Source: a bacterium
GTDB taxonomy: Bacteria; UBP6; UBA1177; JAKLFG01
Direction: 5' to 3'
Assembly: GCA_022709425.1 (NCBI GenBank)
Contig: JAKLIW010000001.1
Coordinates: 17,552-81,551, forward strand
Length of the DNA stretch: 64,000 nucleotides
Shown: positions 1-64,000 of the stretch, piece by piece
How the letters are laid out: each line of letters opens with the position of its first letter
Position numbering within the stretch: the stretch's first letter is position 1
Notes under the pieces: model-generated
Database searches by the model: none
The model's input: the letters and a program-made list of their open reading frames with translations, nothing else
What the model was told of the DNA's origin: nothing
Made by a program: the position numbers and the translations under genes

Positions 1-260
1 GTCGGCTGATATTTCATCTCGATGAGACGCTTTTTTTCCTCGACCTTACGCTTAAGAAGCGACTGTATCTCCCGCTGATAGTCGCCAATGAGAGCCTCAT
101 AGCGCAATATTTGGCGCTCTATATAATCATTCTCAAAACGCTGTGCATCAACTACAATGGCCGCATCTTCGGCCGGTCTGGTTTTTGGGGGGGCATCCGC
201 ACCGACAAGCAATGCCGGAAGGATCGCGACCATGATCATGAGTACGGTCCGAACACTCAT
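1..260 (-). CDS. secreted coiled-coil protein, N-terminal part (gene continues beyond window start)
   Basis: Minus-strand ORF with ATG at 258-260 (MSVRTVLMIMVAILPALLVGADAPP... signal peptide), open to the window edge. Its start overlaps the stop of the downstream gene by 4 nt (ATGA coupling). Confidence 0.45.
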   Translation of the reverse strand, partial: MSVRTVLMIMVAILPALLVGADAPPKTRPAEDAAIVVDAQRFENDYIERQILRYEALIGDYQREIQSLLKRKVEEKKRLIEMKYQP

Positions 261-2578
261 TCAAGATTCTCCAGATTCAGGTAGAGCTCCTGTATCTCCA
301 GAGCCATGCGTGTCCGCATTTTATTCAGGGTCTGTGTCGCCTCTTCCTTTTTTTCCCACGCCACGTCGATTATCCCCAGATCCGCCTGCAGGATCAACTC
401 GTCAAAAGTGTTATGCACTTTTGTAATATTCGAGAGCATCGCCAATGATGCCGCCTCGTTCGTTTCTCGCTTCAGAAGAGCAAGCTGGCTTTTGTATTCT
501 TCTATTTTTATCTTTTCGCTCTCAAAAGAATCTCGTATGTTTTGTATGATGCCGCCGATTACCTCATTAAGTTTGGCATTGAATCCTTCGACCTTCCGCG
601 AGAGCTCCTCTATGCTCGCCGACGCCTGATCGAATTGTTCGCGCTGGAGTGATGACTGCATCGGTGCGACCTTCAAGAGCGCATCCTGTTCTGAAACGAT
701 TTTATTGTAAGAGTCGCGCGCTATGATCATTTGCGAGAACATATCGCCGCCCAGCAAAAGGTGATTCTTTTCCGATTCGGTCTCTTGCTTGAACTGTATT
801 ATCTGTTCCAAGAACTTCAGCACCCGACTTTTTTCTTGCTCGATCTTTTCGACGATACGCTGATCGGTGTTACCGGACTGCGTCGTGCTTCTCAAATAAT
901 AGGTCGCTATCGAATCAAGCTGGTCATGCAACGAACGCATCTGTAACGAAGCACGATGTATCTCCTCTTCCAACGCCAATATCTGTTCGGCGTACCGAGT
1001 GACCGTCGCCTCAAGTTCTTGGCTTGAGCGAGGCAGCAGTTCTTGCAGTTTTTTCTGTAATTCTTGTTTGCCCTTGTCGATTTCACGGTAGCGGTTCTTC
1101 TCTTTTTCCGGCAAGGCATTTAACGTGAGCTCGGCACGTATGGTCAGAAGATCATCGCGTAAACGAAGCAATCGATTTTGAAAAGAAAGGACCCTTTCGG
1201 TGCCCTCCTTAAGCGGAGGAAATATCGCTGCGGCATTTTTGTTGCCGATGATGGTATTCAGTTTGTTCTCTAGTTTCGCCACTTGTTCCAGTTCCAACTC
1301 TATCCCTTTTAGGTCATCCTGCAAGCGAACCGCATGGGAGAACTTCTTATTGTCTTTGAGGAGAGATCGAACTAATGGGGAATAAACGGAAAACTGGACG
1401 TTCTCGGCAGAATCCTCTCCGTCGAAAACCGTCCGTCCACTCTTTTCCAGAGTGCTCAGTTGTTCGCGAATATCGACATACTCCTTGACTATCTTATTGA
1501 AAAGGACCATCGCATCGCCGTACTTGCGCAACTTGACAAGAAGATTTCCCTCCAACAATTCAGCCTGTGGAACTACGATGGATCCGGGCGCGATGTATTT
1601 TATGAGGCGCAATGCCTCCAGCGCTTTTTCGAATTGTTCCCTCTTGATATAGGCCCAACAGAGTTCGAAATATGCCTCGGCAAAAAGATCTGAACTGCGA
1701 TCCAGCTTCAGGTAATAATCGGTTGCGCCGGTAAAATCACCTTTTTCAAACAGCAATCGGCCCAAGGCAAGGATCGATAGGTTTCGTACCGCCTGGTATT
1801 TAAAGTAGGACGTGCTCGAAGGCAGATCTATCACCTCTTTGAATAAGGGAATCGCCTTATCGATATCGGCAAGCTGTATGTTGATAACCCCGAGAAAGTA
1901 TAAACTCTGAGGATAGTATAACCCCTCTTTTTTGATCGTCTGAAATATCTCCCGAGCCTCGTCATACTGCCTATCGAAGAAAAGAGACTTCCCTAGGAAA
2001 TAGACGAGATCCTGATCACGGGTCATATCGTATCCAATACTCACAAACTCGGAATAATAGGTTTTTGCCTTCGAATACTCGCCGAGATAATAGGCCGCAG
2101 ATATGAGACGCTTCAACGCTTCTACCTGAAACCGGGAATAAGGCTTATCGGTGAGCAGTATCTCGTAGTAGCGCGCAGCAGAAATATAATTGTTGTTGAG
2201 GAAAAGAGATTCGGCAAGTTTGAATATCGCCTCTTCCCAAATAAAGTCTTTTTCTTTGCGCGTGCTGAATAAAGAATAATAGATACCGCCGGAGGAAATA
2301 TAGTCCTTGCGCTGAAAATAATAATCACCCTTCTCTAATTTCTTCGCCGGGGATTCAGTATACTCGCGATTCATAGTAAGCGGAGAAAGATAGCGACCTT
2401 CCGCCCCCATGAAGTCCTCTCGAAGGGAGGAGAGTTCGCGATTAATTGTCTCCATGCGTTTTTCGAAGGAAGAAACGCCTTGCGCGGTAGGTTGCTGCGC
2501 GTACAGCTCAGCAACGGTCAACACTATACACAACATCGTGGCGATTAGCCGCGCCGATATGTAGCGGTGTGCTGTCAC
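257..2578 (-). CDS. secreted TPR / coiled-coil protein (773 aa)
   Basis: N-terminal signal peptide (LIATMLCIVLTVAELYAQQ). TPR-like Y/A/L-rich repeats in the central part and a long coiled-coil C-terminal half. Start and stop both overlap neighbouring genes, consistent with an operon. Confidence 0.6.
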   Translation of the reverse strand: MTAHRYISARLIATMLCIVLTVAELYAQQPTAQGVSSFEKRMETINRELSSLREDFMGAEGRYLSPLTMNREYTESPAKKLEKGDYYFQRKDYISSGGIYYSLFSTRKEKDFIWEEAIFKLAESLFLNNNYISAARYYEILLTDKPYSRFQVEALKRLISAAYYLGEYSKAKTYYSEFVSIGYDMTRDQDLVYFLGKSLFFDRQYDEAREIFQTIKKEGLYYPQSLYFLGVINIQLADIDKAIPLFKEVIDLPSSTSYFKYQAVRNLSILALGRLLFEKGDFTGATDYYLKLDRSSDLFAEAYFELCWAYIKREQFEKALEALRLIKYIAPGSIVVPQAELLEGNLLVKLRKYGDAMVLFNKIVKEYVDIREQLSTLEKSGRTVFDGEDSAENVQFSVYSPLVRSLLKDNKKFSHAVRLQDDLKGIELELEQVAKLENKLNTIIGNKNAAAIFPPLKEGTERVLSFQNRLLRLRDDLLTIRAELTLNALPEKEKNRYREIDKGKQELQKKLQELLPRSSQELEATVTRYAEQILALEEEIHRASLQMRSLHDQLDSIATYYLRSTTQSGNTDQRIVEKIEQEKSRVLKFLEQIIQFKQETESEKNHLLLGGDMFSQMIIARDSYNKIVSEQDALLKVAPMQSSLQREQFDQASASIEELSRKVEGFNAKLNEVIGGIIQNIRDSFESEKIKIEEYKSQLALLKRETNEAASLAMLSNITKVHNTFDELILQADLGIIDVAWEKKEEATQTLNKMRTRMALEIQELYLNLENLE

Positions 2579-3315
2579 TTGGCAGTCGGTTGCTGTTTGT
2601 CGGAATCGTCCGCAACAGGCTTCTGCTCGTAAGCCTTTTTGTCGATATCAAAAGAAATATATAGCCGGTTATCGAGCTTCACCAATGATCCTCGATCCAT
2701 CGCAGTGGTCGACACCTCCACCAATTGCCCCTCTTCCACATTAAAAGAGTAGCCCGCTTTCAACTTGAAGGTGTATCCTTCCATGTAGGAAAAGACTCCG
2801 TAGCCCTTGCCGCGGAACACGAGATAGACCGATAGATGGTGCGGCCCCGGCACCACCGATCCGTCAAAAACGGACATTTCCGATTTGAGTTCGGCGACGC
2901 CCCCCTCGACCCATTTATAAATGGGTGCCTCGTCAAGGTAGTAGACCACCGAAATGAGATCAAAGGCATCGCCCACGTCATTGAGGTGAACAACAGATGC
3001 CCGAGCGCCGGCAAGCGCTCCTGAAAGAACGGTCTCCTGAAGTATCGCCAACCGCTGTTTCGCCCTGAATACCTTATCTTTTAGAGAATTTATTTTTTCT
3101 TCTAGGTTTCGCATCTTGAGGTTAAACTCCGAATCGGAACCGGTCTCTTTCTTCACCGCTGTCGAATCATCGTTCGTCACGACCGGCGGAGTTACCGTCT
3201 CTGGTTTGTCAGGTGTTTCTGCCTGTGGCATAGGCTCCTGCGCCATTATCAACGAAGGGAGAAGAAGGAATAATATCAGAAGTATCGGCATCGGAAATGT
3301 CTTGCTCATGAGCAA
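2575..3315 (-). CDS. secreted hypothetical protein (246 aa)
   Basis: Signal peptide (ILLILFLLLPSLIMAQEP), Pro/Thr-rich linker and a short coiled-coil. No recognisable catalytic motif. Confidence 0.45.
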   Translation of the reverse strand: MLMSKTFPMPILLILFLLLPSLIMAQEPMPQAETPDKPETVTPPVVTNDDSTAVKKETGSDSEFNLKMRNLEEKINSLKDKVFRAKQRLAILQETVLSGALAGARASVVHLNDVGDAFDLISVVYYLDEAPIYKWVEGGVAELKSEMSVFDGSVVPGPHHLSVYLVFRGKGYGVFSYMEGYTFKLKAGYSFNVEEGQLVEVSTTAMDRGSLVKLDNRLYISFDIDKKAYEQKPVADDSDKQQPTAK

Positions 3316-3368
3316 ACCTCGAAAAATCCGGCCTACTATATATTATGAGACAAATGAAATCAATTTTT

Positions 3369-4187
3369 TTACACGTGCTCTATGGCAACAAGCGGGCGCT
3401 CTAGAAACAACTCTCCGGTGCGCCGGAAGGTCTCTGCGGAATCGGTAACAAAAAAACGCTCTTCACCCGATTTGTGGGATTCGTTTGCCACATGCCGTTC
3501 CGACAATATCTTTTTTAATTCCCGAGCCGTGTAATACGCCGAATCCATAATGCGTACGCGATGACCAAAATAATAATCAATCGGGCGCAGCAGGAGAGGG
3601 TAATGGGTGCAACCAAGGATAAGGGTGTCAATCTCGGCCCGCTTTAATCCCGAAAGATAATAATCCACCGCCTGCATGGTCAAAGGATGATCCACGATTC
3701 CTTCCTCGACCAAGGGGACGAAAAGAGGACAATGCTGTGCGAAAACCTCCACCCGCATATGCTCCAAGATCGCCCGTTGATAGGCATTGCTGTGGATGGT
3801 GGTCGCGGTGCCGATTATGCCTACCTTTTTCACCTGATCAAGCTTGATAAGATTTTCGACGACCGGCTGTATTACTCCAAGGATCAAAAGATCAGGGAAA
3901 CACTCATGAAGGTATGCTATCGCCGCTGCCGAAGCGGTATTGCAAGCAACGACCACCACTTTGACGCCTTTTTCGATAAGAAATCGAACGTTTATCTCGG
4001 AATACTGCTTGATGACCTCCGGCGACTTGGTACCATAGGGAACCCGCGCCGTATCGCCAAGATAGATCAGATGTTCATGGGGCAGTACCTTGCGGATCTC
4101 CTTGAAGACGGTCAATCCGCCGATACCAGAATCAAAGATACCGATAGGGCGCTCATTGAAAACAACTTCTTTCTTCTGCTTGATCAT
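3369..4187 (-). CDS. murI: glutamate racemase
   Basis: Contains GIFDSGIGGLTV and the VVACNTASAAAI active-site Cys motif, then a second GCTHYPLL half-site. Length 272 aa, typical of MurI. Confidence 0.85.
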   Translation of the reverse strand: MIKQKKEVVFNERPIGIFDSGIGGLTVFKEIRKVLPHEHLIYLGDTARVPYGTKSPEVIKQYSEINVRFLIEKGVKVVVVACNTASAAAIAYLHECFPDLLILGVIQPVVENLIKLDQVKKVGIIGTATTIHSNAYQRAILEHMRVEVFAQHCPLFVPLVEEGIVDHPLTMQAVDYYLSGLKRAEIDTLILGCTHYPLLLRPIDYYFGHRVRIMDSAYYTARELKKILSERHVANESHKSGEERFFVTDSAETFRRTGELFLERPLVAIEHV

Positions 4188-4230
4188 ATCGTGCTGTTCT
4201 TCTTCAGAGAATAAACCGGCAAAAACAGGA

Positions 4231-4845
4231 TCAGATGCCGAAAGAGTACTTCATGTAGGGCATCACCGTGAGCCCCATGCCGTCGAAACTAAGAATATAA
4301 TCGAATTTGACGGTCATGCCGATCGAGAAGTGACGGGTGAAGGTGTAGTACTCGGCATCGATACCGGCGCCGATCATAATGAACATGTCCGTTTCCTTAC
4401 CGTCCACATCTTTCGCTTTCCCCATGAGGAGAAAGTCGGCGCCGACATCCAGACCGATCTCCCAGCGTTTGTTGATGCAGTAGGTCGGACTGATACTCAG
4501 GCCCGCAAGGACCGGGGCATAATCCTCGACCCACGGAGAAACCGACAGGGAGGAATCGGTGTTAAGTTGCAGGATACCGAATTTCCCATGTATCCCCAAC
4601 GAAAAAGCATCGACTATCTGGATGTCGTAGCCAAAAGCAAGATTCACAACCGATCCGATCGGGTCGGAATAGTCGGCGGCGTTCCCGAAAATGACGAACA
4701 TGCCGCCCGACATCGTCGAACTCAAGCCCTTAAGTACCGGCTCAAGGTCGTTGCCCGAAGCGTCTCCCACAGTCTCTTCTTCTGCTTCGGCCGCCCAAAG
4801 TACCGACGCCCCAAGAAGGAGCAGAATAACCAACAGTTTCTTCAT
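4231..4845 (-). CDS. small outer-membrane beta-barrel protein (GltH/NfsH-like, 204 aa)
   Basis: Signal peptide (LLLLGASVLWAAEA), alternating hydrophobic beta-strand pattern and an aromatic C-terminus (KYSFGI). Size and position after the AgmX-like gene match GltH/NfsH. Confidence 0.5.
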   Translation of the reverse strand: MKKLLVILLLLGASVLWAAEAEEETVGDASGNDLEPVLKGLSSTMSGGMFVIFGNAADYSDPIGSVVNLAFGYDIQIVDAFSLGIHGKFGILQLNTDSSLSVSPWVEDYAPVLAGLSISPTYCINKRWEIGLDVGADFLLMGKAKDVDGKETDMFIMIGAGIDAEYYTFTRHFSIGMTVKFDYILSFDGMGLTVMPYMKYSFGI

Positions 4846-4860
4846 GCCGATACTCCTCCC

Positions 4861-6276
4861 TTATCCTTCCGAGTGCTTGAAGACGAACGGATAGTTGACG
4901 ATAACGATACCGCCACCCTTTGGCGCTGGGAACCGGATCTTTTTGATCTGGTCCGCAACGCAACCCTCAACGTTCTCGTTCCCCATCGTGGAGCGCTGAA
5001 CCTTCGAACTGGAAACCTGCCCCGTCTTCGAGATGATGAAGTTGATGACTATCTTACCAAAAAGTTTTGGATCCTTGTTGAGTTCCTTTTCATAGCACCA
5101 ACGAATCTTGGCAAGGTTACGCTTGATATAGGCGTCGATGACCGCGCGATCGAGCGCGCCCATGATGACCGCCTGTCCGCCGCCTGCAGTAATAGCCGAG
5201 AGACCCTTACCGCCGATGCGGCCAGCCGCCATACCGTAGCCCATACCGCCCATACCGCCGCCGCCCCTCCCGCGGGTGCCCAAACCGCCGATACCGAGCG
5301 CATTTCCGCCGCCGCCGGTACCGAAACCTCTGGTCCCCAGACCACCGGAGCCGAACTGGTCGACGCCACTGATGCCGGTGACCGAGCCAAGAGTCTTATC
5401 CATGCCGGCACCCAGACCACCGCCGCCGAATATACGGTCAAAACTGGCCGCACCCGAAGAAAGAGCGCCCATGACGCCCGAACTCTGCGCGACCTTCTCA
5501 TCTAGGCCACGGCGGGCGGAACCCTGCGCATTGGCCACACGGCTCTTCTTGTCACCCACGCGCCCCTCTTCGCCAAGAGATTTTCTTTGCTGGGTGGCCT
5601 CGACCAATCCCTCTTTGGGCTTCTCGAGCTTGACCTTCTTTTCTTTCTCTAGATCCTCAACCTGAACATCATCCTGATTGCTTACGATCATGTTCGCAAA
5701 GCGGTTGTCGATCTCGAATATGTCGACCTCTATGGGCGGCGTTTCAACGATCATGTTCATGATGAAGAAACCGATGATAAAAGTGACCAACATTATGAGA
5801 ACCGAGGTCATCTCGCGATTCTCGATGAGCCCTGCCGGTTTCAGTTTTTCATGCGGGGTTTTCAATGCAACAACGGAAATATCACCAAACTCGAGAACGG
5901 CAAAATTATCAGCACCTATTTCGTAGCTTTTTTTCGCCAGAACCGTAGCAATATCCTTCTTTTCTTTTTTCTCTACGACATATCCCTTGAACCCCTCCTT
6001 GAGATTCAAGGTCATTTGATCGCCGACAACACTAATAAGTTCGAACGAATCCTCAGGGAAGGCACTCTCGTCGAACATAAGGTCGACCTTTTTTGGGTCG
6101 GTAGAAGAACCGACCACATACGCTTTCGTAACAACTCTACTCTCTCGCAAAGTGTTCGGCTTGAAGACGACCCTCACTTCCGGATCAAGCTTGCCGGAGA
6201 ACCCCTCGTTCACTGGGGGACGAGGAATCGGGGAGAGATCGTACAGCAGCCTTTTCTTCACATTCTCATTCGGCAT
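4861..6276 (-). CDS. AgmX/PglI (GltG/NfsG)-like TonB-family protein
   Basis: Single TM (VLIMLVTFIIGFFIMNMIV), a long Gly-rich segment (GGGGMGGMGYG...), and a C-terminus AVIDAYIKRNLAKIRWCYEKELNKDPKLFGKIVINF matching the AgmX/PglI C-terminal (TonB-C-like) signature. Confidence 0.7.
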   Translation of the reverse strand: MPNENVKKRLLYDLSPIPRPPVNEGFSGKLDPEVRVVFKPNTLRESRVVTKAYVVGSSTDPKKVDLMFDESAFPEDSFELISVVGDQMTLNLKEGFKGYVVEKKEKKDIATVLAKKSYEIGADNFAVLEFGDISVVALKTPHEKLKPAGLIENREMTSVLIMLVTFIIGFFIMNMIVETPPIEVDIFEIDNRFANMIVSNQDDVQVEDLEKEKKVKLEKPKEGLVEATQQRKSLGEEGRVGDKKSRVANAQGSARRGLDEKVAQSSGVMGALSSGAASFDRIFGGGGLGAGMDKTLGSVTGISGVDQFGSGGLGTRGFGTGGGGNALGIGGLGTRGRGGGGMGGMGYGMAAGRIGGKGLSAITAGGGQAVIMGALDRAVIDAYIKRNLAKIRWCYEKELNKDPKLFGKIVINFIISKTGQVSSSKVQRSTMGNENVEGCVADQIKKIRFPAPKGGGIVIVNYPFVFKHSEG

Positions 6277-6321
6277 AACACGGGCCCCATTTATGCGGTT
6301 GTTGATATACGACCATCATAG

Positions 6322-6615
6322 TTATTTAAGTACATCCACCGATTTTACCAGTTCCTTGTTGAAATCCTTTTTCAGGTTGATGAGTGAATTGAATTTTGTT
6401 TTGGTACGATCCATCAAGAAAGATCCGGAAGGCTTCTTTATCTGCCCTTCCAACATGACATCTTCGAAGTCAATGACCGTTTTTTGACGATAGACGACCT
6501 TTCTTCCCTCTGCGTCCATTTCTCCCGTGTCGGTTGCGGCGGCGGCGCCTTCTTCCTGAGCATAGGCCCCGAACGCCCCCAGCACGAGGACCAATACGAA
6601 GAAGAGTTTTCTCAT
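6322..6615 (-). CDS. small secreted protein (GltF/NfsF-like position)
   Basis: 97 aa with signal peptide MRKLFFVLVLVLGAFGAYAQ. Lies between the TPR and AgmX-like genes, as gltF/nfsF does. Confidence 0.45.
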   Translation of the reverse strand: MRKLFFVLVLVLGAFGAYAQEEGAAAATDTGEMDAEGRKVVYRQKTVIDFEDVMLEGQIKKPSGSFLMDRTKTKFNSLINLKKDFNKELVKSVDVLK

Positions 6616-6633
6616 GAGTTCCTCCTTTTGGGT

Positions 6634-7815
6634 TTAGTTCTGTGGTGCCTGTTCATCATCTGAAGGCCGAATCTTTACCTTGTCGGCGATATATTTATGA
6701 ACAATATGATCCTGTCCGATATCGCCGCCTATACTGAGATACTTTCTGAAAAGACTCTGCGCTTCCACCTTTTTGTTAAGATGGTCGTGATACAGTACGC
6801 CCAGATTAAAAACCGCAAGCGGGTTATTCGGATCCTTGTCAAGCACCTTCTTATATTCCGCTTCTGCTTCGGTAAAGTTGCCCATTCCACGATGAGCGAG
6901 CGCAAGACCGACGCGCGCATCCATATTGTCGGGATCCTGCGCAAGAACTATCGAAAAGTGTTGGAAAGCGCGTTCCGCATCGCCGTAAGACATGGCCATT
7001 GAGCCAACATTGAAGTTAGCCGCCTTATTGGCTTGGTCATTGTTGATCGCGCTGGTGTAGTAGAACATCGCGAGCGAATCGTCATTCTGATAGTGGAATA
7101 TTACTCCGCGGTTGTTCGAGATACCGGCATCGTTGGGATTCAGATTATAGGAGTTGGTCGTAACCATGTTCGCCAGACCGGTGTCTTTTTTGATCAGGTA
7201 GATCATGCCGAGGTTTTTGAGCGCGTCGACATTGGAAGGCTCCTGAATGAGTATCTTGCGGACCGACTCGATCGCCTTAAGAAAGTCGAGTTTCTTCAGA
7301 TAAAAACCGGCAACGGCTGAAAGAACCGCTTTATCCTTGGGGTTCTCCTCTAGGAATTTCTCACACACATCTATAGCGCGGTTGTATTCGAGTTTATTGG
7401 CGTAGATGGCCGCCTTGTTGATAACGGGACGCGCATAGGCCGGCTCTATCTGAAGTGCGGCGTTGTAGTTTTTCACCGCATTCTCGTCATCGCCCATCTG
7501 CTGATAAGCTAACCCCAGATTGAACCAAACGGTTGAAGACTTCGGATAGGCTTCCGCGGCAAAGGTAAAATGTCTTATGGCACCAGCGAAGTCAGCCTTG
7601 CCCTTTTTAACCTCAAGAGCATCTATCCCTTTTTGAGTGTGAAATTTCGCATATTCCTCGGGAGTGGTGGGGCGATCAGTAATCGAAAGACGCTTCTTTT
7701 CCGGTTCTTTTTTACCGGCATCCGCCTTTGCCTCTTGTGTCGATTTGCAAGACACCGCCAAAAAGAAAATCGCCAACACAATGGCTGCAAACAGGGTCGT
7801 TCTTTTCATCATCAT
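6634..7815 (-). CDS. TPR-repeat lipoprotein (GltE/NfsE-like)
   Basis: Lipobox (FFLAVSC) after MMMKRTTLF. Multiple TPR motifs (AYQQMGDDENAVKNYNAALQIEP, etc.). Confidence 0.6.
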   Translation of the reverse strand: MMMKRTTLFAAIVLAIFFLAVSCKSTQEAKADAGKKEPEKKRLSITDRPTTPEEYAKFHTQKGIDALEVKKGKADFAGAIRHFTFAAEAYPKSSTVWFNLGLAYQQMGDDENAVKNYNAALQIEPAYARPVINKAAIYANKLEYNRAIDVCEKFLEENPKDKAVLSAVAGFYLKKLDFLKAIESVRKILIQEPSNVDALKNLGMIYLIKKDTGLANMVTTNSYNLNPNDAGISNNRGVIFHYQNDDSLAMFYYTSAINNDQANKAANFNVGSMAMSYGDAERAFQHFSIVLAQDPDNMDARVGLALAHRGMGNFTEAEAEYKKVLDKDPNNPLAVFNLGVLYHDHLNKKVEAQSLFRKYLSIGGDIGQDHIVHKYIADKVKIRPSDDEQAPQN

Positions 7816-7828
7816 ATGCGCTCTCCCT

Positions 7829-10800
7829 TTAATTCGTCGCTGGGGTCGCCGATTGGGCCGCACCAGCAGGCGCGGCGGCGGGAGCGGTGTGTTCGCTACC
7901 CGACATCTTTCGCATGATATCTTTTTTCTCCTCGTCGGTTATTGCCGGGAACTTGATATCCATATCGACACGACCGATGAGAGAGGAGGTCTCTATCATG
8001 TTGGCACCGGGTACTATCTCGTTTTCATCGTAATATTTACCCGGACGAAGCTCTTGGAAGTTGCGCAATTCGTATTTTGCTTTCTTGACCCAGTCGTTAT
8101 ACACCGAGGTCTCATAACCCTTGAGCATCGCTTTTTCAAGAGCCTCGACCGCCTTCTGGCGCGCATTGAGCGCCTTTTCGTCGAGCATGTTCTTATAGAC
8201 GATCTTCTGGTTCTCATTGAGCCACGGCGGAAGCGGCGCGCTGAACATCTTGTCGGTCATATCGCGGTACATAGCGCCGATGTAGTACAAACTCGCCGGG
8301 GTAAGGCGGGGCGATTTGGTCTGCTCGATGATCTGCATGTAACGCTGTTCCAACTCGACAAGCATTTCTGCTTTCTTGGTCAGACGATCGGTAGTCTCCT
8401 TGTTGAAGGTGTCCATTTCCTTCTTGATGTTCTTGGGAACCGTCGATTCGTCGGCATAGTTTATCTCTTCAGGCTTGTATTTGATGGTCTTGTCGTACTT
8501 GACATTGAGATCTATCGCCATGAACTCCTTGAACTTCGCTTCGGTTTCGACCAACAATGCCTCCGCGATGGTATCCCGGGTCGATTCGGCAAAATCTTCT
8601 TTTTCTTTGAATTGACCATTTTTGTAAAGTTGAAGAATAGCGTCCATGTTCTTGTAATAGTCTTCGTTCTTTGCCTCCTCCTTAGCCATTTTAGCGAGAG
8701 AAGCATACAGCGCGAAGATGGTATTAAGGTCACCTTTGGACACATCAACCGACGAGGCATCTTCTTTGCCCGTCAGTTTTCCTGTCTTGTCGATATAGCG
8801 ATAATCCTTCAATCCTTTGATGGTTGTATAATCAGCAACGAAACGGTCGAAGCCTTTGCGCGCCTTATCATAGTAGGTTTTCCCTTTGCGCATCCAGATA
8901 TAGCCGAATTGAAGCGCGATCTTTGCCTTGTCCTTATCTTCCTTGGCGTGCTTGTCGATGTAGAGCTTATAATTATCAAGCGCCTTTTCTGTGTCGCCAA
9001 GCGCCTCATAAAGAACCGCCGCATTGTAGATGGCATCACCGGCGCTTTTGTGTTGCGCTGCCTTCGCGGCGAAATCGATATAGAGCTCGGCCGCCTTATC
9101 GTAGTAAGCGATCGCCTCGTAGTTCTTTGCAAGACCGAACATGATATCGTTGCGCAGTTTCGATTCCTTGTATAGTTTGCCCGTCTCACTCAAGAACCGC
9201 TCCTGTACACGGATGGACTTATAAAGATCCTCGCCCTTCGCGTAGTAGTAGATCGCGTTGTTGAGGGACACATCATTGAACTTTGAGGCCGGGAACTCGG
9301 TCACGAAAGCAATATAGCGTTCCGCCGAATCTATGGCCTTTCCGTTCTGGGCCGGGAGTTCCGCAGCGTAGAAGGAGGCCATCTCTTTGAACTTCTCAAG
9401 GTCGTCCTTAAGACGATTGCGCCCCGAGATAAGCGCTGAATTGCGGAGCATCTCGCGCGCCTTGTTGCTGATCGCTTCCCAATCCTCGGTGATGTTGAGT
9501 GAATCCATGATGAGATCGGCAGAAAATACGGCAAGCTCCTCACGGGGATACTTTTGAACTATCATTTCGAAAACCGGAACCGATTCCTGATAGTGATTGA
9601 AGGCATAGTAAGTAATAGCCTGCTTATAAATGATGTCAACAAGGTATTTGGAGCGCGGAATGTTCTTGATATAAGTCTCGCAGGCTTTGATAAATTTCTG
9701 CTCAAGTTCGGGTATCGGCTTGGGCTGATATTCAGGCGGGATGCCCTTTTTCTGAGTCACTCCTTTACCCTGGCCGGCAATGGTAACCCTGTTCTGATCG
9801 ATGGCGGTTTCGCCCGCCTTCTTCTTATCGGCCATGTTCTGTTTGATCTCAGCGTTACGCTTGTCCTGCGATTCTTTTAACAGCATACCGAACGCCGAAA
9901 CAGCACCATAGGATGCGTCCTCGAAGTGGGATCCTTTCGGATTAAGGTCGGCGACCACCTGATATTCGTCACCGGCTTGCGCATATTTTTTCTTTTCCCA
10001 GAGGAACTCGGCATAATTGAAGCGGATGTCGTAGGATGCCTCCGACTTGGGATAATATTTGAGATATTTAGGATAGAGCTCTTCGACCACCTTCCAAGTA
10101 TTCTCGGCCTGAGTCTTACGCGCCTCATTGTGATACTCGACCAACAGTATGCGAAGATTCGCCTCGGCGGTCTGCATGGCGCTTTCCACAGAAGTAGCGT
10201 CTTTTGCCGCATTCGCTTTGGCCCAGGAGGAATCCTTGTTACCGTACTTTTCGACGAGGACAAGGATCTCAAGGCGGACATTGTCCTTCATGTTGAGTTT
10301 CTTGTAGCACTCGACGATCTGTTTCTGCCACTGAGGACCTTCCGGGGCGTTCGGGACCTCACTAATGAGTTTGCGGTATATCTTGATCGCCTCTTCATTC
10401 TTATCCTGCTCGAAGTAAATGCCGGCAAGTTTGATAAGAACCATAATGAAGTATTTTTGTTCTTTGACGATGGTCTTAAAGTACTTTTCTGCGTCATCGA
10501 CATTTCCCGCTTCGGCATAGGGCGTAACCATGTCTTTGAGCGCTTCTTCCTTGATCTCGACCTTGTTGAACTTCATCGAGTACTCGACGACGCTATGAAA
10601 GACCTTGATCGATTCTTCATACTCGCCGACATTGTAAAGACACCAAGCATATTTATAAAGCGCATAACCGAAGAAGGGGTTGCTCGGATAGTTGTCAATG
10701 ATCGCCTTGTAGGCAGGCATCGCCTTGAACACGTTGTTGTTGTTGAAAAAATATTCGGCCATTTCATAAAAGGAGTCGGCCGCATACTTGGAGTTCTTAT

Positions 10801-11353
10801 ATTTCTCGGTGACAAGAGTGTAGTAACGAATCGCCGGGAGCGGTTTGCCCACCTCCATCAAGTTCGAGGCCATGAAGAAATAGACCTCGTCGATACCGGT
10901 GAAGTTGGGATATTTCTTAATAATAAAGTCACAGATGTCGGTAGCTTTTTCATTCCATTTCCACGCCTCTTTAAGATCAAGTTCCGGCATGGGAGCATTG
11001 GGATCGTTGAGTTCGTAGTACTTGTCGGTTTTCTTGTTATACTCCTCCATGACGACCGCTTTGATGCCACGGGCCTTTTCCCAGTAAAGTTCGGCGAGAC
11101 GGCGGTAGACTTCTGCTTTTTTCGGTCCTTCGGGGAAATCCTTGAGAAGCTCGAGGAGCTGCTCTATGGCTTTGTCGCGCTGCGCCATGGCTTTGGAATC
11201 GATCTGGACCTTGGTCGCCTCGACCTCCATTTTAGCGGGGCCCTTGACCGACCCACCCTCATCACCTTTTCTTTTTTCGCGCGCGGCAAGGAGCGTTCCC
11301 GCCATAAGCACGACGATTGCCGCGATCAGGAGCTTTTTGGTCATGCCGATCAT
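7829..11353 (-). CDS. large secreted TPR protein (1174 aa; GltD/AgmU / NfsD-like)
   Basis: Signal peptide, then TPR/Sel1-like repeats (W/Y-rich helices) throughout. Size and neighbourhood match AgmU/NfsD (~1200 aa). Confidence 0.65.
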   Translation of the reverse strand: MIGMTKKLLIAAIVVLMAGTLLAAREKRKGDEGGSVKGPAKMEVEATKVQIDSKAMAQRDKAIEQLLELLKDFPEGPKKAEVYRRLAELYWEKARGIKAVVMEEYNKKTDKYYELNDPNAPMPELDLKEAWKWNEKATDICDFIIKKYPNFTGIDEVYFFMASNLMEVGKPLPAIRYYTLVTEKYKNSKYAADSFYEMAEYFFNNNNVFKAMPAYKAIIDNYPSNPFFGYALYKYAWCLYNVGEYEESIKVFHSVVEYSMKFNKVEIKEEALKDMVTPYAEAGNVDDAEKYFKTIVKEQKYFIMVLIKLAGIYFEQDKNEEAIKIYRKLISEVPNAPEGPQWQKQIVECYKKLNMKDNVRLEILVLVEKYGNKDSSWAKANAAKDATSVESAMQTAEANLRILLVEYHNEARKTQAENTWKVVEELYPKYLKYYPKSEASYDIRFNYAEFLWEKKKYAQAGDEYQVVADLNPKGSHFEDASYGAVSAFGMLLKESQDKRNAEIKQNMADKKKAGETAIDQNRVTIAGQGKGVTQKKGIPPEYQPKPIPELEQKFIKACETYIKNIPRSKYLVDIIYKQAITYYAFNHYQESVPVFEMIVQKYPREELAVFSADLIMDSLNITEDWEAISNKAREMLRNSALISGRNRLKDDLEKFKEMASFYAAELPAQNGKAIDSAERYIAFVTEFPASKFNDVSLNNAIYYYAKGEDLYKSIRVQERFLSETGKLYKESKLRNDIMFGLAKNYEAIAYYDKAAELYIDFAAKAAQHKSAGDAIYNAAVLYEALGDTEKALDNYKLYIDKHAKEDKDKAKIALQFGYIWMRKGKTYYDKARKGFDRFVADYTTIKGLKDYRYIDKTGKLTGKEDASSVDVSKGDLNTIFALYASLAKMAKEEAKNEDYYKNMDAILQLYKNGQFKEKEDFAESTRDTIAEALLVETEAKFKEFMAIDLNVKYDKTIKYKPEEINYADESTVPKNIKKEMDTFNKETTDRLTKKAEMLVELEQRYMQIIEQTKSPRLTPASLYYIGAMYRDMTDKMFSAPLPPWLNENQKIVYKNMLDEKALNARQKAVEALEKAMLKGYETSVYNDWVKKAKYELRNFQELRPGKYYDENEIVPGANMIETSSLIGRVDMDIKFPAITDEEKKDIMRKMSGSEHTAPAAAPAGAAQSATPATN

Positions 11354-11378
11354 ATCGCTTCCCTTCCTTAGTTATCTG

Positions 11379-13007
11379 TTATTCATCAACACAAGCATTC
11401 TGGATATTGTAGAAATAGTAGCCAAGCTCATCTTCCCAGTATTCGCCGTCGAACGGCCAATAGTAAGCACGGTTCGGCACTGCCGGGGAATAAGACTCCT
11501 CCTCTTTGAGGGCACTCTCTTTAAGTTTCTTCCCATACAGCTCTTCCTTTTCAAGCGTCTCTTTAATCTTATCGGTCATCTCAAAGCGGATAGCCTTCAT
11601 ATCGGCAATGATCTGAGTGAGATCTTGCGCAACCTCCTGTAGTTTCTTAACCAACATTTTTCCGCTGTCATTGCGAAGAGTGGTAAGCTGATAGGTCATC
11701 TTCTTCGAGAGATCGTCGGCGATAACGCTTTTTTTGAAGGCCTCGGGGCTATTTTCTATGACCTCTATTTCGCGTTCTATTTCCTTGATGTGGATATAGT
11801 CGCGCTGGAATTTCTGATCGGTAAGAACACTGCGCAGGATCGCTTCGGGTAGCGGCGTCGGTTTGCCGGCCGCCGAATCGCGATACATGGAAAGAAGTTC
11901 TTTATAGATATCCAACCCGGTCTTGGTGGAGACATTCTCAAGCCATGACTGAAGACGCTGACGGTAATCGGGATACACCAAGAAGAATTTGTCGATGACC
12001 TCGTTGACCTCTTTGTAGCGACAGAGGTTATAGTAGGTAACAGCTTCGACAACATAAACATCGGGGAAATAAATGTCGGTGAAGAAAGGGCTACCAAGGG
12101 TCACAACGGTACCGAGGGTCGAATCGAAACGGCTAATCATAAGGGAGGCCCAAGTCCGCGCAAAGAGCGATTCGAACCACTGCGGGTTACGACGATCGAC
12201 ATTGGTAAAGTAATTAAGCGCAACGTTGAACATCGCAAGCTTGTTCTTGGTCTTCTCATCGAAACCGGCGGCATAGTAAAGTTCGCCAAGCGCCAGTTCC
12301 GCCATCCCCTTGAGCTGTTTGATGTCGGCGCCGACATACATATCGTCTGGCATTTCCATGATCTTCTGGAAACTCTTCATCGCCTCGGCATACATGCGCT
12401 GACGAACCTGGATAACGCCCATGAAATAAGTCGCGAGCGGATAGAACGAACTGTAGTCCTTCACCTGCGTAAAGAATTTCAGAGACTCCTCATCCTGCCC
12501 TTTGTAGAAGTTTATCTTGCCGAGGTAATACATGAGTTCGTTGGCAAACTTTTGGGGGAGCGAGGTGTAATTAACGTTTGAAAGAACCGCGAACAGAACG
12601 CGCTCATCCTTCGTCTCGTAGGTAACCGCAAGGAGTTTAAGGAGCGCTGATACGAAGTAATGACTATCGGGACCTTCAAACAGGATCTCAGCCAATTGAT
12701 ATTCGGCCGACTGATACAATCCCATACGGAACAATGCCTCAGCGTAGTAATAGCGGGCAGTTTCATGAAGGCGAGCCCATTCGCCGTTTTTCATAACGGC
12801 ATAAAATCCTATTGCGGCAGTATGGTAATCACCGCCGTTATAGGCGTCAACGACCTTTTTGATCGCGTCGGGCATACCCTGTACGACCACCGAGTCGATC
12901 TGTTCATATTTCTTCATTTCCTGTTCGCGGACCGTCAACTGTTCAGCACAGGAGACGAACATCCCGACGAGAAGAATGAAGATGACTGCGAGCGCGGTGT
13001 TTTTCAT
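11379..13007 (-). CDS. TPR-repeat lipoprotein (GltC/NfsC-like)
   Basis: Lipobox LLVGMFVSCAEQ, N-terminal TPR repeats and a C-terminal coiled coil. 542 aa. Confidence 0.6.
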   Translation of the reverse strand: MKNTALAVIFILLVGMFVSCAEQLTVREQEMKKYEQIDSVVVQGMPDAIKKVVDAYNGGDYHTAAIGFYAVMKNGEWARLHETARYYYAEALFRMGLYQSAEYQLAEILFEGPDSHYFVSALLKLLAVTYETKDERVLFAVLSNVNYTSLPQKFANELMYYLGKINFYKGQDEESLKFFTQVKDYSSFYPLATYFMGVIQVRQRMYAEAMKSFQKIMEMPDDMYVGADIKQLKGMAELALGELYYAAGFDEKTKNKLAMFNVALNYFTNVDRRNPQWFESLFARTWASLMISRFDSTLGTVVTLGSPFFTDIYFPDVYVVEAVTYYNLCRYKEVNEVIDKFFLVYPDYRQRLQSWLENVSTKTGLDIYKELLSMYRDSAAGKPTPLPEAILRSVLTDQKFQRDYIHIKEIEREIEVIENSPEAFKKSVIADDLSKKMTYQLTTLRNDSGKMLVKKLQEVAQDLTQIIADMKAIRFEMTDKIKETLEKEELYGKKLKESALKEEESYSPAVPNRAYYWPFDGEYWEDELGYYFYNIQNACVDE

Positions 13008-13022
13008 GCTTGGTTACCTCTC

Positions 13023-13907
13023 TCAGTCGGCGAACGGCAGGAACATGCCGAAGTTGATGGTGAAGAGCGTATCGGTCTTGAGATACGAGCTCTTCGCGTT
13101 AGTCGTTGCTCCGAGCTTGAAACGCTCGTCGCCCATCAGATACCAGTCGAGATTGAGCGACAGGAAGAAGTTGTTGGTGATGAAAAACCGACCGGCGAAC
13201 CCGGCATTCACCGCGAACCGATGACCGGTCTCTTCGCGGGCTCCTTTCTGCAAAAGAACCTGATAGTAGTTGCCGCCCAGCGAGACATTGAGATCGTATT
13301 TCGGTATGAAGTTGCCGAACAGACTGAGTTTGCCGTAGAACGGAGTGAACACGACCGAGAGACCGCCCGCCATAACGGCGTTACTCGAAGAAACCTCGGC
13401 GTTGAGTTCGTTGACCTGCTTACGCGTCTCGCGCTCCCAGTTTATGGGAGCATAAAAGAATCGTCCCTGAACGGCGAAGAGATCATTGATGTTGTAGGCG
13501 ATCTGAGCACCAACGGTCATCGAATCATCCCAGTCACCGACGATGAAACCAACGCCCACACCCATCTCAACGCGACCTTCCTTGTAGAACTCGCGTTTCT
13601 GAACGACTTTTATCTTTTTCTTTTTATCGACGGAGAGCTCGCGCATCTCCTTTTCGAGCTTGGGATCGGCCGCCGCCTGCGAAACGGCAAGATTGGCCGT
13701 CTGTGTTTCGGGAGTCGCCGCAGCTTCGCCCTCTGCGGGAACGCCGCCCTCAACCGGAGCTACCGCGCCATCGGCCGGCGCGCCATCGGTCGGGGCCCCC
13801 TCAGCGCCAGCACCACCTTCGAGGTCGAACAGGTCGGCCGCGCCCAAATTAAGAGAGAACACACTCGCGAGGAAAACCGTCAAAACCGCCAGTTTCATCT
13901 GTTTCAT
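13023..13907 (-). CDS. outer-membrane beta-barrel protein (GltA/B / NfsA/B-like)
   Basis: Start most likely MKQMKLAVLTVFLASVFSL (signal peptide). Ala/Gly/Pro-rich low-complexity N-terminal region, then an amphipathic beta-strand pattern and C-terminal ...FGMFLPFAD. Confidence 0.5.
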   Translation of the reverse strand: MKQMKLAVLTVFLASVFSLNLGAADLFDLEGGAGAEGAPTDGAPADGAVAPVEGGVPAEGEAAATPETQTANLAVSQAAADPKLEKEMRELSVDKKKKIKVVQKREFYKEGRVEMGVGVGFIVGDWDDSMTVGAQIAYNINDLFAVQGRFFYAPINWERETRKQVNELNAEVSSSNAVMAGGLSVVFTPFYGKLSLFGNFIPKYDLNVSLGGNYYQVLLQKGAREETGHRFAVNAGFAGRFFITNNFFLSLNLDWYLMGDERFKLGATTNAKSSYLKTDTLFTINFGMFLPFAD

Positions 13908-14117
13908 AGTCCGTCCCTGTAGATTGTTAACACACCTCAAAACTCGAGGTAGGCTATTTTTTTTCCCGGGGGATGTCAAGAAATTTTTTTTTCGCCTTTC
14001 AGAAAAGGCACTTCCTCGATTTTACTCGGATTAACGGACTCACAACTTCTTTTTTGCATCATCGTCCGCACCTCTTCTATTGTATTTATTTTTTCCCTCT
14101 GTCGGGATAGTCAAAAA

Positions 14118-14235
14118 AAAGAGGCGACGACCTACTTTTCCATGGGGGGACCCCACAGTATCATCGGCGCGGGAGCGTTTCACGACTGAGTTCGGGAAGG
14201 GATCAGGTGGTACCACTCCGCAATCGTCACCTCAA
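14118..14235 (-). rRNA. rrf: 5S ribosomal RNA
   Basis: The reverse complement contains CCTGATCCCTTCCCGAACTCAGTCGTGAAACGCTCCCGCGCCGATGATACTGTGGGG, the conserved 5S core. A T-tract (A8 on the plus strand at ~14111-14118) follows on the transcribed strand. Ends are approximate. Confidence 0.65.
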
Positions 14236-14289
14236 GGGTAGGGACTCACGGTCAAGTGAGATCCGGCACTGGTCTTGGAATTACATAAC

Positions 14290-17222
<2,933 letters not shown>

Positions 17223-17356
17223 ATGCCTGTTATGTGTTACCAAGACCAGAGCCGGTTTCACTCAACCGACTTCCCTTTATCACTTTGAAAAGAACACGGC
17301 AAAAGCCGTCAATCATGAACCCGTCGGATCCATCATTCACCGCTCTCGCGAAAACA

Positions 17357-17431
17357 TGGTGGAGGATAGGAGGCTCGAACTCCTGACCCCCTGCGTGCAA
17401 GGCAGGTGCTCTCCCACTGAGCTAATCCCCC
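17357..17431 (-). tRNA. tRNA-Ala (TGC)
   Basis: Reverse complement is GGGGGATTAGCTCAGTGGGAGAGCACCTGCCTTGCACGCAGGGGGTCAGGAGTTCGAGCCTCCTATCCTCCACCA. Clean cloverleaf with the G3:U70 alanine identity pair. Sits in the 16S-23S spacer. Confidence 0.85.
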
Positions 17432-17475
17432 GCACGTCTCGAATACCAAAGAACTCAACCTCAAACGCGAAACAT

Positions 17476-17552
<77 letters not shown>

Positions 17553-17602
17553 GAGTCTCATTCAAAACTGAGCAGCAACGAGAGACGCTTATTTTTCCGT
17601 GA

Positions 17603-19127
<1,525 letters not shown>

Positions 19128-19246
19128 ATCCTTACTTCTCAAGCGTTCACTCAAAAGAACCAGGGTTGGTTCCTTTTTATATCTCTCTTTGCTGCTGCTC
19201 AGTTTTCAATGAACTCGGATGCCCCGGTTTCCCAAAGCGCTCGACG

Positions 19247-19285
19247 AATATAGCAAAACGATTTTTTTTGTCAACTCTTTTTTTG
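19247..19285 (-). promoter_or_regulatory. rRNA operon sigma70 promoter (-35 TTGACA / 16 nt / -10 TATATT) with an upstream A-tract
   Basis: On the minus strand: GAGTTGACAAAAAAAATCGTTTTGCTATATTCG. The -35 is at 19269-19274 and the -10 at 19247-19252, about 115 nt upstream of the 16S 5' end. An AAAAAAA tract lies immediately upstream, in the position of an UP element. Confidence 0.55.
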
Positions 19286-19334
19286 AACATTTTTCTAAAC
19301 GATGGTTAACGTGCTGATTTCTATAGAATATATC

Positions 19335-19961
19335 TTATTTTTGAAGAGAGCGGGGGCTCAGAGTACCGACGATGCGCGCCGTCAGCGCCTCGACCAGTGC
19401 CGCGCTTCGCCGTATCCGCCCCTTGCAGAAATTGAAAAATATGATGGCGGGAATGGCGACGCCGAGGCCGACCGCCGTGGCGATGAGCGCCTCGGAGATA
19501 CCGCTCATAACGGCCTGCGGGCCGCCTTTAGTGGCTACCGCGAGATCAGCGAAGCTCTTCATTATGCCGAGCACCGTACCGAGCAATCCCACGAACGGCG
19601 CGTTGGAGCCGACGGTGCCGAGGAAGTCGGTGAATCGTTCCCACTGCTGGCGCGCCGTGATGAGGCGGGCGTTCACCAGTTCACGGAAGGCTTCGCCGGT
19701 ATCGGGCGCCTCGTTGAGAGCGTCAGCAACGATACGGGCCTCCTCACCGCGCACCGAGGCAAGGGCCGTCAGTATCGCGGCTCGATCTTTTGCCGCGGCA
19801 AGGGCGGCATGCAGTCTCCCCTCGTCGCGGACCAGCGTCCGGCGATAGTAGAAGAGCCGTTCGATGAAGAAGGCGACCGTGAAGAAAGAGATGATGAATA
19901 GAAGATACAGTATCGCGCGGGCCGCGTAGAAGGCGAAAAGCGATATCTGAGCGGTTATCAT
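19335..19961 (-). CDS. MotA/TolQ/ExbB-family proton channel protein
   Basis: Three predicted TM helices. Conserved C-terminal region GLLGTVLGIMKSFADLA, typical of ExbB/TolQ/MotA. No adjacent ExbD/TolR/MotB partner. Confidence 0.75.
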   Translation of the reverse strand: MITAQISLFAFYAARAILYLLFIISFFTVAFFIERLFYYRRTLVRDEGRLHAALAAAKDRAAILTALASVRGEEARIVADALNEAPDTGEAFRELVNARLITARQQWERFTDFLGTVGSNAPFVGLLGTVLGIMKSFADLAVATKGGPQAVMSGISEALIATAVGLGVAIPAIIFFNFCKGRIRRSAALVEALTARIVGTLSPRSLQK

Positions 19962-19988
19962 GACGATCCTCCGTGATCAATATCGATT

Positions 19989-20930
19989 TTATCTGGTAGC
20001 GTGGATTTCGGTTCCCTGCGGAACTGCAACACGCACCGTGGCGTGGGGTCCGATACGACACTCGGTACCGATGAGTGCCGTGGCGCAGAGGTACGCGCCG
20101 GGAGAGATAACCGTATCGCTTCCGACAACGGCGCCCCGTTCGACATAAACGGTATCGGGAAGCAGTATCGTGACACCGCTTTCCATAAGCGTGTTTTTGA
20201 TCCGTCCCTGCATCACGCGATCGGCCTCGGCAAGCTCCACACGCGAATTGATGCCGGAAAGCGAGCGAAAGTCCTCGTCGACACAGGCAACCACTTTCGC
20301 CTTTCGGGCAGCGGCGAAAGCAACGATATCGGTGAGGTAATATTCCCGCTTGGCGTTCGAATTGGTCAGCCGCGGCAACGCTTCGGCCAGCAGTTCACGC
20401 GACACCAGATAGACGCCGCTGTTTATCTCGGTTATACGCCGCTCGGTTTCGGTAGCGTCATTATACTCAACGATACCGGTAATGTTCCCTCGCGACCGCT
20501 GGATGCGACCGTAGCGGGCGGGGTCATCGAGGATGCAGGTGATGAGCGCCAGATCGGCCCGTTCCCGTTCGTAAGAGGCGATGAGCCGTTCGATCGTCTC
20601 CTTTTTCAAGAGCGGCGTATCGCCGGGCAGTATCAGAAAATGGGTGGCCTCGGGATCGGCGTCAGCGAAAGCATACCGCACTGCACCGCCAGTACCGTCC
20701 TGTTCTTGCTGAAATGAAAAGCGAACTCGCGGGTACTGCGCGCGCACAAAATCTTCAACCTGCTCGCGCAGGTGGCCAACGACCAACTGCACGCCGCCGA
20801 ATGAAGTCGCTGTATCGAGAATCCATCCGATGATGGGGTATCCCGAAACCGGATGCATGACCTTCGGCAACACCTCTGAACGCATCCGCGTCCCCTTTCC
20901 CGCCGCCAATATCAATGACACGATTTTCAT
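19989..20930 (-). CDS. sugar-phosphate nucleotidyltransferase with a short hexapeptide-repeat C-terminus (GlmU-like, shortened)
   Basis: N-terminal LILAAGKGTRMRS...LPKVMHPV nucleotidyltransferase signature. C-terminal left-handed beta-helix hexapeptides (VERGAVVGSDTVISPGAYL...). Only ~313 aa, against ~450 aa for bifunctional GlmU. Confidence 0.6.
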   Translation of the reverse strand: MKIVSLILAAGKGTRMRSEVLPKVMHPVSGYPIIGWILDTATSFGGVQLVVGHLREQVEDFVRAQYPRVRFSFQQEQDGTGGAVRYAFADADPEATHFLILPGDTPLLKKETIERLIASYERERADLALITCILDDPARYGRIQRSRGNITGIVEYNDATETERRITEINSGVYLVSRELLAEALPRLTNSNAKREYYLTDIVAFAAARKAKVVACVDEDFRSLSGINSRVELAEADRVMQGRIKNTLMESGVTILLPDTVYVERGAVVGSDTVISPGAYLCATALIGTECRIGPHATVRVAVPQGTEIHATR

Positions 20931-22150
20931 TATTTCCCCCTTTTCCGTTCTCGGTAAAGCGGTATGGTGCAAATGAATTCGACCACCTGTCGATCATCGT
21001 CCTTGTTCCGCATCATGATGTCCCCGCCCATGCCTTTCATTATCTGGCGGACGATGACCAAGCCCAAACCGGTCCCCTTTTCCTCGCTCTTGGTGGTGAA
21101 AAAAGGCTCGAAGATATTGTCGGCGATATGTTGGGGTATCTTGGGGCCGTTATTCGATATGGTCATAACAAGATGATCCTTGTTCTTCTCAAGGGTCATC
21201 TCGATACGTTTCGTCTTTACCGCCGAGCCCTCAAAAGCATCTATCGCATTGTTGACGATGTTCGTTACTGCTTGGATGAGCTCCTGTTTGTTGCCCCACA
21301 CCTCTAGCGCTTCTCGCGAACGGTTCGTGATGGTAAAGACAATGCTCTGCTTCCTGATGTTGTAAAGAGTAAGAGTACGCACATCCTCGATGATCGCCAT
21401 GATATCTATAGCGGTCAAGGTCTTTTCCTGTTTATAGAATCTGCGGAAAGATTTAAGAAGATCCTCGATCTGCCGCACCCCTTTGATCGAATCGTTCAGA
21501 CTCGGCACGATGGTCTTATCGATAAGGTGTCTGTTCTCGACATTGCCACACTCGGCGCGTATCTGTTTGAGCATAAGCAGGATCGTTTCTTGATTCGCCT
21601 TGATGAATGTAAGCGGCGAATTGACCTCATGAACTATCGAACTCACCATCGTGCCGATGGTCGCCAAGCGATCGGCATGGATAAGCATCTGCGTTCGTTC
21701 CTGTACTTTTTCCTCAAGATCGAATTGATACTCTATCAGCTTGAGGTGATTTTGTATCTTGATGGCCAATTCGTGCCACTTTACCGGTTTTTCAATGAAG
21801 TCGATACCGCCGCGGGACAATGCCTTCTCACGCATATTCTCATCGTCGATGAAGGCGGTGTCGCCCGTAATGAAAATGACACGCGCCCGTGGTGATATTC
21901 GCGCAATATCGTTAAAGAGATCGATACCGTTCTGCGCACCGAGCCTCACGTCTATTATATAGAGGATGCGCGGATTGGTCGACGCCATTTTCAGCGCATC
22001 GGACGGCTCGGAGGTGAAAGAGCCGGTCAATCCGGGAAGATAGTGGGAAAGCCGGGCGCGAGCGACCTCCAAAAACGCCGATTCGTCATCGATAACGCAA
22101 TAACGGCCGGCGACATCATGTTTAGATACCGTCGCCATGCTCCTCCGCAA
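20930..22150 (-). CDS. hybrid response-regulator receiver / histidine kinase
   Basis: N-terminal REC-like domain (CVIDDESAFLEV...ILYIIDVRLGAQNG...IFITGD). HisKA H-box (HEVNSPLTFIKAN). HATPase_c G-boxes (GTGLGLVIVRQIMKGMGGDI). Confidence 0.7.
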   Translation of the reverse strand: MRRSMATVSKHDVAGRYCVIDDESAFLEVARARLSHYLPGLTGSFTSEPSDALKMASTNPRILYIIDVRLGAQNGIDLFNDIARISPRARVIFITGDTAFIDDENMREKALSRGGIDFIEKPVKWHELAIKIQNHLKLIEYQFDLEEKVQERTQMLIHADRLATIGTMVSSIVHEVNSPLTFIKANQETILLMLKQIRAECGNVENRHLIDKTIVPSLNDSIKGVRQIEDLLKSFRRFYKQEKTLTAIDIMAIIEDVRTLTLYNIRKQSIVFTITNRSREALEVWGNKQELIQAVTNIVNNAIDAFEGSAVKTKRIEMTLEKNKDHLVMTISNNGPKIPQHIADNIFEPFFTTKSEEKGTGLGLVIVRQIMKGMGGDIMMRNKDDDRQVVEFICTIPLYRERKRGK

Positions 22151-22487
22151 TCATCATGATGCGACCGGCGAGACGTTCGCCGAATAACAGGCAAGCCGTC
22201 TGGGCAATGGTCCGGCGCAGATCGTCAGCCTGCACCCCTTCCCATCTCAGGCGGATACCGACCCCCTCTTTTCCTTCTTCGTTCACACCATGGTACACGA
22301 CGGTCCCCGGAATAGTGAATGAGCGGTCGATCGCTGCCGAGGTGATCACGAAGTTGAGATCGGCACCCAGCGGATAGCGATGTTTCATCTTCATGAATAT
22401 CCATCCGCGGCTGAGCGATCTGATATAATCGAAGAGGAACGTGTTGAATTTTTTATACTCGAGCCTCAAGGTCGTTTGATCGGTCAT
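22122..22487 (-). CDS. small PilZ-like domain protein (tentative)
   Basis: 121 aa with an RxxxR element (IRSLSRG) followed ~30 aa later by a D-x-S-containing stretch (AIDRSFTIPG). The match to the PilZ motifs is imperfect. Confidence 0.3.
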   Translation of the reverse strand: MTDQTTLRLEYKKFNTFLFDYIRSLSRGWIFMKMKHRYPLGADLNFVITSAAIDRSFTIPGTVVYHGVNEEGKEGVGIRLRWEGVQADDLRRTIAQTACLLFGERLAGRIMMIAEEHGDGI

Positions 22488-22576
22488 TGATCGGTCCCCG
22501 TACGCGCAGAGTAAATAGTCGCCGCGATTATATCGTCGCTCCGGCGAGAGTCAATTTTTCGGCATTCTGGCAAAGA

Positions 22577-23400
22577 TCAATAGAGATAGGCGGTTCCCGG
22601 AAGGTCAACACCGAGTGTTCTAGCCTCATCATCAAGCTGATAGGAGCTGTATCGGGAGATCCCGTACTTGACGATGACCCGACTCAGACGTTCGGTGTAA
22701 TCGGTTCCGATACGAGAGTAATTGATGAATCCGGCGGTCTGCCTCAATGGTTCGCCGGGATAAAGTTCTCGATAGATGCGATATCGTAGATAGGCCCGAT
22801 TTCTGTTCAAATTGAGCATGAAACGCTCGATCGAATCACTGATCGTCTCAAATCGCTTGATATTCCGTTCGGTCCCTTGCCAACTGAGCGGTTGTATCCC
22901 CTTCCACGCATGAATGGCGGTATGACCGAAAAGGTTATTCGCCTCCCCTACGAAGCGAGAAGTTCCCCATCCCGATTCAAGCGCCGCCAACGCGATCGCC
23001 AATGCCGGATCGACCGGGCGGATCTTTATGCGAAGTTCTTCCGACACCTCCCTGAGTTTCTCACCATGCAATGCCGCGTCGGACAATTCTTCATTTTCAA
23101 GGACGCGATACTTCCTTGCCGTTCGACGGATAAAGAGCAGATCATCAGGAGCAAGAACTTCTTTAGCCGACATCTTTTCCCATCGTCGCCATTCGGCGGC
23201 TATCCGTTCATTCTCGCGCAAGATGAGCGGCAACAACGTTCTGATGAACAGTCGTATCCGCGAAACGGGAGGAAGTCCCTCCAGTCCGTCAGGCATATAG
23301 GCATTGAATAGTGGCGGCACCAAAGGATCGTCAAGTTGATAATCCACCAGTTCAAAACAGTCGGAAAGCTGTCCGGCATCGCGCAGATAAAGATCGGCGG
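22577..23400 (-). CDS. Bax-type glucosaminidase-domain protein (start uncertain)
   Basis: Contains ALAIALAALESGWGTSRFVGEANNLFG, the canonical FlgJ/Bax glucosaminidase motif. The ATG-to-stop ORF in the track runs to 23506 across a tRNA gene, so the true start must lie below ~23440 (probably a GTG/TTG start). Confidence 0.55.
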
Positions 23401-23444
23401 CCGAAACATCAACGAAAAAAAAGAAAATAACCGAGAAAAAAAGA

Positions 23445-23521
23445 TGGTAGGCGGAGCGGGGATCGAACCCACGACCTTTGGCTTCGGAGGCCAACACTCT
23501 ATCCAACTGAGCTACCCGCCC
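23445..23521 (-). tRNA. tRNA-Arg (CCG)
   Basis: Reverse complement is GGGCGGGTAGCTCAGTTGGATAGAGTGTTGGCCTCCGAAGCCAAAGGTCGTGGGTTCGATCCCCGCTCCGCCTACCA. Cloverleaf with anticodon loop CTCCGAA, T-loop GGTTCGATCC and an encoded CCA. Confidence 0.8.
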
Positions 23522-23536
23522 ACTCGTCAGGTCCGA

Positions 23537-23833
23537 TCACCGACCGCGACGATCGACCTTCTTCTCCTTGGCCTTCTTAATCTGTTTTGATATTTTGTCA
23601 ACACAGAAGTCTATCGACCGATCGAATTCTTCGCTCGCGTCAATAGCAAAGTAGTCTTCCCCATTGTGGTTCAGCTTGATCTCGGTCTTCTTTTCATTTT
23701 TGTCCTTTACGAAGAATACCTCGACCTGAGTATTCTGCGTAATCAGCTTTTCCAGCTTGGTCAGTCTCTTTTCGGCGTACTCTTTAAGCCCCATGCTGTG
23801 ATCAAGACCGCGAAAAGAAAAATTGATGTTCAT
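23537..23833 (-). CDS. hpf: ribosome hibernation promoting factor / RaiA family
   Basis: 98 aa. MNINFSFRGLDHSMGLKEYAEKRLTKLEKL...VEVFFVKDKN is a typical short HPF/YfiA fold sequence. Confidence 0.8.
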   Translation of the reverse strand: MNINFSFRGLDHSMGLKEYAEKRLTKLEKLITQNTQVEVFFVKDKNEKKTEIKLNHNGEDYFAIDASEEFDRSIDFCVDKISKQIKKAKEKKVDRRGR

Positions 23834-23896
23834 CGAGTCCTCCTTTCAAAGAAGAAAGTGCTTTTTGATGGTAGCATGCCGGTCGGACTATGTCAA

Positions 23897-24718
23897 CTAA
23901 TCGCGACGACCGAAATGGAGTTTTCTCGCCAGCACATCGAAGAATGTCCGCCGCGAGCTGGGAACGAACTTAAGCATACGGGAAGATTCTTGCACCGACA
24001 AACGATCGCCCGCGATCAATGACGTTATCGACCGGCCGTCGATGGAAAGAACCCCGGAAGCCTCCTCTCCGAGGATGATCTCCAATTCGGAATTGCTGGG
24101 CAGGACCAGCGGACGATTCGTCAAGGCATGCGGGGCGACCGCATTCAGCACCATCGCGTGTTCGGTCGGAAAAAGTATCGGCCCATTGATGGACAGATTG
24201 TACGCGGTCGATCCGGTCGGTGTAGCCACAATAAGGCCATCTGCTTTGTAATGAGGAAGATTCATCCCCGCATAACGGAGGCCCAGATCCAACATGGGGG
24301 TGTCGTTGCATCGCATGATGAGCAATTCGTTGACCGCACTACCGTAGTGTAGCACACGGCCGTCCCGCGTCACCGAGACCGCAAGAACGATACGCTCCTG
24401 TACGCGCACGCGAGGTTCCATGATACGATGTATCTCATCGTGCTCATCGGGAGTTATCTCGGTTAAAAATCCGAGGCTTCCCGCATTCACGCCGGCCAAC
24501 GGCACATCGAGTTCAAGCGCCTCATAACTGGCATCCAGAAAGGTTCCATCGCCGCCGATAGCGATAATAAGACCGATGTCATAGGTCTTTTCGGGGTGGA
24601 TCAACACGGTAAGTCCTTTCTCTCGGGCCGCTGCACAGACCAGCGTCAATGCCCGTTCCACATCATCGGTTTTTCTTCCGTCCTTTCTGATATAAAGTAG
24701 AATGCCGGTTTTCATCAC
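23897..24718 (-). CDS. nadK: NAD(+) kinase
   Basis: GGDGTFL motif (IAIGGDGTFLDAS), the NE/D short motif and a conserved C-terminal DGLIVATPTGSTAYNLS. Confidence 0.8.
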   Translation of the reverse strand: MMKTGILLYIRKDGRKTDDVERALTLVCAAAREKGLTVLIHPEKTYDIGLIIAIGGDGTFLDASYEALELDVPLAGVNAGSLGFLTEITPDEHDEIHRIMEPRVRVQERIVLAVSVTRDGRVLHYGSAVNELLIMRCNDTPMLDLGLRYAGMNLPHYKADGLIVATPTGSTAYNLSINGPILFPTEHAMVLNAVAPHALTNRPLVLPSNSELEIILGEEASGVLSIDGRSITSLIAGDRLSVQESSRMLKFVPSSRRTFFDVLARKLHFGRRD

Positions 24719-26142
24719 TGCCTTGTTTTAAGTTTAACGAAAATTTTGTTGTCATTCGGATTCTCCGAGGGAACGAACGGCAACTCAGCCACCTTGTCCT
24801 CTTTGCGGAATTCAAAAACATAGGTACGTCCCTTGACCAGTTGCAATTCAACCGGCGTTCGGGCACCCGCATCGCGTCCATCAACAAAGATATCGGCCTC
24901 GGGAGGCATCGTAGCGATAAAAACCTGCACCGTATCTTTTTGGAAGGGGAAAAAGAGGTATACCCCCAGCGCCGCAAAGAACAAAACCAAGATCGCGACG
25001 GCGCCACCGATCGACCAGATCCAACTTCTCCTTTCGGCGCGACGCTCCTGCTGATCTTCCTCTTCCTCCTCCTTGCGTATGTGCTGGACGATCTCTTCTT
25101 GTTGAATACGTATTTTCTCGTTAAGATCGACTTCTTCTATCTCTCCGATGTCCTTGAATAATTCATCCATCAAGTAAGCCGCCTGCGCCTTCTCAAGGAT
25201 CCGATTCATCTTGATGAAGTGAGCGGCAAACTCTCGCTTGAGCACCGCCGTCAGCGATTCCACCTGCGGATTAAATTCACGCATGTTCTGGAATCGCTTG
25301 ATATCGTCCAACATCTCCGAAGCGCTGCCGTAGCGTCGTTCCCGATTTTTCTGGAGCGCCTTTTGCAGAATGAACCACAATTCGCGAGGAACCTGCGGAT
25401 TGATCGTGGTAATATCGGGTATCTCGTCATTGACAATGGCGTTAAGTATCGCGGCATCTGATTCCATTTGCTTGAAAAGCGACTTGCCTGCCAGCATCTC
25501 ATAAAGAATCACGGCGAAACTGAAAATGTCGCTACGACGATCAAGCGGCTTTTCCTGACACTGTTCGGGTGACAGATAGCCGTAGGTGCCCTGCACCGAT
25601 TGAAGATTGTTCTTGAGCACCTTGGTATAGGTGGCGTGCGCGATACCGAAGTCGACCAGCTTGATCTTGCCGTCATAGGATAAGAGTATGTTGTTGGGGT
25701 TCATGTCAAGATGAACGACGTTAAGGAACATCCCGTTGCGATCACGCGTATTGTGGGCATATTCAAGCCCGCTGAGAACGGCGGTGGCCACCTCAAGTAC
25801 ATTCTCCATGGGCAAGGTCTTTGCCTTTTGATCATATTTATTCAGAAGCTGTCCCAAGCTCTGCCCGAAAACATATTCCATGGCAATGTAGTAGGTCTCT
25901 TCGTTCTTACCGAAATCATATATCTTGACGATGTGCTCATGGGTGATGTTGCAGATGATCCGCGCTTCGGCAAGGAACATCTTGATGAATGCCTGATTGT
26001 TGTTGAACTGCTTAAGTATCCGCTTTATCGCGATCGGCATGCTGGTGACGGGTGAATTGGTGTGCTTGGCAAGGAATATTTCGGCCATACCGCCGGTCGC
26101 TATCTTGTGGATGAGTTGGTATTCGCCGAACCGTTCAAGCAT
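24715..26142 (-). CDS. serine/threonine protein kinase with a C-terminal TM segment and extracytoplasmic tail
   Basis: Hanks kinase motifs: VAIKRI (catalytic Lys region), HLDMNPNNILL, DFGIA, GTYGYLSPEQ. A TM segment (WIWSIGGAVAILVLFFAALGVYLFF) lies near the C-terminus. Confidence 0.8.
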   Translation of the reverse strand: MLERFGEYQLIHKIATGGMAEIFLAKHTNSPVTSMPIAIKRILKQFNNNQAFIKMFLAEARIICNITHEHIVKIYDFGKNEETYYIAMEYVFGQSLGQLLNKYDQKAKTLPMENVLEVATAVLSGLEYAHNTRDRNGMFLNVVHLDMNPNNILLSYDGKIKLVDFGIAHATYTKVLKNNLQSVQGTYGYLSPEQCQEKPLDRRSDIFSFAVILYEMLAGKSLFKQMESDAAILNAIVNDEIPDITTINPQVPRELWFILQKALQKNRERRYGSASEMLDDIKRFQNMREFNPQVESLTAVLKREFAAHFIKMNRILEKAQAAYLMDELFKDIGEIEEVDLNEKIRIQQEEIVQHIRKEEEEEDQQERRAERRSWIWSIGGAVAILVLFFAALGVYLFFPFQKDTVQVFIATMPPEADIFVDGRDAGARTPVELQLVKGRTYVFEFRKEDKVAELPFVPSENPNDNKIFVKLKTRQ

Positions 26143-26158
26143 GGTGACCGCCTCCCTT

Positions 26159-27763
26159 TTACTGTTTCGGCGCCGGTGCCGTTACCGGCTCGATAAGGCC
26201 GGACAGAAAATCGGCAATGACACGTTCAGTATTCTCTTCCGAGAGTCTCAAGGTCCGACAATAACTCCTGAGGAAACCTTTTAGATAGGTCGTCGCCGGT
26301 AGATTCCGGTGATCGTCGGTCTCGATCGATCGAAGCACCATTTGAGAGATGCGGGTCTTTTCGCATACCGACTTTAAACCGACACCCAATTCTTCGCGCA
26401 ACGCCTTAAGGTCAGAACCGGCAATGCGGCGATCAGCAAATTTTTCGAAAAGCATATTGGCGTCCTGTCCGTCAAACTTCTCGGGAGTCGTCTGCGACTC
26501 TTCCGCCTCGCGCCCGAAAACATCGCGCTTGACGAGTTTGGGGCCGCTTTTTTTCTGGCGATTGTATTTGCGTATCACCTCGCGCAGATCGAAACCTTCC
26601 GGCAACGATTGCTCGAGCATTTCGGGCGCCTGACCACCCCCCATATCATATTCACGTTTGACATCGGGATCCATGAGATTCTGGTAAACACTCTCGAAGA
26701 GCCGCGTATATATGAACAGGCTGTCAGGATCAAACATGTCTCGCATCAGAGGATTTTGCGAAAAATAGACCGCGCGGAGTTTTTCGTACTGGGCGCGGAT
26801 ATCCTGTGCGCTCGACCCCCGCTGAACACCCAACATCTCATAGTAGGTCAACGGCAAGAAGCGGTTCGTCGTGGGATGATCCCGTTTGGTGGCGAGAGTC
26901 AGAACCCGACCTGCAATAAGATCGAGCATCTCGATAAATTCACCTCCGCGCTCACTGGTAACGGTGGGCGCCATCGTCTGGGCCGATGCTTGGATGACCT
27001 CCGAAAAAAGAATATCGCCGAGGCCCCGGAGATCAAAACCATAGTAGTTGCGGATAACCAGCGGATATATATCTTTGAGCTCCGCTTCCGACGAAGTGCG
27101 CAACATATTAAAAACAACGCCGATACGCAGACGACCGACGATATCGGAGAAATGTCGACGCGCCTTGGGCAATTCCTCCGCCAAGGAGAGCAGGAGATTA
27201 CGCGCCGAATAGAGATGTTCAGTGCGATCGCGCTGGAGCTCCTGAAGCACCGATGCGATATCTAATTTCTGCACCATCGCATCGAGTTGCGTATGGAAGA
27301 AAGTGCGGAATAAATGGTTCGTCTTTTCGATACTGACCGGGTCGGGCGTGACGAAAAGAATGTTCATGTCGGCCAAATAGGCGGTCGCAACGAGGTCATG
27401 ATCGAGGTGAGAGCCCATGTCGATAAGCAGGAAATCGAACCCGCTCTTCTTGAGTTCCGCTTCCCACTTAACGAGATATTCGGCGACACAGGAACTCTTC
27501 TGGGGACACCTCAGCGATGAAAAAAACTTGAGATTGGGGTAATCGGTGTCGATGAGGGGCAGTACTGAAAAGAAATCGGGAACGGTCCGCGACAGCGCCC
27601 AGCTCGGTATATTGAGATATGCGTGCAATGTACCGCCGTTGGGCGCCGCATCGATAAGCAACACCTTTTTCCCCTTCTGGGCGAGATATATGGCAAGGTT
27701 CGCCGTCATTACGGAAGTGCCGGCACCGCCCTTGGCCGAGAAGGTGGATATGACCTTGGTCAT
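26159..27763 (-). CDS. ParA/MinD-type ATPase fused to a DnaJ (J) domain and a C-terminal HTH-like region
   Basis: N-terminal deviant Walker A (FSAKGGAGTSVMTANLAIYLAQKGKKVLLID). Central J-domain-like YYEMLGVQRGSSAQDIRAQYEKLRAVYFSQNP. C-terminal RISQMVLRSIETDDHRNL (RodZ/XRE-like helix). Confidence 0.55.
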   Translation of the reverse strand: MTKVISTFSAKGGAGTSVMTANLAIYLAQKGKKVLLIDAAPNGGTLHAYLNIPSWALSRTVPDFFSVLPLIDTDYPNLKFFSSLRCPQKSSCVAEYLVKWEAELKKSGFDFLLIDMGSHLDHDLVATAYLADMNILFVTPDPVSIEKTNHLFRTFFHTQLDAMVQKLDIASVLQELQRDRTEHLYSARNLLLSLAEELPKARRHFSDIVGRLRIGVVFNMLRTSSEAELKDIYPLVIRNYYGFDLRGLGDILFSEVIQASAQTMAPTVTSERGGEFIEMLDLIAGRVLTLATKRDHPTTNRFLPLTYYEMLGVQRGSSAQDIRAQYEKLRAVYFSQNPLMRDMFDPDSLFIYTRLFESVYQNLMDPDVKREYDMGGGQAPEMLEQSLPEGFDLREVIRKYNRQKKSGPKLVKRDVFGREAEESQTTPEKFDGQDANMLFEKFADRRIAGSDLKALREELGVGLKSVCEKTRISQMVLRSIETDDHRNLPATTYLKGFLRSYCRTLRLSEENTERVIADFLSGLIEPVTAPAPKQ

Positions 27764-30700
27764 GGCGCCGTACCTCGCAATTTGTTCTCTTGTTCTATGA
27801 CCGCCGCCGCCGCCGCGCGAAAGGCGGGATAGTCCTTGGAGGAGATCGCCGGCGCACGCAGTTCCAATGTCGCCCGGAGTGCGCCGCCATCATCCGGCGC
27901 AATGCGCCACACGAAAAATTCATTCTCCATCGTGACCGGAGCGGGCGGCACCGCGATACCGGACACCCGCGCATCCCACAGGGAAATCCGATCCGAAAGC
28001 TGAATATCGTATCTCCGCTCTTGGGCTTCGGCTAAACGCCCCAGAACGGTCGTTGCAAGCGCAGGGAAGAATGGTTGCGCGACGCAGGCCACGACGAGCG
28101 GTTCGGCATACTGATCGCCCGATAAAGCGCACTGCCCAACCGCAACGGGCGCCCCCGCCATCTTTGAGATCAGCGTGCTGAAATAAGCGAACGGGTCGCT
28201 GTCCGATGCAAAACGATAGCGTCCATTCGACGCCGCAGAACCCGTGAGCGACAGCTGTGCCGCGCCGTCTTCTTTTATGGTGAGAGAAACGGTGTTCTGT
28301 AGGCCAGAGGCGACCGTGACGAAGGCATGCCCTCCTTTCTGTTCCTCCACAACAAAAGCTGCGGTCTTCTCCAGTTCGGGATTGATCCCGCGATAGTGGT
28401 CGTAACTGGAGGTGGCGTCGACAAAATAACCGGCCGGAATGCCGGTCTGCGGCGGTATATAGACCAGCGCATGATCGAACTGCATCGAAGGAAGTTCTTG
28501 GATAACGGAGCCGAACCGCAGACTTTTCGCCAGCGCGTAACGCGACTCGATGCCGGCATATTCAAGCATGAGTTTAAGCAACAATGCCTTGTCTTTACAG
28601 TCACCCGCCTTTTCGGTGAAGGTTCGGCTCGTTCTTTCCGGCTTCACCTTATCGATACCGTTATCGTCCGAAAGGTAGCGCACCTGACGCGCCACCCAAT
28701 CGCGGATCACTTCGACCCGCTTCTCGGGATCGGCGATGCCTTGCGTGATATCCATAACACGCCGCTCGATATCGGGCGAGGGATCGGACTGTTGGCGGAT
28801 GAACAGCGCCTGCCAACGCCCCAGATCATCCCACGAACGGACCGTCGTGTAAGAGAACATCGGCAGTTCATCGACCATGGGCGGCATCTCTTCCTCGCGC
28901 GGCGCCTGATGCAACCCGAAGGATTCAAAACTGCGGATCACTCCGTCGGCGTCATCGGCCTTCGTCTCCGTTGCCGGTCCGCGTACATGGAAAAGCATCG
29001 GCATGTCCTTGGGCGACCGCAGTACTATGCGGCTGTGCAGATTGTAGACCCCTTCCGAAGCGAAGAACCAGCGGAAATCGGTACCGCCGAGCCACGAACG
29101 CGGCCCCTCCGACGATTCCATTACGAAATCGATAACGTCACCCGGCATCGTGTCGAGAAAATAAAGATTCGCCGCATCGGCGCGCCATCCCGGGATCGAA
29201 GTTCCATCGAGCTTGACCACCCGCGCCGACAAGACACGCCCGTAGTTGGCGACCGTGGAGAATTCGCGCACCCCCTCGTCGTTATTGAGAGCAATGGTCA
29301 TGCGGAATCGCGAACGAACGCTGCCGCTGTAGTGTATCTGCTGGATGCCTTCGTCGTAGATAATGGTGTACTTCTGAGGATATTTCGCGGCCTCTTTGCG
29401 GAATGCCGCGATCTTCTGATCGACCGCCGGATCGGCGAGAGCCTGCTTGATAAACAGGTCGGCCGCCGTCGCCGCGCCCACTGAATCAAGTCGATCCGCA
29501 TAGTCCTGCGATTCGGGAGACAGATCGTACGCTCGACGGAAGGCGATCGTTGCCGCAGGCTTATCGCCGTCAAGCAATAGCGCGTCCCCAAGACGCACCC
29601 AGAGATCGGCCGCCTCGGGATTGCGCTCCAATGCTCCGCGCAGGATGCGCGCCGCTTTGCCCCAGTTGGCATCGGAGATGTATGCCTCCGCGAGCATCCG
29701 TTGATGATCGATATTGTGCGGATCAAGTTCCACGAGCTGTTTGACCACCCGCATGATGCCCGACAGATCGCCCGACTCGCGGTAAAGTTCCGCAAGTCGC
29801 GACAGGGTCGGCTGATATCCGGGCATCAGGCGCACCGCCTTTTGTCGTATCCGCGCCGCCTTGCCGATATCGCCCATCGCATGCCACGAATCGGAGGAAT
29901 AATAATAGGCGACCGGATGATCCTCGTAGCGCTGGACCAACGTTTCGGCGTTCGCGATATCGGCGGCGTACCACTTCTTGGCGAAATAGAGATCGGCCAT
30001 CCGCAGGAGCCACGGCAACTCGGTCCGCTCGCGCCCCTCTTCCGATTCGACCACTCGACGCAGAGCGGCATCGTCGCCCATATCTTGATACACCTCTATC
30101 AGATCGCTCTTGATCAGTATCAGATCGGGACGTTCCCGAGCCACGAACGATAGGATCGACCCGGCACTCTGATCGTTACCAGCGCGCCGGTAATTCCGAG
30201 CGGTGTGAAACAGCGGTCCCGGCGACCGACTGCCGTTGACCGAGGCATAGAAACCCTCCCAATCGGCGATACCGGCATCGGCATACAGCAGTTCGCGGGC
30301 CAAGAGTCGCAGGTAGGCCGATAAACGGTCGTCGCCTTCGCGCGTCGCGGTGATATCGTCATCCCGAGAAGGTTGATCTTCCTCGCCGTCATTGAAGAAG
30401 AGGAGCGATGCATATCCGTCATCGGAAAGGTAAGGCGCCAACTTCAAGAGGATCGTATGCTTCCCCTTCGCCAAATCAATGCGGGCCACGCCGGAGATCA
30501 GTCCGACCGAGAGGCGGTCGGCATCGCGTTCAAGCACTACTTTTCCGTCGACATAAAGGCGGAAGGGTACGGTGATGTAGGGAAGTATCGTTACCGTCGC
30601 CTCTTCGGGGAGAGATATCTCGCCTGCGGCGAAAAACACGGCGTTGCGCACCGGGAAAAAATAGTTGCGCAGATCGAAGGCCGACAGCCCATCGGGCAGT

Positions 30701-31335
30701 TCGACGGCGCGAGCGTCGAGGGGGTTAAGCGGTGTCCCGGCGATATAGGCATTCTCTTCGGCCGATACCGCCGCCAGATCGCGAAAAGCCGAACTGTCGG
30801 CGGCGCGGAACAGGCGGAACGCCGACCAATGACGAAGTTGTTCCTCCTGACGACGCGCATCCCACGGCCGCTTAGTGGCACGCGCCCATTCGAGCGATTC
30901 AGAAGAGATAACGGCGCGGCAGAGCGCCGCGACGCAGGAGGGATCGACCCGGGAAAGCTCGATGGCGAGCGGCCGGCTGACGTACAGATCCCGGATGAGT
31001 TGCAGCGCCGCGAGCGCCGCCAAGGTATCGCGACCGCGCAAAGCGGCCAGCAGGTAGGGCGTCGCCGCTTCATGGTCTCCGGCCAAATAGAGCGACTCGC
31101 CTACGATGAACTGCGCGACATCGGCGCCTTCGGTTTCCCGTTCAAGTACGGCGCGAGCGCTCTTCACCGCCGCATCCCAATCGGAAAAATAGGCATCGCG
31201 CATCTGCTGTTCAAGAAGGCGCACCTCGGCCTGCGCCGTCTCGCGGGAGACCCCGCCGAAAAAGGCGCAACCGCTCAACTCAAGCGCGATCAGCAACAGC
31301 GTGACGGCGCGTAAAAGTCCTGATGTTCTCTTCAT
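27760..31335 (-). CDS. large lipoprotein with TPR repeats and a transglutaminase-like cysteine protease domain (1191 aa)
   Basis: Lipobox LELSGCAFF. Central TPR block (WGKAARILRGALERNPEAADLW...). C-terminal GDCKDKALLLKLMLEYAGIES...FDHALVYIP, resembling the Cys-His-Asp transglutaminase-like core with DUF3857-like flanks. Confidence 0.5.
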   Translation of the reverse strand: MKRTSGLLRAVTLLLIALELSGCAFFGGVSRETAQAEVRLLEQQMRDAYFSDWDAAVKSARAVLERETEGADVAQFIVGESLYLAGDHEAATPYLLAALRGRDTLAALAALQLIRDLYVSRPLAIELSRVDPSCVAALCRAVISSESLEWARATKRPWDARRQEEQLRHWSAFRLFRAADSSAFRDLAAVSAEENAYIAGTPLNPLDARAVELPDGLSAFDLRNYFFPVRNAVFFAAGEISLPEEATVTILPYITVPFRLYVDGKVVLERDADRLSVGLISGVARIDLAKGKHTILLKLAPYLSDDGYASLLFFNDGEEDQPSRDDDITATREGDDRLSAYLRLLARELLYADAGIADWEGFYASVNGSRSPGPLFHTARNYRRAGNDQSAGSILSFVARERPDLILIKSDLIEVYQDMGDDAALRRVVESEEGRERTELPWLLRMADLYFAKKWYAADIANAETLVQRYEDHPVAYYYSSDSWHAMGDIGKAARIRQKAVRLMPGYQPTLSRLAELYRESGDLSGIMRVVKQLVELDPHNIDHQRMLAEAYISDANWGKAARILRGALERNPEAADLWVRLGDALLLDGDKPAATIAFRRAYDLSPESQDYADRLDSVGAATAADLFIKQALADPAVDQKIAAFRKEAAKYPQKYTIIYDEGIQQIHYSGSVRSRFRMTIALNNDEGVREFSTVANYGRVLSARVVKLDGTSIPGWRADAANLYFLDTMPGDVIDFVMESSEGPRSWLGGTDFRWFFASEGVYNLHSRIVLRSPKDMPMLFHVRGPATETKADDADGVIRSFESFGLHQAPREEEMPPMVDELPMFSYTTVRSWDDLGRWQALFIRQQSDPSPDIERRVMDITQGIADPEKRVEVIRDWVARQVRYLSDDNGIDKVKPERTSRTFTEKAGDCKDKALLLKLMLEYAGIESRYALAKSLRFGSVIQELPSMQFDHALVYIPPQTGIPAGYFVDATSSYDHYRGINPELEKTAAFVVEEQKGGHAFVTVASGLQNTVSLTIKEDGAAQLSLTGSAASNGRYRFASDSDPFAYFSTLISKMAGAPVAVGQCALSGDQYAEPLVVACVAQPFFPALATTVLGRLAEAQERRYDIQLSDRISLWDARVSGIAVPPAPVTMENEFFVWRIAPDDGGALRATLELRAPAISSKDYPAFRAAAAAVIEQENKLRGTAP

Positions 31336-32368
31336 CTATGCTACCCTCAATGACCCCATGTTCGGTCACAACCGCCGTGACCAGCCGGTGCGGAACCACA
31401 TCGAACCCGAGATGCAGCCCGGAGCTCGCCGCCGGTGCGATGCGCCGCCCGTTGAACACGAGCAACTCATCGTCCGCCCGCTCCTCGATGACTATATGCG
31501 TCCCGTCCGCGATCGTCAGGTCGAAACTCTCCAGCGGCAGAACCGGCGCGAAGGGTATCCCGTGATACCCCGCCGCCACGGCAAGTCCGTAGGTCCCTAT
31601 CTTGTTGGCGTAGTCACCGTTCGCCGCCATCCGATCGACCCCGGTCAGCACCACATCGACCTGCCCCCGCGCCATGAGATAGGCGGCGGTCGAATCGGTG
31701 ATGACGGTGTGCGGTATCCCCTCCTCGGCGCATTCGAAAGCCGTTAGGCGCGCCCCCTGCAGATAGGGCCGCGTTTCGTCGACCCACACCTGTTCGAGCA
31801 GTCCCGCCGCATGAAGCGACCGTATCACCCCGAGCGCCGTTCCATGGCCGCAGGTCGCCAGCGCGCCGGTGTTGCAGTGGGTCAGCACCCGGAGCCGCTT
31901 GTCGGGTAGCAGGCGCCTCAGCCAATCAACACCATGTTGCGCCATGCGCCGGTTGCGGTCATGATCGCGCCAGTGTATCTCGAGCGACCGGCGCTGCATC
32001 AGGGCGAACTGTTCCGCCGCCGTAGCGCACCCGGCCACCTCTTCGTCGTAAAAGGAGCGCATCTCGTCCAGCACCGCCATGAGATTCACCGCCGTCGGCC
32101 GGGCCGACCCGAGCGATGCGCAGACCGACGCGAAGACCGCCGGTTCGACCGGTTCTTCGGCGCCGCGGAAGGCAAGCGCCGCACCGGCCGATGCCGCCGC
32201 CCCGATGAGCGGCGCGCCGCGCAGACGCATCATCACGATGGCCTCGCGCACCTCCGACGGACTTTTCAGGCGCAGATACCGTTTATGCGCCGGCAGTTCG
32301 AGCTGGTCAAGGACGACGTATTCGTCCCCCTCCCAGAATGTCGCAACAAGGTTACTGTCCCTGTCCAT
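31280..32368 (-). CDS. mtnA: S-methyl-5-thioribose-1-phosphate isomerase (eIF-2B alpha/beta/delta family)
   Basis: Probable start MDRDSNLVATFWEGDEYVVLDQ. LRGAPLIGAAASAGAALAF and ...THCNTGALAT... motifs typical of the MtnA/e2B2 family. Confidence 0.65.
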   Translation of the reverse strand: MDRDSNLVATFWEGDEYVVLDQLELPAHKRYLRLKSPSEVREAIVMMRLRGAPLIGAAASAGAALAFRGAEEPVEPAVFASVCASLGSARPTAVNLMAVLDEMRSFYDEEVAGCATAAEQFALMQRRSLEIHWRDHDRNRRMAQHGVDWLRRLLPDKRLRVLTHCNTGALATCGHGTALGVIRSLHAAGLLEQVWVDETRPYLQGARLTAFECAEEGIPHTVITDSTAAYLMARGQVDVVLTGVDRMAANGDYANKIGTYGLAVAAGYHGIPFAPVLPLESFDLTIADGTHIVIEERADDELLVFNGRRIAPAASSGLHLGFDVVPHRLVTAVVTEHGVIEGSIDEENIRTFTRRHAVADRA

Positions 32369-33293
32369 CGCCCGCCGTTTGCTCCATACCCGGAAGTATG
32401 CCGTTGAGATATCCGCCCTTGAACAGTATGACCACCGCAAGTATCAGGGCGATGATGACGACCAGAAGCAACAGCAGATTCCGGCGGCCGCGCTGTACGC
32501 GCCGCGTCTTCTCGACCTGCTTGGTCACTTCGGTCACCTCGTCCTCGTCACGCAGGGTCTTTATCTTTTTCCCTTCTATCTCTTCGCGCAACTTGCGGCG
32601 CCGCTCCTCTTCCGCCGCAACCAAGTATTCATAAGGGCTGTACTGGTTCCCCTTCTCAATGTAGTCGAACAGGAATTCGCCGATCTTCACCTCGTCGCCG
32701 TGTCGCAGATCGATCGACTGAACCTCCATACCGTTGACCACGAGCGGATAGTTCTTGTCTCGGGTGCCGCTGATGAGCAGATAAATGTTACCATCAAAGA
32801 TGATCTTCGCGTAGACGTCGGGAATATCGGGGTGGAACAGATACACATCGGCGCCGGCGTGCGATCCGATGACCGTTTCCGCCCCCTTCACGGCGAAGGC
32901 GCGGCCGCCGATGGCGCCGTTCTTCGCCAGAAGCACCTCGGTTTCTGCTACGCGGACCACATTCTCTATCTCGCGGGTCTTGGCCGGCCCCTCCTCCTCC
33001 TCGTCACGCTCGAGATAAATATTGTAGTCGCCGACCGTGATGATGTCGCCGACGAATATCTCGACCTTGCGTTGCAGTTCCTTCGCGTTGACATAGGTCG
33101 CATTGTAGGAACCGCGATCCTCCACGACGATACGGTCGTCGATGAGTTCGAGTTGGAAGTGATGCCGCGAGACATTCCGCTCGGGCAGGACCAGATCGTT
33201 ATCAGTCGCCCGGCCCACCGTGATCAGGTCGGTGGCAAAACCATGTACCGATAGTTCATTGCGATCATTCTCAACGACGAGTTTCAGACCCAT
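32352..33293 (-). CDS. tandem FHA-domain protein with a C-terminal TM anchor
   Basis: Two FHA cores (ITVGRATDNDLVLPERNVSRHHFQL; TVIGSHAGADVYLFHPDIPDVYAKI). C-terminal hydrophobic helix LLLLLVVIIALILAVVILF. Confidence 0.7.
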   Translation of the reverse strand: MGLKLVVENDRNELSVHGFATDLITVGRATDNDLVLPERNVSRHHFQLELIDDRIVVEDRGSYNATYVNAKELQRKVEIFVGDIITVGDYNIYLERDEEEEGPAKTREIENVVRVAETEVLLAKNGAIGGRAFAVKGAETVIGSHAGADVYLFHPDIPDVYAKIIFDGNIYLLISGTRDKNYPLVVNGMEVQSIDLRHGDEVKIGEFLFDYIEKGNQYSPYEYLVAAEEERRRKLREEIEGKKIKTLRDEDEVTEVTKQVEKTRRVQRGRRNLLLLLVVIIALILAVVILFKGGYLNGILPGMEQTAGDGQGQ

Positions 33294-33320
33294 GACGCCC
33301 CTTCTCCTGAATGCTAGCGG

Positions 33321-34388
33321 TTATCCCTTCGTCTCACACTGCTGTTCGAGCCGGTAGAGCATTTTCTTGAGCTCACGCTCATCCTTATCCACCAGCGACA
33401 TATACTTCGTGATCTTTTCCCTGAGCGTCGCGACCCCCTGCTCACCCGCCGTGGTGATGAGGGCATTGAGAAGCCGCTTCCACACCTCATCGATGTAGAG
33501 ATGATAGTGTTCGAAGCGGTACTGAAGGGGTATGTATTTGCGGTCGTCGAGGATGTCCATCCAATTGACCGACAGCGTATCCTGCGAGAACTGTACCTTG
33601 CGATAGAGCGGATCGTACTTCTCGCGCAACTGGTCGAACATCTCCTTGAGCAGTTTTTCCACCTGCTGCGGCGTCGCCTTGTCAAGGAGCATCTGCAGGA
33701 TAAAGTCGAAGATATCGAAATAACCGAGCAGGAGATTGACCACGATGTCCTTCTGCTGCGCCACGACGATGTCGTTGATGCCGTCGGCCGAACCCTTGCC
33801 GCGGAAATCGCGCGCCGTGAGGACCGGCGTCAGCTTCGGCAGCAACTCGACATAGCGGGCGAAGACCGACTGATCGTTCTCGTAGGCGTAGGACTTGGTA
33901 TCGGGGTGGTAGTAGAGGAAATAGCGGAAACGGCCGCGATCGAAAAAGGCCATGTTCCAGACCATCCCCTGCTGGAAGCCGGCCATACCGGAAAAACTCT
34001 CGTCAACGAAGGTGCCCATGAACTTCGAGACATCGGTGTAGGCAAGCGGCGCATGCAGGATGCAGGCCGAAGCAAAGAAACGATAGATGCTGTCGAGTAT
34101 CGTCGATTCCTCGACCACATTGGCGTAAACATCGATGTTGTCGTTCTCTATGAGGTGGCGGAACGATATCGGCTGGAGCATACCGCCGTTGCCCGGCACC
34201 TGGAACGCGAGCGCCCCCAGCATTTTGTTGTTCTTGAAGAACAGATACCCGACCGTTCCCTGACCCGCGCAGAACAGATAGCCCGAGAGGTCTTTCTCGT
34301 AACGGAACAGATCATTCAGGACCGAAAAGAGGTATCTTCCCGGAAGTTTCTGAATATACAGCACATTTCTATCGAATGGAATAAGCAT
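33321..34388 (-). CDS. hypothetical cytoplasmic protein (possibly DUF4388/roadblock-like regulator)
   Basis: 355 aa with no TM or catalytic motifs. The N-terminal GYLFCAGQGTVGYLFFKNNKMLGALAF pattern is reminiscent of DUF4388, and that resemblance is the only evidence. Confidence 0.3.
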   Translation of the reverse strand: MLIPFDRNVLYIQKLPGRYLFSVLNDLFRYEKDLSGYLFCAGQGTVGYLFFKNNKMLGALAFQVPGNGGMLQPISFRHLIENDNIDVYANVVEESTILDSIYRFFASACILHAPLAYTDVSKFMGTFVDESFSGMAGFQQGMVWNMAFFDRGRFRYFLYYHPDTKSYAYENDQSVFARYVELLPKLTPVLTARDFRGKGSADGINDIVVAQQKDIVVNLLLGYFDIFDFILQMLLDKATPQQVEKLLKEMFDQLREKYDPLYRKVQFSQDTLSVNWMDILDDRKYIPLQYRFEHYHLYIDEVWKRLLNALITTAGEQGVATLREKITKYMSLVDKDERELKKMLYRLEQQCETKG

Positions 34389-34455
34389 AACACCTCACAG
34401 CACAATATAGGCCCTCTTTTATACTAAATTCGTGCGCCTTTGTAAAATTAATTGT

Positions 34456-35796
34456 TCATGCGCGCGAGGGGAAATTGTCGCGCATCCATTTCTCGTCCTG
34501 AAGGTTCGCCACGGCATAGAGCGGCAGAACAATGATGCGATCATATTGCCCCGCCGGTTCACCGGCAACGCGGAATCCCCGCTGCAGGCCGCGTTCGTCA
34601 AGGAACCGGTAAAGGCTCTGCATCTTGCCGCGCGAACCGCTCTTGACCTCTATCGGCACGATCTGTCGCTCGTAAGTGGTCACATAGTCGAGTTCAGCAT
34701 TGCTCGCAGCCGCTTCCCGATGCCAATAATACAGATCCGACGGTCCCTCGGGCGGCGATGCCTTCATCAATTCGAGCCCCACGAACTGTTCGGCGAGGCT
34801 GCCGCGATTGACCAGCTCCTCGAAGGGCGTCGTCACGACCTCGGCGGTCTTCATGCCCAGTAGCCGCATCGTGAGTCCGGTATCGAAAACAATGACCTTG
34901 AAACGCCTCGGGCGGATCTGCGCGCCAAGCGGCACGCCACGCGCATCGCTATGGATCACGGGATAAGCGATCCCCGCCTTGATCAGCAACTCGAGCGAGT
35001 CTTTTATAAGCGTCGAACTTTCGTCGGATACGGCGCTGTATTTGAATTTCGAGCCCGACTGCATCGCGATGGAGCGGAACACTTCGGTGAGCCGACGGGT
35101 GGGAGCGCGTTTCCGGTATTTTGCGAAGTCGTTCGTCAGCGACAGAAGAAGAGCGTTCTGTACCCGAACCGCCGCCGCGACATCGTTGGTCCCGGCGAAG
35201 GTGGCGACAACCTCCGGCATTCCGCCGGTCATGATGAAATAGCGCATCAGCTCCATCAACTTGTCGTGGAACGGTCCGTCGAGCGGTTTGTCGGGGGTCA
35301 TCTCCTTGATGAGCGATACCAGCCTGCCGGCCTTGGTCGCCTCGAGAAATTCGAAGAACGAGAGCGGATACATGTACAGGAACTCGATCCGACCGACGCC
35401 GAACGACGACAATTCTTCCAGCGCGAACTCAAGCAACGACCCGGCGGCGATAACATGCAGGCCGGGCATCTCTTCGTAAAAATAGCGCAAGGAATGGAGG
35501 GCGTCGGGGCACGCCTGTATCTCGTCGAGAAAAAGAAGCGTCTCTCCCGGCGTGACGGACATGTTGAAATACGACGAAAGTTTTCTGACGAGTTCCTGCG
35601 GTTCCCTGTCCTCTTCAAAAAAGGTCCGCACCTTCGGCATCAGTTCGAAGTTGACCTCGATGTAAGAAGGGAACTGCTTGGCCAACTCCCGCACCGAATA
35701 GGTCTTGCCGACCTGCCGGGCGCCACGGAGCAACAGCGACTTTCGATATGGTTTGTTTTTCCATGCCGTAAGGCGTTCGTCGACGTGTCTTTTCAT
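34456..35796 (-). CDS. AAA-family ATPase (AAA_14 + DUF4143 architecture)
   Basis: Walker A LLLRGARQVGKTYSV and Walker B LLFLDEIQ. Size 446 aa and C-terminal region typical of DUF4143 ATPases. Confidence 0.7.
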   Translation of the reverse strand: MKRHVDERLTAWKNKPYRKSLLLRGARQVGKTYSVRELAKQFPSYIEVNFELMPKVRTFFEEDREPQELVRKLSSYFNMSVTPGETLLFLDEIQACPDALHSLRYFYEEMPGLHVIAAGSLLEFALEELSSFGVGRIEFLYMYPLSFFEFLEATKAGRLVSLIKEMTPDKPLDGPFHDKLMELMRYFIMTGGMPEVVATFAGTNDVAAAVRVQNALLLSLTNDFAKYRKRAPTRRLTEVFRSIAMQSGSKFKYSAVSDESSTLIKDSLELLIKAGIAYPVIHSDARGVPLGAQIRPRRFKVIVFDTGLTMRLLGMKTAEVVTTPFEELVNRGSLAEQFVGLELMKASPPEGPSDLYYWHREAAASNAELDYVTTYERQIVPIEVKSGSRGKMQSLYRFLDERGLQRGFRVAGEPAGQYDRIIVLPLYAVANLQDEKWMRDNFPSRA

Positions 35797-35844
35797 GGTT
35801 TTTCTAACCTCCTGTTCTCAAAGGCATTGTAAGACATTTTCTAT

Positions 35845-35930
35845 AAAAATCAAGGCTAACAATGACTATTTTTTGCGAAATATCAAGGCTAACAAGAGCC
35901 ATTTATCACGAAAAATAAAGGCTAACGACC
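35845..35930. repeat. three tandem ~33-bp imperfect direct repeats (core A(T/A)CAAGGCTAAC(A/G)A) in an AT-rich intergenic island
   Basis: aaaaatCAAGGCTAACAAtg... / aaatatCAAGGCTAACAAga... / aaaaataAAGGCTAACGAcc..., each unit ending in CG. The local AT content contrasts with the genome GC. Confidence 0.6.
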
Positions 35931-35954
35931 AAATTTCTATGCGCGAGGAACGGG

Positions 35955-36887
35955 TCAGAAGACCAGAGAACACCCGCAACCGCCGTCCTTCGGCTTCACC
36001 GTGTCGGCGTCGGACGTGACATTATCAATTAAAGAGTCATCGGTTATTGTTGAATCTTCGTCTGTCTCGGCGACCTCTTCGCATATGCCGGTATCCTCAT
36101 TGCATACGAAGCCGTCAGGACAGCCAAAAGCCACACAATCGTCCGAGAAAATCTCGCCACCACAATCCCTTTGTGAGGGCTCGTAGCATTCTGCCTTCGT
36201 CAGACAGACACCCTTATGCAGTCGGAGTGGAACGTTCCTGTTAGTACGATACCATGTATTTTCGTCGCTCCCCGCCTCTTTGATGATTGCCGAGTTGGAA
36301 ATGATGCGGTTCGCAGGGATGCCCTCTTTCGGTATCACCATGAAGCGGATCAGCAGACTATCCGCACAAAACCAAGTTGACTGATCACAGTATTCCATGT
36401 AATCGGCTACCTTATATCCTTCGCCCGCGAGAGGAAAAGTATAGTTCATCCCATCAGGTATCGGTTGCCATACACGATATACATTGACATTGTAGTTGTC
36501 TACATCGGTCGCTATCTCGGTCGTGCCGGGCACATACTCAAGGGCATCATCCAGTTCGTCAACAAGAGTAACATTGTATGCGATATCCCAACCCCAATTC
36601 TGGAGCTTAACAAGAAAATACATCGCTCGACCTTCGCACCATGCATCGGCAGGATCAGTGTTGGTTCGACAGGAACAGGATATTTTCTCGCGACCATCAG
36701 GCCAAGCGGTTGCGTTTTCGGGAATGTCGAAATTCACACCGAAGTCGACGATCATATCTTCGTCGTTCAGAAGCGCATCTTCGTCCGCCGCTCCGGCGAC
36801 CACCACCGGCAGGAGGACCGCCGCAAAAAGTACCGAGAACAACGCTTTGCCGGACATGCCCCACTCCCCTTTGAAAAGATAGCGCAT
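35955..36887 (-). CDS. secreted Cys-rich protein ending in C-terminal GCGCSLVF tag (310 aa)
   Basis: Signal peptide (ALFSVLFAAVLLPVVVAGAAD), 16 Cys, an acidic Asp/Thr linker, then ...TVKPKDGGCGCSLVF immediately followed by the stop codon. Confidence 0.6.
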   Translation of the reverse strand: MRYLFKGEWGMSGKALFSVLFAAVLLPVVVAGAADEDALLNDEDMIVDFGVNFDIPENATAWPDGREKISCSCRTNTDPADAWCEGRAMYFLVKLQNWGWDIAYNVTLVDELDDALEYVPGTTEIATDVDNYNVNVYRVWQPIPDGMNYTFPLAGEGYKVADYMEYCDQSTWFCADSLLIRFMVIPKEGIPANRIISNSAIIKEAGSDENTWYRTNRNVPLRLHKGVCLTKAECYEPSQRDCGGEIFSDDCVAFGCPDGFVCNEDTGICEEVAETDEDSTITDDSLIDNVTSDADTVKPKDGGCGCSLVF

Positions 36888-37012
36888 GATAGCACAACGG
36901 CTCCTCTTGTCAAAGGGAAAAATGCCCCTTTTCAGAAAAATTTGCGGCGGCCGATTCCTTTTGTTAGGATGCCCCCGTGGTCGATCACTAACAGTTCAGA
37001 TAGGAGTCACTC

Positions 37013-39070
37013 ATGATCAGTCGCCAGATGTTGGAACCCAAGAGCATCGTCGTCGTCGGCGCCTCGAACGAACTGGCCAAGCCGGGTGGCAAGGTGCTCA
37101 AGAACCTCAAGGACGCCGGGTTCAAAGGCCCGATCTACGCCGTGAACCCGAAAGAGAAGGAGATACAGGGGATCGCGTGCCACGCCACGGTCGCCGATCT
37201 GCCGCAGGTCGATATGGCCATCATCGCGGTCGCCGCGAAGTTCTGCCTCGAAACGGTCACCATCCTCGCCGACCAGAAAGGGACCAAGGCCTTCATCATC
37301 CTCTCGGCCGGATTTTCGGAAGAGAGCGAGGCGGGCCGCGAACTGGAAAAAGCGATCGTCAAGAAGATCGAGTCGGTCGGCGGGTCGCTGGTCGGCCCCA
37401 ACTGCATCGGCGCGCTGACCACCCACTACGCCGGCGTCTTCACCACCCCCATCCCGCGGCTCGACCCGTTCGGCTGCGACCTCATCTCCGGCTCGGGCGC
37501 GACGGCGGTCTTCATCATGGAAGCGTCCATGCCCAAGGGGCTGTCGTTCTCCAGCATCTGGTCGGTCGGCAATTCGGCGCAACTCGGCGTCGAAGAGGTG
37601 CTCGCCCACCTCGACGAATCGTTCGACCCGAAGACGAGTTCCCGCGTGAAACTCCTCTATATCGAGAATGTGAAGAAGCCCGATATGCTTCTCAAGCACG
37701 CCCAGAGCCTCATCCGCAAAGGGTGCCGCATCGCCGCGATAAAGTCGGGTTCGTCCGAGGCGGGCAGCCGCGCCGCATCGTCCCACACCGGCGCGCTGGC
37801 CTCCCCCGACGCCGCCGTCTCGGCGCTCTTCCGCAAGGCGGGGATCGTCCGTTGCGCGGGGCGCGAGGAGCTGGTCGCGGTCGCGTCGGTCTTCATGCAC
37901 AAGGAACTGCAGGGGAAAAACATCGCCATCATCACCCACGCCGGCGGCCCCGCGGTCATGCTCACCGATTCGCTTTCCAATAACGGGCTTGAGGTGCCGC
38001 ATCTGGAAGGCGACGCGGCCAAGGATCTGCTCGCGAAACTGTTCCCCGGTTCGTCGGTCGGCAACCCGATAGACTTCCTCGCCACCGGCAGCGCCCAGCA
38101 ACTGGGCGAGATCATCGACGCCTGCGAAACCAAATTCAGCAACATCGACGGCATGGTGGTCATATTCGGGTCGCCCGGTCTCTTCCCGGTCTATGACGCC
38201 TACCGCGTGCTCGACGAGAAGATGAAAACCTGCAAAAAGCCCATCTTCCCGGTCCTTCCCAGCATCATCAACGCCGCCGACGAGGTGAAGGAGTTCCTGT
38301 CGAAAGGGCGCATCAACTTCCCCGACGAGGTGGTGCTCGGCAACGCCATCGCCAAGACGCTCCACACCGCCAAGCCGGCCCCCGCGAAGATAGAACTGCC
38401 CAAGATAGACACCGCCAAGATACGCACCGTCATCGCCGAAGCGAAGGAGGGCTACCTCGAACCGGCCGCCGTCCAGACACTGCTTGACGCCGCCGGCATC
38501 CCGCGCGCCGGAGAGGCGGTGGTCGCCAAGAAGGCAGACGCCGTCGCCGCCGCGAAGAAATTGGGCTATCCCGTCGTCATGAAGGTGGTCGGGCCGGTCC
38601 ACAAATCGGATGTGGGCGGGGTCGTGCTCGGCGTGAAGGATGACGCAACGGTCGAGAAGGAATTCGACCGGATGATGAAGATAAAGGAGACCACCGCCAT
38701 CCTCCTCCAGCCGATGCTGTCGGGCATCGAACTGTTCGCCGGGGCGAAGTTCGAGGAGAAGTTCGGGCACATGGTGCTGTGCGGACTGGGCGGCATCTTC
38801 ATCGAGGTGCTGAAGGATGTCAATTCGGGACTCGCGCCACTCACCAAGGACGAATCGCTCGCGATGATCCGGTCGCTCAAGGGCTACAAGATACTGAAGG
38901 GTGCCCGCGGCCAGCAGGCGGTGAGTGAAGAAAAACTCGCCGATGTGGTCGTCCGCCTCTCGGCGCTCGTCACCGCCGCTCCTGAAATATTCGAGATGGA
39001 CCTCAACCCGCTGCTGGGCAAAGGCGATCAGGTCGTCGCGGTCGACGCCCGCATCAGGATCGTGAAATAG
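37013..39070 (+). CDS. acetate--CoA ligase (ADP-forming) / NDP-forming acyl-CoA synthetase, fused alpha-beta
   Basis: N-terminal CoA-binding Rossmann (KSIVVVGASNELAKPGG), ligase-CoA domain, and C-terminal ATP-grasp (GYPVVMKVVGPVHKSDVGGV). 685 aa, with a good RBS (AGGAGTCACTCATG). Confidence 0.8.
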   Translation: MISRQMLEPKSIVVVGASNELAKPGGKVLKNLKDAGFKGPIYAVNPKEKEIQGIACHATVADLPQVDMAIIAVAAKFCLETVTILADQKGTKAFIILSAGFSEESEAGRELEKAIVKKIESVGGSLVGPNCIGALTTHYAGVFTTPIPRLDPFGCDLISGSGATAVFIMEASMPKGLSFSSIWSVGNSAQLGVEEVLAHLDESFDPKTSSRVKLLYIENVKKPDMLLKHAQSLIRKGCRIAAIKSGSSEAGSRAASSHTGALASPDAAVSALFRKAGIVRCAGREELVAVASVFMHKELQGKNIAIITHAGGPAVMLTDSLSNNGLEVPHLEGDAAKDLLAKLFPGSSVGNPIDFLATGSAQQLGEIIDACETKFSNIDGMVVIFGSPGLFPVYDAYRVLDEKMKTCKKPIFPVLPSIINAADEVKEFLSKGRINFPDEVVLGNAIAKTLHTAKPAPAKIELPKIDTAKIRTVIAEAKEGYLEPAAVQTLLDAAGIPRAGEAVVAKKADAVAAAKKLGYPVVMKVVGPVHKSDVGGVVLGVKDDATVEKEFDRMMKIKETTAILLQPMLSGIELFAGAKFEEKFGHMVLCGLGGIFIEVLKDVNSGLAPLTKDESLAMIRSLKGYKILKGARGQQAVSEEKLADVVVRLSALVTAAPEIFEMDLNPLLGKGDQVVAVDARIRIVK

Positions 39071-39610
39071 TTATCGCCTCTTCGGCAGACTCATGGTGGG
39101 TATCGGATCACCCGCCAACACTTCGTCCACATCGGGCAGTTCGACATCAGGCACTGCGTCGCCGGTCAGTATATCATCGTAATCAGGAACAATGACCTCG
39201 TCGGGTATCGGCGCACCACCAAGCTGTTCATCATAGTCCGACATCAGCGTATCGTCGGGTAGCGGCACATCGGGTATCGGCTCGCCACCCAACTCATCGT
39301 CGGCATCGGGCACCGCCGCATCATCAATCGGGAAATCGGGATCGGTCACCCCCTGCAGATCGGAGTAGTCGGGCTGATTCGTGTCGGGCTGATCAGTTGT
39401 ATCGACCGCGATCGAATCATCATCGGCCACCTGCACGCCGGTCGTTTCCACTTTATTCGTACAGCCGAATCCGCTGAAGAAGAAGAGGAACCCCACCACG
39501 AGGAAAAGGAACTTCAGCGGCCGCGCCTCAAGCCGCCCCGGACGGCGCCGTCCCACCGGATAACCGGGGTCGTAGCCGGTCACTTTGCGCACTTGGAAGT
39601 TCGTGTTCAT
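39071..39610 (-). CDS. membrane-anchored acidic tandem-repeat protein (DYD/PIPD repeats)
   Basis: Basic N-terminus, then a TM/lipobox-like FLFLVVGFLFFFSGFGC. After that come repeats such as LGGEPIPDVPLPDD / LGGAPIPDEVIVPDYDD / LTGDAVPDVELPDVDE / LAGDPIP. Confidence 0.5.
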   Translation of the reverse strand: MNTNFQVRKVTGYDPGYPVGRRRPGRLEARPLKFLFLVVGFLFFFSGFGCTNKVETTGVQVADDDSIAVDTTDQPDTNQPDYSDLQGVTDPDFPIDDAAVPDADDELGGEPIPDVPLPDDTLMSDYDEQLGGAPIPDEVIVPDYDDILTGDAVPDVELPDVDEVLAGDPIPTMSLPKRR

Positions 39611-39619
39611 GGCCTCACC

Positions 39620-40750
39620 TCACACAATGTCTATCGGTTCTATTTCCTTCTTATAATGCTTCCGCATGAAGACCGGGTTCTTTTCGGCGATGAGTTCGCG
39701 CGCCAGCCGGTCGGCTATCGGGATGAGCATCGATTCGTTGGCGCACAGCACACCCGGCACGGTGGTCATCTCGCCGGTCGTGTCCCAGTTGAGGCACGGG
39801 CAGTAGGTGAAGCACCGGCCGTCGAGCGAACAGCCCTGACAGTTGGTGCGCGGCTTCAGGTTCTCGGCCGCGATCTCGTGGCATTTCTTCATGATGAAGC
39901 CGGTGTCGACATGGCCCATCACGAACCCCGCCGCCCGCTCCGGCTTCCCGGCGAACCGGACGCACGGGAATATCCGGCCATCCTCGGCCACCGCGAAGAT
40001 GTTGCGCCCCACATCGCAGAAATCGCCGGGGCGGAAGCCGCCTTTGATATGCGCCGCGATATGAGCGTCGAAGAGCGAGTAGTAGAACAGATCCTTTTTG
40101 CGGGTCCGCGACCGTTCCAGATACCACTCGGCCAGTTTCTCGTACTGTTCTTTTAAGGTATAGAGCCCCGCCTCGTCCCACTTCGCGGTGTAGTCGACCA
40201 CCGGGACGAAGTTGCGGATGCCGAGGTCGTCCATGACATGGAGCGTCGAATCGTAGAGCCGATGCGCCGTCGCGGGAGAGACGACCGCCACCGCGACGAG
40301 GTGTTTCGCTTTTTTGTAGAGCGTCGGCAGGTGTTTGACGACGGCAGCGTAACTGCCGTGTCCGTCGTTGAAGGGGCGGTTCGCGTCCTGTGCCGCCGGG
40401 ACGCCATCGAGCGACAGTTCGACCGTCAGTTTCTTCTTCGCGATCCAGTCGATGATCTCGGGGGTGATGAGGGTCCCGTTGGTGGCGACATGGAGTTTGA
40501 GCGCGACGCCGAGTTTCTTCGCCTTCTTTTCGGCGTAGTCGGTCACTTCGCGCATGACATCGAACCGCAAGAACGGTTCGCCGCCGAAGAAGCTGATGCG
40601 CGCTTTCTTCTCCTCCACCGACTTCTCCAGAACGAGGTCGGCCGCCTTGAGCGCAACTTCTATAGGCATATGAGACTTCTCATGTTTCTCGACATAGCAG
40701 TAGGAGCATTTCAGGGTGCATTGGCGGGTCAGGAACAGGATCGCATGCAT
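39620..40750 (-). CDS. radical SAM / SPASM-domain peptide-modifying enzyme
   Basis: CxxxCxxC (RQCTLKCSYCYV) and a glycine-rich SAM motif (FFGGEPF). C-terminal auxiliary-cluster Cys pattern CQGCSLDGRCFTYCPCLNW...GVLCA (SPASM/twitch). Confidence 0.8.
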   Translation of the reverse strand: MHAILFLTRQCTLKCSYCYVEKHEKSHMPIEVALKAADLVLEKSVEEKKARISFFGGEPFLRFDVMREVTDYAEKKAKKLGVALKLHVATNGTLITPEIIDWIAKKKLTVELSLDGVPAAQDANRPFNDGHGSYAAVVKHLPTLYKKAKHLVAVAVVSPATAHRLYDSTLHVMDDLGIRNFVPVVDYTAKWDEAGLYTLKEQYEKLAEWYLERSRTRKKDLFYYSLFDAHIAAHIKGGFRPGDFCDVGRNIFAVAEDGRIFPCVRFAGKPERAAGFVMGHVDTGFIMKKCHEIAAENLKPRTNCQGCSLDGRCFTYCPCLNWDTTGEMTTVPGVLCANESMLIPIADRLARELIAEKNPVFMRKHYKKEIEPIDIV

Positions 40751-40817
40751 GGCTCACTCCAGCAAAGACGCCCCTTTAGTATAAGGAAAGGAAACCTTTT
40801 ATCAAAGAAATTAAACC

Positions 40818-42089
40818 CTATTCCTGTGACGGGTCTTCGACCTTGCCCATGAACAGGATGGTGCCCGAACGGTCGTCGCGAATGACGAACACGAAGGGTT
40901 TGGTAGCGTAGAAACCTTCCGGCACCGATGTTTCGCCCACCTCGACCGATGTGACCGCCGCCGCCTCGGTCCCCTGCTCGTTGACCTCGATGTAGGTCTT
41001 GTGCTTCACCTCGGAGACATAAAGCCCTTCGCCCTGATCGGCCATGTTCAGAAGGCCGCCCGGCGCGAAAAGCTGTTCCATGCCGAGCGCCTGAAGTATC
41101 TCGTTGAGCGACTTCTCGTAGGCGAACTTGAAGCGCGGCAGAAGCACCGGCACCTCTTCGGTGGCGACGAGGTTGGTGAAGAACCCGTCGAGCCCTTCGT
41201 CGGCCATCCGCCCGATGAAGTCGTCCACCGTCCCGTCGTTCGGGATGAAGCCGTAGAAGGCGAACTTGTCGCGGCCGTAGGGAAGCCGCACCGCGCTGTA
41301 GCCGCCCGCGGCGCCGTAACCGCTGGAGAAGAATTTGAACTCCTGCGCCTCTTTGAAGGTCATCATCTTGACCGTCTTCTGCGTGCCGTCGGTCAGTTCG
41401 AACTGGCCGTCGTAGGTGCGATCCTCGTCGAAGGTGACGGTCCACGCCGCCTTGAAATAGAGGGCGTTGATGAGGAACATGACGGTGTCGTCGTTGATAT
41501 CGTCGATGATCTTCTCTATCTTGCCGTTGGTGTTGTCGCTCACCCACTGATTGATGAGGTCCACGGTAGCGGTGTCGGCCATGTCGACCGTGTAGGGTTC
41601 CGCCTCGAAAGAGGCAAGGAGCGCCTCCTTGAAGGCCGTCTTGACGCGCGGTTCGAACAGGTCGTCCATCCAGATCGAGTTGGCGATGGCGAGCACCATG
41701 TCCTTGTCGGCCGATTCAAGGCTCTTGATGAGGTGGAGGAACTGCGCGTCGATCGCGGCGAGCGTCAGGTCATCGAACCCGAGCACCGTCTGCATCTCGG
41801 TCAGATTGTCGCCCGAGGCACCGTTCATCGTCATCGCGAGCGCCAGCTCTATCGACAGCGGCGATATCATGAGGTTCTTCCCCTGTTCGGCGGTCGCCAT
41901 GACCTCGAAGATGCGCGCCGCGAAGTCGTTGTTGGCGGCGACCACAGCGGGACTCACCGCCGCCGCGTGTTCGTCGGCCGCCTGATATTTCACCGTGGTC
42001 GCGGGATCTTCCTTCTGGTCATCACCACCGCAGGAAACGAAAAGGCCAAGCATTCCGAATAATACCGTGAGAACGAGAAACCGTTTCAT
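40818..42089 (-). CDS. serpin-family serine protease inhibitor, lipoprotein
   Basis: Lipobox LGLFVSCGGDDQ. Serpin hinge/RCL and C-terminal signature (...EEGTEAAAVTSVEVGETSVPEG...FVFVIRDDRSGTILFMGKVEDP). Confidence 0.75.
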   Translation of the reverse strand: MKRFLVLTVLFGMLGLFVSCGGDDQKEDPATTVKYQAADEHAAAVSPAVVAANNDFAARIFEVMATAEQGKNLMISPLSIELALAMTMNGASGDNLTEMQTVLGFDDLTLAAIDAQFLHLIKSLESADKDMVLAIANSIWMDDLFEPRVKTAFKEALLASFEAEPYTVDMADTATVDLINQWVSDNTNGKIEKIIDDINDDTVMFLINALYFKAAWTVTFDEDRTYDGQFELTDGTQKTVKMMTFKEAQEFKFFSSGYGAAGGYSAVRLPYGRDKFAFYGFIPNDGTVDDFIGRMADEGLDGFFTNLVATEEVPVLLPRFKFAYEKSLNEILQALGMEQLFAPGGLLNMADQGEGLYVSEVKHKTYIEVNEQGTEAAAVTSVEVGETSVPEGFYATKPFVFVIRDDRSGTILFMGKVEDPSQE

Positions 42090-42153
42090 AGCATCCTCCA
42101 TCGAACAGGTCCGGCCCTTTAGTATAAGGAAAGGGACTCTTTTATTGAAAAAC

Positions 42154-43686
42154 TTATTCGGCGACCCGCTTCATGAGCAGGATATCGGCAGATTCATCAT
42201 AGTAGAGCGCCTTATCGGCCTGCGGGCTGGACTGTCCGGTAAGATAGAGTTCTCCCGCCGGTCCGGCGATCACTGCGCCGGCGGTCTCGCTACCCGCATC
42301 ACCGTACAGTTTACTCCACAATTCGACCCCTTCGGCGCTCCATGCCGAAAGAAAGATATCGGCGCCGCCCGCGTTGACCAGAGCATCCCAGACTCCGTAG
42401 GTATGACCCGTCACGAATATCGTTCCCGCATCGTCGATGGTCATGCCGAAGGCCTGTTCGTTGAGCGCGCTACCCCACTGCACCATCCATATCTCACTCC
42501 CGTCAGTGGGATCGATCTTGGAAAGGAACAGGTCGCTTCCCCCCTGAGAACTGCTTCTGTCGAGAGAACCGGAGGTCCCGGCGACATAGACATAACCATT
42601 CCGCGCTACGACCGCTGCCGTGGTCATCGCGCCGCCATCCGGGGTTATCCGCGTCGTCCATTGTTCGATACCGTCGGAGCTCAGCTTGGTAACGAAGGCG
42701 TCATATATCAAATCGCCGGTATTGAGCGGCATGTGCAGATCGATGTTGCCGGCGACATACACCGAACCCGCGTCATCGACCGTCACCGCACTACCGCTAT
42801 CGGCCGCGCCGGTCCCCCATTGCCGGGTCCAGAGTTTGGTCCCCGCCGCATCCCATTTGGTCAGGAAGATATCGCTGCACGGCGGCGCTCCGTAGCCCGA
42901 ATCGCACAGATCGTCCCGCTGGAGCGTGTTGCCGTCGAGCGAACCGTGGGTGTCCCCGGTGACATAGAGTGCGCCGGCACCGTCGATCGCTATGCTGCGG
43001 CCATAGTCCTCCGCAGTCTCCACACCCCACGACCGCATCCAAAGCGACGAACCGTCGGCCGCCCATGCACCAACAAAGATGTCGGGGCAGGGATACAGGT
43101 GACGACCATAGCCGCAGGTATGCAGAGGAGGCTCCGATCCATCGAGCGGCCCGGCGGCCCAACCGGCCACATAAATGGTCCCGTTACCGCCGACCGCCAC
43201 GGCGGCGGCGTTGTCATCATTCTGCGAACCGAACTGCCGGGCCCACACCGGTGTGCCGTCGGAACGCCAATGGGCGATGACCGCGTCGCTGAGACCGACA
43301 CGCGTATTGCCGTCGAGGGTGCTCCACGTCGCACCGGCGACATAGATATCCTCTGCGCCCTTCAGCGCCAATGCGTTACCCACATCGTACGAATCGCTCC
43401 CCCAGCGCACCGTCCACGATTCATCGGAGCCGAAGCCCTCGGCATCGGGAAGTTCACCCCCCTCGCTCAGCAAATCGTCACCCTCGTTTAACAGCGCATC
43501 GCCCTCGCTCAACAACTGATCGCTTTCGCCCGGGTCATCGCCCGACAACATGCTATCGGCATCCTCCGACGCCGCATCGGTATCGACGATAGCGGCATCA
43601 CTATCGGCGGCGTTTTGGGTGGTCGAATTATCACAAGAGATCAGGCCGCAGAGCACAACTACAAAAAGCATTAGGATCTTTTGCAT
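42154..43686 (-). CDS. beta-propeller repeat lipoprotein (SBBP/delta-60-like repeats)
   Basis: Lipobox VVVLCGLISCDNS and an acidic linker. About 8 repeats of the pattern G.iYVAG.t.GsLDG...Gg.DiFl.KwdadGt.lWt.qwG.. Confidence 0.55.
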   Translation of the reverse strand: MQKILMLFVVVLCGLISCDNSTTQNAADSDAAIVDTDAASEDADSMLSGDDPGESDQLLSEGDALLNEGDDLLSEGGELPDAEGFGSDESWTVRWGSDSYDVGNALALKGAEDIYVAGATWSTLDGNTRVGLSDAVIAHWRSDGTPVWARQFGSQNDDNAAAVAVGGNGTIYVAGWAAGPLDGSEPPLHTCGYGRHLYPCPDIFVGAWAADGSSLWMRSWGVETAEDYGRSIAIDGAGALYVTGDTHGSLDGNTLQRDDLCDSGYGAPPCSDIFLTKWDAAGTKLWTRQWGTGAADSGSAVTVDDAGSVYVAGNIDLHMPLNTGDLIYDAFVTKLSSDGIEQWTTRITPDGGAMTTAAVVARNGYVYVAGTSGSLDRSSSQGGSDLFLSKIDPTDGSEIWMVQWGSALNEQAFGMTIDDAGTIFVTGHTYGVWDALVNAGGADIFLSAWSAEGVELWSKLYGDAGSETAGAVIAGPAGELYLTGQSSPQADKALYYDESADILLMKRVAE

Positions 43687-43765
43687 GGCAGACTCCCCCA
43701 ACAGACAACAACAACTCATCGTAGCGGTATAGACCTTTTCGGTAGAGAAAAGGTTCTTTCTGAGG

Positions 43766-43830
43766 GTGAAAAAAACGGGGGGTCTTGCGACCCCCCGGAA
43801 CCTTCCGGTCCCTTGTCAAAGGGACCTTGA
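43766..43830 (-). terminator. tandem hairpins plus U-tract terminator downstream of gdhA
   Basis: On the minus strand: GGTCCCTTTGACAAGGGACC ... CGGGGGGTCGCAAGACCCCCCG TTTTTTTCACCC. Two GC hairpins, the second followed by a T7 tract. Confidence 0.55.
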
Positions 43831-43841
43831 CGGGATTTTAA

Positions 43842-45188
43842 TTACACGAGACCCTGATCGATCATCGCGTTGGCGACCTTCTTGAAGCCGGCGATGTTCG
43901 CGCCGACGACATAGTTGCCCTCAAAGCCGTATTCCTTCCCCGCATTGACGCAGGCGGCGTGGATGTTGATCATGATCTGGTGGAGTTTCTGGTCGACCTC
44001 TTCGCGGGTCCAGCCCAGACGCATCGAGTTCTGAGACATCTCAAGGCCGCTGGTCGCGACACCGCCGGCGTTGGAAGCCTTGCCGGGGGCGAAAAGTATC
44101 TTCTTCTCGGTGAAGAGTTTGACCGCCTCGAGCGTGGAGGACATATTGGAACCTTCGACCACGACCTTACAGCCGTTCTTTATGAGGGTCGCGGCATTCT
44201 TGTCGTCCAGTTCGTTCTGGATGGCGCACGGAAGAGCCACATCGACCGCCACTTCCCACGGCCGTTTCCCGGCGTGGAATTCGGCGCCTTTGAACTTCTT
44301 CGCGTAGTCCTCGACCTTGTCGCGGCCGCTGGCGCGCATCTCGAGCATATACTCTATCTTCTCGCCGCTCACGCCGTCCTTATCGTAGATATAGCCGTCG
44401 GGACCGGAGATGGTCACGACCTTGGCGCCCAGATCGTTCGCCTTGATGGCGGCGCCCCACGCGACATTGCCGAAGCCCGATATCGCGACCTTCTTGCCCT
44501 TCAGGCTGTCGCCCTTGGATTTATAGATCTCTTCCGCGAAGTAGACCACGCCGAAGCCGGTCGCTTCGGGACGAACGAGCGAGCCGCCCCAGTTGAGCCC
44601 CTTGCCGGTCAGCACGCCGGTGAACTCGTTGGCGAGCCGTTTGTACTGGCCGAACATATAGCCGACCTCGCGGCCGCCCACGCCGATATCGCCCGCCGGG
44701 ACATCGGTGTCGGGACCGATGTGGCGGAACAGTTCGGTCATGAACGACTGGCAGAAACGCATCACTTCACCGTCGGACTTGCCGTTCGGGTTGAAGTCGG
44801 AGCCGCCCTTGCCGCCGCCCATGGGGAGGCCGGTGAGGGAGTTCTTGAATATCTGTTCGAAACCGAGGAACTTGAGGGTGGAAAGGGTCACATTGGGGTG
44901 GAAGCGGATGCCGCCTTTGTAGGGGCCGATGGCGCTGTTGAACTGTACGCGATAGGCGCGGTTGACCTGAAACTCGCCCTTGTCGTCGATCCACGGGACG
45001 CGGAACATGATGGTGCGTTCCGGCTCCACGATGCGCTCAAGGATCTTGTGGGCTTTGTACTTCGGTTCGCGCTCGACGATCGGGGTAAGCGAATCGAGCA
45101 CCTCTTCAGCGGCCTGCAGGAACTCCTTCTCCCAGTGATACCGGGTCTTGAGGTCGTTGAGGACCGCGCTCACATAACTGTTCATCAT
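43842..45188 (-). CDS. gdhA: NADP-specific glutamate dehydrogenase
   Basis: GLPMGGGKGGSDFNPNGKSD (Lys active-site glycine-rich motif) and Rossmann GFGNVAWGAA. Probable start MMNSYVSAVLNDL with GGAGGA upstream. Confidence 0.85.
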   Translation of the reverse strand: MMNSYVSAVLNDLKTRYHWEKEFLQAAEEVLDSLTPIVEREPKYKAHKILERIVEPERTIMFRVPWIDDKGEFQVNRAYRVQFNSAIGPYKGGIRFHPNVTLSTLKFLGFEQIFKNSLTGLPMGGGKGGSDFNPNGKSDGEVMRFCQSFMTELFRHIGPDTDVPAGDIGVGGREVGYMFGQYKRLANEFTGVLTGKGLNWGGSLVRPEATGFGVVYFAEEIYKSKGDSLKGKKVAISGFGNVAWGAAIKANDLGAKVVTISGPDGYIYDKDGVSGEKIEYMLEMRASGRDKVEDYAKKFKGAEFHAGKRPWEVAVDVALPCAIQNELDDKNAATLIKNGCKVVVEGSNMSSTLEAVKLFTEKKILFAPGKASNAGGVATSGLEMSQNSMRLGWTREEVDQKLHQIMINIHAACVNAGKEYGFEGNYVVGANIAGFKKVANAMIDQGLV

Positions 45189-45399
45189 ATCCTCCAGAAA
45201 AAAAACAATTAAACATCCGCACACGCGGAAGCCGCTTCCACTTAACCCTCTTTTATATATATTGTCAAGCAAAATTTTAGGAAACTGTTAGTAAGTTTTT
45301 CCTTTGTGATTTCAATGGGTGTTGAAAAAATCGCGGTTTTTTTTGCTTGTTTCACAAAATACCTCAATAAATAGACGGAGAACGGTTCACTAAAGGAGC

Positions 45400-46011
45400 A
45401 TGAAGGCTGTGGCGCAGATCACACACCCGGTTCTTGGAGAAATGAAGGATGAGGCCCTGCTTGACTTGGCTCTGAACAAGAACCAAGGGGCATGGCGGGA
45501 GCTGGTACGGCGCTACCACGGCAAGGTGAGCGCGACGGTGTACCGGATCTACGGATCGAAACCGGAGGCGGAGGATATCGTGCAGGAGATTTTCATCGAA
45601 CTCGCTAAATCGGCGAAGAATTTCCGGCGCGACGCCTCTTTCTCGACCTTCCTGTACCGCATATCGGTCAATACCGCATACCGCTACATTAAGCGGCACA
45701 AGGACCCGAGCATCATTTCCCAACCGATAGAATTTTTCGCCAACCTCGCCTCCGGGCAGGAAAAAGAGAAAGAGGAGTCGCCCGCGGCGGCGCTTATGGC
45801 GACCGAAAGTCATGAACAGGTGCATGAGGCGCTCGGCAAGATATCGGCCGAGAAACGGATGGCGCTGGTGATGTTCGAGATCGAGGGATTGACCCTCAAA
45901 GAGATAGCGGAACTCCTGAAGGTACCGTTGCAGACGGTGTGGTCACGCGTCTACAACGGCCGGAAGGATATGGCACGATTACTAACTAAAGCATACGGCA
46001 CGGCGTCATGA
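45400..46011 (+). CDS. ECF-type RNA polymerase sigma factor (sigma-70 region 2/4)
   Basis: Region 2 (VQEIFIELAKSAKNFRRDASFSTFLYRISVNTAYR) and region 4 HTH (LTLKEIAELLKVPLQTVWSRVYNGRKDM). Confidence 0.8.
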   Translation: MKAVAQITHPVLGEMKDEALLDLALNKNQGAWRELVRRYHGKVSATVYRIYGSKPEAEDIVQEIFIELAKSAKNFRRDASFSTFLYRISVNTAYRYIKRHKDPSIISQPIEFFANLASGQEKEKEESPAAALMATESHEQVHEALGKISAEKRMALVMFEIEGLTLKEIAELLKVPLQTVWSRVYNGRKDMARLLTKAYGTAS

Positions 46012-47165
46012 ACGAAAAACATCTTTCCATCGCGGAGCTTACCGCTCTGACCGAACGGGGCGCGGAACTCACCCCGGAGATGGCGGAACATCTCGACCGG
46101 TGCGCCGAATGCGCCGATCTGCTGGAACGGCATCTCGCCGCCGAACCGCTATTGACCCTCGCGGCGGCCGACGACGCGGCGATAGACCGTATCGCGGCGC
46201 GGAGCTTCGGCTACCTTGCGGATGAGAAGCCCGGCTTCTTCGCGGCGCTCTTCACCCTGCCCCGCATCGCGCTCGGCGCGGCGGCGGCGCTCGTGATCGT
46301 CGCGGCCTACTTCGGGTTCGCCACCAGTACCACCACCGACGAGTCGAAGTTCGTCGATAACGATCCGGCCCCCAAGACCGCCCCGGCGCTCGACGCCACT
46401 CCGCGCGCTTTCGCCGACGGCGTCGCGATAGCCCACGGCCGCGCCGCCCTAACGGTCAAGGGAACCGCCACGCTTGCCGCCGACGGCGCCGAAACGCTGC
46501 GTCTCGCGAAAGGCACCGTCGAGGTATCCATAGAGAAAGGGAATGATTTCATCATCCATACCGCCGACCGCTATATGGTCCGCGTGCTCGGCACCCGCTT
46601 CACGCTCGACACCGACGGCGTGAAACTCACCGTGACGGTCACCGAAGGGCTGGTCGAGGTGATCGACGGCCGCTCCAACGACTCGGTCGCTCTCTCCGGC
46701 GGCATGTCGCGCACCTTCGCCGACGAACCGAAGGCGGTTGTAGCGATCCCGAAGGAACACCGCGCGATCAAGGCGACGGTTCCGGAACCGGTCGCCGTCG
46801 AGCCCGCCTCGTTCCTGAAAATGGGCCGCGGCGCGCTCAAGGCCAACGATGCGACCACGGCGATGGGCTGGTTCGAAAAGGAACTCGCCGAGGGCGCCGA
46901 GAAAGACAAGGCGCTCTTCGAGATCGTGCGGCTCCATGAGAAGGAGGGCCGTTTCGGCGACATCCTCGCGGTGCTCAAAGCGCACGGCGAGATCGTGGAC
47001 GGCGGTTCGGTATTTCGCGAAGAACTGCTCATCAAAGGGTGCAAGGCCGAGGTGAAGCAGAGCATCGGAACCCTTCCTTCGTGCAGAAAATACTTGCAGG
47101 TTTTCCCCGCCGGATATAAAAAGGACGAGATCCGCGACCTTCTGGAGAATGGTGATGCGCGCTGA
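46008..47165 (+). CDS. anti-sigma factor (zinc-finger N-terminus, single TM, periplasmic FecR domain + TPR-like tail)
   Basis: Start overlaps the sigma-factor stop (ATGA). HLDRCAECADL zinc-finger-like N-terminus, TM LPRIALGAAAALVIVAAYFGF, and FecR-like VRVLGTRFTLDTDGVKLTVTVTEGLVEVID. Confidence 0.65.
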   Translation: MNEKHLSIAELTALTERGAELTPEMAEHLDRCAECADLLERHLAAEPLLTLAAADDAAIDRIAARSFGYLADEKPGFFAALFTLPRIALGAAAALVIVAAYFGFATSTTTDESKFVDNDPAPKTAPALDATPRAFADGVAIAHGRAALTVKGTATLAADGAETLRLAKGTVEVSIEKGNDFIIHTADRYMVRVLGTRFTLDTDGVKLTVTVTEGLVEVIDGRSNDSVALSGGMSRTFADEPKAVVAIPKEHRAIKATVPEPVAVEPASFLKMGRGALKANDATTAMGWFEKELAEGAEKDKALFEIVRLHEKEGRFGDILAVLKAHGEIVDGGSVFREELLIKGCKAEVKQSIGTLPSCRKYLQVFPAGYKKDEIRDLLENGDAR

Positions 47166-47883
47166 CATCGCGATCATAGCGGCGCTTCTAGCGCTTTTAC
47201 TTGTCGCCTCGTGCGAACAGGTCATCGAACTCGACAAGAGTCTTTCCGGCGCAGAGGGAAGCAGCACCGATGATCAGAAAGACACCGCCGACGGCACCGG
47301 CGGCAACCCCGCCGAAGATATCGCCGAAGGGCCCGACTCTCCGGGCAACGGCGCCTATAACGACTCGGCGGCCAGCGCCGACACCGCCGCACCAGCGACC
47401 GATGACTACAACAATCAGGACGGCGCCGATGACGAGATGGCCGCCGACAACGCCACGATGCCCGACACCGCAGTTTCCGACGACGCCGAAGTAAGCGACG
47501 ACGACCCGACCTCGTCGTTCTCGGCCGCCGACTGTGCCTGCGGCGATGATCCGCTCTACGAACCGGTCTGCTGCGACGGCGTGACGACCGTTTTCAACAC
47601 CTGCTTCGCCAATTGCCTTAACTACCATACCGGACAGTGCGCCTCACAGCAGAACGGGACCTGCGCCACGCAAGGAGGCGAGAACGACGCCGACACCGAT
47701 ACGGCATCCTCCCCCGACGACGATGCCGTTGTCGAAACGCCCGACGACGATTCCATAACGGTCGGCGGCTGCGGCTGTGTGCCGACCGATATGAACGCGT
47801 GGTGCTGTGACGGCGGAACGCGCTATATCAGCGAGTGTACGGCGACCTGTGAATGCGAAGGGGCCGCCGCCCCCTGCGACTGA
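47149..47883 (+). CDS. secreted lipoprotein with two Kazal-like protease-inhibitor domains and an acidic linker
   Basis: Lipobox LLLVASCEQ. YEPVCCDGVTTVFNTCFANC and AWCCDGGTRYISECTATCEC fit the Kazal P-V-C-x-x-D-G-x-T-Y-x-N-x-C-x-x-x-C pattern. The internal motif GGCGCVP resembles the C-terminal tag found elsewhere in the window. Confidence 0.5.
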   Translation: MVMRADIAIIAALLALLLVASCEQVIELDKSLSGAEGSSTDDQKDTADGTGGNPAEDIAEGPDSPGNGAYNDSAASADTAAPATDDYNNQDGADDEMAADNATMPDTAVSDDAEVSDDDPTSSFSAADCACGDDPLYEPVCCDGVTTVFNTCFANCLNYHTGQCASQQNGTCATQGGENDADTDTASSPDDDAVVETPDDDSITVGGCGCVPTDMNAWCCDGGTRYISECTATCECEGAAAPCD

Positions 47884-47898
47884 TATCCGGGAGGATCT

Positions 47899-48379
47899 CA
47901 TGACGAAAGGTTTTTACAAACTCATGTGCTTCGCGACGGCCGCCGCGATGTCGATCATCGGTTGCGGCCCCGAGAACGATCCTCCGCTCGAGTACGGCCC
48001 CGGTCCGACCGATTACGATCAGTACCAGACCGACAACGACGAATACACCGACGCCACCAAATACGGTATCGCCGACACCGATTTCGCACCGGCCGACGCC
48101 GACGAACCGATCATCTCCGACGACCCAGCCATGGAATACGGCCCGGTACAGACCGACTACGATAATTTCCCCAGCGACTTCGACACCCTTTACGGCCCCC
48201 CCGACACCGATTACGCCGACGCCGACGAACCGATCATCTCCGACGACCCAGCCATGGAATACGGTCCGGTGCAGACCGACTATGACGAACTGGCGACCGA
48301 CGCCGACGCGATCATCGAACAGCCCGACGAAATGACCACCGACTACGGCCCGATATCGCGGCCCTTCGTCAAGAAATGA
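47899..48379 (+). CDS. acidic tandem-repeat lipoprotein (EYGPxxTDYD repeats)
   Basis: Lipobox MSIIGCGPEN. Repeats ...EYGPGPTDYDQYQTDNDEYTDA... plus two near-identical 123-nt units (48092-48214 / 48215-48337) encoding ADADEPIISDDPAMEYGPVQTDYD. The stop overlaps the next gene's start. Confidence 0.55.
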
Positions 48380-49464
48380 GCATCAAGCGCGTCGCCAAGC
48401 GGGCGCTGCTCCCCTTAAAACAGCACTACGAGCGGAAACTCCATGAATTGCGCTACATCTTCTTTGAGTTGACCCACCGCTGCAATATCGCCTGCATCCA
48501 CTGCGGTAGCGACTGCCAGAAGAACGACACCCTGCCCGACCTCCCCGCCGACAAGATACTCGAGACGCTCGACGGCATCAAGACGAAGTACGATTCCCAC
48601 AAGGTGATGATCGTCCTCTCGGGCGGCGAACCGACGATATATCCCGGCGTCTGGGACCTCGGCAAGGAGATCATCAAGCGCGAATTCCCGTGGGGGATGG
48701 TCACCAACGGCTACGCGTGGGACACCGAGATGATCAAGAAGGCCAAAGAGGCGCGGATGCATTCGGTCACCGTATCGCTCGACGGCCTTGAAGAGACCCA
48801 CAACTGGCTGCGCGGCGACAAAAAATCGTTCCGCAAAGCGGTGAACGCCATAGAACTGCTCCTCAAGAACCCCTTCTACCGCGTGATGGATGTCATCACC
48901 TGCGTCAACAAGCGCAACATCGGCGAACTCGATAAGATATACGACCTCGTGAAATCGATGGGGCTCAAACGGTGGCGCTTCTTCACCATCTCCCCCATTG
49001 GCCGCGCGGTGCAGACCCCGGATCTGTTCCTCGGCAAAGAGGATTTTCATTATCTCATGCAGAAGATAATCGCCTACCGCAAAAAGCCGGGGATGAAGGT
49101 CACCTACTCCGAATCGGGCTATCTCGGCTGTTACGAACACCGCGTCCGCGGCCACGACTGGTTCTGCCGCGCCGGGGTCAATGTCGCGGGGATCATGGTC
49201 AACGGCGATATACTCGCCTGCCCCAATATCGACCGCCGCTTCAAGCAGGGCAATGTCTTCGAACAGCCATTCATCGATGTCTGGGAGCACGGCTACAAGG
49301 AATTCCGCGACCGCAAATGGATGCGGACCGGCGACTGCGTGAAGTGTCCCGAATGGCGGCTGTGTCAGGGAAATCCGATGCACCTGTGGGACCTCGACAC
49401 CAACCGAACGAAGCTCTGCCATCTGAAGCAGTTCGAACTCGACCGGCCGATCGTCGGCACATGA
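48376..49464 (+). CDS. radical SAM / SPASM-domain peptide-modifying enzyme (second copy, different subfamily)
   Basis: CxxxCxxC (HRCNIACIHCGSDC), SAM glycine motif (LSGGEPT), and C-terminal SPASM Cys cluster (CRAGVNVAGIMVNGDILACPNI...GDCVKCPEWRLCQGNPMH). Confidence 0.8.
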   Translation: MSIKRVAKRALLPLKQHYERKLHELRYIFFELTHRCNIACIHCGSDCQKNDTLPDLPADKILETLDGIKTKYDSHKVMIVLSGGEPTIYPGVWDLGKEIIKREFPWGMVTNGYAWDTEMIKKAKEARMHSVTVSLDGLEETHNWLRGDKKSFRKAVNAIELLLKNPFYRVMDVITCVNKRNIGELDKIYDLVKSMGLKRWRFFTISPIGRAVQTPDLFLGKEDFHYLMQKIIAYRKKPGMKVTYSESGYLGCYEHRVRGHDWFCRAGVNVAGIMVNGDILACPNIDRRFKQGNVFEQPFIDVWEHGYKEFRDRKWMRTGDCVKCPEWRLCQGNPMHLWDLDTNRTKLCHLKQFELDRPIVGT

Positions 49465-49543
49465 CAAAAAACTGAAAAAAATCTGGTTTTTTTTGTCCGA
49501 AAAGGCATTATGCGTCGATTGTTTTTTTGAGCACCGTCGCCCT

Positions 49544-49618
49544 ATGAAGAATCGCCTGCTCGCGCTGGTCAAACGGACCGTCACCAGCAACGGCTGCGGC
49601 TGTTCGGTGTTGTTCTAG
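49544..49618 (+). CDS. 24-aa peptide MKNRLLALVKRTVTSNGCGCSVLF (candidate RiPP precursor / tag-only ORF)
   Basis: ATG 80 nt downstream of the SPASM gene stop. Ends in the same GCGCS-hydrophobic-F C-terminus as the 310-aa and 968-aa proteins. The first 12 codons and the upstream leader are duplicated at 53258-53374. Confidence 0.4.
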   Translation: MKNRLLALVKRTVTSNGCGCSVLF

Positions 49619-49702
49619 GGCGCAATTCTCTTCGGAAAATCACCTCCGTCTTGACATCATATCGTCCGTTGGTACAATGGGCCGGAACCGGGAGAGGGAC
49701 CG

Positions 49703-50014
49703 ATGAAACTCGCCGACATCTTGGACGCCATTGCCAAAGAACATTACCGGGTCACCGAACACGCCGATGACGAGGCGCAGAACGACCGGCTTTTGTACGA
49801 GGACATCTTCGAGTCGGTCCTGCACGGCGAGATCATCGAGGAATACCCGAAAGACAAGCCCTGTCCGAGCATCCTCATAGCGGGAAAGAACTACCGCGAA
49901 GAGCCGATACATTCGGTGTGGGGATACAACGAAGAGAACGGGTACGCGATACTCATAACGGTGTATCGTCCCGATCCGAAGCGGTGGATAGAGAACAAGA
50001 AGCGGAGGAAATAG
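49703..50014 (+). CDS. DUF4258-family toxin-like protein
   Basis: 103 aa with ...HADDEA...EEYPKDKPCPSILIAGKNYREEPIHSVWGYNEENGYAILITVYRPDPKRW, matching the DUF4258 consensus (HVV...VITVY.PD..W). Followed 2 nt later by a YgiT zinc-finger gene. Confidence 0.6.
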   Translation: MKLADILDAIAKEHYRVTEHADDEAQNDRLLYEDIFESVLHGEIIEEYPKDKPCPSILIAGKNYREEPIHSVWGYNEENGYAILITVYRPDPKRWIENKKRRK

Positions 50015-50016
50015 CC

Positions 50017-50259
50017 ATGCTTCCTTTCAAAAAATGTCCGACCTGCGGCGGCGCCGTGGTGAAGAAAGAGGTCGAGAAGATCGTCAAGGGCGGTAACGAC
50101 ACCGCCGTGCTCAAGGTGGTCGCCGAGGTCTGCGAGAAATGCGGTGAGCGACTTTACACACCGGCGCAGGTGAAACGGTTCGAAGCGTTCCGCAAGATGC
50201 TGTTCCAGAAAAAGCCGGTCGGGCTTAAAGCGGTCGGCCGCTCCTATGTCACGGCATAA
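50017..50259 (+). CDS. YgiT-type zinc-finger protein (MqsA-family antitoxin-like)
   Basis: MLPFKKCPTCGGAVVKK...VVAEVCEKCGERLYTP: a CxxC...CxxC zinc ribbon typical of the YgiT/MqsA N-terminal domain. 80 aa. Confidence 0.6.
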   Translation: MLPFKKCPTCGGAVVKKEVEKIVKGGNDTAVLKVVAEVCEKCGERLYTPAQVKRFEAFRKMLFQKKPVGLKAVGRSYVTA

Positions 50260-50324
50260 TCGACTTCATCTTTCAATTTGACAATCTTTCCGATTTCTGA
50301 TTAAATCCAGCAGAATATCTTTCA

Positions 50325-53231
50325 TTGAACCGGGGGCGGGCCGTGCGGAACATACTTCTTGCGATGATCGGGCTGATGCTTGTCGCGTGCGGCGGCGAGA
50401 TGCCGTCGGCCGACGGGCCAGCCACCGCCAACCTCACCCCGCCCGAATTCGCATGGGAAGAAGAAGCGCCGGTAGGTGGTTTCGACAGTCCATCCGCCCG
50501 CTACGCCGTTCCCGGCGATGAGCGGTGGGTGTCGATGAATCCGGAAATACCGGGGACGGATGGTACGATATACGCTATGGCGCGGCATGGCGATTATCTC
50601 TACATCGGTGGCTCTTTTACTATCGTGAAGGATATTGTGGCGAACCGGATAGCACGACTCACGATCTCAACCGGTCAGTGGAGCGCACTCGGAAGCGGGA
50701 TGGATGGTACTGTATATTCTCTTGTGGTGGATGGCACGGGCAATCTCTATGCCGGCGGGTACTTTGCCACTGCGGACGGAATAATAGTGAACCGCGTCGC
50801 GAAATGGGATGGCACAGCATGGAGCGCGCTGGGGACCGGGATGGATAGCGCGGTGTATGCCCTTGCGGTGGATGGCGATGGTACCCTCTATGCCGGTGGT
50901 GATTTCACGACGGCGGGCGGGGTGTCGGCGAACCGTATTGCAAAATGGAATGGCACCCAGTGGGGTACCATCAATAATGGGATGAATGGTGGTGTTTATT
51001 CTCTAGTATTGGATGGGAATGGTAATCTCTATGTTGGAGGATACTTCACCACGGCGGATGGTGTGGCGACAAATCGCATCGCAAAATGGGACGGTGCTGC
51101 ATGGAGCGCACTCGGGAGCGGTATGAGCGACTCCGTCCGCGCCCTTGCGATAGATGGCGAGGGCACCCTTTACGCTGGCGGAAAATTCAAGACGGCGGGA
51201 GGGGTGTCGGCCAATAGGATCGCGAAATGGGACGGCACCTTATGGAGCGCACTCGGGATCGGGATAACCGATATTGGTGTTGACCCGTGTGTGTATACCA
51301 TTACGGTGGCCGGTGACGGGACCCTCTATGCTGGCGGTGATTTCACGACGGCAGATGGAATGACGGCGAAATATATCGCGAAATGGGATGGTACGATTTG
51401 GAGTGCAGTTGATAGTGGGATGAATGACCATGTCAAAATCCTTGTGATTGCCGGTGATGGCACCCTCTACGCCGCCGGCTCTTTCACGACGGCAGGTGGA
51501 GTGACAGCGAATCGTATAGCTCAGTGGGATGGCTCTTCTTGGTTTTCTCCTGGGTATGGTGTGAGCAACCCTGTCCATGCTCTTACATTTGATGATGTGA
51601 GCAACCTCTTTCTTGGCGGATACTTTACCCACGCGGGTGGGGTGGCCGCGAACCGCATCGCCAAGTGGGACGGCGCGACTTGGAGTCCTCTTGGGGGGGG
51701 AATGGATAAATTTGTCGAATCTCTTGCGTTAGATGCAGGTGGCAATCTCTACGCTGGAGGGAAGTTTGACACCGCAGGTGGGGTGTTGGTAAATCGTATC
51801 GCGAAATGGGACGGTGCCGAATGGATAGCCCTCGATAGTGGGATGACGGGAGAAGACCCGGGAGTCTTTGCCCTCGCGTTAGATGATACGGATAATCTTT
51901 ACGCCGGAGGAGGATTTATCACTGCGGGCGGGGTGGCGGCGAAACACATTGCAAAATGGGACGGCACGGTGTGGAGCAACCTCGGGAACGGGATGGATGC
52001 TTATGTTTATGCCCTTGTAATGGATGATGCGGGAAATCTTTACGCCGGAGGAAGCTTCACCACTGCGGGCGGAGTGGCGGCGAAATACATCGCGAAATGG
52101 GACGGGACCTCGTGGAGTGCCCTTGGAAGCGGGATGGATAAGTATGTCAATACCCTTGTATTCGATGATGCTGGGAATCTCTATGCCGGCGGAGGTTTTA
52201 CCACCGCAGGCGGGGTGACGGCGAACCGCATTGCCAAATGGGATGGAGTCGAATGGAGCGCATTGGGAACAGGGGTAAATAACTATGTCCGCATATTGAC
52301 AGTTGATGGAACAGGCAATCTCTACGCCGGAGGAGGTTTCACTATAGCGGGCGGTGTAACGGCAAATTACATTGCAAAGTGGAATGGTATCGCATGGAGT
52401 GCCCTCGGTGGTGGGATGAATAATAGTGTTGAAAGCCTTGCGATTGACGGGAATGGTGATCTATATGCCTGTGGATTCTTTACGACGGCTGGCAACAAAT
52501 TAAGTCCTTATATCGCCAAGTACATACTCTCCGACGAAGACCCCGTCACTCCCGACGATGATGTCCTCCTCTCCGAAAGCGATGCTGTCACCTCTGACGA
52601 TGACGCTCTCCTCGCCGAAAGCGAATCTCTGTTGACGGAGGACGACACGGTCATCATCATAACTGACACCGTGATCGAGCCCGACGATGCGGTCATTCTC
52701 CCCGACGAGGACTCTGTGATCGAACCCGATGACGAAGATGCTTACCCCGAGGTTTACCACCCCGACACTTTCTACGAGATCGACCCGGTCGACGAAATAT
52801 CAGTGCCCGATGAAGTAGTGGACGACATCCAGCCGGACGAACCCGTCGCCGATGATGTGGTCGACGAGACGGTCGATGCCACGCCGGACGATTACTACGA
52901 GATAGACGCTGTTGACGAGATATCGGTCCCCGACGACACCGTTGACGATACCCCCGATGAAGACACGACGGTCAGCGCCGACACGAACGATGCCGCAACG
53001 GACGAAGATACTGCGCAACCGGATGAAACAACGGACCAAACGAGCGACACTGCCACCGACACCTTCCAACCTGACGAAACGGTTGATGAATCCGTTGATG
53101 CGACGACCGACGAAAGCATCGACGGCACCATCGATGACGATTCTCCGCTCACGACTCACGATTCACTGATCACCGACACCGACACCACCAAGCCTACCGG
53201 CAACGGCTGTGGATGTTCCCTCGCCTTCTAG
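50325..53231 (+). CDS. large beta-propeller repeat lipoprotein (968 aa) with acidic C-terminal repeats ending in the GCGCSLAF tag
   Basis: Lipobox LMLVACGGEM. About 17 repeats of LYAGG.FTTAGGV.ANRIAKWDGT.WSALGSGM (delta-60/SBBP-like). C-terminal acidic YEIDxVDEISVPD repeats, then ...DTDTTKPTGNGCGCSLAF followed by the stop codon. Confidence 0.65.
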   Translation: MNRGRAVRNILLAMIGLMLVACGGEMPSADGPATANLTPPEFAWEEEAPVGGFDSPSARYAVPGDERWVSMNPEIPGTDGTIYAMARHGDYLYIGGSFTIVKDIVANRIARLTISTGQWSALGSGMDGTVYSLVVDGTGNLYAGGYFATADGIIVNRVAKWDGTAWSALGTGMDSAVYALAVDGDGTLYAGGDFTTAGGVSANRIAKWNGTQWGTINNGMNGGVYSLVLDGNGNLYVGGYFTTADGVATNRIAKWDGAAWSALGSGMSDSVRALAIDGEGTLYAGGKFKTAGGVSANRIAKWDGTLWSALGIGITDIGVDPCVYTITVAGDGTLYAGGDFTTADGMTAKYIAKWDGTIWSAVDSGMNDHVKILVIAGDGTLYAAGSFTTAGGVTANRIAQWDGSSWFSPGYGVSNPVHALTFDDVSNLFLGGYFTHAGGVAANRIAKWDGATWSPLGGGMDKFVESLALDAGGNLYAGGKFDTAGGVLVNRIAKWDGAEWIALDSGMTGEDPGVFALALDDTDNLYAGGGFITAGGVAAKHIAKWDGTVWSNLGNGMDAYVYALVMDDAGNLYAGGSFTTAGGVAAKYIAKWDGTSWSALGSGMDKYVNTLVFDDAGNLYAGGGFTTAGGVTANRIAKWDGVEWSALGTGVNNYVRILTVDGTGNLYAGGGFTIAGGVTANYIAKWNGIAWSALGGGMNNSVESLAIDGNGDLYACGFFTTAGNKLSPYIAKYILSDEDPVTPDDDVLLSESDAVTSDDDALLAESESLLTEDDTVIIITDTVIEPDDAVILPDEDSVIEPDDEDAYPEVYHPDTFYEIDPVDEISVPDEVVDDIQPDEPVADDVVDETVDATPDDYYEIDAVDEISVPDDTVDDTPDEDTTVSADTNDAATDEDTAQPDETTDQTSDTATDTFQPDETVDESVDATTDESIDGTIDDDSPLTTHDSLITDTDTTKPTGNGCGCSLAF

Positions 53232-53257
53232 GATGCTGACAAGCCGCTGACCGCAAA

Positions 53258-53374
53258 ATGACGAAAACTGAAAAAAATCTGGATTTTTTTGTCCGAAAAG
53301 GCATTATGCGTCGATTGTTTTTTTGAGCACCGTCGTCCTATGAAGAATCGCCTGCTCGCGCTGGTCAAACGGAC
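53258..53374 (+). repeat. 117-118-nt direct repeat (second copy; first copy 49461-49578): shared leader + start + first 12 codons (MKNRLLALVKRT)
   Basis: ATGAC(A/G)AAAACTGAAAAAAATCTGG(A)TTTTTTTGTCCGAAAAGGCATTATGCGTCGATTGTTTTTTTGAGCACCGTCG(C/T)CCTATGAAGAATCGCCTGCTCGCGCTGGTCAAACGGAC. About 98% identical. The copies diverge immediately after GGAC. Confidence 0.7.
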
Positions 53375-55223
53375 ACCATTGTCATTCGTCATCGTTTTTG
53401 CACTTTTCTTCTTTGACTACGCCTCGTTCCTGACACGCGCCGGGGTCATCCATCCGACCTTCGCCCTTTTCGACATCGTCGTCATCCTCGGCAGTCTGTG
53501 CGGCGCGCTTCTTCTCTGGTTCATCATCGGAACACTCCTTTCCATCGGACCGCGCTCCTATCTGGTTCTTTTTTCCATCTATATTTTCTTTTATCATCTG
53601 TTCGGCACTTACCGTTTCCGCTCGAAGATACCCTTCGACGTCTCGGTCATGATGGATAACTCCGGCGAGGCATGGAACTCTGAGTCGCTCATCGTGATAC
53701 TCGACAGCCTCAGTCTTCATGTCCTCCTCATCGGGATCGCCCCACTGCTCGCGGTCCTCTTCATCCCGCCGTTACGAAGACTGGTGATGCGGGAACGGCA
53801 GTACGGAGCTCGCCGCTATATCGCGGCCGCCGCGGCCATCCCGCTCTATGGGTGGCTTATGCTCAGCCCCTTTGCGCTCCACGACGATCTGGGCGCGGTG
53901 CTCCGTTCGGTCCACGACTATGTTCGGCGCGACAGCCTCTATCAGACCGACAAGAACACCGATCCCGACACCTATCCCTTTATCACCAACGAGAACATGG
54001 CCTTGTCGCCCGGAAATACCGGAAAGAGATCACACATCTTCATCGTCGAGATAGAATCCTTCTCCAAAGCGGTTGTCGAGACCACCACTCCCGACGGACG
54101 TCCCTATACGCCGTATCTGAACGAAAAGATCAAAGAAGGTCTCTATTTTGAACGGTTCTATGCCAATTCCATCCAATCGGCAAAAGGACAGTTCGCGACG
54201 CTCTTCTCGATCATCCCGAGTTTCAAGCAAAAGGTTTTCACCAGTTTCCGGCATGTCCAGTTCCAGTCGCTACCGCAGGTCCTGCGGGATAACGGCTACT
54301 CCACCTTCTTCTTCAAGGCATACCGCGACATCAACTTCGACAACACCGGCCGGTTCGTCACGAAGAACGGCGTCGAGACCGCGCTGTCCATCGTCCCCTT
54401 CTTGACGCCGGAAGACAAACAGCGGATGTGGGGTTGGGGTATCGAGGACGAGATATTCTTCAAACGGTTCTTCGAGTATCTCGACACCCGTGAAGAGGTC
54501 GTGTCGGGACAGAAGCCGGTATTCGCCCTGCTCCACACCGTCATGAACCATATGCGGTTCAACGAGGTGCCGGTCGAAAAACGCCGTCTCTATCCCGACG
54601 CCAAGAATCTGCCCGAACACTATGCCAACAGCATCCGCCTGACCGACGAACAGCTCCACTTCTTCTTCGATGAACTGGCGAAGCGGCCGTATCTGAAGGA
54701 TGCCATCGTCATCGTCACCGGCGATCACAGCTATCCGCTCAACGAACACGGCTACCAACATAACGAAACGGCATGGTATGAGGAATTCTTCCGCACCCCG
54801 TTCCTTCTCATCGCGCCGGGCCGATTCAAGCCGGGTCGCATCACCGACAAAGCCTATCAGCAGATAGATATCGCGCCGACCCTCTTGGAGCTGGTCGGCA
54901 TCAAACCGAAACGTCACCACTTCCGCGGCGTTTCGATGTTCGCCGCCAAACCGCAGCAACCGATATATCTCGTTCAGCCCTACAACGGCATTTATCTCGG
55001 GGTGATCGAAGGCGGACGCTATAAATATGTTACTCACCTGCGCAGCAAGCGTGAGTTCCTCTACGATCTGAAGGTCGATCCCAAAGAAGAGAAGAATCTC
55101 GCCGGCGAGGCCGGACCGGCGTTCAAAAATCACCTGAACGGACTCTTGCAGACGATCTACCTGAACCAGAAACTCATCGAGAGCGACCGGGTCTGGAAAC
55201 CGCTCGACAGCGGCAAGAAATGA
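53339..55223 (+). CDS. LtaS/MdoB-like sulfatase-family (alkaline phosphatase superfamily) membrane protein
   Basis: N-terminal 4-5 TM segments, then an extracytoplasmic sulfatase-fold domain (...SIQSAKGQFATLFS..., VIVTGDHSYPLNEHGYQHNE). Start MKNRLLALVKRT lies within the duplicated leader. Confidence 0.65.
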
Positions 55224-56323
55224 TGCCCAAGGAACTGAAGCCGAAAAAAGGTGCGGCCAACTGGAAAGCGCTTTTCTTCATCGCCTTCGGCGCCCTGATC
55301 GCGGTGTCGGCGCTGTCGCTCTTCTGCCGCCCCGGCGCTTCCGATTCTCCCTCCACAACCCCGCAGATCGCCCCTGAGCCGCCAACCGCCGGACCAGCCT
55401 CCGCGCCATCTATAGCGGCCCCGCAACCGATCCCGGCCACCCCGCAGACCGCCACGCCGCCGACGCCCGAGAAGAAGAACGACACCTACGCGCTGACGGT
55501 GAAGATATCGGCTTCGTTCTACAACACCTTCGCCGACGATCCCGAGATAGCGCGCATCGCCGCCGAAACGGGGAAAAAGCGGCTTGCCGAACTGCTGTCG
55601 GCCCATGTGTCGCGCAACCTCATCTGGAGCCTCGACATGCGCCGCGAGGTCTATCCGGGCGACGAGATGAAACTGCTCTTCCGCGTCATATCGCCCGAAG
55701 AACAGGCCAAACGGGCCGACACGCCCGACGAGATCGAACTGCTCGCGATGCAGTACCGGTCGATACGGCTCGGCAAGGAGATCCGTTTCTATCAGTTCAA
55801 GTCATCCGACCGGAAATTCCCCGCCTTCTACCACGCCGACGGCACGGCGGTCGAAAAGACGCTTAAAAAATCACCGCTGAAAGAGTGGATACAGATCACC
55901 TCACTCCTCAAGGATCGCCGCCCGCGCCACGACGGACTCGATTTCAAGGCGCCGGTCGGCACGCCGATATACGCCCCATGGAGCGGCACGGTCGAAAAGA
56001 CCAACTGGAAGACCCGCTACAACGGCTATTCGCTCCTCGCGCGGGTCGACAGCCAGCCGGCGGTGCAGATGCTCCTGCTCCATCTCGACAAGGTCCACCT
56101 GAAGCCGGGGCAACGCTTCGCGGCGGGCGACCATATCGCCGACGTGGGCAATACCGGCCGCTCGTTCGCCCCTCACCTGCACTATCAGTTGCAGCACGAG
56201 GCGAAAAAGATCATCGACCCGATCAAATTCCACGGCACCGTGGCCGCAAAACTTCCGGCGGCCGACGCCGATGCCTTCCAGAAGGTCGTTCAGCGTTTCG
56301 ACGCACTGATGGGAAACAAATAA
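55220..56323 (+). CDS. M23-family metallopeptidase (LytM-like) with N-terminal TM and Pro/Ala-rich linker
   Basis: HDGLDFKAPVGTPIYAPWSGTV ... GNTGRSFAPHLHYQL (HxxxD and HxH Zn motifs of M23). Start overlaps the upstream gene's stop (ATGA). Confidence 0.75.
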   Translation: MMPKELKPKKGAANWKALFFIAFGALIAVSALSLFCRPGASDSPSTTPQIAPEPPTAGPASAPSIAAPQPIPATPQTATPPTPEKKNDTYALTVKISASFYNTFADDPEIARIAAETGKKRLAELLSAHVSRNLIWSLDMRREVYPGDEMKLLFRVISPEEQAKRADTPDEIELLAMQYRSIRLGKEIRFYQFKSSDRKFPAFYHADGTAVEKTLKKSPLKEWIQITSLLKDRRPRHDGLDFKAPVGTPIYAPWSGTVEKTNWKTRYNGYSLLARVDSQPAVQMLLLHLDKVHLKPGQRFAAGDHIADVGNTGRSFAPHLHYQLQHEAKKIIDPIKFHGTVAAKLPAADADAFQKVVQRFDALMGNK

Positions 56324-56335
56324 GAGAACAGCCGG

Positions 56336-56542
56336 CTAGCCGCCGCTCATCAGGTGGATGACCTTGACGTCGGCCCCTTCCGGGACCGTCGCAGTAGGCC
56401 AATCGTCGCGTTTTATGTTCTTCCCGTTTATCTGGATGACGAGCAGTTTGAAGGTGTAGTTCATCACTGTGAGCACGTCGGAAACGGTCATGCCCGCGCG
56501 CCAGTCGATGACCTGATCGTTGACGATGATCTTTCCTTTCAT
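56336..56542 (-). CDS. moaD: MoaD/ThiS-family sulfur-carrier protein
   Basis: 68 aa beta-grasp-sized protein ending in ...VKVIHLMSGG (C-terminal Gly-Gly). Sits 8 nt downstream of the AOR gene in the cofactor cluster. Confidence 0.6.
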   Translation of the reverse strand: MKGKIIVNDQVIDWRAGMTVSDVLTVMNYTFKLLVIQINGKNIKRDDWPTATVPEGADVKVIHLMSGG

Positions 56543-56549
56543 GGCGGCC

Positions 56550-58757
56550 TTACTGCAGCGGTTTAACGACCTCGATTACCTCAGGCAGGTCCATCCCTAT
56601 CTCCTTGAGCCACGCGATGGTCGGGACGCCGTTGCGGGTCCAACCGCGCCGTTTGTAGACGGCGTCGAGCAGTTTCTCGTAGCGGTCGGTGCGGTATTTC
56701 CGATGGGCCGCGATCTTCTCCTCGACGGTCATCTTCGCAACCGCCTCGGGGGTCATCCCCATCCAGTCGACGAGCTGTTTGTCGTAGCGTTCCTGCCGCG
56801 ACTCGTATTCGCGCTTGGTGACCGGGCCGCAGGCGCGGTAGGGCTGGGCGTCGTGCTGCCGCAGACCGTAGCCGCGACGGATGTTGAAGATGCGCTGGAA
56901 GTTGTAGACGCGGGCCGACTGAAGGATGAGTTCATCCTTGTCGATGTCGCGGCCGGTGACCGCCTTGAAGACCGTCAGGTAGTTGTCGACATGCTCGGGA
57001 ACCTTGGCCGCCTCTTTGGGCGGATACTTCTCGCGGTTGTTCTCCGGCTCGACATCGTTCCACGGCAGTTTGCAGAAGCCGCACAGACCGAACCACGTGC
57101 GGAACATCGGGAAATAGTAGAGCGCCTCGGCCTTGTCCTCGAACGACGGTATCTGGTTGTTGACCATGTCCATGAAGATGAGCCACGCCTCGTCGTGTTG
57201 CGGCCCCTTGTTGGTCATGGCGTAGCCGCCCTGCTGGGCCAGCGATTCCTTGGACATGTACTGCGAGTATTCGAGCCCCTTGTTGACCATCGCGATGTCG
57301 CTCAGGAACTGGCGGTCGCCCCACCCCTGATCGGCGAAGTAGTGTTTCATGTATTCGGCGCCGCGGCCGGCGATCGCGCCGAAACCTTTCCCCGTCGCCA
57401 TCTGGTGGATGAGTTCGAGCGCCGCGAGCGAGTTGCCAAACTTGAGTTCCAGTCCGCCGGTCCGCTCTTTATTGAGTATCCCCGCCTCGTAGCACTCCAT
57501 CACGAAGGCCGTTATCGTGCCGACCGTGATGGTGCAGATGCCGTAGGTGTCGCAGTAGAAGTTCGCTTCGATGATGTGCAGCGGGTCGAAGATGCCGCAG
57601 TTGGAACCGAGCCCCGCCGCCGTCTCGTACTCGGGACCGTCGACGGTGACCTTGTCGCCCTTGTAGGGGCCGGTCTTCAGTTCGAAGCCGTCGACCGACT
57701 TGCAGCACGACATCGCGCAGCCGAACCAGCAGCCGTCCAGATCGCGCCATTTGAGGTTGAACAGGCTCTTGAGCACGTTGGAGTGTATCTTGTTGATGTC
57801 CTCGCCGATGTCGGCCGCCTTGCCGAAGCGGAAATTGGTGGTCGGCAGGAGATCGTAGGCGTCCATGATCTCCATGAGGTGCGCCGTACCCTTGTCGCGC
57901 ATCTCGCACTGTTTGTCGTCGAGTTCCTTTATCTCCTTCTGGAACCGCTGGCCGCGCTCGATGATCTTGTTCAGGTCCACGACGTTGTTCCAGTTGGGCT
58001 TGATACCGGTGGTCTTGCAGACGAGCGCCTTGATCCGCTTGTCGCGGAACACCGTGCCGATGCCGCCGCGGCCCGCCTGTTTGAGGCGCGCCACCTTGCG
58101 GCGCGGGTCCCAGAAACTGAAGTTGAGCATCCCAATGAGCGAATGGTCGGCGGCGGTCCCGGCCGAGACGACCGCGACATTGATCTTGTCCTTCTCGTCC
58201 TTCGCGTACATCTCGGTCAACTGTTCGGCGAGCACATGGGAATCTATCGCCTCCTTGGGCGCCGTCTCGATGGTGACCGAATGGTCGGTGCCGTCGATGA
58301 CGATGATGACATCCTCATTCGCCTTGCCCTGCAGTTCGATCGCGTCGAACCCGGCGAACTTCATGTAGGGGCCGAAGTAGCCGCCCACATTGCTGTCCAT
58401 GATGCGGCCGCTCTGCGACGATATCGAGACGACCAGCGATTTGCCGGCGCCCGCGTACTGGGTGATGCCGGCGCAGGGGCCGGGGCTGATGATGATCTCG
58501 TTCTCGGGGTCGTTCCACTGGGTGGTCGGCTTGGTCGCGTGCCACAGCAGGTAGAGCCCGAACCCCTTGCCGCCGATGAATTTGTCCTTCATCAGAGGGG
58601 TCACCGGTTTTTCCGTGACGGTGCTGGTCGAAAGGTCGACATGGAGGGTGCGGTCGTTGTAGCCTTTCTCGATGCGGCCGGGCTGATACTCCCAGCGCGT
58701 GATCCGTTTGTGGGCCGCTTTCATCTCGCCGATGTTCATGCCGTGCTCCGTTATCAT
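56550..58757 (-). CDS. aldehyde:ferredoxin oxidoreductase family (tungsten/molybdopterin) enzyme, long form
   Basis: AOR N-terminal domain pattern (RTLHVDLSTSTV...GGKGFGLYLL...GFDAIELQGKANEDVIIVIDG). C-terminal Cys-containing cofactor-binding region. Adjacent to moaD, moaA, moeA and mobB. Confidence 0.65.
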   Translation of the reverse strand: MITEHGMNIGEMKAAHKRITRWEYQPGRIEKGYNDRTLHVDLSTSTVTEKPVTPLMKDKFIGGKGFGLYLLWHATKPTTQWNDPENEIIISPGPCAGITQYAGAGKSLVVSISSQSGRIMDSNVGGYFGPYMKFAGFDAIELQGKANEDVIIVIDGTDHSVTIETAPKEAIDSHVLAEQLTEMYAKDEKDKINVAVVSAGTAADHSLIGMLNFSFWDPRRKVARLKQAGRGGIGTVFRDKRIKALVCKTTGIKPNWNNVVDLNKIIERGQRFQKEIKELDDKQCEMRDKGTAHLMEIMDAYDLLPTTNFRFGKAADIGEDINKIHSNVLKSLFNLKWRDLDGCWFGCAMSCCKSVDGFELKTGPYKGDKVTVDGPEYETAAGLGSNCGIFDPLHIIEANFYCDTYGICTITVGTITAFVMECYEAGILNKERTGGLELKFGNSLAALELIHQMATGKGFGAIAGRGAEYMKHYFADQGWGDRQFLSDIAMVNKGLEYSQYMSKESLAQQGGYAMTNKGPQHDEAWLIFMDMVNNQIPSFEDKAEALYYFPMFRTWFGLCGFCKLPWNDVEPENNREKYPPKEAAKVPEHVDNYLTVFKAVTGRDIDKDELILQSARVYNFQRIFNIRRGYGLRQHDAQPYRACGPVTKREYESRQERYDKQLVDWMGMTPEAVAKMTVEEKIAAHRKYRTDRYEKLLDAVYKRRGWTRNGVPTIAWLKEIGMDLPEVIEVVKPLQ

Positions 58758-58924
58758 GACGCGTTACTGCTATCGTCCGTTCCGAAACAGGGAGACCAGC
58801 CCTTTTCAGGGATGGCCCTACCGGTCCCTCGCCGTGGCCGTGAGGCGGTAGGCGCGGGGACTGCGGACACCGGAGGAGTATAATCGGGCAAACGGGCTTT
58901 TTCAAGGATTTTGTGAGAAGAGCC
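58758..58924 (-). promoter_or_regulatory. structured 167-nt leader between moaA and the AOR gene (candidate Moco/Tuco-type riboswitch)
   Basis: Transcribed-strand sequence contains nested helices (GCCUACCG...CCUC-ACGGCCACGGC-GAGG...CGGUAGG) and a GNRA hairpin CCCUGAAAAGGG. Position is upstream of a W/Mo-cofactor enzyme inside a cofactor biosynthesis operon. The riboswitch class assignment has not been verified. Confidence 0.25.
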
Positions 58925-59722
58925 TTACCCGCCGATATTGTAAAAGCCGCCGTTGGTGTTGCAGGTCCCCTTTTCAGGCTTTGCCGCGATCGCCCGCCGT
59001 ATCGCCTCTTCCGCGCCAAGTTCGCGGACGCTGAAGCCGAGGTCGGAAAAAAGACAGGGCTTGACCTTTCCGTCGGCAAGCAGGCGTATCCGGTTGCAGT
59101 GCGCACAGTCACCCCCCGTCCCACCGATAACCCCGTAGAACTGGCCGTGAGCGAGGTCCATCTGGCGGATGAAGCGTATCGGCAGACCTTCGGCCGCCGC
59201 CCAGACGGCGACCGCCGCCGCGTCGGGCTCTTCGGGCGACCGTTCGATGACGGTATTTATCTTGACGGGGAAGCCCACGCGGCGCGCTTCCGCTATCCCC
59301 GCAAGCACCGCCTCGAGTTCGTCGCGTCGGGTGATCTCCCGGAAACGGTCACGGTCAACGGTATCGAGGCTGACATTGATTCGCATGAGCCCCGCCTCAC
59401 GCAAAGAGGCGGCATATTCGGCGAGCAGGAGCCCGTTGGTCGTCATGGCGAGATCACTGATGCCCTCGATGAGGGCCAGTTGCGCGACGAGCGACACAAC
59501 GCCGCGGCGGACCAGCGGTTCGCCCCCCGTGAGGCGCACCTTGGTGATACCTATCCCGACGGCGATCCGCGTGAAGGCGGCGATCTCCTCGAACGACAGG
59601 ATATCGTCGTGCGACATCGGGCGCACCCCCTCTTCCGGCATGCAGTAGCGGCACCGCAGATTACAGCGGTCGGTGACCGAGATGCGCAGGTAATCTATCT
59701 TGCGGCTAAAAGGATCGAACAT
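58925..59722 (-). CDS. moaA: GTP 3',8-cyclase (molybdenum cofactor biosynthesis protein A), short form
   Basis: LRISVTDRCNLRCRYCMPEEG (radical SAM CxxxCxxC) and a C-terminal second cluster (...CAHCNRIRLLADGKVKPCLF). 265 aa, shorter than E. coli MoaA. Confidence 0.75.
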   Translation of the reverse strand: MFDPFSRKIDYLRISVTDRCNLRCRYCMPEEGVRPMSHDDILSFEEIAAFTRIAVGIGITKVRLTGGEPLVRRGVVSLVAQLALIEGISDLAMTTNGLLLAEYAASLREAGLMRINVSLDTVDRDRFREITRRDELEAVLAGIAEARRVGFPVKINTVIERSPEEPDAAAVAVWAAAEGLPIRFIRQMDLAHGQFYGVIGGTGGDCAHCNRIRLLADGKVKPCLFSDLGFSVRELGAEEAIRRAIAAKPEKGTCNTNGGFYNIGG

Positions 59723-60893
59723 CGACCAGCGTCCCCTTGACCAGTTGCGGCGACCCCGCCGGCAGACGGATCATGCCGTCGGCGACGGCGAGCGTGGTGT
59801 AATCGCCCGACCCGTTGTTCGGCAACGGGAAGACCCGCCCCTCCGCAAGGCGCACCAGTACCATCGTATCGCGCTCCGCGTCGGCCCTTCTGGTCTCCTC
59901 TCCGAGCGGCAGCGGCAGGATGCGCGGCGTGAACGGAGAGCCCAAAAGCGCGGAGAGGAACGGGCGCACCAGCAGTTCAAAGGTAATGAATACCGATACG
60001 GGATTGCCCGGCAAACCGAACAGCGCCCGTTCGCCGGCGACGGCGAAGGTGGTCGGCTTCCCCGGCTTGATGGCGACCCGGTCGAAACGGGTCACATACC
60101 CGTTCGCCGCAAAGGCCTGCGGGACAAAGTCGAAATCGCCCGCCGAAACGCCGCCCGAAAGGATGATGAGGTCGCAGGCATCGCGCGCTTCGCCGATGGC
60201 GCGGACGAGACCTTCCCGGTCATCCTTCACGATACCGAAATAGCGGGACAGGACCCCGCAGTCGCGCAGTTGCGCCGCCGTCTGGTAGGCATTCGCGTTC
60301 ACTATCTGGTGCGGTAGCGGCTCGATGCCCGGTTCGACCAGTTCGTCGCCGGTCGCGAGTATCCCCACCAGCGGGCGGGTCATCACCGGGACCCGCGCCG
60401 CACCCAGCGAAGCCAATATCGTGAGGTGCCGCGTCTCTATCCGCGTCCCTTTCTGCAGAACGACAGCGCCCTTTTTCCGGTCCTCTCCCCGGGCGGCATA
60501 ATTGCCGCGCCGCGCGGCCCGTTCATCGCCCGTGAACCTGACCCGGCGGCCGTCGGGCGTTTCCCGCGCATCCTCGACCATGAAGACCCGGTCGGCCCCC
60601 GCGGGGAGGATCGCTCCGGTCATCACCTTGATGCACTTCCCGGCGCTCACCGATCCGACCGGTTCGTGACCGGCGGGAAGGACACCGATGATCTCGAGTT
60701 CGCCGCCGATATCTTGGCCGCGGCAGGCATAACCGTCCACGGCGACGCGGTCGAAGGGGGGAATATCGCGCGGCGCGGCGACATCTTCGGCAAGCACCCG
60801 ACCGCAGGCATCGGTCAGCGCGCAGGTCTCGGTCGCAGAAATCCGCCGCGCCTGTTCAAGGACGATGGAAAGCGCCTTTTCATACGATATCAT
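59706..60893 (-). CDS. moeA: molybdopterin molybdenum/tungsten transferase
   Basis: MISYEKALSIVLEQ... N-terminal MoeA domain, central MoCF-binding domain (LILSGGVSAGDFDFV) and a C-terminal beta-barrel. 395 aa. Confidence 0.8.
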   Translation of the reverse strand: MISYEKALSIVLEQARRISATETCALTDACGRVLAEDVAAPRDIPPFDRVAVDGYACRGQDIGGELEIIGVLPAGHEPVGSVSAGKCIKVMTGAILPAGADRVFMVEDARETPDGRRVRFTGDERAARRGNYAARGEDRKKGAVVLQKGTRIETRHLTILASLGAARVPVMTRPLVGILATGDELVEPGIEPLPHQIVNANAYQTAAQLRDCGVLSRYFGIVKDDREGLVRAIGEARDACDLIILSGGVSAGDFDFVPQAFAANGYVTRFDRVAIKPGKPTTFAVAGERALFGLPGNPVSVFITFELLVRPFLSALLGSPFTPRILPLPLGEETRRADAERDTMVLVRLAEGRVFPLPNNGSGDYTTLAVADGMIRLPAGSPQLVKGTLVDVRSF

Positions 60894-61456
60894 TCAACGC
60901 TCCGTGGAAGATGGCAGACCCATGCACCGTTATCGAGGGAAAGGGCCGTTTCGATGTCGGGGGAGAAACGGGGACCGTCGGCCGTCTCGCGGCACACGAT
61001 CCGGTGATCGACCAACGTCAGCAGGGCGGCGGCGCTTTTTTTGAGTTCCCCCTCCCCTTCGCGGCTCACCATGAGGAAGAGATCGGGTATCAGATAGTTG
61101 CGCACCGAGTTCGATTCGCAGACGATCAGCGTACCGGCGGGAATGCGCAGAAATAGGTCGTCGAGCGCCTGTCCCACGGTTGTCTCATCGCACCGGACCC
61201 AGAAGACCTTGCGGGCGCCGGCGATCAGCATCCGGCCGGTATCGTGCCTGCCGTCGCACCGGGTCTCTTCGGTGACCGAATAGCGGATCTCGGAGCGTTC
61301 GCCGTGGACGATCGTCACTTTGACGCCGTAAAGGTCGGAACGCTTCGAGAAACGGGCGATCAGCCGTTCGCAGAGGGTCGTTTTCCCCGAATCCTTGGCG
61401 GTCGCGCCGATGAGCAGAAGACCGCGATGACGCTTCATGATGAAAGCCTCCTTCAC
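60890..61456 (-). CDS. mobB: MobB-like P-loop protein (molybdopterin-guanine dinucleotide biosynthesis adaptor)
   Basis: LLLIGATAKDSGKTTLCERLI Walker A. Size (~188 aa) and neighbourhood consistent with MobB. Confidence 0.6.
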   Translation of the reverse strand: MKEAFIMKRHRGLLLIGATAKDSGKTTLCERLIARFSKRSDLYGVKVTIVHGERSEIRYSVTEETRCDGRHDTGRMLIAGARKVFWVRCDETTVGQALDDLFLRIPAGTLIVCESNSVRNYLIPDLFLMVSREGEGELKKSAAALLTLVDHRIVCRETADGPRFSPDIETALSLDNGAWVCHLPRSVE

Positions 61457-61562
61457 CGTCGGGATACCGTACCGGATTCACTTTTCTTGTCAATGTTATA
61501 TCGCCCCTTGCAAAACGAACAAGGGTGTGGTAAGAAGCCCCCGTCGTTCTTTAACATCAACG

Positions 61563-61658
61563 CTCCGAGCCCGGATTCCTGCAGCCGCTTGATCGGTATG
61601 GATACCGGGACGACAAGGTATGGGGCGAAAGGCCCATGCCTCCCTTTTGGAAAGGAGG
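61563..61658 (+). promoter_or_regulatory. conserved structured 5' leader element, copy 1 (upstream of pruA); copy 2 at 63356-63448
   Basis: Shared blocks in both copies: CTCCGAGCCCGGA, CCTG(C/A)AGCCG, AAGGTATGGGG, CGAAAGGCCC, and CCTCCCTTTTGGAAAGGAG (an SD-containing inverted repeat). Each copy has a different internal hairpin insertion. The element ends at the RBS/ATG. Confidence 0.4.
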
Positions 61659-61663
61659 AATTC

Positions 61664-63295
61664 ATGACCAATGCCATCTTCAATCTGCCCGAATCCTACA
61701 ACGAACCGACCTTGAGCTATGCCCCCGGCAGCCGCGAAAAGGCGCTGCTCAAGGCCGAACTCAAAAGGCAGTTCGACCAGCGGATCGAGATACCGCTCAT
61801 CATCGGCGGTAAGGAGATCCGCACCGGCAAGACCCGCACGGCGGTCTGCCCCCACGACCATCGCCATGTCCTCGCCGTCTGCCACGAGGCGGGCGAGAAC
61901 GAGGTGAAAATGGCCATCGAGTCGGCGCTCGCCGCGAAAAAACAGTGGGAGAACCTGCCGTGGGAGGACCGCGCCGCGGTATTTCACCGCGCCGCGAGCC
62001 TCATCTCGACGAAGTACCGCTACATCCTCAACGCGGCGACCATGCTCGGCCAGTCGAAGAGCTGTTATCAGGCCGAGATAGACTCCACCTGCGAAACGGC
62101 CGATTTCTACCGCTACAATGTCAAGTTCATGGAACAGATCTACCGCAACCAGCCGATCTCCGATCACCATGTCTGGAACCGCGTCCATTACCGCGCGCTG
62201 GAAGGATTCGTTTATGCGGTGACGCCATTCAACTTCACCGCCATCGGCGCGAATCTCCCGTCGGCCCCCGCGATCATGGGCAACACCGTCGTCTGGAAAC
62301 CGGCATCGACATCGCTCCTGTCGAACTACTACCTGATGCAGCTCTACAAAGAAGCGGGGCTCCCCGACGGCGTGATCAACTTCGTCCCCGGCGGCGGCTC
62401 GATGATATCGAATATCGTGCTGCACGACGCCGACATGGCGGGGATCCACTTCACCGGCTCGACCGCCGTGTTCAACTCGATGTGGCGGACGGTCGGCTCC
62501 AATCTCGACAAGTACCGCATCTATCCGCGGCTCGTCGGCGAGACGGGCGGCAAGGATTTCATCTTCATGCATAATTCGGCCGATGTCGACGCGGTGGCGA
62601 GCGCCGTGGTCCGCGCCGGGTTCGAGTATCAGGGACAGAAATGTTCCGCCTGTTCACGGGTCTATGCGCCGCGGTCGCGGTGGGGCGAACTCAAGGAGAA
62701 ACTGCTTGCGATGGTCTCGTCGATCAAGGTCGGCGATGTGCGCGATTTCCGTAATTTCATGAACGCGGTCATCGACGAGGCGAGCTTTGACAACACCATG
62801 CGCTATATCGACATCGCCCGGAAGTCGCCCGACGCCGAGATACTGACCGGCGGAACCGGCGACAAGTCGAAGGGGTACTTCATCCAGCCGACCATCATCG
62901 AGGCGAAGAACCCCCGATTCGTCACGATGGAGGAGGAGATATTCGCGCCGGTGGTCACCATCTTCGTCTATGACGACAACAGCCTTGACGATACGCTGAA
63001 ACTGGTCGATACGACCTCTCCCTACGCGCTGACCGGCGCGGTGTTCGCAAATGACCGCCACCTGATAAACAAGCTGAGCGACGCGCTCGCCAACGCGGCA
63101 GGCAACTTCTACATCAACAACAAGCCGACCGGCGCGATGGTCGGCCATCAGCCCTTCGGCGGTGCGCGCGCCTCGGGGACCAACGACAAGGCGGGCAGTT
63201 TCCTCAACCTCATCCGGTGGACCAGCCCGCGCACCATCAAGGAGTGTTTCACCCCGCCGACCGTCTACGACTACCCGTTCCTCGGCGAAGAGTGA
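61664..63295 (+). CDS. pruA: L-glutamate gamma-semialdehyde (1-pyrroline-5-carboxylate) dehydrogenase
   Basis: Aldehyde dehydrogenase fold with catalytic FEYQGQKCSACSRVY and ...VGETGGKDF... motifs. 543 aa. N-terminus similar to RocA/PruA group. Confidence 0.75.
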   Translation: MTNAIFNLPESYNEPTLSYAPGSREKALLKAELKRQFDQRIEIPLIIGGKEIRTGKTRTAVCPHDHRHVLAVCHEAGENEVKMAIESALAAKKQWENLPWEDRAAVFHRAASLISTKYRYILNAATMLGQSKSCYQAEIDSTCETADFYRYNVKFMEQIYRNQPISDHHVWNRVHYRALEGFVYAVTPFNFTAIGANLPSAPAIMGNTVVWKPASTSLLSNYYLMQLYKEAGLPDGVINFVPGGGSMISNIVLHDADMAGIHFTGSTAVFNSMWRTVGSNLDKYRIYPRLVGETGGKDFIFMHNSADVDAVASAVVRAGFEYQGQKCSACSRVYAPRSRWGELKEKLLAMVSSIKVGDVRDFRNFMNAVIDEASFDNTMRYIDIARKSPDAEILTGGTGDKSKGYFIQPTIIEAKNPRFVTMEEEIFAPVVTIFVYDDNSLDDTLKLVDTTSPYALTGAVFANDRHLINKLSDALANAAGNFYINNKPTGAMVGHQPFGGARASGTNDKAGSFLNLIRWTSPRTIKECFTPPTVYDYPFLGEE

Positions 63296-63355
63296 TATCG
63301 GCAAAACCGTCCGTAAAAACTTGCCTATTCCCGATATTCTGGTAGATTAGCCCGA

Positions 63356-63448
63356 CTCCGAGCCCGGAACCCCTGAAGCCGAAAAGGTATGGGGACGGGC
63401 CGACAGGGCGCGGTGCCGAAAGGCCCGCACCTCCCTTTTGGAAAGGAG
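63356..63448 (+). promoter_or_regulatory. conserved structured 5' leader element, copy 2 (upstream of uORF + LTD lipoprotein gene)
   Basis: Same conserved blocks as 61563-61658. Followed by ATG at 63454 opening a 15-codon uORF (MRFCTYPLNNELWGG) whose TAA stop is embedded in the main gene's GGAGGATAAGATCATG RBS. Confidence 0.4.
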
Positions 63449-63505
63449 CGGTTATGCGTTTCTGTACATATCCTTTGAACAACGAACTTTGGGGAGGATA
63501 AGATC

Positions 63506-64000
63506 ATGTGGAGAACTTTTGTTTTTTTTGCGCTTCTGTCGCTTCTGTTCGCGCTGGCGGGCTGCGATTCGTCGTCCAACGACAAGAAGGACGGCGACAT
63601 CATCACGACCGACACCGAACAGGATAACGACCTGATCACCGACGATCTCATTCCCGATGAAGCGACCGACGAGGTCGAGCCGGGCGACGGCGACACGCTC
63701 AAACCCGACGACAAGGACATTGCCACGGATGACGGCACGGTCGTCATCGACGAAGATGGCACCGACGAGACGGTCATAGATGAGGACGCGGTGGTCGCCG
63801 ACGAGGATGCCGTCGCCGACGAGGATGCCGTCGCCGCCGATGAGGACGACGTCCTTACCGATGGCCTGACCGACGAAGGAACGGACGACGATGCCGTTAC
63901 GACAGAAGGCGGCCTCATCATCAGCGAATATATACTCGGCAGCGCCAACGGCGAGAAGGCGCTTGAGATATACAACGCCTCGAGCGCCGCCATAGCGCTC
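63506..64000 (+). CDS. lipoprotein with acidic Asp-rich region and a lamin-tail-domain (LTD)-like segment, partial (3' end beyond window)
   Basis: MWRTFVFFALLSLLFALAGCDSS lipobox. D/E/T-rich repeats (VADEDAVADEDAVAADEDD). ...GGLIISEYILGSANGEKALEIYN resembles the LTD start (I.E......G.......E.iEL.N). Confidence 0.5.
   Translation, partial: MWRTFVFFALLSLLFALAGCDSSSNDKKDGDIITTDTEQDNDLITDDLIPDEATDEVEPGDGDTLKPDDKDIATDDGTVVIDEDGTDETVIDEDAVVADEDAVADEDAVAADEDDVLTDGLTDEGTDDDAVTTEGGLIISEYILGSANGEKALEIYNASSAAIAL

Follow-up and report, generated by a model that had tools for sequence, protein, structure and literature searches.

The first 13,907 nucleotides of the stretch of DNA analysed here (64,000 nucleotides in all, hereafter the window) raise the question of whether an uncultured anaerobe outside the myxobacteria carries a complete envelope machine of the myxobacterial gliding/spore-coat type and, if so, what would power it and what it would do. 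Eleven genes, all on the minus strand (as are all genes described below up to position 13,979), occupy window positions 1-13907 with spacings of -4 to 53 nt, ten of them complete and the eleventh truncated at the window start, much as a preliminary description made from the sequence had reported. The host is a member or near relative of candidate phylum UBP6. These genes make up the upstream 46% of an array of 24 co-directional genes (~30 kb) that runs on past window position 1. The pattern is not due to chance, because six of the seven products of the first module match hidden Markov models (HMMs) of myxobacterial gliding families (E = 1e-15 to 1e-83) and because the order of the genes is found again at some 20 independent loci of metagenome-assembled genomes (MAGs).

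A Glt/Nfs-type module at 13907-4231

Homology and gene order support the reading of 13907-4231 as a complete Glt/Nfs-type set, in which one GltA/B-type barrel is followed by GltC, D, E, F, G and H. This order is kept in ~20 UBP6-like MAG loci (37-96% identity) and in loci of Myxococcota, 'Deltaproteobacteria' and Bdellovibrio (23-54% identity), and A/B-C-D-E-F-G-H is also the published order of nfsA-H (PMC3858216). The Glt/Nfs identity and nfsA/B-H order proposed in the preliminary description are thus borne out by NCBIfam matches, by homology at the GltD position and by conserved synteny, and the product sizes and features that it gave agree with the ORFs, the signal peptides and lipoboxes, and the predicted transmembrane helix of the 471-aa protein. 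Apart from CglE and the AgmX/PglI domain, all Glt HMM scores lie under the NCBIfam equivalog cut-offs, and the products are therefore best described as family-level homologues, not as orthologues of gliding proteins. Every product of the eleven genes except those of murI and of the 471-aa gene has a signal peptide or a PROSITE-type lipobox, and with refined starts the successive gene spacings are 15, 25, 13, 18, 45, 15, 43, 53 and -4 nt.

The first gene (13023..13907; 294 aa from the ATG at 13907, in an ORF opened by a TTG at 13979) encodes an outer-membrane beta-barrel of the GltA/B (NfsA/B) type, which scores 56.7 bits against TIGR04565 OMP_myx_plus, slightly below the cut-off of 60; proteins at the same position score 56.7 bits in Bdellovibrio and 68.9 in Myxococcota. 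After the signal peptide comes a long N-terminal stretch of low complexity; DLFDL[DEN][GS], at the start of the mature protein, is invariant in 20 of the 20 orthologue sites found, and the gene heads the cluster across relatives. Next comes a GltC/NfsC-like TPR lipoprotein (11379..13007; 542 aa; lipobox ...GMFVSC), assigned from synteny and from NF033756 gliding_GltC (E = 6.5e-83; residues 29-541 on model positions 101-621 of 622), on which it reaches 279.5 bits, under the equivalog cut-off of 450. The giant TPR protein at 7829..11353 (1174 aa; signal peptide, no lipobox cysteine) is GltD/NfsD-like, judging from its end-to-end match to the GltD-position protein of a Myxococcota MAG cluster (32% over 1164 aa, E = 3e-165) and from its resemblance to the proteins encoded at this position in over 20 further clusters (26-33% identity, alignments covering 65-98% of its length). 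A GltD model seems to be missing from NCBIfam, since the GltD-position proteins of Myxococcota and Bdellovibrio likewise match only YbgF and BamD TPR models.

A GltE-like TPR lipoprotein follows at 6634..7815 (lipobox ...LAVSC), in an ORF that opens at 7863; a recorded product of 393 aa agrees with a start at the ATG at 7815. It matches NF033758 gliding_GltE with E = 3.9e-40 (residues 31-395 on positions 5-374 of 411), at 138 bits under a cut-off of 225. The specific matches to GltC and GltE also dispose of the concern that the TPR proteins might group with unrelated families. The small secreted protein at 6322..6615 (97 aa) has homologues of 27-54% identity in the corresponding place of Myxococcota and Bdellovibrio loci and matches NF033764 gliding_CglF (E = 6.5e-15; residues 4-94 on positions 3-86 of 88; 54.9 bits, under the cut-off of 90), a match taken here as GltF.

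The 471-aa protein (4861..6276) is a GltG/NfsG-like inner-membrane transducer related to TolA and TonB. It matches NF033760 GltG with E = 7.8e-77 (residues 25-469 on positions 197-648 of 650), and scores 106.6 bits against the AgmX/PglI C-terminal model NF033768 (cut-off 40) and 24.8 bits, under the cut-off of 27.1, against TonB_Cterm, which favours the AgmX/PglI assignment of the preliminary description over a classical TonB. An FHA-like domain, a transmembrane helix, a glycine-rich disordered linker and a TonB-CTD-like domain follow one another along the chain; in the AlphaFold2 (AF2) model these correspond to a beta-sandwich (10-145), a helix (156-178, the single predicted transmembrane helix), a disordered stretch (183-369) and an alpha/beta domain (370-468), and Foldseek matches the model to TonB C-terminal domains (5lw8, 2gsk, 7zc8) and FHA domains (1uht). 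The module closes with a GltH-like outer-membrane beta-barrel (4231..4845; 204 aa), which passes the cut-off of NF033755 gliding_CglE (82.3 bits, cut-off 70; residues 38-202 on positions 3-172 of 172), CglE being the earlier name of GltH (PMC9946355).

murI and the second module

Glutamate racemase, murI (3369..4187; TIGR00067, 231 bits, cut-off 146.65), lies between the two modules. It keeps this place in most relatives and is missing from it in three (L003, L006 and L009). The two secreted TPR/coiled-coil proteins beyond it (246 and 773 aa) had been listed in the same operon; judged from paralogy, they and the truncated eleventh gene are not accessories of the Glt/Nfs-type complex but open a second module, X-C'-D'-E'-F', which forms a separate locus in one relative, the CALOFP01 genome.

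X (2575..3309; 244 aa, in an ORF that opens at 3315) heads module 2 where this stands alone (L090), and homologues of 32-33% identity lead the corresponding cassettes of L091 and L092. X combines a signal peptide and a coiled coil with a C-terminal part rich in beta structure; neither Pfam nor NCBIfam gave a match, and its single-sequence AF2 model reached a pLDDT of only 44. C' (257..2536), with a TPR half at the N-terminus and a coiled-coil half at the C-terminus, comprises 759 aa from the ATG at 2536, the product recorded on six contigs, or 773 aa from a GTG at 2578; its relation to GltC rests on blastp against the 542-aa protein (24% over 346 aa, E = 3e-18) and on NF033756 (E = 6.6e-13). 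The ATG of gene 11, at 260, shares the sequence ATGA with the stop codon before it, and 1..260 holds the first 86 codons of D', recognisable from frame and signal peptide. The complete D' gene (1105 aa) is found on contigs with no mismatch to the window and resembles the 1174-aa protein (23% over 735 aa, E = 2e-43). Across the modules, blastp E values for the remaining pairs are 9e-18 for E/E', 6e-4 for F/F' and 1e-15 for G/G'.

Motor, exporter and wall enzymes past the window start

Contigs that match the window exactly (L085, L086 and L087, with 0 mismatches over 12,536 nt, and L093, with 0 over 2,967 nt) extend the array 16.2 kb past the window start. They carry D', E' and F', then one TolQ-like and two TolR-like genes in the AglR/AglQ/AglS pattern, a second GltG/J-like TonB-type protein (G'), genes Y and Z, and finally a short Class-3 OPX exporter, a Wzc-like co-polymerase/tyrosine kinase (PCP), RlpA-SPOR and SpoIID. 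The putative AglRQS-like motor thus lies in the same array and begins 5.1 kb past the window start, its place in the window's genome being given solely by the identical overlapping contigs. It comprises a MotA_ExbB protein of 216 aa and two ExbD-family proteins of 182 and 198 aa, one with a transmembrane aspartate (LMDIL) and the other with Asn at the same site. In UBP6_UBA1196, TolQ-TolR-TolR directly follow GltH-murI without the module-2 TPR genes, which links the motor to module 1.

The preliminary description had singled out an orphan TolQ-like gene at 19335-19961 as an additional point of interest. This gene is of ExbB type, a homologue (57%) of its product, TolQ208, lying within an ExbD-TonB-ExbB-Plug cluster; it is separated from the array by a 5S-23S-tRNA-tRNA-16S operon (14119-19126) and is not the motor.

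Not only the window's own genome but also L088, L089 and L090 carry, within the array, an OPX protein (Poly_export+SLBB, 199-224 aa; E = 3.4e-26 against the EpsY model) together with a protein of Wzz+GNVR+AAA_31 architecture, and an OPX gene also follows the equivalent cassette in a high-GC MAG (L091). Z is a putative beta-barrel that may be the partner of the OPX protein. The array showed no genes for Wzx/Wzy, glycosyltransferases or sugar synthesis. The adjacency of OPX/PCP, RlpA, SpoIID and queA may reflect co-location without a functional link, and queA is clearly unrelated to the machine.

Proposed function and competing explanations

On balance, the array probably encodes proton-powered handling of a secreted surface polysaccharide, Nfs/Exo-like, that could also yield surface gliding. 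Following the M. xanthus model, a TolQ5-TolR2-like inner-membrane proton channel would drive conformational cycles of the TolA-like GltG and G', which would dock on the channel through the FHA-like domain and transmembrane helix, span the peptidoglycan via long disordered linkers and contact the periplasmic TPR scaffold (D/E/F and D'/E'/F') with their TonB-like C-terminal domains. GltC and C' would tie this scaffold to the outer-membrane barrels, so that the proton-motive force is coupled to secretion, movement or anchoring of the polysaccharide. The predicted AglR5QS-GltG complex resembles TolQ5R2-TolA (PMC11761067), and AglRQS also powers Nfs, which spreads the Exo polymer (PMC3858216). The action of Agl-Nfs on the Exo spore-coat polymer resembles the activity proposed here. 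A polysaccharide role appears the most likely because a polysaccharide export pair and enzymes that remodel the wall close the array; the union of a second machine copy, a proton-driven motor and a polysaccharide exporter in one array hints at the original role of such machines.

A true gliding machine, in which motor and transducers would move along the cell and, by engaging the barrels at stationary adhesion sites, propel it forward, in the manner of Agl-Glt in Myxococcus and presumably in Bdellovibrio, is a tentative alternative. The AglRQS-like genes and the homologues of GltA/B, C, D, E, F and G form exactly the set that Luciano et al. proposed as the mark of a potential glider, with the precedent of Bdellovibrio, which glides without GltH, I, J and K (PMC3169522); the array adds GltH/CglE, which passes its cut-off, and relatives are particle-associated in rumen and digesters (PMC7820578). 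However, GltI, GltJ with ZnR/GYF, GltK and a CglB-type adhesin were not found in the 30-kb array, its GltG has no N-terminal FHA domain, the predicted binding partner of the cytoplasmic GltI scaffold (PMC11761067), and the last genes of the array encode polysaccharide export and wall enzymes, not adhesins or polarity regulators. Rather improbable is a functional equivalent of Tol-Pal, acting in proton-driven outer-membrane tethering or constriction and septal peptidoglycan remodelling and not in polymer transport or motility. The TolQ/TolR/TolA-like architecture, the matches of the large TPR proteins to YbgF/CpoB models (TIGR02795, up to 9e-26), the peptidoglycan enzymes in the array (murI, RlpA-SPOR, SpoIID/LytB) and the presence of the array in every UBP6-like locus retrieved, as expected of a housekeeping system, would suit such a role; yet the array has no TolB or Pal homologue, its OPX and PCP genes are foreign to Tol-Pal, murI is dispensable at the site in the three relatives noted above, and the top matches are Glt-family models, not TolA/TolQ/TolR equivalogs (TolQ model 46 bits, cut-off 221).

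Ordinary TonB-ExbB-ExbD nutrient uptake with TPR accessories, energised by the TolQ-like gene at 19335-19961, is contradicted by the evidence and very improbable. The C-terminal domain of the 471-aa protein does have the TonB-CTD fold, and TolQ208 matches ExbB as well as TolQ models, but the AgmX/PglI model scores far above its cut-off and the TonB model below, the array contains no TonB-dependent receptor, and TolQ208 has no ExbD partner within the window, its homologue belonging to a separate cluster. The TolQ-rRNA-glt arrangement recurs in one relative, which is only genus-level distant (~97% 16S identity); in other relatives, unrelated genes lie upstream.

A Glt/Nfs-type cluster and its products

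The gene cluster at window 1-13907 consists of 10 complete minus-strand ORFs and an eleventh, cut by the window edge, whose ATG at position 260 overlaps the preceding stop codon as ATGA. With starts refined from signal peptides and products on record, the intergene spacings are 15, 25, 13, 18, 45, 15, 43, 53, and -4 nt. ORF analysis reproduced the gene list, sizes, and tight packing given in a preliminary description of this DNA, and the window order, A/B-C-D-E-F-G-H, is that of nfsA-H (PMC3858216), as that description had proposed. The Glt/Nfs interpretation of the cluster is right, and the full object is larger than the portion lying in the window. The G+C content of the cluster is 49.6%, compared with 57.8% in window 20000-64000. 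Pfam searches of the cluster products returned TPR repeats and the racemase only, and promoter and terminator scans gave counts near shuffled expectation and provided no operon boundaries.

Specific family matches for the first part of the cluster, the barrel-C-D-E-F-G-H set at 13907-4231 (-) referred to here as module 1, came from NCBIfam models. The single A/B-type putative barrel gene, in place of two, encodes a product of 318/294 aa that scores borderline against OMP_myx_plus (TIGR04565; 56.7 bits, cut-off 60). Near-full-length matches were obtained for the 542-aa product to the GltC model (E = 6.5e-83; 279.5 bits, cut-off 450), for the 409/393-aa product to the GltE model (E = 3.9e-40; 138 bits, cut-off 225), and for the 97-aa product to the CglF model (E = 6.5e-15; 54.9 bits, cut-off 90), CglF being a name that we take to be equivalent to GltF (Pathak and Wall 2012). 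The 204-aa product exceeds the cut-off of 70 for the CglE model with 82.3 bits; GltH was formerly named CglE (PMC9946355). Because most HMM scores fall under the equivalog cut-offs, these proteins are regarded as family-level homologs, not as equivalogs or orthologs of gliding proteins. The 1174-aa protein matched no specific NCBIfam model, yet it is 32% identical over 1164 residues (E = 3e-165) to a Myxococcota MAG protein at the GltD position. NCBIfam apparently has no GltD model, since the GltD-position proteins of one Myxococcota and one Bdellovibrio cluster matched only YbgF/BamD-type TPR models.

Orthologs of the barrel share a mature N-terminus, DLFDL[DEN][GS], that is invariant at all ortholog sites found (window 13023-13907 (-) and 20 further sites) and is followed by a long low-complexity stretch. 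By analogy with M. xanthus GltB, whose N-terminal strand resembles a TonB box and is predicted to bind GltC, this N-terminus may be a docking strand.

The 471-aa product matches the GltG model (E = 7.8e-77) and, in agreement with the preliminary assignment, the AgmX/PglI C-terminal domain (NF033768; 106.6 bits, cut-off 40), with the classical TonB C-terminal model (TIGR01352) remaining below its cut-off (24.8 bits against 27.1). An AF2 model built from 18 sequences has a confident beta-sandwich at residues 10-145 (pLDDT about 90) before a TM helix at 156-178, then a glycine-rich disordered stretch (183-369) and a confident alpha/beta domain (370-468). In Foldseek searches, the top-ranked structures were TonB C-terminal domains (5lw8, 2gsk, 7zc8), ahead of FHA domains (1uht, probability 0.98), so that at the level of the predicted structure the TonB-CTD fold of the C-terminal domain is confirmed. 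The FHA-like cytoplasmic domain adjoins the TM helix, as in the predicted AglR-pentamer docking site (PMC11761067). This layout is shared with M. xanthus GltG except for the first FHA domain, the predicted binder of the cytoplasmic scaffold GltI (PMC11761067), and its absence here agrees with the start of the HMM alignment at GltG model position 197. Paralogs of the GltG-like protein that are 55-60% identical, some without the N-terminal domain, occur elsewhere in UBP6-like genomes (L018 8063-11386; L025 7971-10945); these were rejected as motor sites, as they lie directly downstream of YfbK-type von Willebrand A (VWA) proteins and have no TolQ, TolR, or Glt neighbors.

Species-representative genomes were scanned with a GltG alignment, and window proteins were then searched by tblastn in the resulting 80 loci. 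The whole order, barrel-C-D-E-F-G-H-(murI)-246 aa-773 aa, was found in about 20 of them, with GltG identities of 61-96%, including UBP6_UBA1209, UBA1177, UBA1196, and rumen and digester MAGs; these relatives place the window itself probably in UBP6. The synteny extends further: over 20 MAG loci from Myxococcota, 'Deltaproteobacteria', and Bdellovibrio retain barrel-C-D-E-F-G(-H), with identities that vary between 23-54% according to the protein. Placement of murI (4187-3369 (-)) within the gene array was correctly described, but its reading as an integral component of the machine was ruled out: three relatives (L003, L006, L009) lack the gene here, and it is therefore considered a variable passenger. 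The two further secreted proteins noted after murI are present as well; they belong to a second module, described below, and not to the same complex.

A second module, a motor, and a polysaccharide exporter

Downstream of the 773-aa gene, relatives carry a ~1100-aa gene, a ~550-aa lipoprotein gene, a gene whose small product bears a GltF-like motif, and then the beginning of a TolQ-like gene. No exact record matches the 773-aa form (GTG start), and the 759-aa form (ATG at 2536) is on record; through the latter, three contigs (L085, L086, L087) were found that have 0 mismatches to the window across 12,536 nt. A fourth, L093, is identical across 2,967 nt and reaches the end of the array, which totals 24 co-directional genes over ~30.1 kb, 13.9 kb of it inside the window. 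The genes past murI begin with those for the 246/244-aa protein X and the 773/759-aa protein C', followed by D' (1105 aa, its first 86 codons being window 260-1 (-)), E' (554 aa; GltE model, 5.6e-26), F' (79 aa; GltF-like motif), a 216-aa MotA_ExbB protein (Pfam), and two ExbD-family proteins of 182 aa (Pfam, 4.5e-11) and 198 aa (Pfam, 1.9e-7). Next comes G' (454 aa), a second GltG/J-like protein that matches GltG (2.8e-50), AgmX/PglI (98.7 bits), and model positions 370-671 of GltJ (2.6e-17), and then Y (232 aa) and Z (448 aa), both without family match. The remaining genes encode an OPX protein (199 aa; Poly_export+SLBB), a Wzc-like co-polymerase/kinase, or PCP (715 aa; Wzz+GNVR+AAA_31), an RlpA-SPOR protein (216 aa; DPBB_1+SPOR), SpoIID (384 aa; Pfam), and queA (345 aa; Pfam), after which lies a convergent thioredoxin gene. 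A metagenome scan with protein Y gave a single relative, which disclosed the exporter genes. At L085 12899-12905, a 5-nt patch differing from L086 breaks D' into 202 + 890 aa in an otherwise identical JGI contig, an interruption that reflects either local variation or misassembly.

Module 2 is paralogous to module 1, as blastp alignments connect the GltC-like and 773-aa proteins (24% identity over 346 aa, E = 3e-18), the 1174-aa protein and D' (23%, 735 aa, E = 2e-43), the GltE-like protein and E' (25%, 325 aa, E = 9e-18), the GltF-like protein and F' (28%, 43 aa, E = 6e-4), and the C-terminal domains of the GltG-like protein and G' (33%, 100 aa, E = 1e-15). In the CALOFP01 genome, module 1 stops at GltH with unrelated genes next, and X-C'-D'-E'-F'-TolQ-TolR-TolR-G'-Y-Z-OPX-PCP-RlpA-SpoIID stands about 170 kb away. 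As module 2 stands apart there, the modules are separable and the 246-aa and 773-aa proteins belong to the second. A single-sequence structure model of the 244-aa form of X reached a pLDDT of 44 and was unusable. Cassettes of X-C'-D'-E'-F'-G'-Y-Z without motor genes occur in two high-GC MAGs, followed in one by OPX and in the other by sugar-modifying enzymes. The genes after one such cassette (region L092 13489-16168) encode a hexapeptide acetyltransferase, a DegT aminotransferase, and a GFO/IDH/MocA oxidoreductase, similar to the trio that makes di-N-acetylated uronic acid sugars.

The motor genes of the array, on contigs identical to the window, comprise one TolQ-like gene and two different TolR-like genes, a predicted subunit composition that is the AglR/AglQ/AglS pattern. 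The prediction for AglR5QS of M. xanthus is a TolQ5R2-like assembly in which GltG stands where TolA would be (PMC11761067). By eye, the 198-aa TolR-like protein aligns a transmembrane aspartate (LMDIL) with an asparagine in the 182-aa protein (AMNLIL). The TolQ/TolR/TolR set is conserved in five related loci (L006, L032, L088, L089, L090). In UBP6_UBA1196 (L032 11427-15749), TolQ-TolR-TolR and RlpA directly follow GltH-murI, which ties the motor to module 1 too; that site lacks X, C', D', E', F', and G' of module 2.

The "orphan MotA/TolQ" gene of the preliminary description (19335-19961 (-)) is an orphan within the window, having no ExbD/TolR or TonB neighbor there, but its homology is of the ExbB type and it is not the motor. 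It lies on the far side of a complete rRNA operon (14119-19126 (-)) that immediately precedes the cluster, with 211 nt between it and the first start codon, and that contains 16S (19126-17602 (-)), tRNA-Ile and tRNA-Ala between 16S and 23S (- strand), 23S (17223-14293 (-)), and 5S (14234-14119 (-)). The orphan product shares only 31% identity over 104 aa with the TolQ-like protein of the array, and its 57% homolog in the UBP6-like locus L084 is inside an ExbD-TonB-ExbB-Plug/CarboxypepD_reg cluster. The intervening rRNA operon, the missing TolR partner, the ExbB cluster of L084, and the fact that genes upstream of the cluster vary among relatives rule the gene out as Glt motor; it is an ExbB-type gene whose neighbors have been lost. 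One locus, L082, shares the TolQ-rrn-glt arrangement because it is close kin (about 97% 16S identity).

The OPX protein aligns with positions 55-210 of 211 of the M. xanthus EpsY model (3.4e-26). At 199-224 aa it is too short for an outer-membrane-spanning domain, and the extent of the EpsY alignment likewise indicates that it has none. Class-3 OPX proteins of Myxococcus have as partners an adjacent 18-stranded barrel (EpsX, ExoB, WzpB) and a PCP (PMC9601211, PMC9603273). Here, the OPX gene is preceded by that of the ~450-aa secreted protein Z and followed by the PCP/tyrosine kinase gene. Protein Z has a signal peptide, ends in ...LAADY with its aromatic last residue, and occupies the barrel-partner position, and one of its homologs has a faint BBP2_2 (beta-barrel-porin) match, from which Z is considered the putative beta-barrel partner of OPX.

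Comparison with known systems and likely function

The closest comparison is with Nfs of M. xanthus. Both have one contiguous A/B-C-D-E-F-G-H cluster without GltI, J, and K (PMC3858216) and a TolA-like G protein with an AgmX/PglI domain. Nfs depends on a TolQ/TolR-type motor and is functionally coupled to a Wza-type exporter in which a short OPX protein has a beta-barrel partner, ExoA/ExoB (PMC9601211), and the same dependence and coupling are predicted for the array. AglRQS of M. xanthus drives Nfs, and Nfs in turn distributes Exo, the polymer that the Wza-type system secretes (PMC3858216). Nfs has two A/B barrels, whereas the array has one; its motor and exporter are at separate loci, whereas here they are in the same array; and a second paralogous C-D-E-F-G module is found only here. 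Unlike the Nfs host, the present one is uncultured and non-myxobacterial with no evidence of sporulation, and its proteins have identities of 23-54% to those of Myxococcota. The arrangement of OPX and PCP with Z as putative barrel is that of the EpsY-EpsX, ExoA-ExoB, and WzaB-WzpB translocons (PMC9601211, PMC9603273), but no Wzx/Wzy or glycosyltransferase genes lie near the OPX gene of the array, unlike the composite translocon loci. The OPX literature (PMC9601211, PMC9603273) makes no mention of linkage to Glt-like or TolQR-like genes, and the Glt literature is likewise silent on OPX. Locus tags by themselves suggest the same linkage in M. xanthus: MXAN_1922, the gltD homolog of the G4 cluster with no assigned function (PMC3169522), is six genes from wzaB/wzpB (MXAN_1915/1916; PMC9603273).

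Judging from the OPX/PCP genes, the MXAN_1922 locus tags, and the AglRQS-Nfs-Exo precedent, the most likely role of the array is to use proton-motive force for secreting or deploying a polysaccharide of the cell surface, while RlpA and SpoIID would remodel the wall. That it is gliding machinery proper is unlikely, even though its gene set qualifies the host as a potential glider in the sense of Luciano et al. The Agl-Glt system of M. xanthus (G1 gltK-B-A-C, G2 gltD-J, M1 aglRQS) has the same protein families and the same inferred force path, from proton channel through TolA-like protein and TPR scaffold to outer-membrane barrels (PMC3169522, PMC11761067), and its GltG and GltJ are matched here by two TonB-like inner-membrane proteins. 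However, GltI, GltJ (ZnR+GYF), GltK, CglB, and MglA/AglZ have no match among the 24 genes of the array; G' resembles only the membrane/periplasmic part of GltJ, without the cytoplasmic ZnR/GYF, and the GltG-like protein lacks the GltI-binding FHA domain. Other differences are that the GltD homolog is not a lipoprotein and that the genes, split over three loci in Agl-Glt, are contiguous.

A role in envelope integrity or division akin to that of Tol-Pal would agree with the peptidoglycan enzymes and the CpoB-like repeats, and the array shares with Tol-Pal and TonB-ExbB-ExbD a TolQ/ExbB-type channel, TolR/ExbD-type plugs, and a protein with a single TM helix, a long linker in the periplasm, and a C-terminal domain of the TonB/TolA type. 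Such a role is nevertheless improbable, as no gene of the array matches the TolB or Pal families, specific matches are instead to Glt families, and the TolQ and TolR equivalog models reach 46 and 23 bits, far below their cut-offs of 221 and 127; the Exb equivalog models likewise stay far under theirs. Two different TolR-like subunits, the FHA-like domain before the TM helix, and very large TPR scaffolds also set the array apart from both systems. An ordinary TonB uptake system is scarcely credible: there is no Plug or TonB_dep_Rec (TonB-dependent receptor) gene in the array, and the reading is contradicted by the sub-threshold TonB score, the variable upstream genes, and the separate ExbD-TonB-ExbB-Plug cluster of L084.

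Polysaccharide coupling, the preferred reading, bears on a question standing since 2011, namely the roles of the ancestral Glt-like core and of Myxococcus G4 and G5 (PMC3169522). The 'core complex' was described as gltC, D, E, and G with aglR, Q, and S in one region in some Gamma-/Betaproteobacteria, Geobacter, and Fibrobacter (PMC3169522). Compared by that published description, module 2 likewise joins C', D', E', and G' with TolQ and two TolR, and additionally has F', X, Y, and Z; unlike the core complex, it is in tandem with homologs of 'Group A' genes (gltA/B, F, H). In the 2011 survey, Group A genes were restricted to Myxococcales and Bdellovibrionales for gltA/B and gltF, and to Myxococcales for gltH (PMC3169522). 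Homologs of all three are now placed outside those orders in a candidate phylum without a cultured member, UBP6, which is known from genomes only, from rumen, anaerobic sludge, sediments, and caves (PMC7820578, PMC7382037, PMC11382960). A literature search found no published connection between UBP6 and gliding. The array points to an active apparatus for surface polymer or gliding in UBP6 of rumen and digesters, with relevance to the way they colonize particles.

A broader and tentative proposal, possible but rather doubtful, is that Glt-like 'core complexes' were originally proton-powered helpers of Class-3 OPX secretion and that the UBP6 array preserves the whole apparatus. The motor and two TPR/TonB-like transducer modules would pull or guide polymer through or along the envelope, and the polymer would exit at the short-OPX/beta-barrel with local wall remodeling. 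Myxobacterial gliding (Glt) and spore-coat wrapping (Nfs) would then be specializations, and a role in secreting biosurfactant polysaccharide would be predicted for the G4 cluster (MXAN_1922, near wzaB/wzpB). The motor, both transducer modules, and the polysaccharide exporter are contiguous here and scattered in Myxococcus, and coupling of a Glt-like core to Class-3 OPX export is a testable prediction from the array.

Other features of the window

The glmU gene at 19989-20972 (-) encodes 327 aa and covers only model positions 4-307 of 452, with most of the acetyltransferase (hexapeptide) domain missing; a continuation into the next frame, at 19744-20061, was ruled out, as its translation has no hexapeptide repeats. 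A run of regulatory and cell-shape-type genes at 20930-31335 (-) includes a response-regulator/histidine-kinase hybrid, a PilZ-like protein, HPF, NAD kinase, a glucosaminidase whose ORF start overlaps tRNA-Arg (23445-23521), a PknB-like kinase with PEGA, a ParA/MinD-DnaJ-HTH_25 fusion, and a 1191-aa TPR-transglutaminase protein.

Around moeA (59706-60893) and an aldehyde dehydrogenase gene (in ORF 61244-63295), a stretch of no more than 5 kb contains three Moco/tungsten riboswitch aptamers (58760-58879 (-), 61551-61672 (+), and 63344-63464 (+)). The long ORF at 56520-58883 (+) may be a mis-called frame, because it matches no family and overlaps the aptamer on the minus strand. At 40818-42101 (-), adjoining a beta-propeller repeat protein, a full-length serpin is encoded (Pfam Serpin, E = 8e-98).

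Follow-up and report, generated by a model that had tools for sequence, protein, structure and literature searches.

Two large exported proteins encoded in the 64,000-nt stretch of DNA analysed here (the window) share a short C-terminal tag, GCGCS[LV][LAV]F, that lies directly before the stop codon. Judged from sequence comparison, this tag is modular and recurs on many Sec-exported proteins that are unrelated to one another but come from one uncultured lineage, and the same comparison shows a conserved, protein-level-selected and strictly C-terminal family with multiple copies per genome.

The tag in the window and beyond

The tag terminates three ORFs in the window (Table 1), with the ends that the initial annotation gave for them. 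A degenerate DNA pattern for GCGCS-x-x-F-stop found three matches in the window against 0.00 expected from 100 shuffles, and three of the only four GCGC peptides in its six-frame translation are the tails. The fourth lies in a lipoprotein (47149-47883), inside the second of two Cys domains that are Kazal-like by eye, and was rejected as a tag. Only four residues (S plus three) follow the second Cys before the stop. Read-through or recoding of the stop codon that would hide a transmembrane segment was also rejected, as the downstream DNA encodes no hydrophobic stretch and TGA, TAG and TAA are all in use. Over their final 93 nt the two large genes share 52% identity, with most synonymous sites of the motif differing. 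Therefore, the two tails are not recent DNA copies of each other, and the single recent duplication that had been raised as an objection to a tag family was rejected.

Table 1. Features of the window that bear on the C-terminal tag.
Feature	Coordinates	Strand	Description	Basis
P310	35955..36887	-	Exported protein, 310 aa, ends ...VKPKDGGCGCSLVF before stop	Translation
P310 tag GCGCSLVF and TGA stop	35955..35981	-		Translation, pattern scan
P310 acidic linker	35982..36080	-	33 aa, 36% D/E, ends DADTVKPKDG	
rSAM/SPASM gene	48376-49464		Nearest family TIGR04133, 391.5 bits, below the cutoff of 425	
Direct-repeat copy 1	49468..49578	+	111 nt, displaced copy of the leader and first 12 codons of the sulfatase-like gene	
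24-aa chimeric ORF	49544..49618	+	MKNRLLALVKRTVTSNGCGCSVLF before stop; read as a rearrangement scar	Repeat finding, alignment, synteny
DUF4258 toxin and MqsA-like antitoxin pair	49703..50259	+		Pfam on identical contig
P968	50343..53231	+	Lipoprotein, ends ...TKPTGNGCGCSLAF before stop	Translation, Pfam
P968 acidic linker	52530..53204	+	225 aa, 36% D/E; sole basic residue is the K of TKPT	
P968 tag GCGCSLAF and TAG stop	53205..53231	+		Translation, pattern scan
Direct-repeat copy 2	53264..53374	+	Native copy, between P968 and the sulfatase-like gene	
LtaS/sulfatase-like membrane transferase	53340..55223	+	627 aa; source of the 24-aa ORF's N-terminal half	

Both large proteins are Sec-exported with an acidic linker before the tag, as first described. 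P310, listed at NCBI as a 'hypothetical protein' (HOW50831.1), has a type I signal peptide (...VVVAGA/AD) and a Cys-rich, DUF11/DUF7619-like passenger (weak DUF11-type repeat and DUF7619 matches), and the end of its linker agrees with the family consensus PD.DT.KPKD. A homology search with P310 as query returned only P310 itself; six homologous ORFs from other species were found in the fetched loci, and the tag is present in 6 of the 7 members, P310 included. P968 probably starts at GTG 50343 or TTG 50325, both of which yield a lipoprotein signal ending LVAC. In its body a 47-aa beta-propeller blade (IAKWDG..., a 141-nt DNA repeat family) occurs about 13 times, with Pfam matches to Rax2, DUF5122 and Reg_prop, and it belongs to the largest carrier family (at least 29 ORFs in 9 assemblies). 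The window also encodes a tungsten-type AOR.

A motif scan of relatives, as the initial annotation had proposed, recovered a C-terminal family of at least 55 long ORFs with the tag, spread over 10 species-level MAGs, with 1-11 per genome among the matches listed, and at least 54 further tagged ORFs in metagenomes. Four of the 10 MAGs are labelled "uncultured Spirochaetales", the sources are anaerobic digesters and sludge, and the host genomes include one complete 2.95-Mb chromosome. GCGC occurs in all of these tails, where it is fixed by the search pattern. Variant tails found independently of the pattern (e.g. GCGCALLF, GCSCSLIP and GCGCFLVI) keep both Cys, and variation within GCGCS is confined to the middle Gly and the Ser. 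The hydrophobic-hydrophobic-Phe end is near-invariant, with variants ending in I, P or EF. At least 89 distinct tail DNAs were recovered, which use every synonymous codon at G, C, G, C, S and F, and TGG replaces the stop in 0/55 family matches compared with 22/61 chance matches. Moreover, the motif is essentially never internal: no internal GCGC occurs among 359 ORFs of the lineage loci, the Kazal-like protein excepted.

By homology the carriers form at least 15 clusters, including S8 subtilase, GH18, metallophosphoesterase, Ephrin-receptor-like repeat, DUF11 and beta-propeller proteins, which bears out the claim of a genuine shared tag. Nearly all tagged ORFs with a readable N-terminus have a signal peptide or lipobox; for the few that lack one, translation probably does not begin at the first in-frame Met. 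All tagged ORFs have the acidic linker. The resulting consensus is PD.DT.K[PK]K[DE]x followed by G-C-[GS]-C-[SA]-hydrophobic-hydrophobic-[F/I]-COOH, with a long acidic disordered spacer upstream. A word-index protein search with a tail profile (query of at least 40 aa, E≤10) gave 12 candidates, none of which scored, whilst an exhaustive profile search of 1.84 billion representatives gave 2 matches at E≤0.001, the motif being too short for HMMER at such a database size.

Likeness to known signals and a possible role in sorting

No model in NCBIfam 20.0 or Pfam, searched to E≤10, describes the tails, the only matches being faint, individually non-significant NCBIfam hits. The suggested search with C-terminal sorting-tag models (TIGR03901 and others) gave no match to the 3 + 60 tails at E≤10, nor did any tail match the PEP-CTERM, GlyGly-CTERM, JDVT, Synerg, CGP, LPXTG or T9SS Por_Secre_tail models. 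Literature searches with the tail strings found no paper, and none describing a Cys tag in spirochaetes. The tag is thus apparently undescribed, as had been supposed.

The tag resembles MYXO-CTERM (TIGR03901, with the CPBP-family myxosortase MrtX) in being a C-terminal signal on Sec-exported proteins of unrelated families, in dozens per genome, whose genes are unlinked to the sorting enzyme. The likeness extends from position to signature, which has an invariant Cys and is generically GCGC; indeed a 'GCGC motif' is a stated hallmark of the MYXO-CTERM signature (10.1101/2023.06.07.544157; PMC11980579), for which the enzyme that modifies the Cys is still unidentified (PMC11980579). However, the tag has neither transmembrane helix nor Arg cluster, the TIGR03901 HMM gives no match at E≤10 and the hosts are not Myxococcota. 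Faint matches (E 0.1-0.2), individually non-significant, link 7/60 tails to two full-length myxosortase-dependent or MYXO-CTERM-anchored families, and in the same search three unrelated families gave one faint match each. PEP-CTERM, GlyGly-CTERM, JDVT-CTERM, Synerg-CTERM, CGP-CTERM and LPXTG signals share with the tag a modular C-terminal place, a spacer-rich upstream region, restriction to particular lineages and many cargo families, but they are tripartite, with a motif, a transmembrane segment and a basic cluster. To our knowledge, this holds for all described short prokaryotic C-terminal sorting signals. The initial annotation's likening of the tag to such signals minus helix and basic tail is upheld, since four residues follow the last Cys and no hydrophobic read-through exists.

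The eukaryotic CAAX box, which directs prenylation, Rce1 cleavage and methylation, is likewise a Cys signal obligatorily at the extreme C-terminus, with a few aliphatic residues after the Cys and a basic patch just upstream, and the Rce1 family also processes bacterial Cys-type tags. The tag differs in reading C-x-a-a-X, so that its last Cys is fifth and not fourth from the end, in having a second Cys two residues earlier, and in its substrates, which are bacterial, signal-peptide-bearing and extracytoplasmic.

With middling confidence we favour the tag as a lineage-specific CAAX-like or short MYXO-CTERM-like signal for sorting or surface anchoring, which would be handled by unlinked housekeeping machinery from other loci. 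One or both Cys thiols would probably be modified once the protein is exported, most plausibly with lipid, and the short hydrophobic S-x-x-F end would probably be recognised by way of its free carboxylate and might be cleaved off. The logic would be that of a CAAX box, or of MYXO-CTERM minus the transmembrane helix and Arg cluster. In favour of this reading are the family itself, its modularity, the unlinked genes and the resemblance to MYXO-CTERM. The tag is shown to occur on hydrolases, propellers and adhesin-like proteins. The tagged genes are shown to be dispersed among housekeeping neighbours: none of their 206 neighbour families recurs more than three times, and the neighbours that were identified are housekeeping genes, e.g. 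NadA, ThiG and aminotransferases.

Against sorting, no processing enzyme was found. A crude motif search through some 1.4 Mb of fetched DNA, of which the tagged lineage supplied roughly half, gave no credible CPBP/Rce1-like protease, and none of the true-tag loci had a CPBP candidate; no prenyltransferase for the tag turned up either. The one Lgt in the fetched loci, beside an orphan tail in L012, probably serves housekeeping. Moreover, without a transmembrane helix it is not evident how a membrane enzyme would reach the tail, and a second lipid anchor would be redundant because several carriers are already N-terminal lipoproteins. The position of the last Cys, the non-significance of the individual NCBIfam matches and the coincidence of orphan tails with rSAM genes (below) also count against it.

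A more specific proposal, which we put forward only tentatively, is that the tag is the first bacterial 'CAAX-type' signal, read without a membrane span at the free C-terminus of exported proteins, with the Cys lipidated and the end trimmed, as in a minimal MYXO-CTERM pathway. If so, the unlinked enzymes would include the missing Cys-lipidating transferase of that pathway. Were the broader sorting reading true, a Cys signature and three hydrophobic residues would suffice, and Cys-type sorting would proceed without membrane insertion of the tag. The size and cleanness of the family (about 100 sequences, one complete chromosome) make it suited to phylogenetic profiling for the Cys-modifying enzyme. 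The tag also marks the probable surface or secreted proteome of an uncultured digester lineage.

It is doubtful that the tail instead serves as a free-carboxyl ligand (hydrophobic-x-hydrophobic-COOH with a Phe end) for a periplasmic PDZ protease or chaperone, or for an outer-membrane export or assembly factor, acting in secretion or quality control with no covalent modification of the Cys. Phe-ended termini serve as recognition motifs in outer-membrane proteins and for the PDZ proteases DegS and Prc/Ctp, and the strictly extreme C-terminal position, the near-invariant end and the cargo of exported hydrolases and surface-type proteins would suit such a ligand. However, it leaves unexplained the invariance of G-C-G-C, of which both Cys persist even in the pattern-independent variants, and it sits poorly with ends in I, P or EF; no PDZ protein recurs among the 206 neighbour families.

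Radical-SAM/SPASM genes and other cysteine chemistry

The tags of the window have two rSAM/SPASM genes within a few kb, and the initial annotation linked such enzymes to the tag. In this proposal, which we consider unlikely, an rSAM/SPASM enzyme would recognise and modify the Cys-Gly-Cys C-terminus (by a thioether or another crosslink, or by oxidative chemistry at the C-terminus) while the protein is still in the cytoplasm, and might serve all carriers in trans. There is precedent in the mycofactocin maturase MftC, which acts on an extreme C-terminal ..CGVY, and known rSAM/SPASM maturation systems (TIGR04133 'rSAM with lipoprotein', PapB-type ranthipeptides, MftC) could in principle take Cys-rich short C-terminal targets. 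However, the adjacency is not conserved. Orthologues at least 90% identical to the tag-adjacent rSAM have SecA or ParE after them and no tag within ±10 kb; its conserved partner is a small acidic EYGP..TDYD-repeat lipoprotein encoded upstream, which matched no NCBIfam model. The other window rSAM, like the first, scores below its family cutoff (228 against 340), and the PapB-like one lacks an RRE. Both belong to small-lipoprotein systems of their own, each adjoining such a gene. The neighbourhoods of about 100 tagged genes yielded the 206 families after dereplication, of which 2 are radical SAM.

Two of three orphan tails, in the window and at L109, directly follow rSAM/SPASM genes of different families, an unexplained coincidence. 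At L109 the tail MNLNVTIPDDGKKPKDNGCGCSLVF lies about 55 nt after an rSAM that apparently has an N-terminal RiPP-recognition (RRE/PqqD-like) region. This type of rSAM is lineage-specific (orthologues 68-74% identical, next homologues ≤43%), and one orthologue sits on the window's own contig. In five other species it is followed not by a tag but by a 31-aa peptide (..KETAKPTANTDQCQYCCGKTIC) and an LRR gene. L109 was therefore read as a breakpoint and rejected as a genuine rSAM-tag pair, even though the 31-aa peptide, the enzyme's normal substrate, has a T.KP[TK]...C.(x)C flavour in common with the tag. The 24-aa peptide of the window is itself a chimera (next section).

Finally, CXC/CGC motifs are redox-active, and two invariant Cys around a Gly, placed where a long flexible spacer ends, could form a redox or metal site that tethers the protein by an intermolecular disulfide or a metal to a surface partner or other tagged proteins, but this is very unlikely, as it does not account for the need for an exactly C-terminal hydrophobic S-x-x-F, no partner gene recurs among the 206 neighbour families, and the anaerobic digester and sludge hosts, together with the AOR of the window, make periplasmic disulfide chemistry less likely.

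Origin of the 24-aa ORF

Codons 1-12 of the 24-aa ORF (to 49578/49579) are a copy of the beginning of the sulfatase-like gene, and the remainder (to 49618) is an orphan 3′ end, ..VTSNGCGCSVLF, corresponding to the final 12-13 codons of a third tagged gene that has been lost. The two direct-repeat copies (repeat family D3) align at 98% identity and bound a 3.8-kb segment that encloses the DUF4258/MqsA-like pair and P968. The native place of the sulfatase-like gene after P968 is conserved in two other species (L064 and L028), both of which have the same intergenic region after the P968 orthologue, followed in L064 by an MK.RLLAL.KR start and in L028 by a more divergent one (MKAKLIGLLKN). Overall, the sulfatase-like gene is syntenic with P968 orthologues in at least three species, and the 24-aa ORF is absent from related genomes. 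As read from these alignments, the ORF is the scar of a rearrangement, a duplicated gene start fused to an orphan tail. It was rejected as an independent peptide gene, and with a leader and 12 codons taken from the sulfatase-like gene it loses the role of rSAM substrate first proposed for it. A short ORF adjoining an rSAM gene can thus be left by recombination instead of encoding a peptide precursor.

The tag family and its carriers

Three ORFs in the window end in the same eight residues, GCGCS plus three hydrophobic residues with the stop codon directly after. The degenerate DNA pattern for GCGCS-x-x-F-stop gave 3 matches in the window against 0.00 expected from 100 shuffles. The shared terminus described in the initial annotation is real. 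Only four GCGC peptides occur in the six frames of the window, three of which are these tails; the fourth lies within a Kazal-like Cys-rich domain of a lipoprotein and was rejected as a tag. The two large genes encode a 310-aa exported protein (P310, named 'hypothetical protein' at NCBI) and a propeller lipoprotein. Recent duplication of their tails was ruled out, given that identity over the last 93 nt is 52% and the synonymous sites of the motif mostly differ. Moreover, reading through the three stop codons revealed no hidden hydrophobic segment, in agreement with the annotated lack of a transmembrane helix after the motif.

Features of the window, with positions in nucleotides
Feature	Position	Strand	Remarks
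5S rRNA	14119-14234	-	complete rRNA operon, 14119-19126
23S rRNA	14293-17223	-	rRNA operon
Two spacer tRNAs	17360-17431, 17479-17552	-	rRNA operon
16S rRNA	17602-19126	-	rRNA operon
Further tRNA	23448-23521	-	outside rRNA operon
33-nt repeats	35845-35943		three in tandem, AAAAATCAAGGCTAACAA...
P310 ORF	35955-36887	-	310 aa, C-terminus VKPKDGGCGCSLVF
45-nt element	36899-36943, 40769-40813, 42112-42156	-	62-82% identity
PapB-like rSAM with 179-aa lipoprotein	39071-40750	-	
PapB-like rSAM	39620-40750	-	
Serpin and SBBP beta-propeller lipoproteins	40818-43719	-	
Apparent five-gene operon	45400-49464	+	ECF sigma factor, FecR-type anti-sigma factor, 244-aa lipoprotein, 159-aa lipoprotein, rSAM/SPASM
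Lipoprotein with fourth GCGC	47149-47883		
TIGR04133-like rSAM/SPASM	48376-49464	+	
111-nt direct repeat	49468-49578, 53264-53374		98% identical
24-aa ORF	49544-49618	+	whole translation MKNRLLALVKRTVTSNGCGCSVLF
Large propeller ORF	50325-53231	+	C-terminus TKPTGNGCGCSLAF
Aldehyde:ferredoxin oxidoreductase	56550-58757	-	
Moco/tungsten riboswitch aptamers (three)	58760-58879, 61551-61672, 63344-63464	-, +, +	within 5 kb

Scanning one genome per species with the DNA pattern, in line with the search of relatives suggested earlier, gave at least 116 matches in at least 111 stretches. At least 55 of these correspond to long ORFs that contain an acidic linker and end in ...PD.DT.K[PK]K[DE]x-GCGCS-[LVI][VLIA]F-stop. 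They are spread over at least 10 species-level MAGs, each of which has 1 to 11 among the matches listed. Four of the MAGs among those matches are titled 'uncultured Spirochaetales bacterium' and the others 'bacterium', the latter including one complete 2.95-Mb chromosome. As an internal control, TGG occupied the stop position in 0/55 tagged ORFs versus 22/61 chance matches (matches listed). Digester and sludge metagenomes contributed at least 54 further tagged ORFs. Across at least 89 distinct tail DNAs the residues G, C, G, C, S and F each use every synonymous codon, which argues for selection on the tag at the protein level. The 359 ORFs of the lineage loci added the variants GCGCALLF, GCSCSLIP, GCGCALVI, GCGCFLVI and GCSCAMIEF, and contained no internal GCGC except in the Kazal-like protein. 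The motif proved too short for word-index and representative protein searches to be informative. The tag is a real, large and strictly C-terminal family.

The tagged ORFs form at least 15 homology clusters, among them DUF5122/Rax2-type beta-propellers, an S8 subtilase, GH18, a metallophosphoesterase, Ephrin-receptor-like Cys repeats, PepSY-containing proteins and DUF11/DUF7619 proteins. Where the N-terminus is readable, nearly all carry a lipobox or a type I signal peptide; the few exceptions probably start at a codon other than the first in-frame Met. A long acidic linker precedes the tag; that of the window's propeller protein has 225 aa, of which 36% are D/E. This is the profile of the cargo of a protein-sorting system.

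Relation to described tags

The proposed HMM search against C-terminal models left the tails unmatched by NCBIfam 20.0 and Pfam even at E<=10, and no occurrence of the tail strings was found in the published literature, upholding the view that this is not a described family. The nearest described object is MYXO-CTERM, which is cleaved by a CPBP/Rce1-family myxosortase after presumed Cys lipidation (10.1101/2023.06.07.544157; PMC11980579). Faint matches (E 0.1-0.2) link 7/60 tails to two full-length families of myxosortase-dependent or MYXO-CTERM-anchored proteins; the same 60 tails faintly match three unrelated families, once each. However, two of the three defining elements of MYXO-CTERM are absent and its family HMM does not match the tails, and therefore the tag is not a member. 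The layout instead resembles a CAAX box in its Cys followed by a few aliphatic residues, free C-terminus and small upstream basic patch, but its Cys is fifth from the end and the tagged proteins are exported.

The tag is previously undescribed, lineage-specific and modular. The chances are about even that it serves as a sorting or anchoring signal on exported proteins, in which case housekeeping enzymes encoded at other loci would modify its Cys residues, recognise its hydrophobic end and perhaps cut that end off. No processing enzyme for the tag was identified in this analysis.

The 24-aa ORF as a rearrangement scar

The initial annotation noted that the 24-aa ORF sits directly after an rSAM/SPASM enzyme and took this to suggest that its Cys-Gly-Cys C-terminus is a recognition or modification site. 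Of the two copies of a 111-nt direct repeat, the downstream one is native: it comprises the leader and the opening 12 codons of the LtaS/sulfatase-like gene located behind the propeller gene. In another species (L064) this intergenic sequence recurs after the orthologous propeller gene, together with an MK.RLLAL.KR start, and a second (L028) keeps the intergenic region there with a more divergent start, MKAKLIGLLKN. The upstream copy is displaced, lying directly after the rSAM gene, where it forms one reading frame with the final 12-13 codons of an otherwise missing tagged gene. The repeats bound a 3.8-kb segment that contains the propeller gene together with a DUF4258/MqsA toxin-antitoxin pair. 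Moreover, the ORF is absent from genomes whose rSAM is at least 90% identical, where a SecA or ParE toxin gene follows instead. The 24-aa ORF, a duplicated gene start fused to an orphan tail, is therefore a rearrangement scar, and its role as a substrate is not supported. The tail does show that a third tagged gene was formerly present at this place.

Radical-SAM genes near the tag

Proximity to two rSAM/SPASM enzymes had been read as a functional link. The rSAM preceding the 24-aa ORF is nearest to TIGR04133 (391.5 bits, cutoff 425). In 2/2 related genomes examined a small acidic lipoprotein with EYGP..TDYD repeats, the likely partner of this enzyme, lies upstream of its orthologue, and no tag lies within 10 kb. 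The second rSAM is PapB-like (228 bits, cutoff 340) and has no RRE domain; behind it comes an acidic lipoprotein of its own, 179 aa long. The surroundings (4 kb) of approximately 100 tagged genes gave 206 neighbour families after dereplication. Compared with Pfam, these recurred three times at most, radical SAM twice, and the identified recurrent neighbours are housekeeping genes. A dedicated rSAM partner is not supported.

At a second locus (L109), an rSAM/SPASM with an apparent N-terminal RRE/PqqD-like region is followed by a 25-aa ORF that carries the tag at its end. Five other species instead have a conserved Cys-rich peptide of 31 aa, together with an LRR gene, behind the orthologue of this enzyme, and one orthologue is on the window's own contig. 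L109 was thus rejected as a genuine rSAM-tag pair and is again a breakpoint. The third orphan tail (L012, related MAG) has no start codon; an IS3 transposase lies on one side of it and an Lgt gene on the other. Because of the coincidence that SPASM genes precede 2/3 orphan tails, we retain modification of the tag by a trans-acting rSAM as a rival of low probability, against which stand the tag-free surroundings of the window's orthologues and the two occurrences of radical SAM among the 206 neighbour families.

Several minor observations concern these loci. At L012 (3651-5901, -) the Lgt is divergent (88 bits, cutoff 334) and followed by an apparent glyS; the transposase is IS3-family. At L124 (6001-7435, on the window's contig outside the window) and L125-L130, an rSAM/SPASM with an apparent N-terminal RRE is followed after ~60 nt by the conserved 31-aa peptide MAKKPVIVKKETAKPTANTDQCQYCCGKTIC (six loci inspected, several related species). 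The enzyme attains the cutoff of no NCBIfam model and the peptide matches none; the two look like an undescribed RiPP pair. The TIGR04133-like rSAM ends an apparent operon whose 244-aa lipoprotein has, by eye, two Kazal-like Cys domains. Its 159-aa acidic lipoprotein, whose EYGP..TDYD repeats are encoded by a 123-nt tandem repeat, matches no NCBIfam model; the pairing of small lipoprotein and TIGR04133-like rSAM is kept in related genomes. The 179-aa acidic repeat lipoprotein has a single Cys, that of its lipobox, which is unusual for the substrate of a thioether-forming family. The serpin and SBBP beta-propeller (LipL53-like, 143 bits, cutoff 400) lipoproteins, located between the two rSAM regions, both have a lipobox and neither has the tag. 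P310, the serpin gene and the PapB-like rSAM each have a 45-nt element directly upstream, a candidate shared promoter or leader. The 33-nt repeats lie in the spacer from the P310 stop to an AAA_14/DUF4143 ATPase gene. Lastly, the three Moco/tungsten aptamers surround an aldehyde:ferredoxin oxidoreductase, a ThiS-like gene and a MoaA-like rSAM.

Follow-up and report, generated by a model that had tools for sequence, protein, structure and literature searches.

Two radical-SAM/SPASM enzyme and lipoprotein cassettes within a variable envelope-lipoprotein island

Two radical-SAM/SPASM enzymes, encoded 8 kb apart in a 64,000-nt stretch of bacterial DNA (the window), are each accompanied by a lipoprotein gene, and at each locus this enzyme and lipoprotein pair is the conserved unit. 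With moderate confidence we read the loci as two independent, non-homologous two-gene cassettes, each consisting of a cytoplasmic radical-SAM/SPASM enzyme and an exported lipoprotein as its probable substrate. For both cassette A (39071-40750, minus strand; partner A and rSAM-A) and cassette B (47900-49464, plus strand; partner B and rSAM-B) the pairing of enzyme and substrate is judged probable from the conserved adjacency of the genes and the behaviour of tandem partner copies. Both belong to an island of genes for envelope lipoproteins whose content varies. All open reading frames listed in an initial annotation were found at or near the positions given there, and their shared four-part architecture had been taken as the mark of a functional system. 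That architecture is not conserved, and its recurrence is, by the neighbourhood data, a local coincidence only. The serpin, the SBBP protein, the Kazal-like protein, the propeller, the toxin-antitoxin pair and a 24-aa ORF are changeable neighbours and no components.

In agreement with the initial annotation, rSAM-A and rSAM-B represent different subfamilies (21% identity, E = 0.001 in a pairwise comparison), and the acidic-repeat gene abuts the SPASM gene at either locus, with a spacing of 9 nt in locus A and a 4-nt overlap in locus B. The idea that the remaining parts run parallel could not be upheld. Partners A and B show no detectable homology in a pairwise comparison (E = 0.79), and the window's two propellers, i.e. 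the SBBP protein and a 968-aa protein, are built from different repeat families. Judging from composition, the acidic repeats look like a general trait of this organism's exported proteins: acidic low-complexity linkers are also found in the window's SBBP, Kazal-like, propeller and 310-aa proteins, and most partner homologues, in other lineages, are non-acidic.

Cassette B and the rSAM/lipoprotein system

The enzyme of cassette B, rSAM-B (362 aa; 48376..49464, plus strand), matches both Pfam Radical_SAM and SPASM. It is a divergent relative of TIGR04133, scoring 391.5 bits and thus below the curated cutoff of 425, with the next-best family at 121 bits. TIGR04133 ('rSAM_w_lipo') and TIGR04134 ('radical SAM-associated putative lipoprotein') together make up the rSAM/lipoprotein system of NCBIfam, which is curated and uncharacterised. 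The search returned 1416 rSAM-B homologues at E <= 1e-20, many of which bear the JGI name 'radical SAM enzyme (rSAM/lipoprotein system)', and loci of this type number at least 581 among GTDB species genomes.

Partner B (159 aa; 47900..48379, plus strand) overlaps the start of rSAM-B by 4 nt and consists of a signal peptide ending in IIGC, an acidic repeat region with six [EKD]YG motifs and a basic C-terminus. As in the rSAM/lipoprotein system, the lipoprotein gene comes first, often with a 4-nt overlap, and encodes a signal peptide followed by Cys and a YG.P motif. The TIGR04134 profile does not match the window's partner B, which lacks the roughly 100-aa globular domain of that family and has nothing but six YG repeats set in acidic sequence. 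By phmmer, its homologues include the partners at L001, L003, L004, L009 and L010. The L003 partner, which carries acidic YG repeats plus a TIGR04134 domain (69 bits), is an intermediate to the curated system, the same profile also matching Bacteroidota partners. What is conserved in the partner B family is at least one [E/K]-Y-G-x-P motif just past the lipobox Cys. A strict motif test of the ORF directly upstream of the rSAM-B homologue (signal peptide, Cys and YG.P) found such a lipoprotein at 71 of the 83 loci that could be evaluated; the genes mostly overlap by 4 nt, and two to three tandem lipoprotein copies are frequent.

The enzyme and partner of cassette A

The A-type pair is uncurated. 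Its enzyme, rSAM-A (376 aa; 39620..40750, minus strand), was recognised by Pfam Radical_SAM, the CxxxCxxC motif and Cys residues in the SPASM region; the Pfam SPASM model does not match it. In the family alignment (A2) CxxxCxxC is invariant and eight Cys are conserved in the SPASM region. The family is rarer than that of rSAM-B and has no curated model, rSAM-A falling under every curated NCBIfam cutoff (best match PapB, 228 bits versus 340). An AlphaFold2 model of rSAM-A (pLDDT 92) has the predicted CteB/anSME/ChlB fold, with Foldseek TM scores of 0.79 to CteB, 0.77 to anSME and 0.75 to ChlB; QhpD is a further near relative among known families. The genes for rSAM-A and the serpin have in common a paralogous, promoter-like element of 45 nt, a 20-mer of which occurs exactly twice (0 expected).

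The closest known enzymes in sequence and structure are the CteB/PapB-type thioether maturases (ranthipeptide, SCIFF), with which rSAM-A shares a full SPASM domain and the Cys sets for two auxiliary clusters. Since its family profile covers only CteB residues 99-444 (E = 1e-63), rSAM-A lacks the N-terminal RRE (peptide-recognition) domain of these maturases, whose substrates are Cys-rich short peptides, whereas partner A is membrane-anchored, 179 aa long and has one conserved Cys only. In being an RRE-less SPASM enzyme of equal size and fold, rSAM-A resembles anSME, which modifies a short linear motif of a full-length, signal-peptide-bearing protein before export. The TIGR03942 score is, however, just 86.6 bits (cutoff 349), and the partners are not sulfatases and carry no C/S-x-P/A-x-R sulfatase motif. 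A third likeness is to ChlB, a three-residue cyclophane synthase (triceptide maturase), which is likewise RRE-less and about 375 aa long. ChlB binds the leader of its own precursor directly, as the title of PDB 9GM3 has it, and cyclophane synthases of this kind act on aromatic residues (PMC12912966), the invariant residue of the partner motif also being aromatic. Against this, rSAM-A scores lower with cyclophane families (62-78 bits) than with CteB or PapB, and ChlB-type substrates are short peptides, unlike the lipoproteins that are the probable substrates in the cassettes.

Partner A (39071..39610, minus strand) starts 9 nt past the rSAM-A stop codon and matches no Pfam or NCBIfam family. 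It begins with an N-terminal tail of 33 aa containing the motif VRKVTGYDPGYP, followed by a hydrophobic segment with a lipobox-like Cys at its end, acidic 'L-x-G-x-P-I-P-D' repeats and a basic C-terminus. Its family shows the same order of a long tail, a lipoprotein-type signal peptide with lipobox-like Cys, which is the one conserved Cys, and a variable ectodomain; the tail consensus P-[VIL]-x-x-Y-x-x-P-x-[YF]-P lies about 12-20 residues from Met1. By eye, a partner with tail motif, TM segment and Cys adjoins rSAM-A relatives of 32-97% identity in 27 loci (L005/6, L008, L089, L090, L094-L104, L108, L114, L116, L149, L169-L175), and an automated test recovers it in 21 of 27 loci as compared to 0.5% of background ORFs. 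The partner gene is absent near the L007 enzyme (73%). Tandem paralogues stand beside a single enzyme in L171 (three) and L174 (five). Multi-copy precursors next to one enzyme are a feature of RiPP precursor arrays.

Role of the lipoproteins

The core of the earlier proposal, maturation of an adjacent secreted repeat protein or lipoprotein by a radical-SAM/SPASM enzyme, is supported by pair adjacency conserved far beyond this genome and by the tandem partner copies. We suggest that, in the cytoplasm, each enzyme would bind a short linear Tyr motif on its pre-lipoprotein while the latter is nascent or unfolded, and that radical chemistry would precede Sec export and lipidation, as for anSME with exported sulfatases. 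The tail of partner A, which precedes the signal peptide, could serve as a built-in leader and be lost later when the signal peptide is removed. In both cassettes the invariant Tyr would be the likeliest residue to be modified or cross-linked; for each of them, the choice of residue and the type of chemistry are guesswork.

Alternatively, the lipoproteins could be tethers, regulators or escorts, with the enzymes acting on a small molecule, a lipid or another protein. Some SPASM-family enzymes use non-peptide substrates, and the heme b synthase (AhbD) and NirJ families are among the secondary matches of rSAM-B; the partners are protein-sized and variable outside one short motif, and the L007 enzyme occurs without one nearby. 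We nevertheless regard such a role as unlikely. Arrays of two to five partner paralogues per enzyme are typical of substrates and not of stoichiometric subunits, conservation of a short linear motif is the recognition mode of peptide-modifying rSAM enzymes, and the nearest relatives of rSAM-A, i.e. CteB, PapB, QhpD and anSME, all modify polypeptides. Moreover, a stable complex of rSAM-B with partner B is improbable, because after export only the signal peptide would face the enzyme's side of the membrane.

Neighbouring genes

Near rSAM-A lie a serpin lipoprotein (40818..42101, minus strand; Pfam Serpin, 328 bits, 8e-98) and an SBBP-repeat beta-propeller lipoprotein (42154..43686, minus strand; Pfam SBBP, NCBIfam LipL53-like). 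Locus B is preceded by an ECF sigma factor (45400-46011) and a FecR-type anti-sigma factor (46008-47165), both on the plus strand and both assigned from the precomputed Pfam matches of their L001 and L005 orthologues and phmmer searches with the window proteins, and by a lipoprotein with two Kazal-like Cys-rich modules (47149..47883, plus strand) whose gene shares 17 nt with that of FecR. Of the 'double Kazal' designation, the two modules and the Cys pattern stand; the Kazal assignment is weak and not statistically established. There is no Pfam or NCBIfam Kazal match even at E <= 10, the best hint from the PDB, the Kazal-like loop of SLCO2A1, has an E of about 1, hhalign against Kazal sequences gives a probability of 79%, and the confidence of the AlphaFold2 model (pLDDT 46) is too low for use.

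The initial annotation had joined these genes into a four-part envelope system in which the enzyme matures the repeat protein, the serpin or Kazal protein guards it and the beta-propeller participates. All four gene types do occur at both window loci, L001 (96%) groups Kazal-like, SBBP, lipoprotein, rSAM-B and propeller genes, and the serpin shares its promoter-like element with rSAM-A. Next to rSAM-A itself the serpin occurs in the window and L005/L006 only, and among distant rSAM-A relatives just those of two more lineages, L106 and L149, have one at a distance of about 3 kb or less; since this exceeds the expectation for a rare gene, a loose accessory link of the serpin is conceivable. The four-part system as a whole is very improbable in our estimation, and the neighbourhood data largely refute it. 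Serpins occur at 0 of 84 rSAM-B loci, and Kazal-like, SBBP and propeller genes among these in L001 only, its SBBP gene being a different one placed in locus B; L009 (94%) and L010 have none of the four. Serpins and propellers are both absent around rSAM-A relatives of 51-73% identity (L007, L008, L169-L172) and equally so over the wider range of 36-73% (L007, L008, L169-L175). Even in L005 (97%) an FGE-sulfatase gene separates serpin and rSAM-A, and the SBBP gene is missing from the equivalent position. Recurrence of the SBBP, beta-propeller and Kazal-like genes is limited to near-identical relatives, some of which lack them. The Kazal-like gene belongs to the ECF sigma/FecR unit and travels with it: L005 has sigma, FecR, Kazal-like and M23 genes together and rSAM-B elsewhere in the genome, and the MAG JAKLFG01 (L006, L010) likewise carries rSAM-A and rSAM-B on separate contigs. 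A lack of conserved linkage had been named beforehand as speaking against the proposal. For inhibitors and propellers linkage is indeed lacking; the lipoprotein partners are widely linked to both enzymes.

Downstream of rSAM-B, a 111-nt segment (49468..49578, plus strand) duplicates the 5' region of the gene for a membrane sulfatase/LTA-synthase-like protein (53340..55223, plus strand; Pfam Sulfatase 1.7e-39, NCBIfam LtaS-like weak), the second copy of this direct repeat lying at 53264-53374 (98% identity, spacing 3796 nt). The annotated 24-aa ORF (MKNRLLALVKRTVTSNGCGCSVLF; 49544..49618, plus strand) exists and is a duplication chimera, its first 12 codons lying inside the duplicate and then being fused to a GCGCS tail fragment. 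The inserted toxin-antitoxin pair was confirmed as a type II pair of DUF4258 toxin (49703-50014) and YgiT/MqsA-type zinc-finger antitoxin (50017-50259), both on the plus strand; a strong promoter-like site belonging to the pair lies at 49651-49678. Neither the 24-aa ORF nor the pair is present at this site in L001, where the propeller gene directly follows rSAM-B. The 968-aa beta-propeller lipoprotein (50325..53231, plus strand; Pfam Rax2, DUF5122 and Reg_prop repeats) has 141-nt repeat units, an acidic C-terminal linker, a GCGCSLAF-COOH tail and an orthologue in L001 only.

One might suppose that rSAM-B, or rSAM-A, modifies the GCGCS-COOH tails of surface proteins, the 24-aa ORF serving as precursor or decoy. 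GCGCS-tailed genes or relics directly follow rSAM-B in the window, L001 and L003/L004, a GCSCSVIF-tailed protein adjoins the rSAM-A cassette in L172, and the closest relatives of rSAM-A form Cys thioethers. We give this very little chance: in a scan of 1.65 Mb such tails are missing from the remaining loci, roughly 160 in number, whereas lipoprotein partners occur nearly everywhere, the fragment in L003 lacks a start codon, the chimeric 24-aa ORF has no export signal, and a tagged 310-aa protein at 35955 adjoins neither enzyme. Cys-containing C-terminal sorting signals are known from MYXO-CTERM and related systems (Haft 2023 preprint, 10.1101/2023.06.07.544157). Unlike these, the window's tails have no transmembrane helix, Arg cluster or TIGR03901 match, and no CPBP/Rce1-like protease was found among roughly 30 window proteins scanned. 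They resemble MYXO-CTERM in placing GCGC near the C-terminus of surface proteins behind a low-complexity linker, and end four residues past GCGC, in SLAF, SLVF or SVLF.

Gene content of the two loci and fate of the four-part model

Every ORF listed in the initial annotation is present in the window. On the minus strand, locus A comprises an SBBP-repeat lipoprotein (42154-43686; Pfam SBBP, NCBIfam LipL53-like), a serpin (40818-42101; Pfam Serpin PF00079, 328.4 bits, profile positions 2-370 of 370), the radical-SAM enzyme rSAM-A (39620-40750) and an acidic protein of 179 aa, here called partner A (39071-39610). Locus B, on the plus strand, opens with an ECF sigma factor (45400-46011), a FecR-type anti-sigma factor (46008-47165) and a Cys-rich, Kazal-like lipoprotein (47149-47883) whose gene overlaps the FecR gene by 17 nt. 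These are followed by an acidic lipoprotein of 159 aa (partner B, 47900-48379), the enzyme rSAM-B (48376-49464; Pfam Radical_SAM and SPASM), a 24-aa ORF (49544-49618), a DUF4258 toxin (49703-50014; 75.8 bits), a YgiT/MqsA-type antitoxin (50017-50259; YgiT finger, 39.5 bits), a beta-propeller protein of 968 aa with the C-terminus GCGCSLAF (50325-53231), a sulfatase/LtaS-like membrane protein (53340-55223) and an M23 peptidase (55220-56323). Both acidic genes do abut their enzymes, partner A beginning 9 nt past the rSAM-A stop and partner B overlapping rSAM-B by 4 nt, and the two enzymes do belong to different subfamilies (21% identity in a pairwise comparison, E = 0.001). Partner A and partner B share no significant similarity (E = 0.79), and the SBBP protein and the 968-aa propeller belong to different repeat families (pairwise E = 0.001). 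Since none of these values for partners, enzymes and propellers is meaningful, we rejected homology of the "parallel" parts, which on sequence comparison appear analogous at best.

The occurrence of a protease inhibitor, an acidic-repeat protein, a SPASM enzyme and a beta-propeller at both loci had been read as one recurring four-part system. With all 16 window proteins as phmmer queries, we searched the ORF sets from 88 loci (L001-L088) and from a further 80 (L089-L168), and inspected 12 gene contexts. No serpin was found by this search in any of 84 rSAM-B loci, and homologues of the Kazal-like, SBBP and propeller proteins occur among them only in L001, the locus of a 96% relative. Beside the enzyme of a 94% relative (L009) lie additional lipoproteins of the YG type and a toxin gene other than that of the window; this locus has no sigma/FecR, Kazal-like or propeller gene. 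On the cassette A side, the loci of two 97% relatives (L005 and L006) show the order GDH, serpin, FGE-sulfatase-domain gene, rSAM-A and partner, with no SBBP gene, and around relatives at 36-73% identity (L007, L008, L169-L175) serpin and propeller genes are both missing. Serpins do lie within about 3 kb of two distant rSAM-A relatives (33-35% identity) on unrelated metagenome contigs, namely at 3504-4775 in L106 and at 1-457(-) in L149, there at the contig edge. Serpins near rSAM-A relatives may thus be more frequent than chance for so rare a gene, and a loose accessory association may exist; the serpin is not a defining part of cassette A. Because the inhibitor and propeller genes are not kept across the loci searched, we rejected the four-part model. 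The four-part "system" is not real, and the serpin, SBBP, Kazal-like and propeller genes are neighbours, not components. What stands of the original interpretation is the maturation of an adjacent lipoprotein by the enzyme, which the conserved adjacency favours; the dedicated inhibitor and propeller fall with the neighbourhoods.

Acidity is likewise not specific to the two partners: acidic low-complexity linkers recur in the SBBP, Kazal-like, propeller and 310-aa proteins of the window, so that acidity looks like a trait of the organism's exported proteins. For annotation, this serves as a warning that lineage-wide traits, such as acidic linkers, abundant propeller lipoproteins and GCGC tails, can mimic a multi-gene system.

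The "double Kazal" assignment of the 47149-47883 protein lacks statistical support, with no Kazal match at E <= 10 in Pfam or NCBIfam. Pfam returns no family at all at this threshold, and the sole NCBIfam match (E = 1.8) is to the same OATP-family region that a search of the PDB matches weakly, namely the Kazal-like loop of SLCO2A1 (E about 1). Its Cys framework, CACGDDPLYEPVCCDGVTTVFNTCFANC, resembles that of non-classical Kazal domains (C-x-C ... PVC-x-x-DG-x-T-Y-x-N-x-C ... C). BLASTP against a manually entered LDTI sequence gave E = 5e-4, and hhalign against eight Kazal sequences, seven of them entered by hand, a probability of 79%. A homologue search with the C-terminal region found nothing, and a single-sequence AlphaFold2 model of the Kazal-like region is too poor for use (pLDDT 46). 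The Kazal-like nature of this putative inhibitor is unproven. The gene itself belongs to the sigma/FecR unit, since sigma, FecR, Kazal-like and M23 genes are contiguous in L005 without an rSAM-B cassette, and since in the MAG that contains L006 (prefix JAKLFG01) rSAM-B lies on a separate contig, beside secA.

Cassette B and the curated rSAM/lipoprotein family

By profile search rSAM-B matches TIGR04133 ("rSAM_w_lipo") at 391.5 bits (E = 3e-117, aligned over positions 13-349 of 350), just below the curated cutoff of 425 bits, with the next family at 121 bits; a Bacteroidota homologue (L041) reaches 601 bits. In the family alignment, the cysteines C36, C40 and C43 of the CxxxCxxC motif and C264, C282, C321, C324, C330 and C348 of the SPASM region are invariant. 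We found 1416 homologues at E <= 1e-20, many of which are named "radical SAM enzyme (rSAM/lipoprotein system)" by JGI. With each species represented by a single genome, a scan yielded at least 581 rSAM-B loci, mostly from Bacteroidales, and also from records labelled Krumholzibacteria, Treponema and Ignavibacteriaceae. Several cultured Bacteroidota carry the system, among them Persicobacter diffluens NBRC 15940, Draconibacterium sediminis and Mariniphaga anaerophila DSM 26910.

The gene pair is conserved along with the enzyme. In 71 of 83 evaluable rSAM-B loci, the immediate same-strand upstream ORF encodes a signal peptide ending in Cys together with a YG.P motif, and the 12 loci failing this test mostly carry motif variants. 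The overlap between lipoprotein and enzyme gene is usually 4 nt, and tandem arrays of two or three lipoproteins are common. In partner B, the signal peptide MTKGFYKLMCFATAAAMSIIGC is followed by EYGPGP, KYGIAD, EYGPVQ, LYGPPD, EYGPVQ and DYGPIS, so that this protein consists of repeats only (six [E/K/D]YG motifs) without a globular domain. The lipoprotein model TIGR04134 (cutoff 39.8 bits) shows no match at E <= 10 to partner B and none to the partners in L001 and L002; it matches Bacteroidota partners at 84-118 bits and the partner in L003, a locus with a 67% relative of rSAM-B, at 69.2 bits. This L003 partner is phmmer-homologous to partner B and carries acidic YG repeats ahead of its TIGR04134 domain. 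Because the motif recurs throughout the family and the window partner keeps only the repeats, what is conserved in these lipoproteins is not acidity but the Tyr-Gly motif that follows the lipobox.

Cassette B thus shares the architecture of the TIGR04133/TIGR04134 system, whereas its proteins miss the strict HMM cutoffs, and is best regarded, on profile and motif evidence, as a divergent member of this already curated rSAM/lipoprotein system. The family databases list the pair as a "hypothetical equivalog", and our literature search found no paper characterising TIGR04133/TIGR04134 or the cassette A pair; one apparent TIGR04134 match was rejected as it refers to the type IX secretion C-terminal domain. 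The nearest solved relatives of rSAM-B are SkfB and PqqE. Among the HMMs of characterised families, those it matches best after TIGR04133 describe a nif11-class maturase, MftC and heme b synthase. Both MftC and PqqE have a Tyr as their target.

Cassette A and a possible route of lipoprotein maturation

Close relatives of rSAM-A are rare. Among 5.8 billion protein clusters, no more than about 13 relatives exceed 50% identity; an exhaustive HMMER search returned two 50%-identity clusters above 50% identity and about 480 clusters at E <= 1e-30. In a metagenome scan, the relatives among the matches listed are all at or below 38% identity, and they helped to define the wider partner family, not the close clade. 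None of the NCBIfam models accepts rSAM-A or four distant relatives. The best match is always PapB (NF047865), at 228.2 bits for rSAM-A and 207-226 bits for the four relatives, against a cutoff of 340. In the family alignment the CxxxCxxC motif starts at residue 11, and the SPASM region contains eight Cys that are conserved. Positions 3-340 of the rSAM-A profile align to residues 99-444 of CteB; the N-terminal RRE, the PqqD-like peptide-recognition domain that CteB possesses, is therefore absent from rSAM-A. An AlphaFold2 model of rSAM-A (pLDDT 92) superimposes with TM-scores of 0.79 on CteB, 0.77 on the RRE-less anSME and 0.75 on ChlB, an RRE-less cyclophane synthase whose structure was solved with the leader of its precursor (PDB 9GM3) and which acts on aromatic residues (PMC12912966).

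Assignment to a known class fails on several grounds. The PapB and SCIFF (CteB) maturases neighbour short, Cys-rich precursors, whereas the neighbour of rSAM-A is a 179-aa protein with one Cys. The anSME model TIGR03942 scores 86.6 bits against rSAM-A, far from its cutoff of 349, and partner A, read by eye, contains no sulfatase-type C/S-x-P/A-x-R motif. As cutoffs, RRE and substrate type all fail to fit, cassette A lies outside every curated family, and it resembles an RRE-less peptide or protein maturase.

The partners of rSAM-A relatives, encoded up- or downstream of the enzyme, share the motif P-[VIL]-x-x-Y-x-x-P-x-[YF]-P within their first 12-20 residues (VRKVTGYDPGYP in the window). The motif is followed by 15-35 further residues, then by a hydrophobic segment, in most cases with a lipobox-like Cys at its end, and by a variable ectodomain. 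By eye we found this partner type in 27 loci with enzymes of 32-97% identity; a crude automated test recovered it in 21 of 27 evaluable loci, compared with 0.5% of background ORFs. Tandem paralogues accompany a single enzyme in L171 (three) and L174 (five). The lipobox-like Cys is the only Cys conserved across the partners and the sole one in partner A. Acidic L-x-G-x-P-x-P-D repeats are restricted to the clade of the window, and the partners in L171 and L173 have an acidic ectodomain too; in other partners the ectodomain is usually a domain that reaches about 280 aa at most and has F-x-x-W-L-x-x-Q-G at its end. Pfam and NCBIfam contain none of the partners.

Radical-SAM enzymes are cytoplasmic and oxygen-sensitive. 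With the enzymes in the cytoplasm and the partners exported, modification before Sec export would be the simplest model. Both cassettes would then follow the logic of anSME, in which a short linear motif of the unfolded pre-protein is recognised and modified prior to export. In cassette B, the presumed target motif [E/K]-Y-G-x-P sits on the mature side of the lipobox. In cassette A, the motif lies in the cytoplasmic tail upstream of the signal peptide; as with ChlB, an RRE-less enzyme would use this tail as its leader, and signal peptidase II would remove leader and signal peptide together. The invariant motif residue is Tyr in cassette B, whereas cassette A has Tyr/Phe. Our best guess, at clearly less than even chance, is that in both cassettes the modification or cross-link is centred on Tyr. 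A thioether linking the lipobox Cys to an Asp/Glu close by, as in the C-x3-D/E pattern of PapB, was considered as well. Acidic residues often follow this Cys; we rejected the idea because their spacing is inconsistent, and a thioether at the single conserved Cys seems unlikely since its thiol is needed for lipidation. Observed here are the conserved adjacency, the tandem arrays of partners, the motifs, the fold of the enzyme and its lack of an RRE; that the partners are substrates, that they are modified before export and which residue is the target are inferred.

To our knowledge, characterised SPASM maturases act nearly all on short, non-exported precursors and mostly via an RRE, with anSME as the main exception. 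Both cassettes point to protein-sized lipoproteins as substrates of SPASM enzymes. It is conceivable, if on balance rather unlikely, that the rSAM-A family and its partners form an undescribed class of radical-SAM-modified lipoproteins, with the tail as leader, modification before export and joint removal by signal peptidase II. On such a reading, the leader tail P-V-x-x-Y-x-x-P-x-Y-P would be fused upstream of a lipoprotein signal peptide, rSAM-A would perhaps install a Tyr-centred cross-link, and the TIGR04133/TIGR04134 pair would represent a second, convergent solution. If the tail is indeed a leader, this would constitute a new coupling of radical-SAM modification to lipoprotein export. 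We see the main value of the two cassettes in the uncurated A-type pair with its apparent leader-before-signal-peptide layout, and in TIGR04133/TIGR04134, which is now experimentally approachable as its cultured Bacteroidota hosts make a test practical.

Rearrangement downstream of rSAM-B and further features of the window

The toxin-antitoxin pair and the propeller gene lie between the two copies of a 111-nt direct repeat (49468-49578 and 53264-53374, 98% identical). This repeat copies the upstream region and the first 12 codons of the sulfatase-like gene, and in the first copy these 12 codons run into a 12-codon fragment of a GCGCS tail. The resulting 24-aa ORF, which had been listed as a peptide of locus B, is a product of this rearrangement; we rejected it as a precursor peptide, as it is a chimera that arose by duplication, L001 lacks it, and it has no export signal. 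In L001, the propeller gene directly follows rSAM-B with the same promoter-like sequence, and repeat, 24-aa ORF and toxin-antitoxin pair are all missing. The stretch of about 810 nt (49465-50275) that L001 lacks is therefore an insertion scar with a toxin-antitoxin cassette, and the 111-nt repeat is the scar left when a rearrangement duplicated the beginning of the sulfatase-like gene. The inserted pair itself was correctly recognised at the outset, the DUF4258 toxin and the MqsA/YgiT-type zinc-finger antitoxin lying 2 nt apart. A promoter scan places strong promoter-like sites ahead of this pair and ahead of rSAM-A. Since site counts in the promoter/terminator scan are no higher than the shuffled expectation, it says little on operon structure.

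A 310-aa DUF11-like protein (tail at 35955-35978(-)) and the propeller protein (tail at 53208-53231(+)) both have an acidic linker and, after it, the very short C-terminal sequence G-C-G-C-S-[LV]-x-F-COOH, in which the chain ends four residues after GCGC. Further tail sites lie at 49595-49618(+) in the window, 9873-9899 in L001 and 6684-6707 in L003, and L172 carries a GCSCSVIF tail (2624-2650(-)). L003/L004 and the window carry relics of the tail, untranslatable or chimeric, shortly after the end of rSAM-B. The MYXO-CTERM signal combines a Cys signature with a TM helix and an Arg-rich cluster (10.1101/2023.06.07.544157); the window tail shares the GCGC signature, but has neither TM helix nor Arg cluster, and TIGR03901 (MYXO-CTERM) shows no match to the GCGC-tailed protein at E <= 10. 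The tail may be an undescribed, minimal, CAAX-like tag for sorting or lipidation.

Paralogous copies of a 45-nt promoter-like element (TTGATA and TATACT separated by 16 nt, plus inverted repeats AAAGG/CCTTT) precede rSAM-A (40769-40813) and the serpin (42112-42156) on the minus strand. A 20-mer of this element occurs exactly twice, with 0 occurrences expected, and similar elements lie ahead of serpin and rSAM-A in L005, which suggests separate but similarly regulated transcription of the two genes. Proteins with an FGE-sulfatase domain (PF03781) are encoded beside the rSAM-A cassette in two lineages (L005 8985-9929; L008 9718-13713(-)). anSME is the anaerobic counterpart of FGE, and the presence of these genes near rSAM-A, a structural relative of anSME, may be coincidence.

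A conserved Cys-rich protein of 97 aa (MYxCxNC...DIRGKxGRQDxCPHC...HCCMNCRF) adjoins the rSAM-B cassette in L009 (5490-5783) and L010 (1530-1823) and rSAM-A in L007 (9163-9456); secA is adjacent in L007 and L010. Elsewhere, the window contains a complete bacterial rRNA operon (16S, two tRNAs, 23S, 5S; 14119-19126(-)) and, inside 5 kb, three aptamers of riboswitches for Moco, the molybdenum/tungsten cofactor (58760-58879(-), 61551-61672(+) and 63344-63464(+)). Large TPR-repeat proteins, several with signal peptides, are encoded in a run (257-13007(-) and 27760-31335(-)), one of them being a 1191-aa lipoprotein with a transglutaminase-like core.

Follow-up and report, generated by a model that had tools for sequence, protein, structure and literature searches.

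A 24-aa ORF downstream of a SPASM radical SAM enzyme is probably the junction of a recent rearrangement

RiPP loci of the sactipeptide, ranthipeptide and SCIFF types carry a short Cys-containing ORF beside a SPASM radical SAM enzyme, and the same outward layout occurs in the 64,000-nt stretch of bacterial DNA analysed here (the window), where a 24-aa ORF that ends in a GCGCS motif directly follows such an enzyme. Unlike the pairs known from RiPP loci, the ORF is not conserved together with the enzyme, and the part that would serve as its leader peptide comes from the N-terminal end of a membrane enzyme. The radical SAM enzyme also differs from RiPP maturases, in that it lacks a leader-recognition domain and has an upstream lipoprotein of ~80-250 aa as its partner. 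The locus resembles a second kind of system, the junction ORFs left by bacterial illegitimate recombination: both parents of the ORF can be traced, they meet at a 7-nt microhomology, and one of them has been cut down to a 3′ stub. Like such junctions, this one is lineage-specific and young, and it shares a variable segment with a toxin-antitoxin cassette. Unlike typical junctions, it has an open frame with a functional start region at one end and a conserved C-terminal tag at the other, and in this way mimics a small gene beside a peptide-modifying enzyme.

The tag at the end of the ORF invites a third comparison. MYXO-CTERM (TIGR03901), a sorting signal processed by myxosortase, often has a second Cys that creates a GCGC motif (Haft 2023 preprint, 10.1101/2023.06.07.544157). 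The GCGCS tag is like MYXO-CTERM in placing a C-terminal G-C-G-C motif on secreted proteins. MYXO-CTERM, however, is tripartite, with a motif, a transmembrane helix, and an Arg cluster, whereas the GCGCS tag has neither helix nor basic cluster and the protein ends four residues past the second Cys (Ser, two hydrophobic residues, and Phe). On the evidence below, we put at roughly 80% the probability that a recent rearrangement confined to this lineage left the 24-aa ORF at its junction, and that the ORF is not a conserved gene.

Genes on the + strand around the ORF are ordered as an ECF sigma factor, a FecR-like protein, two lipoproteins, the radical SAM/SPASM enzyme (rSAM), and a first leader copy with the short ORF, followed by a promoter, a toxin-antitoxin-like pair, a large lipoprotein gene (BIG), a second leader copy, a sulfatase gene, and an M23 peptidase gene (Table 1). 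No gene is called at the site of the 24-aa ORF in any assembly. The predicted toxin-antitoxin pair follows the type II layout, with a DUF4258 match (3.3e-21) in one protein and a YgiT-type zinc finger (5.1e-10) with weak MqsA-family matches in the other.

Table 1 Features of the window around the 24-aa ORF and its presumed parents
Feature	Position	Strand	Description
310-aa secreted protein	35955..36887	-	unrelated; ends GGCGCSLVF; 13 kb away
Small lipoprotein	47900..48379	+	lipobox (IIGC); EYGxPxxDYD repeats; ends ...TDYGPISRPFVKK
Radical SAM/SPASM enzyme (rSAM)	48376..49464	+	rSAM/lipoprotein-system type (TIGR04133-like); Pfam Radical_SAM and SPASM
Leader copy 1	49460..49578	+	young duplicate of the BIG-sulfatase intergenic leader and sulfatase codons 1-12
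uORF copy	49510..49530	+	6 codons, MRRLFF and stop; read from sequence, inside leader
Chimeric 24-aa ORF	49544..49618	+	ATG 49544, stop 49616-49618; MKNRLLALVKRTVTSNGCGCSVLF and stop; halves MKNRLLALVKRT and VTSNGCGCSVLF
CAAACGG microhomology	49570..49576	+	7 nt common to sulfatase 5′ end, short ORF, and L157 gene end
geneX 3′ remnant	49570..49632	+	last codons and stop, then 13-14 nt of 3′ flank; from a PAD_porph-family lipoprotein gene with GCGCS tag
Predicted strong sigma-70-type promoter	49651..49678	+	TTGACA, 16 nt, TACAAT, upstream TG; precedes toxin-antitoxin pair
Toxin-antitoxin-like pair	49703..50259	+	DUF4258 protein 49703-50014; YgiT/MqsA-type zinc-finger protein 50017-50259
BIG	50343..53231	+	~960-aa lipoprotein; beta-propeller repeats; acidic linker; ends KPTGNGCGCSLAF and stop
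11-nt insert	53238..53248	+	GACAAGCCGCT; 5′ flank of copy 2; missing in L005 and L098
Leader copy 2	53258..53374	+	intergenic leader and first 12 sulfatase codons; homologous leader at L005 and L098 sulfatase orthologs
Sulfatase-family (LtaS-like) membrane-anchored gene	53340..55223	+	Pfam Sulfatase 1.7e-39; ATG 53340
M23 peptidase gene	55220..56323	+	after sulfatase gene

The 5′ half of the ORF belongs to a leader that is present twice in the window. The original prediction had set 49461-49578 against 53258-53374 at ~98% identity over 118 nt. Both copies are found there, but global alignment lowers the full-length value to 96.6% (114/118 identities, with three substitutions and one 1-nt indel), and 98% holds for the gapless core (49468-49578 vs 53264-53374). 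The copies part after GGAC, as had been claimed. The window contains a 27-mer of the repeat exactly two times, against none in 100 shuffles, and the leader is the sole dispersed long repeat within the 64 kb. Copy 1 begins within the last one or two rSAM codons, where it provides the TGA stop (49462-49464), and it ends at codon 12 of the 24-aa ORF, the first 12 residues of which are the cytoplasmic N-terminus of the sulfatase.

A repeat of ~118 nt could mislead short-read assemblers in a metagenome assembly such as this one, and one short contig (Logan) breaks inside the repeat, as would be expected if the join were chimeric. Three long contigs (18-208 kb; two from JGI and one from ENA/NCBI), from different samples, nevertheless span the region and are base-for-base identical across all of it, and both junctions have unique flanks. 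Because independent assemblies return the identical sequence, an artefact of assembly or binning is barely credible. All copies of this strain are identical at the locus.

Copy 2 is, by comparison with related loci, the ancestral copy, since two relatives (L005 and L098) carry the homologous leader and the conserved sulfatase N-terminus, MK(N/T/D)(R/K)LL(A/G)L.KR(T/I)P and then a membrane helix, only at the sulfatase gene, and a second leader copy is absent from the DNA fetched for both. The surrounding order BIG-leader-sulfatase-M23 is kept in L005 (sulfatase 75% aa identity) and in L098/L099 (76%), and the sulfatase-M23 pair in L005, L098, and L102. The event can also be dated relative to these lineages: copy 1 shares a 56-nt stretch of 84% identity with the leader of L005, and as the two window copies are 96.6% alike, the duplication is younger than the split from L005. 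The claim that a recent intragenomic recombination is visible here was thus correct.

Two blocks of the leader are common to three species, the palindromic AAAAAAA(T/G)CTGGATTTTT and AGGCAT(G/T)ATGC(A/G)TC, which starts the uORF. The matching uORF of copy 2 lies at 53306-53326; its counterpart overlaps the sulfatase ATG in L098 and is in frame with it in L005. A degenerate 42-nt pattern recovered no further leader copies from metagenome contigs, a collection that apparently does not contain the source genome. Conservation of these blocks would be expected if the copied leader had been retained as a cis-regulatory operator or attenuator, built of the AT-rich palindrome and the uORF, that places the downstream genes under common control with the sulfatase and leaves the ORF incidental. 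We consider this unlikely: the palindrome is no longer intact in copy 1, where GGA has become GGT at 49487 (one of its three substitutions), the next genes have a strong predicted promoter of their own, the leader has neither an Rfam match at E ≤ 1 nor a sigma-70-like site, and the arrangement is not found in relatives.

The 3′ half of the ORF has a different parent. Tail donors were sought by scanning metagenome contigs for GGN TGY GGN TGY TCN NTN NNN TTY plus a stop codon, and the contig L157 was found to carry geneX, a full-length 524-aa lipoprotein ORF with a match to Pfam PAD_porph (2.7e-44; agmatine-deiminase type) and the C-terminal end ...VPDSGKRAVTNDGCGCSVLF (...GKRAVTNDGCGCSVLF). Window positions 49570-49632 and L157 positions 5178-5239 are identical at 58/63 nt (92%), with similarity that covers the last 16 geneX codons and runs past the stop codon. 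A second homolog of geneX (L131; 73% identical) ends in GKRAISTGCGCSLMF, and no geneX body is present elsewhere in the 64-kb window. Three-way comparison shows the ORF to equal the sulfatase sequence through ...GTCAAACGGAC and the L157 gene from CAAACGG.CCGTCACC on; since the match switches parents at CAAACGG, the crossover falls within the 7-nt microhomology. On this alignment evidence both parents of the ORF are identified, they are joined at microhomology, and the fusion is young and confined to one lineage. These matches uphold the proposal of a scar in which the start of a sulfatase gene is fused to the end of a gene with a GCGCS tag.

Two other origins of the tail were considered and rejected. 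BIG and the 310-aa protein, the other GCGCS-tagged genes of the window, share no DNA similarity with the tail beyond the motif codons. An rSAM that ancestrally ended in GCGCS was considered since GACCGTCACCAGC, after the junction, resembles the rSAM tail GACCATCACCAAG of L005; it was set aside because none of 120 homologs has such a tail and geneX of L157 matches much better.

Comparison of the same locus in relatives shows the ORF to be absent from the closest of them. The rSAM of the window shares 96% amino acid identity with that of L005, 94% with those of L010 and L011, and 86% with that of L012, and blastn homology to all four ends at 49449-49452, just past the rSAM codons L-D-(R/K)-P. 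In L005 only 87 nt separate the rSAM stop from BIG, and homology to the window resumes at 50277, in the BIG promoter. The insert in the window relative to L005 is therefore 824 nt long (49453-50276); leader copy 1 and the geneX stub come first in it, followed by the promoter and then by the toxin-antitoxin pair, which the syntenic L005 locus lacks. In L010, L011, and L012 the DNA downstream of rSAM is unrelated to the window. As read from these alignments, the rearrangement has also clipped the rSAM gene's own 3′ end. The original prediction had proposed related genomes as a test of the short ORF; at rSAM identities of 86-96% they carry no GCGCS-ending ORF downstream, which favours a scar. More widely, none of ~95 loci (L005, L006, L010-L021, L090-L095, and 80 genome loci) has a start-codon-bearing GCGCS ORF downstream of rSAM.

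The junction lies in a variable segment that also holds the toxin-antitoxin cassette. An exact look-up of the toxin, aimed at a donor of cassette and tail, returned this locus alone; the nearest toxin homolog outside the strain is 65% identical and yields no donor context. The TTGACA...TACAAT block after the stub resembles the blocks found after geneX in L157 and after rSAM in L005.

Microhomology-mediated illegitimate recombination would account for the junction. A 119-nt copy of the leader sits at the broken 3′ end of the rSAM gene and runs into the final 13 geneX codons with their 3′ flank, and two routes may have led there: the geneX body may have been deleted and the gap filled by template switching to the leader ~3.8 kb downstream, or a segment reaching from the geneX end to sulfatase codon 12 may have been duplicated in tandem before a deletion took place. 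By accident, the geneX stop would then have come to lie in frame with a start codon, which created the ORF. Lacking a signal peptide, any product of the ORF would remain cytoplasmic, and a role for it is improbable; rSAM would act on the lipoprotein encoded upstream and would not require the ORF.

Several observations count against reading the ORF as a rearrangement scar. It is intact, it has the translation-start context of the sulfatase, including the uORF, and the stretch from the rSAM stop to the ORF contains no detected terminator, so that a peptide could be made. In addition, the 11-nt insert GACAAGCCGCT beside copy 2 equals the rSAM 3′ codons D-K-P-L of L005 and L010, at a place where the window's own rSAM reads GACCGGCCG. 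The match suggests either an exchange between the rSAM end and the copy 2 site or a paralogous donor. A scar by itself accounts neither for this rSAM-like insert nor for the source of the rSAM codons ATCGTCGGC.

The rSAM enzyme has a partner other than the ORF. Against NCBIfam TIGR04133 it scores 391.5 bits (E = 3e-117, full length), compared with a curated cutoff of 425, and many of its homologs bear the JGI label ‘radical SAM enzyme (rSAM/lipoprotein system)’. Pfam places Radical_SAM at residues 31-192 and SPASM at 264-325, which leaves 30 residues before the core. No leader-recognition (RRE-type) domain is detected in rSAM by Pfam sequence profiles, and since the rSAM domain starts at residue 31 there is no room for an N-terminal one. 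An equivalent lipoprotein gene lies directly upstream of rSAM in L005, L006, L007, L010, L090, L091, L093, and L095, and visual inspection shows one at most of the 80 genome loci. The genes downstream of rSAM vary from genome to genome. The upstream lipoproteins of close relatives end in ...TDYGPIS.PF.KK and have repeats of the (E)YG.P..DYD type. By this gene order, the upstream EYGxPxxDYD-repeat lipoprotein is the conserved partner of the rSAM family and likely its substrate, and the predicted pair of lipoprotein and enzyme fits the named rSAM/lipoprotein system.

The GCGCS tag, in turn, recurs on proteins encoded far from such enzymes. Among 32 collected tails, ~29 of them bona fide, GCGCS is invariant, and GCGCS-[LV]-[VMAIL]-F ends ~29 distinct long ORFs (125-1030 codons) from metagenome contigs of 52-66% G+C. 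The tag is preceded by a PDTDT.KPKD[DN]-like sequence and an acidic linker, the proteins stop three residues after GCGCS, and every complete bona fide tagged protein has a signal peptide. Both signal peptide and linker are missing from the 24-aa ORF, which for that reason would not be a normal client of a machinery that reads the tag. No NCBIfam model, TIGR03901 included, matches the tag even at E ≤ 10, and a literature search returned nothing relevant on TIGR04133 or on GCGCS. None of 28 metagenome loci with tagged genes has an rSAM homolog nearby, and the 80 genome loci retrieved around rSAM homologs show no GCGCS tail near rSAM; across these loci, the tag is unlinked to rSAM. A module that unites the SPASM enzyme with GCGCS-tagged proteins, as originally put forward, finds no counterpart in this distribution: tagged loci occur without rSAM, rSAM loci without the tag, and the partner of rSAM is the upstream lipoprotein.

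More distant loci add one observation to this picture. In L007, L008, and L009 (rSAM 67% aa identity), PAKENHSGCGCSLI and a stop codon, with no start codon, lie 36 nt past the rSAM stop. A rough estimate makes a chance occurrence of this GCGCS remnant unlikely, and it hints at a recurring link of the rSAM locus with the ends of tagged genes, a point that counts against a scar.

The same remnant is among the few observations that would suit a genuine short precursor, which was the other reading first offered. The ORF would then be a substrate of the rSAM/SPASM enzyme or of the tag machinery, born by fusion and expressed from signals borrowed from the sulfatase, and it would be in keeping with this that an intact ORF directly follows a SPASM enzyme, holds two Cys in a motif conserved elsewhere, and has inherited a working start region. 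Against this, the tail is demonstrably what remains of a 524-aa gene, the closest relatives have no such ORF, and no homolog with a start codon lies downstream of rSAM in the ~95 related loci. What the family conserves as a partner is the upstream lipoprotein, the enzyme has no space for a leader-recognition domain, tagged genes are unlinked to rSAM genes, and tagged proteins are exported whereas the 24-aa peptide lacks a signal peptide. We therefore find the precursor reading unsupported and very improbable. A related and equally improbable notion is that the fusion is a newborn micro-gene, in which the minimal GCGCS-hydrophobic-hydrophobic-F tag received a translation start from the rearrangement. 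Its cytoplasmic peptide would be expressed and might compete with the tag for its recogniser or act as a decoy, or might be accepted opportunistically as a substrate by a Cys-modifying rSAM; if this were true, the tail remnant in L007-L009 would represent a recurrent functional link and not a coincidence.

With a rearrangement junction as the preferred reading, the locus carries a caution. A Cys-containing short ORF beside a SPASM enzyme resembled a RiPP precursor, and genome comparison points to a junction instead; neither annotation nor further study should treat the ORF as a natural-product precursor. A more rewarding follow-up is the GCGCS-[LV]x-F-COOH tag itself, which recurs in an uncultured lineage. 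The tail of BIG is the same in three species (the window, L005, and L098), with only synonymous changes in the DNA, which indicates that the tag is functional. The 310-aa protein carries a GCGCS tail as well and thereby shows the tag in use at a distance from the rSAM locus; homologs of this protein in L184, L185, and L213 have the same tail.

Homology to the window ends at one shared point in all close relatives, just past the codons L-D-(R/K)-P of the radical SAM/SPASM enzyme gene (rSAM). Because the final 3-10 residues of the enzyme and all downstream DNA are different in each close relative's genome, the 3′ end of rSAM is a recurrent breakpoint. In the AT-rich genome of L007, and likewise in L008 and L009, the frame PAKENHSGCGCSLI* lies 36 nt past the stop of a 67%-identical rSAM. 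The frame lacks a start codon, and its first Cys is preceded by a TGA at a distance of 9 codons. This makes a second and independent case of a GCGCS-tail remnant immediately behind an rSAM of the same family; the chance expectation is roughly estimated at ~1e-3 to 1e-2.

An 11-nt insert, GACAAGCCGCT, in the 5′ flank of the sulfatase leader is missing from L005 (an rSAM relative, 96% aa identity) and from the sulfatase relative L098. The insert exactly matches the 3′ codons (D-K-P-L) of rSAM in L005 and L010 (94%), while the window's own rSAM differs. It suggests that sequence was exchanged between both repeat sites, or that there was a paralogous donor. Within the leader itself lies an AT-rich palindrome, AAAAAAATC-TG-GATTTTTTT, which is kept in L005 and L098 and is disrupted by a single substitution in copy 1, the leader duplicate behind rSAM. 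A short uORF (MRRLFF*) is also found there, overlapping the sulfatase ATG in L098 and in frame with it in L005. With its palindrome and uORF, this may be a regulatory leader.

Coordinates of the features, with strand in brackets where assigned
Feature	Window	Other loci
rSAM homology end points	49449-49464	L005 6711; L010 6074; L011 3295; L012 1064
GCGCS frame behind rSAM		L007 6660-6707
11-nt insert	53238-53248	
Palindrome, copy 2; copy 1	53271-53290; 49475-49494	
uORF, copy 2; copy 1	53306-53326; 49510-49530	
GCGCS tag sites	53190-53231 (+); 35955-35990 (-)	L005 9860-9899; L098; L104-L215 (about 29 loci)
Tandem 33-nt units	35845-35943	
rSAM partner lipoprotein; its repeats	47900-48379; 48092-48328	
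Second radical SAM/SPASM enzyme	39620-40750 (-)	
179-aa acidic protein	39071-39610 (-)	
Promoter/ribosome-binding blocks	50277-50345; 49624-49702	L005 6756-6825; L157 (metagenome contig) 5227-5300 and 6642-6676
45-nt element	36899-36943; 40769-40813; 42112-42156	
32-nt repeat	61626-61657; 63417-63448	

The C-terminal tag is very short, GCGCS-[LV]-[VMAIL]-F-COOH, and is preceded by an acidic linker and a PDTDT.KPKD[DN]-like sequence. About 29 distinct proteins bear it, all long and either secreted or lipoproteins, from an uncultured lineage of 52-66% G+C. Three species share an identical tail on the ~960-aa beta-propeller lipoprotein, its codons differing only synonymously. The tag had no match in NCBIfam. 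It resembles MYXO-CTERM in its GCGC motif but, unlike MYXO-CTERM, has neither a transmembrane helix nor an Arg cluster, and is possibly a sorting or anchoring signal that has not been described before. The GCGCS-tagged gene for the 310-aa protein has three tandem 33-nt units (AAAAATCAAGGCTAAC...) just past its stop codon.

The partner lipoprotein of rSAM consists of recurring modules, (D)DPAMEYGPVQTDYD, among them a 123-nt tandem repeat, and varies widely in repeat copy number and length across relatives (78-248 aa). The second radical SAM/SPASM enzyme is nearest to PapB-type ranthipeptide maturases (228 bits against a cutoff of 340). Its gene is followed by that of an acidic protein with ...GFGCTNK... 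behind a hydrophobic stretch, and genes for a serpin and for an SBBP-repeat protein adjoin the locus.

Promoter and ribosome-binding blocks that resemble one another (TTGACAATC(A/T)TTCC..., GAACCGGGGGCGGG) are found in several genomes upstream of various genes for secreted proteins, as though one common 5′ cassette had been reused. A 45-nt element (CGCCCCTTTAGTATAAGGAAAGG...), present three times at 62-82% identity in intergenic gaps adjoining minus-strand genes, reads like a minus-strand promoter and ribosome-binding site. Two copies of a 32-nt repeat, CGAAAGGCCC..CCTCCCTTTTGGAAAGGAG, are 91% identical and lie 1.8 kb apart.
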